Position numbers and translations under genes: made by a program. Of a stretch of 32,000 nt of DNA, positions 1 through 32,000 are shown in pieces (positions within the stretch are counted from its first letter, which is position 1; every line of letters starts with the position of its first letter). Source of the stretch: Candidatus Saccharimonadota bacterium (GTDB taxonomy: Bacteria; Patescibacteriota; Gracilibacteria; BD1-5; UBA6164); contig CP042461.1 of NCBI GenBank assembly GCA_004563595.2, forward strand, positions 450,001 through 482,000. Reading direction: 5' to 3'. The notes under the pieces are model-generated. The model saw only the letters and a program-made list of their open reading frames with translations. It searched no databases and was not told where the DNA came from.

Positions 1-659
1 ATATTGTGGTTTCTTTGATGTTATTGATAGTATTAACTGGGTGTTGAATATGAGATGATGCTAATAAAGAGGTATTTTGAGAGAATAAGATAGCTTCTTT
101 AAATCCTGTAGAAAATAATAAAAATGAAGAGATATTAGTACCCGTTAATTGTATTGATAATTTAACTCAAGAGTGAGTAGATGAACTAAATAGGGTATTA
201 AAAAGAACTTTTTCTATTGAAGGTTGGTGTAGCTTAACGGTATTAGATTTAAGAGATAAACAATTAAAAATTCTTCCTAAAGAGTTAGGGGGATTATCAA
301 ATTTAGGTTTTTTATATCTAGGAAGGAATCAATTAACAACCTTGCCAAGTGAGCTAAAAAACTTAACAAATTTAGTATTATTGGACGTATGGAAAAATCA
401 ATTTACAGAATTTCCTCATGTAATTTGAGAATTGAAGGGTTTAACTGTTTTAGGTTTAAGTCATAACCAATTATCGATACTTCCACAAGAGATACAGAAT
501 TTAAAAAATTTAGATTTTCTATATTTAGAGTGAAATAGTTGATTATTCCCATTGGATAAAAGCTTTGGTTTTAAATTTGAAAATGACGCAACTCAGTGAG
601 GCATGAGAATACGATATAATGAGGAAGTATGAAAAGTAGAGATTAGTATAATTGATTAA
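1..659 (+). CDS. Leucine-rich-repeat lipoprotein (5' end probably just upstream of the window)
   Basis: Frame 3 is open from nt 3 to TAA 657-659 with TGA=Gly. The N-terminal ...VVSLMLLIVLTGC has a lipobox (L-T-G-C, Cys codon 42-44). From about nt 240 there are tandem ~23-aa LxxLxLxxNxLxxLPxEIxxLxxL repeats (LRDKQLKILPKELGGLSNLGFLYLGRNQLTTLPSELKNLTNLVLLDVWKNQFTEFPHVIGELKGLTVLGLSHNQLSILPQEIQNLKNLDFLYLEGN). Confidence 0.8.
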
Positions 660-708
660 TGAGAAATATACTCTAAATATTATACTGTTGATGAGTAGGT
701 TCTAAAAA

Positions 709-748
709 AGTTCTTCAAATTGAAGGACTTTTTCTTTTGTTTTTTTTA
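709..748 (+). terminator. Rho-independent terminator after the LRR gene
   Basis: Hairpin agttcttca(709-717)/tgaaggact(721-729) with one G.U pair and a 3-nt loop, followed by a T-rich run ttttcttttgtttttttt. Confidence 0.6.
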
Positions 749-757
749 AGAAAAAGA

Positions 758-802
758 GTACAATTATTTGTACATAATAAATTACAAAATAATGTACATA
801 AT
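758..802 (+). promoter_or_regulatory. Putative promoter/operator of the toxin-antitoxin operon (GTAC-centred repeats)
   Basis: Palindrome gtacaa-ttat-ttgtac at 758-773. Direct repeat TGTACATAAT at 769-778 and 793-802, the second ending 1 nt before the antitoxin ATG (804). Type II antitoxins typically autoregulate through such operators. Confidence 0.35.
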
Positions 803-803
803 C

Positions 804-1079
804 ATGACTACAAAAATAATTAGTTTGAATGAGTATAGAAAAAATCTTTCTACTCTGTGGAAGCAATCAAGGGAAAATGATATTAAATATATTGTTATGG
901 TTCATTCAAAACCAGTTTTTGAGGTGAACCCTATCAAAGAAGATTATCTTGATGAAAATTGGGATACTATGTATACATCTGATAATCATAAAGCATACCT
1001 AAAAGCTCAAGAAGAATTAAAAAATTGAGAGACTGTTGACTGAAAAGAGTTTTTACTTGATTTAATAAAATCAAAATAG
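804..1079 (+). CDS. Type II antitoxin, Phd/YefM family
   Basis: 91 aa: MTTKIISLNEYRKNLSTLWKQSRENDIKYIVMVHSKPVFEVNPI... The N-terminus is typical of Phd/YefM. Two in-frame TGA (1026, 1041) read as Gly, with TAG stop at 1077-1079. The stop lies 1 nt before the toxin ATG. Upstream in-frame ATGs at 768 and 792 are possible but give a non-homologous extension. Confidence 0.75.
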
Positions 1080-1080
1080 C

Positions 1081-1338
1081 ATGTACAGATATAGTTTTTC
1101 AAAGGAGGTACAAAAATTTTTAAAAAATAGAGAATTAAAGTTTGTAGAAAAGGTATATATGAATTTCGAACTGTTATCGGTAGACCCGTTTGATAATAAT
1201 TTGGATATATAAAAACTGAAATGAAAAGGGAATAGTTATAGGTTAAGAATATGAAAATATAGGTTTTTATATGAGCTTATAGATCAGGAAATATTGATTT
1301 ATGTTCATGAGGCTGGATCAAGAGGAGATATTTATTAA
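1081..1338 (+). pseudogene. RelE/ParE-family toxin interrupted by an in-frame TAA at codon 44
   Basis: MYRYSFSKEVQKFLKNRELKFVEKVYMNFELLSVDPFDNNLDI*KLKGKGNSYRLRIGKYRFLYELIDQEILIYVHEAGSRGDIY. The RelE/StbE-like pattern (KLKG..YRLRIGKYR..Y..........GSRGDIY) continues in the same frame after TAA 1210-1212. This position is usually Lys (AAA). Confidence 0.7.
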
Positions 1339-1410
1339 AATATATACTTTTTTTGTCACCTTTTCTTAACTTATTCGTCTAAGTAAGTACAAGCCTTAAA
1401 AAAAATTAGT

Positions 1411-1450
1411 AAAAAAACTCGGAGTGGTTATAATTCTCCCGAGTTTTTTT
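1411..1450. terminator. Bidirectional-looking rho-independent terminator
   Basis: aaaaaaactcggag ... ctcccgagttttttt: a GC-containing stem (actcgg-ag / ctcccgagt, one bulge) flanked by an A-run and a T-run, downstream of the TA locus. Confidence 0.6.
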
Positions 1451-1468
1451 ATTGTCTTAAAATCATGT

Positions 1469-2662
1469 ATGATTTATGATGTTGTAATAGTTTGAGCATG
1501 AGCTGCTGGTTTATTTGCTTGAATAAGTCTTGATAAAAAATTAAAAAAAATAGTTTTAGAAAAAAATGAGAAGCCTTGAATAAAGGTTTTATTATCATGA
1601 TGAGAGAGGGCGAATGTTTCAAATATGGATATTGATCCAGAAAGGGACTATTTTACTCAAAACAAAAAATTTTTACTGAGTATATTTTCAAAGTATACAA
1701 ACTGGGATATTATGAGTTTTTTTTCTGAAAATTGAGTAAGTATAGTGGAGGAAGATAGATCGAGGTTGATTTTAGAAAGCTGAGATAGTAAAGAGTTGCT
1801 CGCTTGTTTATTGAAAAAGGTGAAAGAAAATAATTGTGATGTGAAGTGTGGGGATTGAGTGGAGAAGATAGAAAAAACTCCCCCTGTCCTAAAGGACATC
1901 CCCCTCCATGAGGGGGAACTTTGTTCTTACCCCCCTCATGGAGGGGGGATTAAGGGGGGAGTATTTACCATCACAACATCATCATGACAAAAATATCAAG
2001 CAAAAAATGTCATTGTTTCCTCTTGATGAAAGAGTTTTTCTCATGTTTGAACAACTGGAGATGGGTATAATTTTGCTGAAGAATTATGACTTGAAATTAT
2101 TCCACCTATGCCATGTTTATGTGGAATGACAACGAAAAAAGACCTCAAAGATATTTCATGAGTTTCTTGTAAATTACAAATGTATGTAAAAGATAAAAAA
2201 ACAAATAAGAATATTTATGAAGAAGTAGGTCCTATTTTATTTACTCATTTTTGAGTGAGTTGACCAATTATTCACAATACATCAGTTGTGTCAGGAGTAT
2301 ATTTAAATAGCTTAGGTATTTCTGAATCAGAATTTGAAATATATATGAAAGATAATATATGTTTAGAGCTTCATTTTGATCTAGAAAATCTTCCAAAAAG
2401 TATTATAAAATTTTTTGAATTGAGTGAAGAAAATAATATTATTGAACTTGATCTGCATTCATTTAGAAGTATGAAAGAGGCAAAAGCAACATCCGGTTGA
2501 GTCAGTACCAATGAGCTTGATAATAATATGCAATCAAAAAAACATGATAATTTGTATTTTATTGGTGAGGTAGTTGATGTGACTTGAAAAACTTGAGGTT
2601 TTAATCTCCAATGGGCTTGGTCAAGTTGATTTGTGGCTGCGAAGGATATAAATAGAAAATAA
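1469..2662 (+). CDS. NAD(P)/FAD-dependent oxidoreductase, HI0933/YhiN family
   Basis: 397 aa. N-terminal MIYDVVIVGAGAAGLFAG (both central Gly are TGA, 1493 and 1499). Also LLSGGERANVSN, VSSGGKSFSHVGTTGDGYNFAEELG, GPILFTHFGVSGP, and C-terminal LYFIGEVVDVTGKTGGFNLQWAWSSGFVAAKDI. TAA stop at 2660-2662. Confidence 0.85.
1878..1961. repeat. GC-rich nested palindromic element inserted in-frame in the flavoprotein gene
   Basis: ccccctccatgaggggg (1900-1916) and its exact reverse complement ccccctcatggaggggg (1931-1947), flanked by ctccccct (1878-1885) / aggggggag (1953-1961), plus an inner hairpin gtcct-aa-aggac (1887-1898). Each arm is itself a C5...G5 hairpin. It encodes about 28 extra aa (TPPVLKDIPLHEGELCSYPPHGGGIKGG) between conserved flavoprotein blocks. 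Confidence 0.8.
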
Positions 2663-2737
2663 AGAATTATAATTATTTGTTTTTTCCCTCAAATAATGCT
2701 ACCATTAACTTAATTATTTTTTTAATATCATAATATT

Positions 2738-5557
2738 ATGATTGATTTATTCATTAAGTTTTTTGAGTATATATTAAAGTATCTTAAAAAATCTAAAGAA
2801 AAAACTATAAGAGAGATTTCTAATACTGGTCCAGAGATTACTATAGTCAGTAAAAAATCAAAAGTTTTGATTATGGTATTGTGAATTTTATCACAATGAG
2901 CATTGTTATTTCTCGCTTCCATAATATTTATGGAGTCTGAGAATAATCTTCATTTTTTAATTCTATTATCGGTTATTCTATTAAGTATATGTATGATTTA
3001 TACTTTATATAAGACATTGAATAAAAAATATCTTTTTATGATTCATCTTCCTCTTATTGTAGGATTATTTTCAATAGGTATGTTCTTTTTCGATGATTTC
3101 CCATCAAGATATTTTTCAAAACATGATATTTTTAGTTCTGCTTTATTAATAGTATTCCCATTAATTTATATTTTAAAGTTAGGTTTTAAAAATATAAATA
3201 ATAGAAAGATAATTGATATTATTGAAAGATTATTTTATTTATATAATTTAGGATATTTTTTCTTCATAGCTCTTAATATAATTATCATATCTCTATGAAT
3301 TAATATCTCATTTTTTGCACCTTGGACGTATATTATTATAGAAATATTAGATCAAAACTATATCCATTGATTTTTCGAATGAATCATATATGTATGATTT
3401 TTATCTATATTTTTATTGTTTTGGGTATATGTGCTTCATGTTTATTATGATAATTATTGACAAAAAAGAATACATTTAAATAAATGAATATTAATTTTCT
3501 TGTCTGTATATCTACTAAGTTTTACTCCGAATTTGCTAGATATATTTTATGATTATCAAATATGAAAAGCAGAATCAATCATTGTTGAACAATGATATAA
3601 TTATGATTCTGATAACGCAGCAAAAGTACTTTTATTAGATAGGGCATTTTTAAGTAATATCAAACAAGGGAATAGAATAAATAATGACTTATTTAAAAAA
3701 ATATATGATACTACTCCTGCAAACTATTATGGTGATAGAGTAGCAAAATATATTACTAATAGATCAAGTTTTGAAACAAATCTTTCAAAAGTCTGAGATG
3801 CAGCTGATGTAATATTAGAGCTTGCAGAAATAGAAAATAGAGTTATTGAAACAAGTGGGACTTATAAAAAAACAGTTCTTGAAACTACATATATGTTTCA
3901 TTTTGAAAATGAAACAATAACTAATCAAGAAGTTATTTTAAATTTTGAATCTCCATCAAAATATTCTGTAGTATCAGGGTTGAAACTTGGTTTAGATCTA
4001 GAACTTATAGGACAAATTTCTCCGCGTTGAGCTGCGAGAAAAGTATATGAAAATAGTTTGAGAAGAAATACTGATCCAGCTTTAATAGAAAAAGTATGAC
4101 TGAATACTTATACTCTGAGAGTATTTCCGATTCCTTCTAAAAAAGTAAAACAATGAAAACAATTAGTAGAAGTAACGATGTTAACTCCTATTTCTGGTAA
4201 TGATTTCATATATTCACCAAAGTTTTCTATGACAAATTTGAAGTTTAATGAGGCATCAAATATGCTATCAAAAGTATATGTAAAAGGTCAACTTGTAAAA
4301 GAAGATATAATAAATAATAAAGAATTAGAAAAATATATATCAGTTGATCATTTAATTAGTGCATCAGAATTAAATTTTGATCCAAATATGAATGATGAAA
4401 TCATGTGCCTTTCTTCAACTTTAAATGATATTTTAACTAAAAATAAAATTGATATCACCTCAAAAAATGAGCTTTGAAGTAAAATAAATTTATTTTTTGA
4501 TAATTCATTAAGTGTAGAGAGGAATTCTGCAGATTATTTATATGATGAGATTTATAGTTGAATCAAAAAATATAATTGAAAATTAAACGATGTTGATCTA
4601 TATTCATATAATTTTGATGTTAATAAACTTGCAAGTATATCTGATATTAAATTTTGGGGATATTCCGAAATTGATAGAGTGATTAATTATATTTTGAATA
4701 ATAAAATACAAAATGAGAGAATAATTTTTGTTACTGATGATGATAATTTTAATTTTGGTGTTACTCAGTTACGTTTTGATTATATTAAAAAAATGACATC
4801 AAATAATATCTCAGTTATAAAAATATGAAAAAAAATAAAAACATATAAATCTGACTTCAACACACTTTTAGCTTCTACAAATTGAAATATTTATGAAGTG
4901 AATTCTATTAACGATATAGCTCCTACATTATCAAAAATATTTGAAGATTCAAATATAGAATATTTCAAATCATGTATTATTGAGAATAGAGATATAATCT
5001 CAAGTACCGGTTGAATAGATATTAATAATATTGAGGATCCTCTCAATGATATCGTAATAGATGAAAAGATAGAGAAAATCCAAGCATGAATTGTAGGAAA
5101 TTTATTATTTAAAAGTACTATAAATCCTGATATTTCACACTTTGTGGCATTTAATCAAACCATATTAGCAAAAAAATATAATATAGTGAATCAATATAAT
5201 TCTTTTATTGCATTGGAAAATTCATCACAACAAAAAGAATTAGATAGCTATAATAAACAAGAAAATAAATATGATGTAAAATACAAAAATTATTGATGAA
5301 AAGAAGTAACATGATTTAGTTGATGAGGTAGATGATTTAGTAATGAGAGTATTCAATCTAATTCTCTTAGCAATGTAAGCTTTGGTTCTGTAAGTGATTC
5401 ATCTCTAAGATGATCAATTCAAGGGTCATCATTTAGTAGTAATAGATATTCTTGAAGTACTTCCATTAGTATTGTTTGATTATTTATATTTATTATATAC
5501 TTATTAGAATATATCTGATTTATTAGTTTTATCATAAAATATATTAGGCAAAAATAG
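2738..5557 (+). CDS. Polytopic membrane protein with VIT and von Willebrand factor A domains and a C-terminal TM anchor
   Basis: 939 aa, one frame from ATG 2738 to TAG 5555-5557. The N-terminal ~260 aa are hydrophobic (several predicted TM helices). VIT-like block ...ISPRGAARKVYENSLRRNTDPALIEKVGLNTYTLRVFPIPSKK. vWA MIDAS-like FFDNSLSV (D at 4499, DxSxS) and RIIFVTDDDN strand. A G/S-rich linker is followed by IVGLFIFIIYLLEYIGFISFII-KYIRQK at the C-terminus. Confidence 0.7.
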
Positions 5558-5567
5558 AAGAAAAAAT

Positions 5568-5602
5568 AAAGAAGAAAGTTTTAACTTTCTTCTTTGTTTT
5601 TT
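5568..5602. terminator. Palindromic bidirectional terminator shared by convergent genes
   Basis: Perfect 13-nt arms aaagaagaaagtt (5568-5580) / aactttcttcttt (5583-5595), then gtttttt. It lies 10 nt after the VIT/vWA stop. The tsaC stop codon (tta, 5581-5583) straddles the 2-nt spacer and the first base of the right arm, so the right arm is the 3' end of tsaC. Confidence 0.5.
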
Positions 5603-6153
5603 CTGAGGTACTTTATTTCAGTTGTAGTTCATTCAAATTCAAATATATCTGAAGTGTGGTTATTATATGTTAAGTCATATCATCATAAGAGTTCTATTTT
5701 ACTATTTGCAAGGTAGTATGCAAACTCAGTTTTCAGTTCTGATCATTTATATATTTCAGGTTTATCACTGATATTTGCACTTGTAAGAAAAATTGGACCA
5801 ACTCTTTTTATGAGTTTTGCTTGTTCTGTATTGTTTGCAATTCTAATAGCTATTTTTGGATATACTTCTCTATTTCTAAAACATACATCTTCTACTTCAA
5901 ATTGAATCCAATGAGAAAGTGGCATTGATTCAGTAAGAATAGTAAAAGGATTTTCATAGTCTTTTAAAAACTGTATTTGTTCAGGAGTAAGATCTGTATT
6001 TTGACTCAACCATTTAAAATCCTCTACCATTATAGCAAGAGGTTTGGTATAATCTCTTTTTTTCATTTTATAGATTTTATCGTAGCTCTCATGTTCTGAA
6101 ATGGGGCATGCGAGTCAGTAACAAGTGTCGGTTGGAATTATATATACGCTCAT
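5581..6153 (-). CDS. tsaC: L-threonylcarbamoyladenylate synthase (YrdC/Sua5 domain, t6A biosynthesis)
   Basis: 190 aa: MSVYIIPTDTCYGLACPISEHESYDKIYKMKKRDYTKPLAIMVEDF...IAIRIANNTEQAKLIKRVGPIFLTSANISDKPE. This is the classic PTDTxYGL, KPLxIMV and TSAN motif set. It starts 9 nt after the rsmG stop. Confidence 0.85.
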
Positions 6154-6162
6154 AGTATTGTT

Positions 6163-6855
6163 TTATTTAATAGGATTTTTTAAAGGTTCTCATATTGATC
6201 TTGGGTATTTTTTATGGGTTGCTGCAATTTTTTCTATAAGAATGAATGTTCTTGGTTGATCTCAAATAGTATAATTTTTGACTTTCATAATTTTACAGCC
6301 AAGTCTTGCAAATGCCTTCTTTGCACTTTGTAACTCTTCTTTATCTTCAAGTTTGTAGGCTATAAATATTCCTCAGATTTTTAATAATGGTATCACATAT
6401 TCTAATAAAGTTGGTAGATATGCCGTTGCTCTTGATGTGACATAGTCGAATTGCCCTCTATAATCATCATTTTGTCAGATTTCTTCTGCTCTCCCATTGA
6501 GAGTATCTACATTTGTGAGACCTAGTTGTTCTACAAAGTCATCAACTGCTTTTAATTTTTTCCCTACCGAATCAATTCCTGTGAATTGTGCTTCAGGATT
6601 TATGATAGCAAGTGGTATCAATGGGAATCCTCATCATGTTCATAGGTCAGCTATTTTTCACTCTAATTCTACAAATATATTGAGCATGATTGAATCAATA
6701 AAGTGTTTTTCAATGATTCATTCATCATCTCTGATAGCTGATAGATTTATCTGTGCATTTTTCTCCTTGAATATTTCTAGAAATTTTTCGAATTTTTGTA
6801 ATTCATTTTCTTCTAATTCTATTTTATATTTTAATAAAAGTTCTTTCATAGTCAT
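6163..6855 (-). CDS. rsmG: 16S rRNA (guanine527-N7)-methyltransferase
   Basis: 230 aa: ...INLSAIRDDEGIIEKHFIDS...[38 protein letters not shown]...TSRATAYLPTLLEYVIPLLKIGGIFIAYK. Three of the four Gly in DLGTGGGFP are TGA. An alternative start is at 6849. Confidence 0.9.
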
Positions 6856-6970
6856 TGTTAATTTTTAATTCGCCACCATCATATTCCATTTTAAGAATAA
6901 AAGCAAGGAAAAAGTTGATTTTTTTATATGAAGTATATAATTAGTGTATAAAAATACAAGCTGACTCTAG

Positions 6971-6990
6971 TCCTCTCCTACAGGAGAGGA
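6971..6990. other. GC-rich perfect hairpin in the rsmG/recG divergent intergenic region
   Basis: tcctctcct-ac-aggagagga: 9-nt polypyrimidine/polypurine arms, 24 nt upstream of the recG ATG. Its composition is unlike the surrounding AT-rich spacer. A possible -35/-10 pair (ttgatt 6915-6920, tataat 6936-6941, 15-nt spacer) lies upstream. Confidence 0.5.
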
Positions 6991-7013
6991 GATAATAAGA
7001 ATAACTTAAACAT

Positions 7014-9035
7014 ATGCTTTCTACAAAACTTACAAAATCTATTCTTCATACAACAGACACTTATGTGAAATGATTGGAAAAAGCATGAGTTTCGACTATA
7101 TGAGATTTATTAAATCATTTCCCTAGGGAATATGAGGATAGAACTGATGTATTAGATAGTTTTTCGCTGATAAATATTAAAGAAAAAAATACTATTTTAG
7201 TAAAACTACTTTCATTATCTTCACAAAAAACTGCAAATAATAAGATTTTATCAAAAGCAGTGTTAGAAGATAAAAGTGGTTTTCTTGCTGAGGCTGTTTG
7301 GTTTAATAGGAAGTATTTTGCAAATCAGATGCAACCATACATAGGGAATAAAATTCTCGTAACCTGAAAAGTAAAATATGTATATTGAAAAGTAAGTTTT
7401 ACTTCACCAGATACAGTGACGGATCTATCAAAAATATCATGAGAGATTGTCCCTATTTATCCAGAACTTAATTATATTCCAAGTAAATGGATTTCAGGAA
7501 AGATGGAGAATTTGAAAAGCTATATTTCAGATATTACAGAAGATCTTCCCGAAAATATTATCCAAAAATATAACTTTATATCAAAAAAAGAAGCTGTATT
7601 TAAAATACATTTTCCAAAGAATAAACATGATATTGAAGTTGCTAAATATAGGTTAGCATATGGAGAATTATTTGAGATTAATTATAGAGCGATCTCAACA
7701 AAATATCAAAAATTTGAAGTAACGCAAGGGAAGAGTATCCCTATACTAATGAATCCGGAACTGGTAAAAGAGATTATATCTAAGCTTCCATTTGATTTAA
7801 CAAATCATCAAAAAATAGTTCTGTTCCAGATGTTAAAAGATATGGAAAAAACTCATTCTATGCAAAGATTATTAGAATGAGATGTATGAACAGGGAAGAC
7901 GGTAGTAGCTTTGATTGCATGTATTCATGCGATATTAGAAAGTAATGAAAATAGAGTTCAAGTTGTCATAATGGCTCCAACTGAAATTCTTGCTCGCCAG
8001 CATTTTGCCTCTATGGAGGGATTATTATTACAATACCAGATTAGCTCACACTTACTGGTCTGAAGTCTTACTGCTAAACAAAAAAAAGCTATAAAGACTG
8101 ATATGAAAAATGGGAATGTAGATGTGATAATTTGAACACACGCTTTGGTTCAGGAAGATGTATTGTTTCATAATCTATGATTGGTTATTATTGATGAACA
8201 ACATAGATTTTGAGTAAAACAAAGAGAAGTGTTAGAAAATTGACTTTGAAATAGAAGCTGAATTGTTCCACATAGCTTAAATATGACGGCAACTCCTATT
8301 CCAAGAACCTTAGCTTTGACTTTGTATTGAGATCAAGACCTTTCTATTATTTCAGAGTATCCAAAAGGAAGAAAGGAAATATTTACAAAGGTAGCCAGGA
8401 CTGAATCTGCCAGACAGCAAATTGAGCTTTTTGTGAGGAGTGAAGTTGAGAAATGAAGACAGGTATTTTGGATTTCTCCTCTGGTAGAAGAATCAGAGAA
8501 AATGGATTTGGCAAATGCTATATCAACCTATGAATCATTAGTTGATATATTTAGTCCATATACAGTATGATTGGTTCATGGGAAAATGAAAGCAAAAGAG
8601 AAGGAACAAGTTATGAAAGATTTTTCAGATAATAAAATTCAAATACTATCCAGTACATCAGTAGTTGAAGTATGAGTAGATGTACCAAATGCTACTGTTA
8701 TGTGTATTGAGTGATCAGAGAGGTTTGGGTTGAGTTCTCTCCATCAGTTTAGATGAAGAGTAGGGAGATGACTTCATCAGTCATATTGTTATTTATTCCC
8801 AACAAAATGAAACTCTACTGATAGACTCAAGGCCATGGAAAAAACAAATAATGGTTTTGAACTTGCTGAAATTGATCTTGAATTGAGATGACCAGGAGAG
8901 GTTTATGGCTTGAGACAAAGTTGAGTTCCAGACTTAAAAATTGCTGATTTAAAGGATTTAGAATTAATTAGTCAAATTAGAGAAGATATTGAGGAAATGT
9001 TTGAGGATAAAAAAGGGAAAAAACAAGCTATTTAA
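7014..9035 (+). CDS. recG: ATP-dependent DNA helicase RecG
   Basis: 673 aa. Walker A LLEGDVGTGKT (TGA at 7878 and 7887), [10 protein letters not shown] (DEQH box), [37 protein letters not shown]. The N-terminal wedge/OB region is present. TAA stop at 9033-9035. Confidence 0.95.
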
Positions 9036-9095
9036 GTTTGTTTTTTTTGTATTTATATTATAATAATGAAGATTTTATAGTATTTAGATTTTCTG

Positions 9096-10127
9096 ATGAA
9101 TTTATTACAAGTTTTTTTCATTATTTCGGGACTTATTATATTCTTTCTTGCTCTTGATATTGCAAGAAAACAGAAATTTAATGCACTACATTTTATAGTG
9201 TTCATTTTAATCTGACTCGGCTTACTTGTTTTTACAGTTTTTCCAGGAAGTTTAAATGGGATTTGAAGATTTTTTGGGCTTCAAAGATGAGCAGATCTGC
9301 TCGTGTATTCAAGTATAGTTTTTTTGATTTATTTTACCTTGTTACTGTTAAGGAAGGTAGAAGGGAACAATGAAGACTTAACAAAACTTATTAGAGAAAT
9401 AGCAGTAAAGTGATGAACAAGGGAAAAAATTCATGGGAAAGAAATATTTTTAATTCGTTCATTCAATGAAGCAACAGTAATTTCATCCACTATTCAATCT
9501 ATTTTTGATGCTTGATATAAAAATATATTAGTAATAAATGATGGTTCAACTGATAATACAAATACAGTAATTAAAAGAGATTTTTGAGATAAAGTAATTC
9601 TTCTCGAGCACTACAAAAACAGGTGAGCAGGAGCTGCTTTAGAGACTTGATTTGAATATGTACGTAGGTATGGAAAGGTCGATTATGTTATTTGTTTTGA
9701 TGCAGATTGACAACATAATGTATGAGATGTTAAAACTTTTGAAAGTTATCTAAAAGAACATAAAAAAGTTGATATTTTATTGTGATCAAGATTTTTAAAG
9801 AAAAAACAAGTAGGGATGCCTTTTGCTAGGAAAGTAATTTTAAAGCTAGGTATTCTTTTTACGGCAGTCCTGAGTAGTATAAAATTAACTGATGCACATA
9901 ATGGCTTTAGAGTAATAAAAACAGATGTATTAGATGATATTCATATAACAATTGATGGTATGGGATATGCTTCTGAATTGATAGATATTATCACACAAAA
10001 AAAACTCGTATACAAAGAGGTTCCTGTGAATGTGAAATATACCAAATACTCTCTTAGTAAAGGACAAAAAAATAGCAATGCAATAAATATAGCATTTAAG
10101 TTTATGTGGAGTAAATTTTTTAAATAA
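9096..10127 (+). CDS. DUF2304-like membrane domain fused to a family 2 glycosyltransferase (polyprenyl-phosphate sugar synthase-like)
   Basis: 343 aa. The N-terminal ~105 aa have three hydrophobic helices (VFFIISGLIIFFLAL, FIVFILIGLGLLVFTVF, LLVYSSIVFLIYFTLLLL). The GT2 core follows: IFLIRSFNEATVISSTI...ILVINDGSTDNT...GAGAALETG...VICFDADGQH...DAHNGFRV. Confidence 0.8.
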
Positions 10128-10133
10128 ATATAG

Positions 10134-11309
10134 ATGAGTAAAAAAAATATAGTCCAGTTCTTACCATATTTTCCCCCTCATAAATGATGACTAGAAACTC
10201 ATGCAGAACAGTGGGCGAAATGGTGGGTGAAAAAATGATTTTGAGAGGTCTTTAATATGATTACAAATTTTGATCAAAACTATAATGATAAAGAAAAAAT
10301 TGTATTTGAGTGAACTATTATTGGATATAGAGAAAAATGAGTTGAAAATTTGGTAGTACCATCTCTTGAAATCATCTCAAATTTCCCAGTTTATAAAGTA
10401 TGGAGCAGAGAATATAAAATAATCCTTAGGTATTTAAAATCAAAAAAAATAGGAATAGTTATCACAAGGACCAGGTTTTTTCTTACCACATTTATATGAT
10501 GAGTATTTTCACGAAAAAATAAGATTAGATGGTGTCATATTGAGCATGGATCAGACTATGTGAAATTAAATTCTGCTTTTAAGAGTGCTGTTGCGAAGAT
10601 CTATGATAAAATAATTTGAAAATGGATTTTCAAAAAAACTGATATAATTGTATGAGTGAGTAATGCTTGCAAGGACTTTATACGCAGAGAATTTACTGAG
10701 AGAAAAGTTGAGGTACTGTATAGGGGGGTGGATTTTCCAAAGATAAAAAACTATACTTTTCTTACAGAAAAATATAGCGATAAAATTATTGTTTGATTTG
10801 TTTGAAGATTATATAAGTGGAAAAATATAGAAACACTAATAGAAGCTTACAGATGATTAGATAAAGTATTAAAAAATAAAATACAGCTTGTTATTGTTTG
10901 AGATGGAGAGGACTTGGATAGGTTAATACAGTTGGACATAAAGAAGGATATTTATTTTACATGATGAAAATCTTTTGAAGAAGCTTTGGAATTACAAAGT
11001 CAGTTTGATATTCACTTTCATACATCGAGCCCTGGTTGAGGTTTGGCAACAACTCTTCTGCAAGCTATGAAGCTGTGATGCTTTATCATCGCTACTCCAT
11101 ACGAATGAGCAAATGAAGTTATTGTAGATGAAAAGAATTGAATTTTATTAAAAGATGATAGCTTGAAAGAAATACAAAGTAGTTTAATAAAATCTATTGA
11201 TATGTTAGAGAAAAAGAAAGATTTTGCTTCTGTAAATCAAGGAGTTATAAAGAATAAATTTAGGTGGGAAGTAAATATAGAGAAATATTATAAACTTTTT
11301 GATTATTAA
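10134..11309 (+). CDS. Glycosyltransferase family 4 (GT-B)
   Basis: 391 aa. N-terminal FLPYFPPHKGGLETH. C-terminal HTSSPGGGLATTLLQAMKLGCFIIATPYEGANEVIVDEKNGILL (EX7E-type motif). The frame was checked triplet by triplet with no TAA/TAG. Confidence 0.8.
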
Positions 11310-13205
11310 ATGTGTTGAATAACTTGAATCATATATAAAAAAAACTCCAAAATTTCTATTTTGGAAAGAGATGAAGCTTTGAGTAATCAGGTTTCAGAGA
11401 TCGTACATAGAGGCCCAGATGATAGGGGGCATTTTATTGATGCGGATTTATGAGTATATTTATGACAGACTCGTTTATCTATTCAGGATATTTCACAGGC
11501 ATGACACCAGCCGATGATAAGTAGTGATCAAAATACAATCATTATATATAATGGGGAGGTTTTTAATTTTTTAGATCTCAGAAAAGAACTAGAGAAGGAT
11601 TTTAAATTTCAATCATGATCAGATACTGAGGTGATTTTGAACTGATATATTAAATATTGAGAAAAATTTTTTGAAAAATTAAATGGTATGTTTGCGATTG
11701 TTATTTATGACAAAATAAATAACAAGGTTGTTATATCAAGAGATACAGTTTGAATAAAACCCTTTTATTATATTAATAATAAAGATTTTTTTGCTTTTTC
11801 TTCTGAAATAAATTGATTAAAAATATATACAGATTGATATAATAAAAAAGGTATAACAAAAGTATTTACACAATGATATACGTACTGACTGGATACAATA
11901 TATGACTGAATATATAAATTAAAACAATGAAATTGTTTGAATATTCCAATACCATATGATTGAGCTTTTTCTGAGAATACTATACTTAGCCCTCAAAATC
12001 CTGTTTTAGAGAACGATAAACAGAAGTTGTTTCTTGAATTTGATAAAATATTAAAAGAGGCTGTAAATAAGGTTTCTATTTCAGATGTCCCTATTTCTCT
12101 TTTTTTATCTTGATGATTGGATTCTTCTTTGCTTGCGTATTACTTAAAAGAATCTTGAGTTGATTTTAAAGCATTTACTTTATGATTTAAGGAAGATCAA
12201 TTTGACGAATCAAAAATAGCAAAGAAAATATCAAATTTTTTATGAATTGATCATCAAACATTTTATATTAATAAAAAAGAAGTATTAGAAAACTTAGATC
12301 AAATATTGGCAATATATAATGAGCCTCACGTAGATTTTTCATCTATTCCGACATATCTTTTATCAAAAAAAGTGAGAAAGTCATGATATAAGGTTGCACT
12401 ATGATGAGATGGATGAGATGAATTATTCGGTTGATATCCAACACAATATTTACCAAATTTTCTTAAGTATTATTCATATGTCCCATTATTTCTTAGGAGA
12501 ATTTTTTCTAAAGGAGTTCATTTGTTTCCATCTAGCTTTGGAAAACTGTCATTTGATGAAAAGTTGAAAAGAGTATTGAATGGTTGAATGTATGAATATA
12601 AAAGAGCGCATTTTGAGTGGAAAAGAATTTTTAGGGATGATCAAATGAAAGATCTTTTTACTCAGGAATTTTATGATATGCATTTAACTGGGATGAAAAA
12701 TACCTATTTTAATGATTATTTTGATAATTCTACAAAAGATACAGATACTCAGATATCTCAGGTAATTGATGTAGACTTCCATACTTTTTTAGTAGATGAT
12801 TGTTTGGTGAAGTCAGATAGGTGTAGTATGAAAAATTGACTTGAAATAAGAGTGCCATTTTTACAGAATGAAATTATTGAGTTTGCAAAGAAAGTTCCAA
12901 TCTCATATAAAATCAAATGATTTAATACAAAAATATTTTTAAGAGAATTTGCTGATTTTATACTTCCAAAAGAAATCACGTGATTAAAAAAAATGTGATT
13001 TACCCCACCATTAAATCTATGGTTATTAGAAGATGATTTTAAAAAATATTTTAATAATTTGTTATCTGAAAAAAATATTATTAAAACCGGAATTTTTAAT
13101 TATAATTACGTGAATCAATTATTAGAAGACCACTTTAGTAAAAGAATTGATAGGACAAAGGAAATTTGGCTCATATCTAGTTTTGTAATTTTAAATTTAA
13201 ATTAA
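11310..13205 (+). CDS. asnB: Asparagine synthase (glutamine-hydrolysing)-type amidotransferase
   Basis: 631 aa. MCGITGI (catalytic Cys2; Gly3 and Gly6 are TGA), HRGPDD, YNGEVFNF, PP-loop LFLSGGLDSSLLA, LGGDGGDELFGGY, VKSDRCSM. The ATG directly follows the upstream TAA (taaatg). Confidence 0.88.
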
Positions 13206-13208
13206 ATC

Positions 13209-14387
13209 ATGGAAGTTTTAGTACTTACCCCAACATTTTATCCAAGGGTCTGATGAGCTGAAGAGTCTATGACTCAATTATACTCATGACTTGTTGAGAA
13301 ATGAGTGAATGTTCATGTTTTTACTCCAAAGGTTATAGCGAACTCTCAATTGTGAAGAGATAGCTTTATGGGAGTGAACATATTCAGATTTGTTTCTATA
13401 GAATATAATAAATATTCAAAATTTATATCATATAATATTTTTGGATTTATTTTTCTACTTTATTTTTTATTGAAAATGAAAAAAAGAGTAGATTTGATTC
13501 ATGTTCAATATCTATTTCCTATGGGGTTACTGTGAGTATTATTTTCAAAAATATTAAGAGTGCCCATAGTATTTTCTGAACATCATTATGGAACATGATC
13601 AGATATAAGTTCTTACACAGAAAATGGGAATTTAATAAATAAAATTTGTGCATTTATTTTCAAGAAATCAGATATCACGGTAAGTACATGATTTACTCAA
13701 AATGAGTTCTTAGAATATCTCAGCGATGGATCAGGTACTTCTAAGATTAAGGAAATTAAACTTTGAGCACCTGAAAAAAAAGAAAAAACGAATGTGGACA
13801 AACTTCTCTTAAGAAAAAAATATAATTTGAGTACAGAATTTGTTTTTGTATCTATATGAAGGTTAGTAAAAAGAAAAAAATTTGAGAAACTCATAGAGTT
13901 ATCTAAACATTTAAAGAAAAATTGCAATATTGATTTTACAATTTTAATTCTGTGAGAAGGAGGGGAAAGGTCATACTTAGAAGAACAAATAAAAGAAGAG
14001 TGACAACAAGGGAATATAGTATTACTTTGAAGTAAAATTTGAAAAGAAAAAGAAGAGTTATTATTTTTATCAGATTTATTTTTGTTTACTTCAGAATTTG
14101 AATGAAGTTGATTAGTATATACAGAAGCCAATGCTTTTTGATTGCCAGTAATCGCTTTTGAAAATGAAGCTGTAAATAGCATATATAAAAATAATCATTG
14201 ATGAATAGTTGTAAAAAGAGATATAAAACTTATGGGAGATGAGATTGAAAAAATCTTATCTGATAAAGGTTTATATGAAGATAAAATAAAGCAATGATAT
14301 ACCCTGCTTGAAGAATATAGTTGGAATAAATATTCTGAGAACTACTTTGATTTATTTCATCTAATCTTAAAAAAATATGAAAAATAA
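13209..14387 (+). CDS. Glycosyltransferase family 4
   Basis: 392 aa. MEVLVLTPTFYPRVGGAEESM; later FVSIGRLVKRKKFEKLIE and LFLFTSEFEGSGLVYTEANAFGLPVIAFENEAVNSIYKNNHGGIVV. Confidence 0.8.
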
Positions 14388-15381
14388 CATTACATATTTT
14401 GTCTCTGAATTTTTACTCTCCTTTAAATGATGAGCAGAGCATTCAATTTATAAAAAGATGATAGAGGATAGTGAAACAACCTATAAGTGTTTTACTTTTG
14501 ATAACACTTTAGATGAATGAGTTATTCATGAGAAGAATATCATTGTTTATAATTATCATTTTCCAATTTTTCTTGGTTTTAGTAGATTTTGGACATTACT
14601 TTTAAATTATTGAAAGATAATAGCTATAGTAAAAACTTATATACCAAATAATTCAGTTGTTTGGTCTCAATCTTTGATTGTTCCTTATATAAGTAATGTA
14701 CTGAGAAAAAAGGATTGTAAAAATACATATTTTTTACGAGATGAGCTTCAGTTAAATGAGTTTCATAATTATGAGGTATGAGCAAGAAAATATCTAAAGT
14801 ATATTAAAAATATTGTTGAGTTTTTCCCAATATTTCTCTATAAATATCTGAATAAAAAGGCCTTAGAACAATCACATAAAATCATTTCAAATTCTTTTTT
14901 CATACATGACTTATTGTTTAAAAAATATGCTTTAAACTCTAAGGTTGAATATCCTGAAATTGATTTGGATAAATTTAGAAAATGTAGACTTGAAAAGGCG
15001 AATCAAAAATATATAACATTTATATGAGTATGAAACGCTATGAAAGGGGATGATATTGCATTAGAAATAGCTGCTAAATTAAGAAAAAAAGAATTTTTAT
15101 TTATATGAAGTGATGCAGAATTTAAAAAATGAAATATTCATTATATTCCATGGCAAAAAGATATACTTGAAGTTTACAAACAAACAAATATCCTTATAGT
15201 TCCTTCTAGATGGAAAGAGGCTTATTGAAGGATAGTAATAGAAGCTCAGTCTTTATGAATAAAAGTGATCGTTAGTGATAGAGGATGATTAAGAGAGGCT
15301 TTAAACAACGAAAATAAAAATAATTATATTGCAGATATAAGAGATATAAAATTATGGGTAGATAAAATAATTAATAATTAA
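14377..15381 (+). CDS. Glycosyltransferase family 4-like
   Basis: 334 aa. FLLSFKGGAEHS near the N-terminus; ITFIGVGNAMKGDDIAL; ILIVPSRWKEAYGRIVIEAQSLGIKVIVSDRGGLREAL. The ATG overlaps the upstream gene by 11 nt. Confidence 0.7.
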
Positions 15382-15394
15382 TTTGAAATAATAG

Positions 15395-15976
15395 ATGAAC
15401 AGACTAGATGTCATTAAAGAACATATTAAATGAAAAGAAATATTAGACATTGGTTCTGCTTGATTTGAATCAGATAATTACTTTTTTAAATTTATCAGAG
15501 AAAATGCTTGAGATGTTGATGGCTTAGAACTAGATAATAAACTTGTGGAAAAATATAAGGAATATAATATAAAACAATGAAATGCTGAGACTTATATTTC
15601 AGAAAAAAAGTATGAGTTAATAATTGCTTGAGAATTAATTGAGCATCTATGAAATCCAGGGTGATTTTTTAAATGCTCACAAGAAAACTTGATCAAAAAT
15701 TGAACTCTTATTTTGACTACTCCGAATCCGTATTCCTTTCAAAATATATCAAGACATCTGTTTACATGAAAAGAAGCAAAGTGTAAGGAACATGTTACAT
15801 TATATAGTGAAATAACTATCAAAGAATTAGCTAATAGATATGGATTTAATTTATCTAAACTATATTTTGTACAGAGAGAAAAATTTTGATGAGTTAAATG
15901 ATGGGTAGAATATGTTACTTGAATATTATTTCCACATTTACGACCACGTATTATTTTTATATTTAATTTAAAATAA
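15395..15976 (+). CDS. Class I SAM-dependent methyltransferase
   Basis: 193 aa. Motif I KEILDIGSAGFE, acidic post-I DVDGLELD, and YELIIAGELIEHLGNPGGFF...NGTLILTTPN. Confidence 0.75.
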
Positions 15977-15985
15977 TTTATATAT

Positions 15986-16495
15986 ATGAAAATACATTAT
16001 TCTTTTTTACAAAAATTATCTGTTTTAATCTCTCAAAAAATAATGCCAATTATTGATGTTATTTTACCTTCTGATTTATTGATAACATATTGTTGGAAAT
16101 TTTTATGAGTTAAAATGTGAAAGAGATCTATTATTAAAAAATGAACAGTAATAAATGCTCCATTTATGGTTTCAATATGAAATAATTGTATAATCCATGG
16201 AAATTTAAAATCAAGATGATGAATATATATTTGAAATAGAGTTCAACTTATCGAAGGAGTTATGATTTCAACACAAAGTCATAATATTAATTCTTGAAAT
16301 TTTGAAGCAATTTATAAACCTGTTAATATTTGAGATAATTGTTGGCTGTCATTACGAACAACTATTTTACAATGAGTTACTTTAGCTAAATGAACAGTAG
16401 TAGCTGCATGAGCTGTAGTTACAAAAAGTAGTTCAGAAAATGATGTATTAGGTTGAATTCCAGCGAAAGTAATAAAAAAACGAATGTGTAAGTAA
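15986..16495 (+). CDS. Hexapeptide-repeat (LbH) O-acetyltransferase
   Basis: 169 aa. Repeats IGNNCIIHGNLKSRGGIYIGNRVQLIEGVMI...VNIGDNCWLSLRTTILQGVTLAKGTVVAAGAVVTK, resembling the WbbJ/maltose acetyltransferase type. Confidence 0.8.
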
Positions 16496-16506
16496 TAAAA
16501 AAATAT

Positions 16507-17658
16507 ATGAAAATATTGTATCTTCTCAATTCTGATATTTGAGGAAAATGAACTATTTGAAATAGGCTTATTCCAATTCTTAAAAATAAGTCTTTTTTGG
16601 CATGAAATGATATAAAAATTATTTCTAGACAAAATTATTTAAGTGATTTTGATAAATATAATGTTTCACCAATTCCTTTTAAATCTTTTATCCCTAAAAT
16701 ATTAACAGCAATCCCTATTTATATACATAAAAAATTTCCATCGAGGATTTTGCAAATTAAGATATTTGAATATTTTTCAATTAAATATTTGGATAAAAAT
16801 ACATTAGATTATGATTTAGTAATTTCATATGAATTTTCACCAAGACTTTATGCAGCAATAAAGAAAAAAAATCCTAAGATAAAAATAGTACAGGATGTCC
16901 CGATTGCATGAAATAATATGATTTCAGACCTGAATAAAAAAGAAAAAGTATTTGAAAACTTTGAAGAAAAAACTCCAGAATATTTTTTAGATTCAATTTG
17001 ATATGTAGATTACTTTATTGTCCCATCAGATTTTGTAAAAAAGTCTTTAATAAAATATGGAGTGAATAAAAATAAGATATCACAAATTCCATTTTGAGTT
17101 GATGTGGATAAATTTAAGCCCCTAGAAGAAAAAAACTATAATAATACTTTTGAGGTGGCTTTTTCATGAAATGTAAATAATAGGAAATGACTGAAATATA
17201 TGATAAAAGCTTGGAAAGAGTTAAACTTAACAAATGCTAAATTAAATATATATGGGAGAATTTATCCTGAGGTAAATAAGTATTTATGAGAGAAACAAAA
17301 ATATAATATTTTTACTCATTGATTTGTTGATTTAACAAAAGAACTTAATAAAAACTATATCTTCTTGTTCCCATCACTTCTCGAATGATCGGCAAAATCA
17401 ACTTATGAAGCATTAGCATCAGGTTTACCACTTATAACAACATACAATTCTTGAAGTGTAATAGATGATGGAAAAGAATGATTTATTATTCTGACTCAGG
17501 ATGTTAACACTATAAAAGAAAAATTATTATACTTTTATAATGATAGAGCTAAGTTAGAAGAGATGTGAAAAAATGCTAGAAAATTATCTTTGAGCTATAC
17601 GTGGGAAAATTATACAGAAAATTTAATTAGATTTTATAATAAAGTTTTAAATAAATAA
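16507..17658 (+). CDS. Glycosyltransferase family 4
   Basis: 383 aa. MKILYLLNSDIGGKGTIGNR; FEVAFSGNVNNRKGLKYMIKAW; IFLFPSLLEGSAKSTYEALASGLPLITTYNSGSVIDDGKEGFII. Confidence 0.8.
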
Positions 17659-17659
17659 T

Positions 17660-18757
17660 ATGATGCGTAAATTATTATATATACATAATTGAGATTTCCC
17701 TGCTGAGAGTGCAAATAGGGTGCAGGTAATAAATATGTGTGAATGATTTGTTGAAAATGATATAGATGTATCATTGCTTGCTTTTGAATCAGATATGTTT
17801 CAAACTGAAAATAACCTATTTGATAGTTTTTGAGTGAAAAATAAATTTCATTTAATTCTGATTAAAAAATTATGAAATTATTATATTAGGAGCATAAAAA
17901 TATTTTTTTACTTTACTTTTCAATTAAGAAAAGAATTTGATTCAATTTTTACGAGAGATTTATTTGTCGCATTTTTAATAAAGGTATTTTTTCAAAATAA
18001 AAAAGTAGTCTATGAATTACATGAAATTAATGAACGTGTATTATGGAAAAAATTATTTAAAATCACTTTTGATAGATTAGATAAGTTAGTAGTTATTAGT
18101 AATTGATTAAAAATAGAGTTAGTTAATTCCTGATATAATTGAAATAAAATAGAAGTTTTACATGATGGTGTAAACTTATGAAGATTTGTATGATTAAAAA
18201 AAGAAATTTGAAATGATAAAATAAATATAACTTATACTTGAAGTTTAATTCCATGGAAATGAGTAGAAACTTTATTAAAAGCATTCGAAACTATACATAT
18301 AGATAATGTGTATTTAAATATTTATTGATGAAATAAAAATGAAATTTGGGTATTAAAGAATAAATACAAGGATAATAATATTATCTTTCACTGAAGAGTA
18401 GATAATAAATATATACCACAAATTCTTATGAATTCTGATATATTAGTTTTACCTAATTCCTGAAAATACAAAATATCAACAGACTACACATCCCCGTTAA
18501 AATTATTTGAATATATGGCTGCGTGAAAAGTAATTATAGCGAGCAATTTACCATCAATTAATGATGTTTTGAGTGATGAAGAATGTATCTTTTTTAAAGC
18601 CGATAATTGTATTGATTTAAAAGATAGGATATTACTTGTTCTATGAAAAAAAGTAAATATAGAAAAGATGAAAAATAATTGTAATAGTAAAATTAAAAAC
18701 TATACTTGGAAAATTAGGTGATGAAAAATTTATTTAAATAAGCAATGAGAATGATAG
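17660..18757 (+). CDS. Glycosyltransferase family 4
   Basis: 365 aa. LLYIHNGDFPAESANRVQVINMCEGF; ITYTGSLIPWKGVETLLKAF; ILVLPNSGKYKISTDYTSPLKLFEYMAAGKVIIASNLPSINDVL. TAG stop at 18755-18757. Confidence 0.78.
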
Positions 18758-19827
18758 CATTTTTATTTTGAACACGACCTGAAATCATTAAGCTGTATCC
18801 ACTCATAAAGTATTGCTTGAATAATGATGTTAAATTCATATTAGTACATAGTAATCAGCATTATTCACATAACTTAGATACAGTTTTTTTTGAGGAATTG
18901 AAAATACCTAATCCTAGTTATAATTTAAATATTTGATCTTGATCTCATGCATTTCAAACTGCAAGAATTTTAGATTGATTAGATGAAGTTTTTAATCATG
19001 TAAAAATTGATTTTCTTTTTGTTCATGGTGATACAAATACTACTTTAGCTTGATGACTGTTTGCTTCAAAAAAATGAATAAAACTAGTACATATTGAAGC
19101 TTGATTAAGAAGTTATGATAGGTCTATGCCAGAAGAAATTAATAGAATAATAGTCGATAGTATTTCCGATTACCTATTTACCCCGACAAAAGAGGCAAAA
19201 AATATATTATTAAATGAATGAATTTCTTCCGGTAAAATTTTAGTATCATGAAATACTATAGTTGATGCTATAAAATTAGCTTTAGACAATATAATATCTA
19301 AAGAAAAATTAACTTCTATCTTTAATCTTAATGGCCCCTTTATTTTGTTAACAATTCATAGGCCATCCAATACTGTATCGGGAGATTTTTTTATTAAGAT
19401 TCTAAATTATATTAATGATTTTGCTTGTAAAAAACATTTTCAAGTAATTTTTCCTATTCACCCTAGAACAGAAAAACTATTATCTGAAAAAGAAAAAGAA
19501 ACTTTTCCTAATATTAGTTTTATTGAACCAGTATGATTTTTAGAAATGTTAGCCTTAGAAAAATATTCAGACTTAATTATCTCAGATAGTTGATGAATAC
19601 AAGAAGAAGCATATATATTGAAAAAAAAGATGTTGGTTTTAAGAAACAATACTGAAAGACCTGAAGTTATGGAATCATGAAATATCAATCTCTTACCACC
19701 TGAAAACTTAGTAAATATAGAAAAAATTTTTAATAAATTGAATTTTAATCAACAAAAATATAGTAATGTATTAGGTGATGGAAGTTCTGCTAAGAAAATT
19801 TTTAATTTTTTAAATAGTAGTATATAA
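18745..19827 (+). CDS. wecB: UDP-N-acetylglucosamine 2-epimerase (non-hydrolysing)
   Basis: 360 aa. FLFGTRPEIIKLYPL, FVHGDTNTTLAGGLFA, VHIEAGLRSYDRSMPEEINR, ILLTIHRPSN, PIHPRT, ISDSGGIQEEA. It overlaps the upstream gene by 13 nt. Confidence 0.92.
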
Positions 19828-19830
19828 ATT

Positions 19831-20982
19831 ATGAAAATATTGATGACCTCAGAAACTTATTTTCCAATAATTTGATGAGCTGAATGGCATATTTATTATT
19901 TAAAAAAGAAATTAGAGGAACAAGGAATAGAAGTGATTTTATATACAACTACACCTTGAACATCAAAATTAGATTCTTTAAATATTATTAGAAATGAATT
20001 TGATAAAATTTCTTCATTTTTTTCTAACTTTAAGCAAATATTTACCCTATCTAAAGACGTTGATATTATACATTCTCATTATAGCTATAAATTAGCTTTG
20101 GTGTCATGACTTGTTTCAATTTTAAGAAGAAAACCATTTATAATAACGCAACATTGATTTTGACTTTTAGATCCTCAATATTCAACATGATTACTATTTA
20201 AAATTATATTTAAAACTTGTCGTTATTTTAGTATGAAAATTTCTGATAGGGTTATTTCTACAAGTGATGACTTAAAAGGCTTCTGTTTAAAGTATGTGAA
20301 TAAAAATAAAATTATTGATATAACTAATTGATATGATGATACTATTTTTAGATTATCAAATAATATAAATAAATCTATAACAAATTGACTGCCAACTTTT
20401 ATTACGATTAGAAGGTTTGCGAAAAAAAATTGAATACATATCTTAATTGATATATTGTCAGAATATAAAAAAAAGTACTGAGATTTTAAATATTATATGA
20501 TTTGATATTGAGCACTTGAAAAAGAAATTTTTTTAAGAATTAAGGAGTATTGATTAGAAAATAATATTATACATATAATGAATTCCGATCATAAAGAGCT
20601 TGTTGGTTATTTAAATAAATCTGATATAGTTTTTTTTCCTTCAAGTGCTGAATCAACGAGTTTAAGCTGTATTGAAGCCATGTGAATGAAAAAAATAATA
20701 GTTGCAAGTCGAGTGTGATGACTTATTCAACTTATTTGAAAAAATGAAGAGAGAGGTTATTTTTTAGACTTATATGACTGGACCTCATCAAATTATAACT
20801 GTCCTATGAAAATATCAGATGAAAAAATAATTTTGGCTGCAGATAATATAAGTAATATAATTGAATCAAAAAATGGTAATATAGAGAAAACTAATAATGC
20901 TTATGATTTCGTGAAGGCTAATTATACTTGGGATATTATAGCAAAAAAGACTATTATTTTATATAATGATTTGATTAAGTAA
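19831..20982 (+). CDS. Glycosyltransferase family 4
   Basis: 383 aa. MKILMTSETYFPIIGGAEWHIYYL; FITIRRFAKKNGIHILID; VFFPSSAESTSLSCIEAMGMKKIIVASRVGGLIQLI. Confidence 0.8.
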
Positions 20983-21914
20983 TGCTTTTTACAAGAAAAA
21001 AATATAAAGATATTGTATCAATTACTAATGAAGTATTTCATGATTTTGAAAATGCTACATATGATGATATTCACCCAGAAATATTTAACAAAGAGGAAGA
21101 ATCTATTTTAAAGCTGATATCTTTCATTAATAAAGATAGTTTTAAAAAATTTGATATATTAGATATTTGAACTTGAACCTGATTCATTCCAATGTGCCTT
21201 GAAAAAAATAATCTTAAATTTAAATCTTTCACTTGTTTTGATTGATCTAAAAAAAAATTAGATATTGTTAATTCTAAACTCAAGGATATTTGAACAAGTA
21301 GTAAGTATTATTCAAAAAAATTTCCTGAAGATTTGGAAGAAGTAAATTCTCATAAATATGACTTAATAACTATCAATTCTGTATTACATCATATGGTTGA
21401 TTATAAGGAAGTATTAAATTGATTATCAAGTAATGTTAAAAAAGGATGATTTCTATTAATTAATCATGAACCTAATAATAATTTTAATTATTCTATATGA
21501 TACTTTTTATATAAAATTTTAAATTATTTTGACATCAAATGAATATTATTATCAAATTTACACTCAAAAATATATTATTATTTAATTGATAAAATATGAA
21601 AAGATTTATCATGCAGTCCCTATTACCTAACAGCCAAATATTTGTATGAACATAAGTTAACAGATATCATATTGACCCCTACTCAAGTTAGTCAAATAGT
21701 TGATTATAATTCTCCTACATCTGGTTTATATTTTAATCCACACTATACTCTAGATTTAGATTTTTTATGAGAGTTATGATTCAAACAAGTATTTAAGATA
21801 GAAACAGATTTTTTATCAAAATTATCTTCTAAATATCCTAATTTAGAAAAATTAGTAAAGAAATTTAACTGAACTTGATCAATACAATGAGTTTTATTAT
21901 ATAAAAATAACTAA
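20982..21914 (+). CDS. Class I SAM-dependent methyltransferase
   Basis: 310 aa. Motif I FDILDIGTGTGFIP (both Gly of GTGTG are TGA), YDLITINSVLHHM, KKGGFLLINHEPN. The ATG shares one base with the upstream TAA (taatg). Confidence 0.72.
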
Positions 21915-21921
21915 CAATACG

Positions 21922-22725
21922 ATGAATAAGGAAAATTATAAAAATTATCATGATGAGATTAATGAAAAACGAATTCATTCATCATATCCGATAAGAGCAT
22001 ATGCGCATTTAAGACAATATGATTGTTTTATAGATAATATCCCAAGTGATGTAAAAACTGTTCTAGAAGCCTGATGTTGAGAGTGAACTTTAACAATCAG
22101 AATAGCGAAAAAATATCCTAATTTGAATATCAAAGCATTTGATATATGAGAAGAAAATATCAAATCAGCTAAATTATTAGCAAAAAAAGAGTGAATAAAA
22201 AATATAGAATTTTTTAATTGAGATGCAGAAAATATAGACTTCCCTGATAATTCTTTTGATTTAGTTGTGAGTTCTCATGTCTTGGAACACCTGCCTTCGT
22301 TTGATAAATGATTAAGTGAATTAAAAAGAGTATCAAAAAAACATGTTTTTTTTGCTGTGCCAACATGTTTAAACTTATCCTGTTTTTCTTTATTATGATA
22401 TGATAATTATTGGAAATTTTCTACTAGAAGTATTTTTTCATTGGGTGTTGGTTTTTGCAGAGTATTATTTTCGTTCATAACTTTTTCAGAGTGACCTGAT
22501 GAGTGATATTGACCAAATAAGGATATACATATATGGAGGTTTCCTTGGATAGTTAGAAAAAAAATAAAAAAATCTTGATTAAAATTAATTTCATATAAGG
22601 CTTCAAGTTTACTTTTTCCATATTTCCTCCTTTGACTCTCGAAAAAAATAGATGAAAGTTTTTCTGCTAAATCGTATTTTAGAGAATTTTGATTTTGAAC
22701 AACTTTTTATTGTAGGAAACAGTAA
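21922..22725 (+). CDS. Class I SAM-dependent methyltransferase (Methyltransf_11-like)
   Basis: 267 aa. VLEAGCGEGTLTIRIAKK, AFDIGEENI, FDLVVSSHVLEHLP. The C-terminal ~110 aa are partly hydrophobic and unassigned. Confidence 0.72.
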
Positions 22726-23976
22726 TTAACTTTTTCTTAATAAAAATATACTAAGCAGTAGTCATATTATTCTTGTTGTTATTCTTCATATTATTGCTCA
22801 AACAATTCAAAATAGCAATATTCATATTAAAGGCAATATTACTAATAATATTGGAAGTATCGTATTAAAAATATTTATAAATGTAGTTTTTCTTTTGGAA
22901 TTTAAATATGTTATTATTAAACTACTAGGAAAAGCAATAAAACTTAACATGAAAATCTGACTATATAATAAGGCTGACTCCAAATATCAAGGGTAAAATA
23001 ATTTAAAAATAAATGGAGCTAAAATTATATAGGTAATAATTAAAATAAAAGTAATGAAGAAGAACTTAGGGAGGTGTTTGTATATATCTTTTTTTGTAGT
23101 ATTTTGTTTTGTCAGTTTTGGTAAAAACATTTGAGATATAGGCCCCGTTATATTTTTGACTTGATCGGGTAAAAGTGTAGCAATAGTATAAATAGCTAAC
23201 TCTTCGAAACTGAGATAAGTTCATATGATTATCTTATCAAAATGATTTGCAATAATTAATGGGATCTGACCAAAGCTAATTTTTTTTCAAAAATTAATTA
23301 ACTCATTATTAGAAATATTATTTTTAAGATAATGTTTTGGTATTAAATAATAGCTATAATATCATCAAATGATGATATTTGATAACATAAAAGAAATTAT
23401 TGATATGGTTAGGTCTTTGGTAATATAAATAGATAATCAAGTAATTGTAAGTTGGAAAAGATGAAAAAAAGATTCATATTTTGCTTTTTTATTAAATAAT
23501 TCTTTTCAATTGAAGTAAAATATGAAGTAAGTAGATGTGGTATAAAATGGGAATAATAGTCAAATAAATAGAAAAATAAAACTAGCATACTCTCTTCAAT
23601 ATACGTAGGCATACAAACTTGCTATGATAAGTCATAGACTTCAAAGTAAACTATATTTAATAGCGAGCTTTATAGCTTGTTTGTAAGTCCCCTCTTGTTT
23701 TTTTACAATTCATTGAATAATAGATGAACTGAGTCATGGAAGTCAAGAAATTGCAAAAATTCAAATAACTCACATAATAAAACTCCATTGACCAAATTGT
23801 TCTTGAGTAAGGAACCTAGTAAGTAAAATACTTAAAGTAAAGAATTTAAATATAACTGCAAATTGACTTAGGTATAACCAAAATCAATTCTTCAAAAAAT
23901 ATGGTAAATCTAATCACCATTTTTTTCAGTAAGTTTCACTTAACTTATATATTTTACTTTGAAGGTTTTTAAGCAT
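22726..23976 (-). CDS. MOP-superfamily oligosaccharide flippase (Wzx-like)
   Basis: 416 aa, multi-pass and hydrophobic throughout. ...FAVIFKFFTLSILLTRFLTQEQFGQWSFIMGVIGIFAI... and ...FEELAIYTIATLLPDQVKNITGPISQMFLPKL... The frame was checked for TAA/TAG. Its stop codon abuts the stop of the convergent methyltransferase (taa|tta). Confidence 0.7.
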
Positions 23977-23977
23977 T

Positions 23978-24934
23978 TTAGATCTTATAATATTCTTTAT
24001 ACCAATTCACAAATTTTTCAATAGTATCTTCAATCTTTATTTTTGGTTCCCAATTGAGAGTCTTTTTGGTATGTTCTATATCTGCCCAAGTAGATTTTAC
24101 GTCTCCATCTTGCATTCAAACATAGTTTCTTTTGGCTTTGATTCAGGTATGTTTTTCAAGTAAACTAATCATAGTTTCTAGTTGAGTTGGAGTATCGTTT
24201 CACAAGTTGAATATTTCATATTTTGATATTGTATGGAGACTCTTTATTACTCAATCAACTATGTCATCTATATCAGTGAAATCTCTCTCCATCTTTCAAT
24301 GATTATAGATATCTATAGGTTTTCATTCAAATATGGATTTCGTAAATTTGAAATATGCCATATCAGGTCTCCCATATGGTCATTGTACTGTGAAAAATCT
24401 GAGTCATGTTGTTGGAAGTTCAAACAGATGCGAATACGTATGAGCTATAAGTTCATTTGATTTTTTAGTAGCAGCATATAAAGAAATAGGGTTATCAACA
24501 GGATCTTCTACTGAAAAAGGTTGTTTTTCATTTTTTCAATAGACACTGGAGCTTGATGCATATACAAAATTTTTCACCGTATACTCTTTGGCTAGTTGAA
24601 TTATATTTTGAAATCATACTAAGTTTGATTTTATATATGCTTTTGGATTTTCTATACTATATCTTACTCATGCTTGAGCAGCTAAATTACAAACCTTATC
24701 TATTTTATGTTGCTTAAAAACTTCTTCTAATTCTTCTGAGTTACTTAAGTCTCATTTATAAAATATGAAATTTTCATAAGTTTTTAGTATATTTCTTCTT
24801 GATATTTTTAGGTCAACGTCATAGTAGTCATTCTCGCTATCAAATCATATTATTTTAGCTCAGTTTTCTAATAATTTTTTGGCTAAATGAAATCATATAA
24901 ATCAGCTCGTTCATGTTATTAAGATGGTTTCCAT
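23978..24934 (-). CDS. NAD-dependent epimerase/dehydratase, UDP-glucuronate 4-epimerase-like
   Basis: 318 aa. ILITGTSGFIGFHL (Rossmann), [18 protein letters not shown] (YxxxK), and [21 protein letters not shown]...[10 protein letters not shown], typical of the Cap1J/GAE group. The stop lies 1 nt before the downstream flippase ATG. Confidence 0.82.
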
Positions 24935-24978
24935 TATTTGAAGTTCATTATAAATAATTTATTACATTTAGTATACTT

Positions 24979-25022
24979 TAAAAAAATAAAATTCAAGCAA
25001 TTGCTTGAATTTTATTTTTTTA
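24979..25022. terminator. 44-nt perfect palindrome / bidirectional terminator downstream of ugd
   Basis: ttaaaaaaataaaattcaagcaa|ttgcttgaattttattttttta is self-complementary across 24979-25022. The core stem is aattcaagc/gcttgaatt, with A-run and T-run flanks. Its right end overlaps the ugd stop codon (25020-25022). Confidence 0.6.
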
Positions 25023-26339
25023 TCTTCATATCGATGAGTAATCAAATCATAATTTTTCCATTTCTTCTTTTCTCCATAAATTTCTTCCATCAATTATAAC
25101 ATTCCCATTCATTAATGATTTCATTTTCTCAAAATTTGGAATTCTAAATTCATCCCATTCTGTGAGAACGATAAGAGCATCAGATTCATTTAAAACGTCA
25201 TAGTAATTCTCTCAGAATGTAATTACATTATTTCAATTATATTCTTTTCTCATATGACTCATTGCTACAGGATCAAAAGCTTTGATTTCTTTTACTCAGA
25301 GTTCAAGGAGCTTATTAATAACATCGATACTAGGAGCTTCTCTAATATCATCAGTCTTTGGCTTGAATGAAAGTCACCATATAGAAATAGTTTTTCATTC
25401 GAGGCTATCAATTTTTTCTAACACTTTGTCTATTACTTTTGTTTTTTGTAGTTTGTTTACTTCTTCAGTTGCTTTAATTATTTTGAAATCATAATTGTAC
25501 TCTTTTCATGTTTCAATTAATGCTTGTACATCTTTTGGAAAACAGCTTCATCCGTATCATATACCTGCTTGTAAAAATCTATGTCCAATTCTATCATCAA
25601 GTCATATTCATTTACTGATATCTCAAATATTTGCTCATACTATCTCAGCAAAGTTCGCTATTTCATTGATAAAACTTATTTTTGTTGCTAAAAATGCATT
25701 TGCTGCATATTTAATTATTTCAGATGATTTTAAGTCTGTGAAAATAAGAGGTCTATCAGTTCTAATAAAAGGTTTATATATTTCTTTCATTATTTCCTTT
25801 GCTTTTTCTGACTCTAGTCAGCATACAATTCTATCAGGCCCCATGAAGTCTCTTATAGCCATTCATTCTTTTAAAAATTCAGGATTTGAAACTATATCTA
25901 TTTTTACCTGAGCAGATCTTTTTTTGATTTCTTCTGATATAATATCTTTACATAACTTACCCGTTCATACGGGAACCGTAGATTTATTTATAAAAACTTT
26001 ATAATCACTGACATTTTCTCATACAGTTTGTGCTACGGCTTTTACAAATCTAAGATCAGCTTTGTGATTTTCATCTGGAGGAGTTCATACTGCACTAAAA
26101 ATAGCTTTTCAAAATGCTATTCATTTTTTTGCATCAGTAGAAAAGACTAATCTTCATTCTTTATGATTTCTGAGAACTAGTTCCTCTAAACCGGGTTCAT
26201 AAATAGGAATAATTCATTTCTCTAAATTATCGATTTTATTTTGGTCTATGTCTATACACATAACTTCATGTCATACCTCAGCCAGACATGTTCCAGTTAC
26301 AAGTCATACATATCAAGTTCAGAAAACTGTTATTTTCAT
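25020..26339 (-). CDS. ugd: UDP-glucose 6-dehydrogenase
   Basis: 439 aa. [26 protein letters not shown] (all three Gly of GTGYVG are TGA), AVGTPPDE, NPEFLKEG, GIGYGGSCFPKDV (catalytic Cys), [14 protein letters not shown]. The frame was checked triplet by triplet. Confidence 0.93.
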
Positions 26340-27847
26340 TTTCTTAATTTTTTAATTTCTAATGTAAAATTTTTAACTTTATCTCAATTTAATATTCAGA
26401 ATAATCAGAACCAAAGCAAACTAAATATAATCATATATAATATACTGAGTCATCTTCATATTCATTCGAATATTGGTAGGACTCAATAATATGCAAAAAC
26501 ACTAAAAAATCATATAAAAAATAAATTCTTTGTTAAAAACTTTATGTCATAGTTTATAAAGTATTTTTTTCATAGATATATTTCAGACATTCACCATATT
26601 ATTATCCATCATATTCAAGTGGCTAGTGCAGCTCACTCTACTCATATCGTTTTTAAGAATATCAAATTAAGAGTAAAGTTTATGATTATAGCTATGCTTA
26701 TAATTTTTACTCTTGCCGTTACTTTTCATATTCAAGCGAGTATGTTGAAGTTAATCTGAAGTAAAAAATTAAAAATAAGAAATAAAATAGAATACTGCAA
26801 TATATTTCATGATATTTTATAATTTTCTCAAAAGAGAATAAAGGTAATGACATGTGCAAAAATAAAAAACAACGCATTAAAAGTAAATCAAATAACAATA
26901 AAATTATTCGAAAGAAGTCACTTTATTTTTTTAATTCAATCTATTTTATTTTTAGAATGTAGATCTGAAAATACTGGCATTAATAAAGCAAATATTGGTC
27001 ATAATAATAGAAATGGAATTCATATAATACTGAGATATACAGTATAGAGTCATACCTCTTTTGTTCAGAGAAGATAAATAATCATCTGCATATCAATTTG
27101 ACTGAGTATGGTTGCTGCTTGTGCTCACATAAAGACAAGCAGAGCATATTTTATTACTGTTTTAAAGAGTTTCTTATCAAAAGAAATTGGTATTTTTTTT
27201 AAATATACCTTATAAAATTTATTATAAAATATACTTATTCATGCTATAAGTCAGAATCATAATCATACAATCCACATGTATGAGAAATACTCTAAGCTTG
27301 TTTTATTTAGGAATATTAATAGAAAAGTAAAGAGTAGGGAAGATACCAATCGTATTAAATCTATTATTTTTGAATAATAGGTGTTTTGAATAGCTAGAAA
27401 AAAGGTGGTGATAATCTGGAAAAAGTTTATTCATATAAAAAAGATACAAAAAATCTGGATAGTTTGAACGGCTTCAACATTATGAAAATAACCTACTGCA
27501 ATATTATTCGAGAATATATAAAGTAGGCTTGCAATAATTGTACTTGAAATAGTTTGTATAGAAATACTATAAAATAATATATTTTTTATTTTCCCATAAT
27601 TTCATTCATTTAAAAATCTTGGAATAAAATACTTTAAACTTTCAGTTATTCAAAAATCATTAAATGCTCCTATAAGAGTTACTAAACTGATGATTCAGTA
27701 AATGATTCATATCTCTTCTACACTTAATTCTCAAGTTAATATAATCTTTATTATATATCAGATTGGTGCAATAATATAGCTCAGTAAATAGAGCCAAAAT
27801 GTATTGGTCAAAAATTTTTCAGAGAGTGTTTTGTGTTGCTCAGTCAT
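26330..27847 (-). CDS. MOP-superfamily polysaccharide flippase (second copy; Wzx/polysaccharide biosynthesis protein type)
   Basis: 505 aa, about 12-14 hydrophobic segments. TNTFWLYLLSYIIAPIGYIIKIILTGELSVEEIGIIYGIISL..., LLVFMGAQAATILSQIDMQMIIYLLG, GVEGAALATGIGWIIIW. Its 3' end overlaps the ugd start by 10 nt. An alternative start is at 27862. Confidence 0.75.
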
Positions 27848-27995
27848 TGAGTGAAAAATCATAAATATTACAAACCTTGATTATGCCTTCAAGTGTAACT
27901 TTTTTAACATATTTTTCAAAAGTTTTCTTTACAAATCTGATAAATTCTTACACTATTTTTAATAACATGAATATTATTTATTAAATTTTAAAAAA

Positions 27996-30900
27996 ATGGT
28001 GAGTTATTTATTAAAAATTTTTATCCTCGTTCTCTTCTCTTTTTTTATAATCTCATCTTTCTATTGAGTCACAGCTCATCAAGAAAATTTTGATTGATAT
28101 ATGTCTTATATAGCTATTATATCAGTGATTTATAGTATTTATAAATACTTGCAAGTTGAATTCTCTGTAGATAATAAAGCTATTTTTACACCATTTAAAA
28201 TATTTTGATTCTTTTGTCTTCATTTACTCGTTCTTTGTAGTCTCTTCTTTGTATTTAATGGAGTCTCATTTATAAGCTGATTCGGTTTAATTCTAAAAAT
28301 ACTATTCTTTAGCTTATTACCTATTTTCATAATTCTCACATCAATTTCATTTTGAAAAAAGATAATTTCATTTTTTCCAGAATTTTCGAAAGAATCAGAT
28401 ATATTTCAATTTATAATTTCTCTCTGACTTTGATTCTTCTCATTTCTTTTCTTACTCAGCATAATTGGAATGTTTTGATTCTATCATATGTGAGCAGTTT
28501 TTCTTATCTTAGGATTATTTCTAATATTTTCATATAAACAATTCAACTCTTTGGCTGACGGTTTTTTTAATTATAGAATAGAACTAGATATAAAAGAATG
28601 AATGTATCTGAAGCTTATTTCAGCTGAATTCTTATTCCTTGTGTCTACGTTACTCTTATCAGTAAATTTAATTAGTATTGTAAGACCTTTTCCAATTGGT
28701 TGGGATGATTTATGAGCATATATGAACCTACCACATCTCTTAGCAGAAGGTTGAAGTATGATATCTTTTTGATGAATGTACTCATGGCAAATGTTTACAG
28801 GGATTTGATATATGTTCAACTCTCCAGTGCAAGCATTTTACCTGAATAATGTAGGATGATTCATGTCTTTCATTATCTTAGTTCTTATTACATCAGATTT
28901 ACTGAAAAGTAAGCTAAAAAAGACATATATAAATATACCTATGTTAGTAGGAACTTTGTTTATTGCTTTACCTATGGTTGTTTTTCAACAAGCAAAGGAT
29001 ATGAAACTTGATATTGGTTTATTCTTTGTCAGTATCATCAGTATATATTTATTATATAAGTACATATTAAAAGAGACTAATAAGACTTTATGAACAAAAA
29101 TAAAAGAAAAAATATCTCAAATCCCTTCTTCTTTTAAAAAAGGAACTATTGAAATACCTCATGATTTATTATTTATTTGAATAATTTGAATTTTAGCTTG
29201 ATTTGCTTTTACCATTAAATTCACATCACTTTTACTTATATCTGCATTATTTTGAGTTCTGTTTTTTAGTAGACTTTGAATGACTTGATTTTTGTGATAT
29301 TTGTTTTTATATTTTTCAATATTTACAAAAGGAGGGCTTTGGTCAATGATGAATGTAGTGTATCCAAAAGAAAATATAGAGTTTATAAATATATTTTCAA
29401 TTATATCACTTGTAGTTTGAATTGCATTTTTAGTGTTTTCTATTCGTAAGAATACAACAAATTTTAAAAAATTACTTTTAGAGTTGGGAGTGTTTTTACT
29501 CGGAACATTTATTTCCCTTTCTCCTTGGCTTTCTAAAAATATCTATAGCTCATATCCAGATATATCAATATCATATATACTGAATGGAAACTCAGTTTCA
29601 TTTGAAAAAGATTATTTAAAATTGTACTCTGAGACTGATTTAAAAGTAATTAAGGATAATATATCAAAGGCTATACAAAGTGATGATTCCGTAAGAATTG
29701 GAGAAGATTATTGAAGGTATTTTGGTTATGAAAAAGGTATCAATAATTATGTTAAGCTTCCTTGGAATCTTACTATGCAATCAAATCAGTGATGAGAATT
29801 TACAGGAATTAGTTACTTATTTTTAGCTCTTTTACCTATAATATTTTTATTCTTACCGTTTAAAAATAGATATTTTGCTTTTTGAGTATTAGCCATGCTT
29901 TTATTGGAATTACTTATTTATGTTATTCCCTCATCAAGGATATTCTTCACGTACCTATTTTCTCAGTTCTCACTTCCATGAGGATACAGTATAATATTAG
30001 CAGTATTTTTAGTCCCTCTTATTTACTTTGTTCTTACATTAAAAGATACAACGAAAAATACCTTATTTAAAATGAACTTAGTATTTGCTTCATTTTATAC
30101 TTTTCTTTGGACTATATCAGCATTTGGAATTGTTTGGTACGGAATCACCATGTATTTCAATTTCTTATTAATGATTGCTATAGGTTTGTACTATCTGTCA
30201 TGTTACAAAGAAACTGATAGCGAAAAAGAAAAGCAAGTAAAAATGTTTGGATCAATTATAGCATTTTTAATTATAGTTATATATATATTTAATTCAGTTT
30301 TTCCTCATAGTTTTAACAATTTGAAATCTGCTTCCTATAAAGAATACAAGCTTGGTGATCTCACAACAGCTGAAGCATCATACCTATACCATCCAGAGTA
30401 TTTACCAATTCTTTTTGAGTTGAATATTGCTGAAGATAAAAGAAAGGACTTCATAAAAAGTAAATTAAAACCCTCTACTATTATTGGCGTAAAATGAATT
30501 GAAGACTTTGATATAGTAACATTGACTCAAATCTTGAGACAATTATCAAATTTAAAAAACGAATTATCAAATGATGCATATAGTTCATTACAAGATATAT
30601 ATTCTGGTATCTCAAATCCAAAAGAAGAATTCAAAAATAAAAAATGAATTTATAGAATAGGAACTTTTCTTAAATACCATATATCTGAAAATAATGTAAG
30701 ATTATTAGAGGATTCTCTTGTAACACAATTTGATAATTATATTTATACTTGAAATATTGATACTACAGTTGATAACATTAAGAAACTTTGACTTTGATAC
30801 CTACTGGTAGATTTAAATGCTCCAACTATTGATAGAGATCCTCGTCACGCTTTAACAACAAGGTATGAGAAGTTGTTGAGTATTTTTACTTCAGAAAATC

Positions 30901-31256
30901 TAGAGTTAGTAGAAACAGATAGCATATGTTTGAAAATTGCACTTGAATCTTATGGTAATTCAGAGAAACAGAGCAAAGACTTAACTCGTTATTATAATTT
31001 GGCTTGAGTGAACTATGAAAGCTATACAGATGAATGAAAAATAGTAAGGAGATGAGATAAACAAATTTTATGTTATAGTTATATATATAGACTTATAGCG
31101 GAAGATAAAGTAGATAGTAATAATTATTCATATTTATTAGGACTTAAAGCTCTAATAGATATGAATAAAGATACATTAAATAATGATAATGCTATTTTAC
31201 AATTTCTACACTCAAAAATACCTGCAGGGTATAAAGTTTTATTTAAAGTGAAATAA
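27996..31256 (+). CDS. Giant integral membrane protein, GT-C-fold glycosyltransferase-like (PMT_2/ArnT-like module) with N-terminal TM extension and C-terminal soluble domain
   Basis: 1086 aa in one frame (checked triplet by triplet), with many predicted TM helices. The loop after the 7th helix reads VRPFPIGWDDLGAYMNLPHLLAEGG, matching the acidic D-[DE]-x3-Y...L..G first-loop signature of GT-C enzymes. The last ~250 aa are hydrophilic (IEDFDIVTLTQILRQL...LVDLNAPTIDRDPRHALTTRYEKLL...). Confidence 0.6.
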
Positions 31257-31289
31257 AAAAAACTCTCAAATTATTTGAGAGTTTTTTTT
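31255..31289. terminator. Perfect palindromic bidirectional terminator shared by convergent genes
   Basis: aaaaaaaactctcaaa (31255-31270) tta tttgagagtttttttt (31274-31289): 16-nt perfect arms. The left arm begins inside the TAA of the GT-C gene (31254-31256). The 3-nt loop tta is the TAA stop (minus strand) of the riboflavin kinase fusion gene. Confidence 0.7.
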
Positions 31290-32000
31290 ATTATTGATGA
31301 CTTGTATTGATCTTCTTTATATGGTTGGATTCTAATTATTTCTGTTTTTAACTTCTTTTCTTTGATGTACTCAGTCAGTTCACTTGAAAATCAGACTTGA
31401 TCATATCAGAGACATACCACTTTTGGGTTGTAAAGTTTTAGCCACAACATAGGATGCCCTCATTGTCATAAATATACACAGTCTGAAATTCATAAATCAT
31501 GGATATCTTTTACTCTTTCTTTTTCACTACGAATAGGAGTCTTTCCTTTAAACTTAATTACATTTGCGTCTGTTGCCACTATAGTAATAAGTACATTTCA
31601 GTATTTTTTTGATTCTTCCAAAAAATATCTATGTCATGGATGGACTAGATCATATGTACCAAAAGTTAAAACATAATCTTTATGCCTTTTTACGAGTTCT
31701 ACATCTTTTTGTATTTGAGCTCTTAATTCATCTGTTGAATTAAATTTTTTATTTTCTCGTAGTTTCTTTAGAAGAACGATATCAACCTCTTTGCCATATA
31801 TGTCTTTGTTAAAGTCTATGATATAAGATTCAAATGTTCATTTTGCTTTTAAATATGCTCATACTCATAAGTATGTATTATACTCTCAAGAGTCTCCAGA
31901 TTTATAAATGATCACATTCACTTTGTAGGTTCATTCCTCTACATGCGAATCAAGTAATTCAATATTTGCTGTTGGAAATCATAATTTCCTTCCAAGTGAT
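31271..32000 (-). CDS. Riboflavin kinase domain fused to a C-terminal RibL-like (archaeal-type FAD synthetase) nucleotidyltransferase domain; 5' end outside the window
   Basis: Minus frame is open from 31999 to TAA (31273-31271). RFK part: SLGRKLGFPTANIELLDSHVEEGTYKVNV...GVGAYLKAKGTFESYIIDFNKDIYGKEVDIVLLKKLRENKKFNSTDELRAQIQKDVE. Nucleotidyltransferase part: YVLTFGTYDLVHPGH (HPGH at 31631-31642) RYFLEESKKYGNVLITIVATDANVIKFKGKTPIRSEKERV...PKVVCLGYDQ...EIIRIQPYKEDQYKSS. Confidence 0.8.

Follow-up and report, generated by a model that had tools for sequence, protein, structure and literature searches.

According to our analysis, the window (the whole 32,000-nucleotide stretch of DNA considered here) is almost certainly part of the closed chromosome of the BD1-5 bacterium Candidatus Gracilibacteria bacterium 28_42_T64 and is written in code 25, which reads UGA as a regular codon for glycine and keeps just UAA and UAG as stops. 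Both the observation made in the initial annotation and its interpretation are correct. The case is an ordinary one, already described and already known: the UGA-as-glycine code of 28_42_T64 was published and deposited in 2019, with the genes of the genome called using code 25 (Sieber et al., 2019, mBio; PMC6851277; CP042461).

The origin of the DNA was established from the translated proteins. Ten of the eleven glycine-translated proteins that were looked up are letter-for-letter identical to GenBank proteins in the range QFR39016.1–QFR39036.1. The identical proteins are those of Candidatus Gracilibacteria bacterium 28_42_T64, a member of the Patescibacteria group (NCBI taxid 1862133), which bears out the earlier placement of the sequence in a BD1-5/SR1-like lineage of the CPR. 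The published genome, CP042461, is a closed chromosome of 1,343,103 bp, and its reported GC content is 28.87% (PMC6851277). A Logan contig assembled independently, from run SRR3580189, overlaps the window by 7,008 bp without a single mismatch.

The genes of the window are intact solely with TGA as a sense codon. With TGA as sense, 98% of the window lies in stop-to-stop ORFs of 100 aa or longer; the corresponding coverage is 17% under the standard code, 66% if TAA is made a sense codon and 22% if TAG is. The longest standard-code ORF is indeed, as first noted, one of 161 aa (13697–14182, minus strand), antisense to a GT4 glycosyltransferase gene (13209–14387, plus strand, 20 TGA). Our gene model, a non-redundant set, comprises 25 long genes covering 96.3% of the window, which agrees with the previous figure of 27 long ORFs over about 97%, since the count of 27 is reached by adding two short toxin–antitoxin-like ORFs in 660–1399. 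The first of these, a Phd/YefM-like antitoxin ORF (804–1079, plus strand), has 2 TGA, ends in TAG and gives a weak Pfam match below the gathering cut-off. The second, a ParE/RelE-like toxin ORF (1081–1338, plus strand, 2 TGA), contains an in-frame TAA at 1210–1212 that is spanned by a weak Pfam match, and is probably a pseudogene. A second reassignment suggested by this TAA was rejected, given 25 long genes free of internal in-frame TAA.

The claim that only TAA and TAG terminate genes also holds: in all 25 long genes in-frame TAA and TAG are confined to the gene ends, with TAA as the terminator in 23 and TAG in 2. This bears on the possibility of an ambiguous UGA, read mostly as glycine but still ending translation in certain genes or contexts, which we regard as very improbable. 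The GT4 glycosyltransferase gene at 17660–18757 (plus strand, 22 TGA versus 1 GGN) has two TGA among its last three sense codons, but the window gives the ambiguous reading no support anywhere, and none of the 25 genes needs a TGA terminator, although TGA ranks seventh in frequency among the in-frame codons. The product of prfB is the sole release factor that reads UGA. In the 28_42_T64 genome prfB was not detected and prfA is present (PMC6851277), which also argues against residual termination at UGA.

TGA is spread over all of the long genes. The window opens with a leucine-rich-repeat protein (18–659, plus strand; 9 TGA, 10 GGN and a TAA end; LRR_8, E 1e-13), and a VIT-domain membrane protein annotated as hypothetical (QFR39017.1; 2738–5557, plus strand) has 31 TGA. 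A Sua5/YciO/YrdC family protein (QFR39018.1; 5581–6153, minus strand) has 5 TGA and 1 GGN. The following genes lie on the plus strand: a DUF2304 plus family-2 glycosyltransferase gene (9096–10127, 12 TGA), a GT4 glycosyltransferase (QFR39022.1; 10134–11309, 20 TGA), a group-1 glycosyltransferase (14377–15381, 12 TGA), a methyltransferase (15395–15976, 13 TGA), a hexapeptide-repeat acyltransferase (15986–16495, 13 TGA), two further GT4 glycosyltransferases (16507–17658, 15 TGA; 19831–20982, 18 TGA) and two further methyltransferases (20982–21914 and 21922–22725, 15 TGA each). Genes for a polysaccharide biosynthesis protein of the Wzx flippase type (22726–23976, 25 TGA) and for a flippase-like polysaccharide biosynthesis membrane protein (26330–27862, 38 TGA and 3 GGN) are on the minus strand. 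They are followed by a multi-pass membrane protein, about 1,086 aa long and without a Pfam match (27996–31256 with a predicted start, plus strand, 38 TGA), and by a flavokinase plus cytidylyltransferase-like gene represented by its 3' part (31271–31999, minus strand, 13 TGA), with the N-terminus encoded outside the window.

To identify the amino acid, TGA was kept untranslated (X) and five proteins were aligned to solved structures from standard-code organisms. Glycine stands at 72 of the 100 aligned TGA positions (P ~6e-58 against a 7.5% background) and tryptophan at 1, so that the column residues, to which the initial annotation had pointed as a check, are mostly glycine. Glycine was matched by 22 of the 27 TGA in the UDP-glucose 6-dehydrogenase Ugd (QFR39036.1; 25020–26339, minus strand; Burkholderia BceC, 2y0e), 16 of the 25 in the RecG helicase (QFR39020.1; 7014–9035, plus strand; Thermotoga RecG, 1gm5), 14 of the 17 in the NAD-dependent sugar epimerase/dehydratase of the SDR type (QFR39035.1; 23978–24934, minus strand; 5u4q) and 10 of the 14 in the UDP-GlcNAc 2-epimerase WecB (QFR39030.1; 18745–19827, plus strand; 4neq). 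The asparagine synthase AsnB (QFR39023.1; 11310–13205, plus strand) has 31 TGA, and glycine was found at 10 of the 17 that were aligned. In the same alignments GGN fell on glycine at 27 of 38 positions and TGG on tryptophan at 4 of 9. The 28 TGA positions that lie off glycine are put down to ordinary divergence, because GGN misses glycine at the same rate (29%); the rate at which TGA falls on conserved glycines equals that of GGN.

The individual motifs agree with these counts, and the positions named earlier proved exact. TGA occurs at 7878 and 7887 in the Walker A motif of RecG (E-G-D-V-G-T-G), at 1493 and 1499 in the V-G-A-G-A-A-G fold of the HI0933-like FAD-binding protein (QFR39016.1; 1469–2662, plus strand, 21 TGA) and at 11316 in the M-C-G of AsnB. 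It encodes all three glycines of G-T-G-Y-V-G in Ugd and occurs three times in D-L-G-T-G-G-G of the 16S rRNA methyltransferase RsmG (QFR39019.1; 6163–6855, minus strand, 9 TGA). Glycine makes up an impossible 2.0% of residues if TGA is left out and a normal 6.7% if it is included. Composition and alignment counts thus agree that UGA is glycine, neither tryptophan nor a stop. TGG remains the tryptophan codon: it is used in NLQWAWSS (start at 2603), and where the Ugd homologues are aligned, tryptophan accounts for 349 of the 357 residues in TGG columns.

Neither the window nor the 4.3 kb beyond it on the Logan contig contains tRNA genes, and an Rfam search of the window returned no RNA family and no SECIS. 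Evidence on the decoding tRNA comes from related genomes, in which a nearly invariant tRNA(UCA) of 79 nt was found at at least 24 loci among the matches listed; the tRNA-Gly(UCA) pattern scan covered species-representative genomes, and 28_42_T64 is not among the matches listed. At 24 loci this tRNA has the glycine identity elements G1-C72, C2-G71, G3-C70 and U73, together with an encoded CCA. In the relatives, a gene for a conserved 110-aa protein neighbours the tRNA(UCA); a 28_42_T64 copy of this protein is absent among the best 120 of 524 matches.

Code 4, the code of Mycoplasmatales and several insect endosymbionts, with UGA as tryptophan, is somewhat less probable even than an ambiguous UGA, and on sequence evidence the alignment counts have already refuted it. 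It gives an ORF structure identical to that of code 25, many public pipelines have translated these genes in this way, and of the 119 Ugd homologues that are closest, 108 have tryptophan in the TGA columns. Nevertheless, tryptophan in these database homologues is an artefact of the translation table used. Code 4 would raise tryptophan to 5.3% of residues and leave glycine at its low value, and would turn invariant catalytic glycines into tryptophan in the Walker A motif, the Rossmann G-x-G-x-x-G and the Cys-Gly of AsnB. The systems using table 4, which include Mycoplasmatales, Entomoplasmatales, Hodgkinia, Zinderia, Nasuia and others, resemble the one described here in the codon captured, the AT-rich reduced genomes, the loss of RF2 and the UCA-anticodon tRNA. 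They differ in the amino acid, as seen both in the alignments and in the glycine, not tryptophan, acceptor-stem and discriminator identity set of the relatives' tRNA(UCA).

The biology being established, the importance of glycine decoding here is practical only. The warning that annotations of this contig may be wrong was well founded: JGI/IMG, Logan and ENA hold the same genes in code 4, with tryptophan at every TGA. Annotation of the CP042461 contig with table 11 gives no genes, and table 4 makes about 4.6% of residues wrong by turning glycine into tryptophan. The same mistake is common in public collections of proteins, as both the Ugd homologues and the JGI, Logan and ENA copies of the 28_42_T64 genes indicate.

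The standard code, with the DNA decayed, non-coding or mis-assembled or with UGA as selenocysteine, has a negligible probability and is already refuted: it would account for table 11 yielding no ORF above 161 aa, but reading through TGA gives 25 well-conserved full-length proteins (E down to 1e-133 against solved structures), the independent assembly has the identical sequence, and the 478 in-frame UGA are found in every gene and at glycine positions, whereas selenocysteine recoding involves rare UGA at redox-active Cys/Sec positions with a SECIS element per site.

Glycine decoding of UGA is also reflected in codon usage. The 25 genes contain 478 TGA (4.6% of codons, 463 per 10,000), 210 GGN and 68 TGG in frame, so that TGA is, as proposed, the main glycine codon (69% of glycine codons); the hand count for recG of 25 TGA and 16 GGN was reproduced. 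Across 25 sequences the TGA share of glycine codons is correlated with GC content (Spearman -0.90), and the window lies on the trend; since the share tracks GC, 69% is expected for a genome of this clade with 26% GC. High TGA use in code-25 bacteria has already been noted (PMC10746230). As a mechanism, the loss of prfB (release factor 2) reported for 28_42_T64 would free UGA from termination (Sieber et al., 2019), and a dedicated tRNA-Gly whose anticodon is UCA, as the tRNA of 24 related genomes suggests, would decode it. AT-biased mutation at 26% GC would then favour TGA over GGN and may explain why TGA is the majority glycine codon.

Table 25, the code of SR1/Absconditabacteria and Gracilibacteria, reportedly goes back to the work of Campbell and colleagues (2013), Rinke and colleagues (2013) and Hanke and colleagues (2014); the change of UGA to glycine through tRNA-Gly(UCA) after RF2 loss is said to have been first shown in these groups in 2013–2014. 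We see no difference between table 25 and the window. Both have UGA at conserved glycines and only UAA and UAG as stops, the table 25 genomes and 28_42_T64 alike are small, low in GC and belong to the CPR, and the TGA share is as GC predicts. Loss of RF2 is known from the literature and tRNA-Gly(UCA) from relatives, 28_42_T64 itself being a published example. Proteomics of the clade gave 97 unique peptides for UGA as glycine, 3 for tryptophan and 0 for a stop (PMC4032931), and among 15 Gracilibacteria species, Codetta inferred UGA as glycine in 13 (PMC8629427).

Codetta has also predicted CGA/CGG as tryptophan in Absconditabacteria and CGG as tryptophan in some Gracilibacteria (Shulgina and Eddy, 2021). 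That system belongs to the same clade, and CGN is strongly depleted in the window, where CGG is found at 0 of 10,331 in-frame codons versus 55 AGG and 11 CGA; CGG is also absent from the loci of 9 of 9 relatives below 31% GC. We hold it possible, though rather unlikely, that CGG has been fully driven from use and is either unassigned or reassigned to tryptophan as predicted for those Gracilibacteria. The window differs from the predicted CGA reassignment in that its CGA still looks like an arginine codon, encoding the arginine of the GTRPE motif of WecB (18775).

Under the standard bacterial code, the longest ORF of the 32-kb window has 161 aa (13697-14182, minus strand) and lies antisense to a glycosyltransferase gene, as the initial annotation had pointed out. 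When stop-to-stop ORFs with a length of 100 aa or more were counted, coverage of the window was 17% with the standard code, 98% with TGA as a sense codon, 66% with TAA as sense and 22% with TAG as sense. The non-redundant gene model comprises 25 long genes occupying 96.3% of the window; the sole sizeable gap (660-1399) contains two short ORFs, which gives the total of 27 ORFs reported initially. All 25 genes terminate with TAA (n = 23) or TAG (n = 2), and none of them contains an internal in-frame TAA or TAG, in agreement with the earlier proposal that these two codons alone end genes. An ambiguous UGA, read both as glycine and as a stop, finds no support: no gene in the window needs TGA as its terminator, and RF2 has been reported as absent.

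The 25 genes contain 478 in-frame TGA, 210 GGN and 68 TGG codons. TGA ranks seventh among codons by use and represents 69% of the presumed glycine codons, so that it is the main glycine codon, as had been suggested from recG, where the hand count of 25 TGA against 16 GGN proved exact. Glycine makes up 2.0% of residues without TGA and 6.7% with TGA counted as glycine. In a neutral test, TGA was written as X and five proteins were aligned to solved structures of standard-code organisms. TGA fell on glycine at 22 of 27 positions in UDP-glucose 6-dehydrogenase (Ugd; Burkholderia BceC, 2y0e), 16 of 25 in RecG (Thermotoga, 1gm5), 10 of 14 in UDP-GlcNAc 2-epimerase (WecB; 4neq), 14 of 17 in the NAD-dependent sugar epimerase/dehydratase (SDR epimerase; 5u4q) and 10 of 17 in asparagine synthase (AsnB; E. 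coli, 1ct9). Overall, 72 of 100 TGA positions matched glycine and one matched tryptophan, with the remainder scattered; the probability of this glycine count against a 7.5% glycine background is ~6e-58. Since GGN codons fell on glycine at 27 of 38 positions in the same alignments, TGA behaves exactly like a glycine codon, and TGG aligned to tryptophan. The individual sites named in the initial annotation were also located correctly: the TGA codons of the RecG Walker A motif (7878 and 7887), of the FAD dinucleotide-binding motif (1493 and 1499) and of the M-C-G motif of AsnB (11316), together with its example of TGG-encoded tryptophan (NLQWAWSS, starting at 2603).

In the window, UGA is a sense codon that stands for glycine, and translation ends at UAA and UAG. 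Reading UGA as tryptophan (code 4) yields the same ORFs as code 25 but is contradicted by these alignment counts, by the resulting composition (5.3% tryptophan with glycine left at 2.0%) and by the identity elements of the tRNA(UCA) of the clade. A pseudogene region is excluded by the 25 well-conserved full-length proteins, a mis-assembly by an identical independent assembly (Logan, run SRR3580189; 0 mismatches over 7,008 bp) and selenocysteine by the frequency of UGA, which accounts for 4.6% of codons.

The database searches led to the same reading. The Ugd match QFR39036.1 was identical at every residue, with glycine at all 27 X positions, and nine of ten further glycine-translated proteins were exact GenBank entries (range QFR39016.1-QFR39035.1) whose accession order follows the gene order of the window. 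These entries belong to “Candidatus Gracilibacteria bacterium 28_42_T64” (NCBI taxid 1862133, Patescibacteria group), and the lineage assigned from the sequence was therefore correct. Its genome, CP042461 (1.343 Mb, 28.87% GC), was the first closed genome of Gracilibacteria; genes were predicted using Prodigal with code 25, 33 tRNA genes were found, and prfA was present while prfB was undetected (Sieber et al., 2019; PMC6851277). In another BD1-5 bacterium, proteomics gave 97 unique peptides with UGA as glycine, three with tryptophan and none with a stop (PMC4032931), and Codetta assigned UGA to glycine in 13 of 15 species of Gracilibacteria and in all six of Absconditabacteria (PMC8629427). 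The window is a textbook case of translation table 25, and its source genome is one of the published reference genomes of that table. Both the observation and the interpretation of the initial annotation were correct and carefully argued; they were already known and contain nothing new.

No tRNA genes were found in the window or in the 4.3 kb beyond it (Logan contig L001). Species-representative genomes were scanned for a tRNA-Gly-like 3' half with the anticodon UCA, which gave at least 120 rows, and ARAGORN was run on 25 of them, from records named Gracilibacteria, Patescibacteria, Peribacteria or “uncultured bacterium.” A 79-nt tRNA(UCA), almost invariant across 19-53% GC, was present in 24 of these 25 loci (L051, L056, L068, L070, L075, L083, L091, L092, L100, L104, L110, L113, L131, L132, L134, L138, L143, L147, L148, L156, L157, L159, L164 and L167). 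It carries the glycine identity elements G1-C72, C2-G71, G3-C70 and U73 together with an encoded CCA (consensus GCGRGGGTAACATAAAAGAGTGAGTGTACTAAGGCTTCAACCCTTGGGTGT...CGCTCCA). Its cloverleaf is backed by five covarying pairs, its D-loop has 10 nt, and its anticodon stem, which includes one covarying pair, is predicted to have 6 bp. It is the tRNA-Gly(UCA) that would be expected in this clade. By analogy with the relatives, such a tRNA would be present in CP042461 and decode UGA there; according to the literature, RF2 has been lost from this genome.

In several loci, tRNA-Gly(GCC) and/or tRNA-Arg(GCG) come after tRNA(UCA). Two conserved genes flank it in many Gracilibacteria, e.g., in L083 (tRNA at 1375-1453; neighbors at 1566-1907, plus strand, and 498-1256, minus strand). 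One encodes a 110-aa basic protein (MANSHGL...GLDFYGMPR) with 80-95% identity across the clade, 524 relatives and no matching Pfam family; the other encodes a membrane protein of ~240 aa with the C-terminal end ILESFRK. A tRNA(UCA) whose acceptor end is glycine-like (CGC-U) also occurs in seven IMG/VR viral contigs, in three of them within large tRNA arrays (L007, 480-552; L017, 1261-1332; L024, 7794-7867; L033, 8270-8342; L036, 8278-8350; L041, 2538-2614; L045, 1229-1305). These may be code-25 phages or phages with a UGA suppressor tRNA.

Across 24 related loci and the window, the proportion of glycine codons that are TGA declines as GC content rises (Spearman -0.90, P ~1e-9), from 85% at 19.5% GC to 6% at 46-53% GC. 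The window, with 69% at 26% GC, lies on this trend, and its preference for TGA is not unusual; high TGA use in code-25 bacteria has already been noted (PMC10746230). The dependence looks driven by mutational bias: once the codon was available, AT-biased mutation would favor TGA over GGN.

The absence of CGG is the sole loose end on the genetic code. This codon does not occur among the 10,331 in-frame codons of the 25 genes, which include 192 AGA, 55 AGG and 11 CGA, and none of the nine relatives with a GC content under 31% has it in its locus. For some Gracilibacteria, Codetta predicted CGG as tryptophan (PMC8629427). CGA in the window still looks like arginine, as the codon at 18775 corresponds to the conserved arginine of the WecB GTRPE motif.

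The practical value of these results concerns public collections, which hold the genes of the source genome, and most genes related to them, in a table 4 translation, with tryptophan for glycine. In JGI/IMG, Logan and ENA, the source genome's genes have tryptophan at every TGA (P0121, its Ugd copy, P0124, P0126 and others). Of the 119 nearest homologues of Ugd in the public protein collection (P0002-P0120), 108 have at least three tryptophans at glycine (TGA) columns; therefore, most public translations of the clade are systematically wrong at glycine.

The two short ORFs, both on the plus strand, resemble a Phd/YefM-like antitoxin (804-1079) and a ParE/RelE-like toxin (1081-1338), with weak Pfam matches (E ~1e-3) below the gathering cut-off. 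The toxin is probably inactivated, because an in-frame TAA (1210-1212) interrupts its frame. The synthesis and export of a surface glycan appear to be the role of a 19-kb cluster (9096-27862). Its products are eight glycosyltransferases, of which six have GT4 domains, one is group-1 only and one is GT2, as well as AsnB, WecB, Ugd, the SDR epimerase, three methyltransferases, an acetyltransferase and two Wzx-type flippases. This cluster is plausibly among the polysaccharide-synthesis genes mentioned for CP042461 (Sieber et al., 2019; PMC6851277). The cluster is bordered by a gene for a multi-pass membrane protein of ~1,086 aa (27996-31256, plus strand) with no Pfam match; this protein and another large membrane protein (939 aa; 2738-5557, plus strand), with a VIT domain as the sole domain match, are poorly characterized. 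Finally, a minus-strand gene at 31271-31999, continued in L001 at 4302-5069, encodes a 255-aa protein in which a flavokinase domain precedes a cytidylyltransferase-like one, opposite to the order in bacterial RibF, and adjoins the genes for riboflavin synthase and lumazine synthase.

Follow-up and report, generated by a model that had tools for sequence, protein, structure and literature searches.

Conserved machinery, including a GT-C-fold giant protein, brackets a species-variable surface/wall glycan locus in a Gracilibacterium

How a surface glycan could be built and delivered from a locus with no recognizable initiating transferase or polymerase is the question raised by a gene cluster of a Gracilibacterium, which we analyzed within a 32,000-nucleotide stretch of its genome (here called the window). 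Under translation table 11, the 32 kb contained only two ORFs of at least 150 aa, whereas a dense ORF array emerged with both table 4 and table 25. UGA codons fell at the GxGxxG glycines of the Ugd and SDR proteins and at the Walker A glycines of RecG, indicating that UGA is read as glycine, i.e., code 25. Under this code, positions 9096 to 31256 hold 18 closely packed genes, from the start of g06 to the end of g23, in the three blocks of the original prediction (g06 to g18 on the + strand, g19 to g22 on the − strand, and g23 on the + strand). Gaps within the first block range from −13 to +13 bp, and the two largest of the locus are 85 and 133 bp. Pfam and NCBIfam searches supported 17 of the 18 gene calls, with the functions that had been assigned from the sequence, the exception being the 1086-aa protein g23, with zero HMM matches. 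The region is a genuine 18-gene surface/wall glycan locus.

Six GT4 glycosyltransferases are encoded on the + strand: g07 (10134 to 11309; Pfam GT4 domains), the species-specific g09 (13209 to 14387) and g10 (14377 to 15381; recognized in its C-terminal half only, Glycos_transf_1, 61.9 bits), g13 (16507 to 17658), g14 (17660 to 18757), and g16 (19831 to 20982). The same strand carries an AsnB-type glutamine amidotransferase, g08 (11310 to 13205; TIGR01536, 419 bits against a cut-off of 267, plus Pfam Asn_synthase and GATase_7), which probably amidates a uronic acid; three SAM methyltransferases, g11 (15395 to 15976; Methyltransf_23, 50.8 bits), g17 (20982 to 21914), and g18 (21922 to 22725); a WcaF-like left-handed beta-helix (LbH) O-acetyltransferase, g12 (15986 to 16495; Hexapep, and NF007797 WcaF family at 81.6 bits, below the cut-off); and WecB, g15 (18745 to 19827), the nonhydrolyzing UDP-GlcNAc 2-epimerase that yields UDP-ManNAc (TIGR00236, 316.6 bits, cut-off 210; Epimerase_2, 321.9 bits). 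The − strand block reads, in order of transcription, MOP, Ugd, SDR, MOP. Its inner genes are g21 (25020 to 26339), a Ugd/TuaD-like UDP-glucose 6-dehydrogenase (TIGR03026, 462 bits, above the cut-off; TuaD, 568 bits), and g20 (23978 to 24934), a UDP-glucuronate 4-epimerase-like SDR by its Pfam Epimerase domain and PDB matches (5u4q, 362 bits; the Bacillus cereus UDP-GlcA 4-epimerase set 6zl6/6zla, 183 bits; MoeE5). This set of enzymes points to ManNAc and GlcA/GalA as probable constituents of the glycan, with methyl, acetyl, and amide groups as probable decorations.

HMM searches of the window found no PF00953 or PF02397 phosphoglycosyl transferase and no Wzy, Wzz, WaaL, or ABC exporter. In the corresponding loci of four other species, a recognizable priming transferase, polymerase, exporter, or ligase was likewise lacking.

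These other species also reveal which genes of the locus are shared. Only g06, g07, g22, and g23 have orthologues in other species, the remaining 14 genes being species-specific cargo; the cluster, first viewed as a single unit, is thus conserved in those four genes and not co-conserved in the rest. The sole cassette glycosyltransferase with orthologues is g07 (full-length, 40 to 42% identity in loci L092, L090, and L036; present also in L024, L026, and L072), and none was found for g08 among the four compared loci. RecG-g06 and g22-g23 flank differing glycan cassettes, 23.8 kb apart in JAQVGG010000002.1 and 18.3 kb apart in JAAXTY010000001.1 (18 to 24 kb where measured across the four species compared). 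L036 has the same bracket on a smaller scale, and the g06 end is seen in L092. In addition, the homologue sets of g23 (designated BIG) and g06 have 10 longest contigs of identical size in common (six at 16 to 39 kb). The ends of the locus are conserved machinery, and the genes between them vary by species.

At the left end, g06 (9096 to 10127, + strand) opens the operon with a DUF2304 membrane module (residues 4 to 105; 71.9 bits) fused to a GT2 domain (residues 120 to 281; Glycos_transf_2, 66.1 bits). Its best NCBIfam match was PpgS, at 177.6 bits without reaching the cut-off of 370, followed by AglJ. The top 120 homologues share the architecture at 54 to 64% identity, all the named ones belonging to Gracilibacteria, and RecG precedes the orthologues in L090, L091, and L092. 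We predict from these matches that g06 is a polyprenyl-phosphate-sugar synthase, a fused counterpart of the GacJ (DUF2304)-GacI and Rv3632-PpgS pairs.

The right end is formed by g23 (27996 to 31256, + strand), a polytopic membrane protein in which some 20 TM helices are followed by a soluble C-terminal domain of about 315 aa. Although invisible to the Pfam and NCBIfam models, it was correctly predicted at the fold level to be GT-C-like, as judged from Foldseek probabilities and a borderline PMT_2 bridge. Two independent AF2 models (pLDDT 89.7 and 83.3) were run through Foldseek. For the first, archaeal AglB was the sole match at E < 1e-3 (probability 1.00); for the second, the top five were all GT-C proteins (four AglB entries and DPY19; probability 0.99 to 1.00), the next dropping to 0.06. 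ALG3, PimE, and AftA were further matches after AglB and DPY19 (0.99). Global TM-scores against these structures were low (0.28 to 0.37, rmsd about 18 Å). PF13231 PMT_2 was matched by five of nine distant family members (best E, 1.2e-5), the bridge reaching 26.0 bits where the gathering score is 26.1. On its models, g23 is the founding member of a previously undescribed GT-C glycosyltransferase family, with a relative encoded in 339 species-level genomes.

The motif RPxPIGWDD (R230-P-F-P-I-G-W236-D237-D238; codons at 28683 to 28709) is invariant in sets of 61 and 70 sequences, is retained in distant relatives, and lies directly upstream of the PMT_2-like stretch (residues 267 to 440). Since its loop has one K+R per 50 residues, the positive-inside rule places it outside, and we predict it to be the catalytic acidic loop at the outer face. 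A second conserved acidic motif, D335-M-K-L-D339 (28998 to 29012), occupies a short outer loop. The C-terminal alpha/beta domain (residues 771 to 1086; 30306 to 31253) has two invariant features, the motif D939-L-N..T-I-D946 and a pair of Cys residues (C978, C1026), and weakly resembles the globular C-terminal domain of AglB (3vu0; Foldseek probability 0.51). Distant relatives align to profile positions of about 5 to 815 only, and the domain is confined to the family's Gracilibacteria branch. Assignment of g23 as an STT3 was rejected because the WWDYG motif is missing; there was no STT3 HMM signal either.

Being the one polytopic protein of the locus without an assignment, g23 might be taken for a very divergent polymerase or ligase of pyrophosphate-linked repeat units in a conventional Wzx/Wzy-type system, g06 adding a side branch via another enzyme. 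Wzy proteins are poorly recognized by HMMs, and the locus has two Wzx-like MOP proteins. We regard this as very unlikely, however: AglB, DPY19, ALG3, and PimE place g23, in our reading of the published GT-C classification, in the AglB/PMT/ALG branch and not with Wzy/WaaL/SEDS; a Wzz or PCP co-polymerase is absent; and a polymerase would be expected to covary with its repeat unit, yet g23 stays the same gene across changing cassettes.

Adjacent to g23 is g22 (MOP2; 26330 to 27862, − strand), a 510-aa MOP-family lipid-linked-glycan flippase (PF01943, 63.7 bits) with 458 homologues at about 50% identity. Of 55 loci with a g23 homologue, 44 have a g22 homologue within the 10 kb upstream of it; in 29 of the 55, g22 is upstream and codirectional, mostly with gaps of 7 to 107 bp. 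The two constitute a core gene pair. A second, shorter Wzx-like flippase, g19 (22726 to 23976, − strand; 416 aa; PF01943, PF13440), has no orthologue in the corresponding loci of the four other species, and g22 is the sole flippase of the locus in three of these. In a deeper clade, g22 and g23 make up an operon that follows LCP and PBP1A, the array reading LCP, PBP1A, an FtsE-like ABC ATPase, g22, g23, MurD in many species, with MraW also near; in this clade, the 10 kb around g23 contain no g06. The company of LCP, PBP1A, and MurD suggests a wall component as the probable acceptor.

g22 could instead be a housekeeping lipid II flippase. In such a scheme, it would function as a SpoVB/YtgP-type MurJ, g23 would be a core wall enzyme acting on peptidoglycan or a conserved wall polymer, the adjacent cassette would mark a recombination hot spot, and g06 would serve a different GT-C or purpose. 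This would agree with the wall-gene neighborhood just described, with the g23 neighborhood of L003, which has no sugar genes, with the extra Wzx-like g19 in the window, and with the complete peptidoglycan synthesis reported for Gracilibacteria (PMC6851277). g22 also matches the SpoVB model over its full length, and some of its homologues have weak PF03023 MurJ matches. That SpoVB match, however, scores 39 bits against a cut-off of 372, and g22 has no NCBIfam MurJ match. In the window's own clade, g22 is surrounded by sugar genes, Ugd and RmlB being examples (an orthologue of g21, 64% identical, adjoins MOP2 in L002). Moreover, the bracket formed with g06 recurs in at least four species, and outside Gracilibacteria, in standard-code genomes, distant g23 relatives stand in divergent orientation beside separate GT2 and DUF2304 genes (L084, L086) rather than Mur genes. 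On these grounds, we consider the housekeeping role improbable.

The recurrent bracket and the neighbors of the distant relatives support instead the predicted logic of a polyprenyl-phosphate GT2, a flippase, and a GT-C enzyme, and we think it reasonably likely that the locus encodes a GacIJKL/PpgS-Rv3779-like system of this kind serving a hypervariable wall-associated glycan. g06 would load a sugar onto polyprenyl monophosphate at the cytoplasmic face, a MOP flippase (the conserved g22, here perhaps helped by g19) would carry the lipid-linked sugar to the outer face, and g23, via its outward WDD loop, would pass it to an extracytoplasmic acceptor, the cassette enzymes supplying the variable glycan. 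Most likely, the glycan would be primed by an enzyme encoded elsewhere, flipped by g22, attached to the wall through an LCP enzyme, and decorated outside by g06 and g23.

Whether a single sugar or the entire glycan passes through g23 is, like donor and acceptor, something we can only infer, and the second option describes a self-contained pathway in euryarchaeal style. There, g06 would initiate on polyprenyl monophosphate, g07 and the variable GT4s would extend the chain in the cytoplasm, g22 would flip the oligosaccharide, and g23, oligosaccharyltransferase- or ligase-like, would transfer the whole glycan to protein or wall. Archaea offer a precedent: AglK and AglJ, both GT2 enzymes, initiate the N-glycan on Dol-P, and the carrier from which Euryarchaeota transfer it is a monophosphate (PMC8993221). 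The second-best NCBIfam match of g06 is to AglJ, and the closest structures to g23 are A. fulgidus AglB entries. The conserved set, furthermore, amounts to one candidate initiator (g06, at the head of the operon), one second-step glycosyltransferase (g07), one flippase, and one outer-face transferase, with no priming transferase, polymerase, ligase, Wzz, or ABC exporter in the cassettes of L090/L043, L091/L002, and L092. Together with g22 as sole flippase in three of the four other species, the lack of a priming transferase, polymerase, and ligase fits this pathway at least as well as the favored reading. We nevertheless hold this pathway to be rather unlikely. A bacterial precedent is not known, and the characterized DUF2304/GT2 pairs all yield single-sugar donors. 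g23 lacks the STT3 hallmarks; at the sequence level it is remotely linked to PMT_2, and next after AglB among its structural matches comes DPY19, an enzyme with Dol-P-Man as donor (7zli is the complex with Dol25-P-Man). PMT-type enzymes transfer single sugars. Priming enzymes, finally, may be encoded outside glycan loci.

The synthase-flippase-GT-C reading has two precedents. The streptococcal system consists of GacI, GacJ (DUF2304), GacK (Wzx), and GacL (GT-C), DUF2304-GacI fusions being known, and its polymer is primed by a separate GlcNAc-phosphate transferase, GacO. The gacO gene is located outside the gac cluster, and with this precedent the absence of a priming enzyme alone does not make the pathway unconventional. 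A Wzm/Wzt exporter is present in L084, as in the GAC cluster. The mycobacterial precedent is formed by PpgS, Rv3632, and Rv3779. It is to streptococcal GacIJKL or mycobacterial PpgS-Rv3632-Rv3779 that we liken the arrangement proposed here.

With table 11, no more than two ORFs in the window (G+C, 26%) reached 150 aa, ruling out this translation; tables 4 or 25, in turn, left it almost fully coding. Reading UGA as Trp (code 4) could also be rejected because UGA occupies canonical Gly positions, with UGA codons matching the GxGxxG glycines of Ugd and of the short-chain dehydrogenase/reductase (SDR) as well as the Walker A glycines of RecG, and UGA was therefore taken as glycine (code 25). Named homologues of g23, the 1086-aa protein at the right end of the locus, were all from Candidatus Gracilibacteria.

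Under code 25, the interval 9096-31256 runs from the ATG of g06 to the stop of g23 and holds 13 plus-strand genes, four minus-strand genes, and the large plus-strand g23, upholding the original prediction as to the ends, strand blocks, and gene families of the 18-gene locus. Intergenic spacing in the plus block ranges from -13 to +13 bp, the two largest spacers measuring 85 and 133 bp, and the locus is flanked by housekeeping genes (Sua5, RsmG, and RecG to the left; RibF to the right). A promoter/terminator scan gave the same counts as shuffled sequence in this AT-rich window, such that no operon boundaries could be drawn, and scanning the window for tRNAs and Rfam families returned no matches. 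A closed 1.343-Mb Gracilibacterium genome has polysaccharide genes "no. 444-460," mentioned in passing (Sieber et al. 2019, PMC6851277), a run of 17 genes; g06 to g22 likewise number 17.

Left of the locus, two small ORFs lie at 750-1338 within an 809-bp gap (660-1468) where neither tRNA nor Rfam matches were detected. Judged by eye, they may be a decaying toxin-antitoxin pair, one resembling a Phd/YefM-type antitoxin (starting near 789) and the other a RelE/ParE-type toxin broken by an in-frame TAA (1210-1212). Also left of the locus, g02 (2738-5557) encodes a 939-aa protein with about seven N-terminal transmembrane helices, a VIT domain (PF08487, 38.6 bits), and a Gly/Ser-rich tail plus a transmembrane helix in its C-terminal part; the syntenic locus L092 lacks it. 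RecG has 673 aa in the window (7014-9035), compared to 827 to 867 aa with extra DUF559 or acetyltransferase domains in three relatives (L090, 6928-9531; L091, 7460-9943; L092, 4794-7379). Together with a BLAST coverage of only 53 to 61% at 65 to 82% identity, these differences suggest apparent lineage-specific insertions.

Pfam and NCBIfam HMM searches of the window translations assigned the locus genes as follows. The fused DUF2304-GT2 protein g06 is followed in the plus block by six GT4s giving generic matches (g07, g09, g10, g13, g14, and g16), an AsnB-type amidotransferase (g08) and WecB (g15), both scoring above cut-off, three SAM methyltransferases (g11, g17, and g18), and a WcaF-like hexapeptide acetyltransferase (g12). 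The minus strand encodes two MOP proteins (g19 and g22; PF01943), a TuaD-like UDP-glucose 6-dehydrogenase (g21, 568 bits), and an SDR (g20) whose solved relatives include Bacillus cereus UDP-GlcA 4-epimerase entries and MoeE5. From these enzyme families, it is reasonable to infer ManNAc and GlcA/GalA building blocks carrying methyl, acetyl, and amide groups.

The same searches detected in the window no priming enzyme of the WecA/MraY or WbaP type and no Wzy, Wzz/PCP, or ABC exporter, in line with what had been noted from the sequence, and no WaaL. Of the parts of a Wzx/Wzy-type locus, only Wzx-like MOP proteins are represented here, without the priming transferase, Wzy, and Wzz/PCP. A priming enzyme hidden among the GT4s, raised in the original prediction as a possible pitfall, was ruled out because all six gave only generic GT4 matches by HMM.

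The expectation that the 18 genes form one co-conserved unit did not survive the synteny comparison, which separated conserved core genes from a cassette that differs between species. The layout of the window (RsmG, RecG, g06, cassette, and g22 divergent from g23) recurs in four other species. In JAQVGG010000002.1, g06 and g23 lie 23.8 kb apart and enclose toxin-antitoxin genes as well as glycosyltransferase genes of the GT1, GT2, GT4, GT6, and GT8 families; in JAAXTY010000001.1, the distance is 18.3 kb and the cassette comprises five GT2s and rhamnose genes; in L036, the cassette spans about 8 kb; and L092, where only the g06 end is covered, carries GT4s, an aminotransferase, and a methyltransferase. 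Orthologues across loci were limited to RsmG, RecG, g06, g07, g22, g23, and sometimes Ugd, with AsnB, five GT4s, the three methyltransferases, the hexapeptide (LbH) acetyltransferase, WecB, and g19 having none in the compared loci, which rules out co-conservation of the whole block. Precomputed Pfam matches for the cassettes of the four other species (the g06 end in L092) likewise included no priming transferase, polymerase, or second flippase. G+C content is 22.6 to 25% over the species-specific cassette (13000-23000) versus 28 to 31% in the conserved left flank and 26 to 28% around g21 to g23.

Toxin-antitoxin modules of the AbiEi/AbiEii, PemK, Phd/ParE, and HicA types were observed in or beside the cassettes of relatives (L090, 12137-14201; L091, 11091-11634; L084, 1832-2387), which fits with cassette turnover by horizontal exchange.

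At the right end, g22 (26330-27862) was the only gene to recur in the 10-kb surroundings of 82 g23 homologues. It lay upstream of g23 in 44 of the 55 loci with 5 kb or more of sequence on that side. In 29 loci, g22 was upstream and co-directional (gaps mostly of 7 to 107 bp), and in 21 it was divergent, as in the window. A synthase, a flippase, and a GT-C protein (g06, g22 [and g19], and g23) are present and linked at the locus level across species. While the block as a whole is not conserved, the predicted combination of GT2, flippase, and GT-C enzyme is supported by the bracket in the four other species (for L092, at its g06 end) and by the pairing of g22 with g23, both of which belong to the core gene set throughout the lineage. 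In several species, a conserved protein of 1300 to 1400 aa with no Pfam match is encoded a few genes downstream of g23, beyond genes for TGT, an HD protein, and an M50 peptidase (L001, 12542-16264; L002, 18439-22683; L003, 20665-23783; L036, 18720-22622), another uncharacterised giant protein of the Gracilibacteria lineage.

In a deeper Gracilibacteria clade, at about 34 to 36% identity, the pair is found between MraW and MurD, in the order MraW, LCP, class A PBP, FtsE-like ABC ATPase, g22, g23, and MurD, a compact cell-wall neighbourhood. SecD, an HD protein, and GroEL were seen near this array in L055, L061, L062, L064, L065, L067, L071, L074, L078, and L083. Such a setting is what would be expected if g22 flipped lipid II and g23 were a core enzyme of the wall with no relation to the cassette, a further rival reading to which the weak PF03023 matches of some g22 homologues also lend themselves. 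g22 itself gave no match to the MurJ models (PF03023 and NCBIfam MurJ) and none to PDB entries by sequence; its best NCBIfam match, SpoVB, was weak (39 bits versus a cut-off of 372). The bracket around a glycan cassette in the window and four other species (the g06 end in L092) speaks rather for a joint role of g06, a MOP protein, and g23.

DUF2304 and GT2 are joined in g06 (9096-10127) in one polypeptide, the domain combination of the GacI-GacJ and PpgS-Rv3632 pairs, and the fused architecture is common to the best 120 homologues (54 to 64% identity); g06 is a strongly conserved Gracilibacteria gene. Its best NCBIfam match was PpgS (NF058614), followed by AglJ. Since the PpgS score of 177.6 bits falls below the cut-off of 370, g06 is not a PpgS equivalog.

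No Pfam match was obtained for g23 (27996-31256) even at E <= 10, nor any in NCBIfam or in a PDB-sequence profile search, and 15 correctly translated homologues gave no consistent Pfam match at E <= 10. Its fold was approached through two AF2 models searched with Foldseek against the PDB, one of P0008, an NCBI homologue 50% identical to g23 (pLDDT 89.7, pTM 0.90), and one of P0001, the mistranslated public copy of g23 that lacks the first 158 residues (pLDDT 83.3). The single significant match of the first model was the Archaeoglobus fulgidus oligosaccharyltransferase AglB (E 1.5e-4, probability 1.00), with weaker matches to ALG3, PimE, AftA, and the AglB C-terminal domain. The best four matches of the second were AglB entries (probability 1.00), ahead of the C-mannosyltransferase DPY19 (0.99), after which probability dropped to 0.06, a value that no non-GT-C match exceeded. 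Over the two models, AglB matches had E values of 1.5e-4 to 1.2e-3, and probabilities were 0.33 to 0.60 for ALG3 and 0.30 for PimE; global TM-scores to GT-C structures were low (0.28 to 0.37).

The sequence evidence agrees with these structure matches. PMT_2 (PF13231) was not matched by g23 or its close relatives, and it was matched by five of nine distant relatives (E 1.2e-5 to 8.5e-3; best score 26.0 bits, just short of the gathering score, 26.1). The matched stretch corresponds to g23 residues 267 to 440, directly after the invariant motif R230-P-F-P-I-G-W-D-D238, which is kept in the distant relatives and of which W236-D237-D238 is invariant in sets of 61 and 70 sequences. Loop charges alternate cleanly along g23, and by the positive-inside rule the WDD loop is predicted to lie on the outer face, as is another conserved loop, DMKxD. 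The WDD loop would accordingly supply the acidic motif of a GT-C enzyme, in the extracytoplasmic loop by the first core helix, and is the putative catalytic loop. Taken together, the two models and the PMT_2 link through distant members indicate that g23 very probably has a GT-C fold, so that the GT-C-like call for this protein holds at the fold level. It is not an STT3, as neither WW[DE] nor W-x-D-[YFW]-G occurs in g23 or the 15 correctly translated family members; none of these sequences matched the STT3 HMM (PF02516) at E <= 10.

g23 represents a new protein family for which neither Pfam nor NCBIfam has a model and whose members are annotated throughout as hypothetical. A first search returned at least 269 clusters, every one labelled hypothetical; the family has 1206 representatives at E <= 1e-3, and a g23 relative is encoded in 339 species-representative genomes. 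We found no paper on this GT-C family or its MOP pairing, nor any on the conserved bracket and the hypervariable cassette that it encloses. UGA is wrongly translated as Trp in most public copies, which is part of the reason why the family was overlooked. P0001, the copy of g23, contains 31 Gly-to-Trp errors and begins at an internal Met, and only 16 of 120 homologues among the matches listed had the low Trp content expected of code 25 translation, which explains the spurious W at Gly columns of the family consensus. The copies of g22 and g06 are P0121 and P0382, the latter 97% identical to g06, a difference that is probably also due to UGA being read as Trp.

Outside the Gracilibacteria, distant relatives of g23 that use the standard code are divergent from adjoining, separate GT2 and DUF2304 genes, accompanied in L084 by GT4/GT1 genes and a Wzm/Wzt exporter and in L086 by genes for a PMT_2 protein and a protein with an SLH domain. 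These neighbourhoods link the GT-C family with synthases of the GacI/GacJ type without recourse to the window and support the proposed association of a polyprenyl-P GT2 with a GT-C enzyme. Together with the presence of g06 in the locus, such a context lends support to a putative polyprenyl-phosphate-linked donor for g23.

By likeness to the Gac and PpgS/Rv3632/Rv3779 systems, we propose that g06 would make a polyprenyl-P-sugar, that a MOP protein would flip the lipid-linked sugar, and that g23 would transfer the sugar outside the membrane to a wall-associated acceptor, with the cassette building a variable glycan. The main rival holds that g06 itself primes the glycan and that g23 transfers it whole, as known from Euryarchaeota, where AglK or AglJ primes and AglB transfers the entire glycan (PMC8993221). 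The missing priming enzyme would be explained by this, as would the presence of only one flippase; no bacterial precedent is known. We consider unlikely its full form, a bacterial counterpart of euryarchaeal N-glycosylation in which g06 primes on polyprenyl monophosphate, species-specific GTs extend, a MOP protein flips, and g23 delivers the whole glycan to surface proteins or wall, amounting to a lineage-wide general glycosylation system with a hypervariable glycan; if true, Bacteria would have in it their first pathway that is monophosphate-primed and OST-like. The g06-MOP-g23 scheme modelled on the Gac and PpgS systems is preferred, and the initial interpretation is overall supported with these refinements.

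Gracilibacteria belong to the CPR; they are uncultured and recoded, depend on hosts, and have a lifestyle that relies on cell-surface contact. An invariant core (synthase, flippase, and the new GT-C, the last of which is encoded in 339 species-level genomes) around a species-varying cassette suggests the hypothesis of a system for building and diversifying their coat, which would resemble the diversification of O-antigen or capsule types.

Among known systems, AglB comes closest to g23 in structure (7e9s, 3waj, 3wak, and 5gmy; probability 1.00) and shares its plan of many transmembrane helices followed by a C-terminal globular domain, with an acidic motif in an outer loop. As in the euryarchaeal Dol-P pathway, a DPM1/AglJ-type GT2 heads the locus, and agl clusters likewise contain Ugd and methyltransferases. 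Unlike AglB, g23 lacks WWDYG and STT3 HMM signal, TM-scores are about 0.3, and the host is bacterial. The PMT_2/ArnT/DPY19 enzymes are connected by the remote HMM link through distant relatives, by DPY19 as the second-best structural match, and by the polyprenyl-monophosphate sugar synthase encoded in the locus, but g23 reaches no PMT_2 score, is much larger, and has an unrelated C-terminal domain.

The closest worked-out systems, by analogy, are GacI/GacJ/GacK/GacL and PpgS/Rv3632/Rv3779. In Streptococcus pyogenes, the GT2 GacI makes GlcNAc-P-undecaprenol with GacJ as its DUF2304 partner (fusions of the two are recorded), GacK is a Wzx-family MOP protein and proposed flippase, and GacL is a polytopic GT-C acting on the wall polysaccharide; the GAC polymer is primed by a separate GlcNAc-phosphate transferase, GacO, with presumed LCP attachment (bioRxiv 10.1101/180810). 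The locus shares with GacIJKL the GT2 plus DUF2304, the MOP protein, and the polytopic GT-C. Against the 12 to 13 transmembrane segments described for GacL, the 1086-aa g23 has about six additional helices at its N terminus and ends in a domain of about 315 aa. gacO lies outside the gac cluster. The main glycan here is apparently MOP-flipped, whereas GAC uses the GacD/E ABC exporter, and the machinery genes flank a hypervariable cassette, with g22 and g23 being lineage-wide core genes. In the GalN modification of arabinogalactan by PpgS (Rv3631), Rv3632, and Rv3779 in mycobacteria and corynebacteria, the DUF2304 helper Rv3632 stimulates the synthase and the GT-C Rv3779 moves the sugar to the wall polymer outside the membrane (PMC9671496). 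PpgS is the best NCBIfam match of g06, although g06 scores below the equivalog cut-off and has the helper fused to the enzyme; a MOP protein is present here, whereas the mycobacterial flippase is unknown, and g23 belongs to a different, unannotated family.
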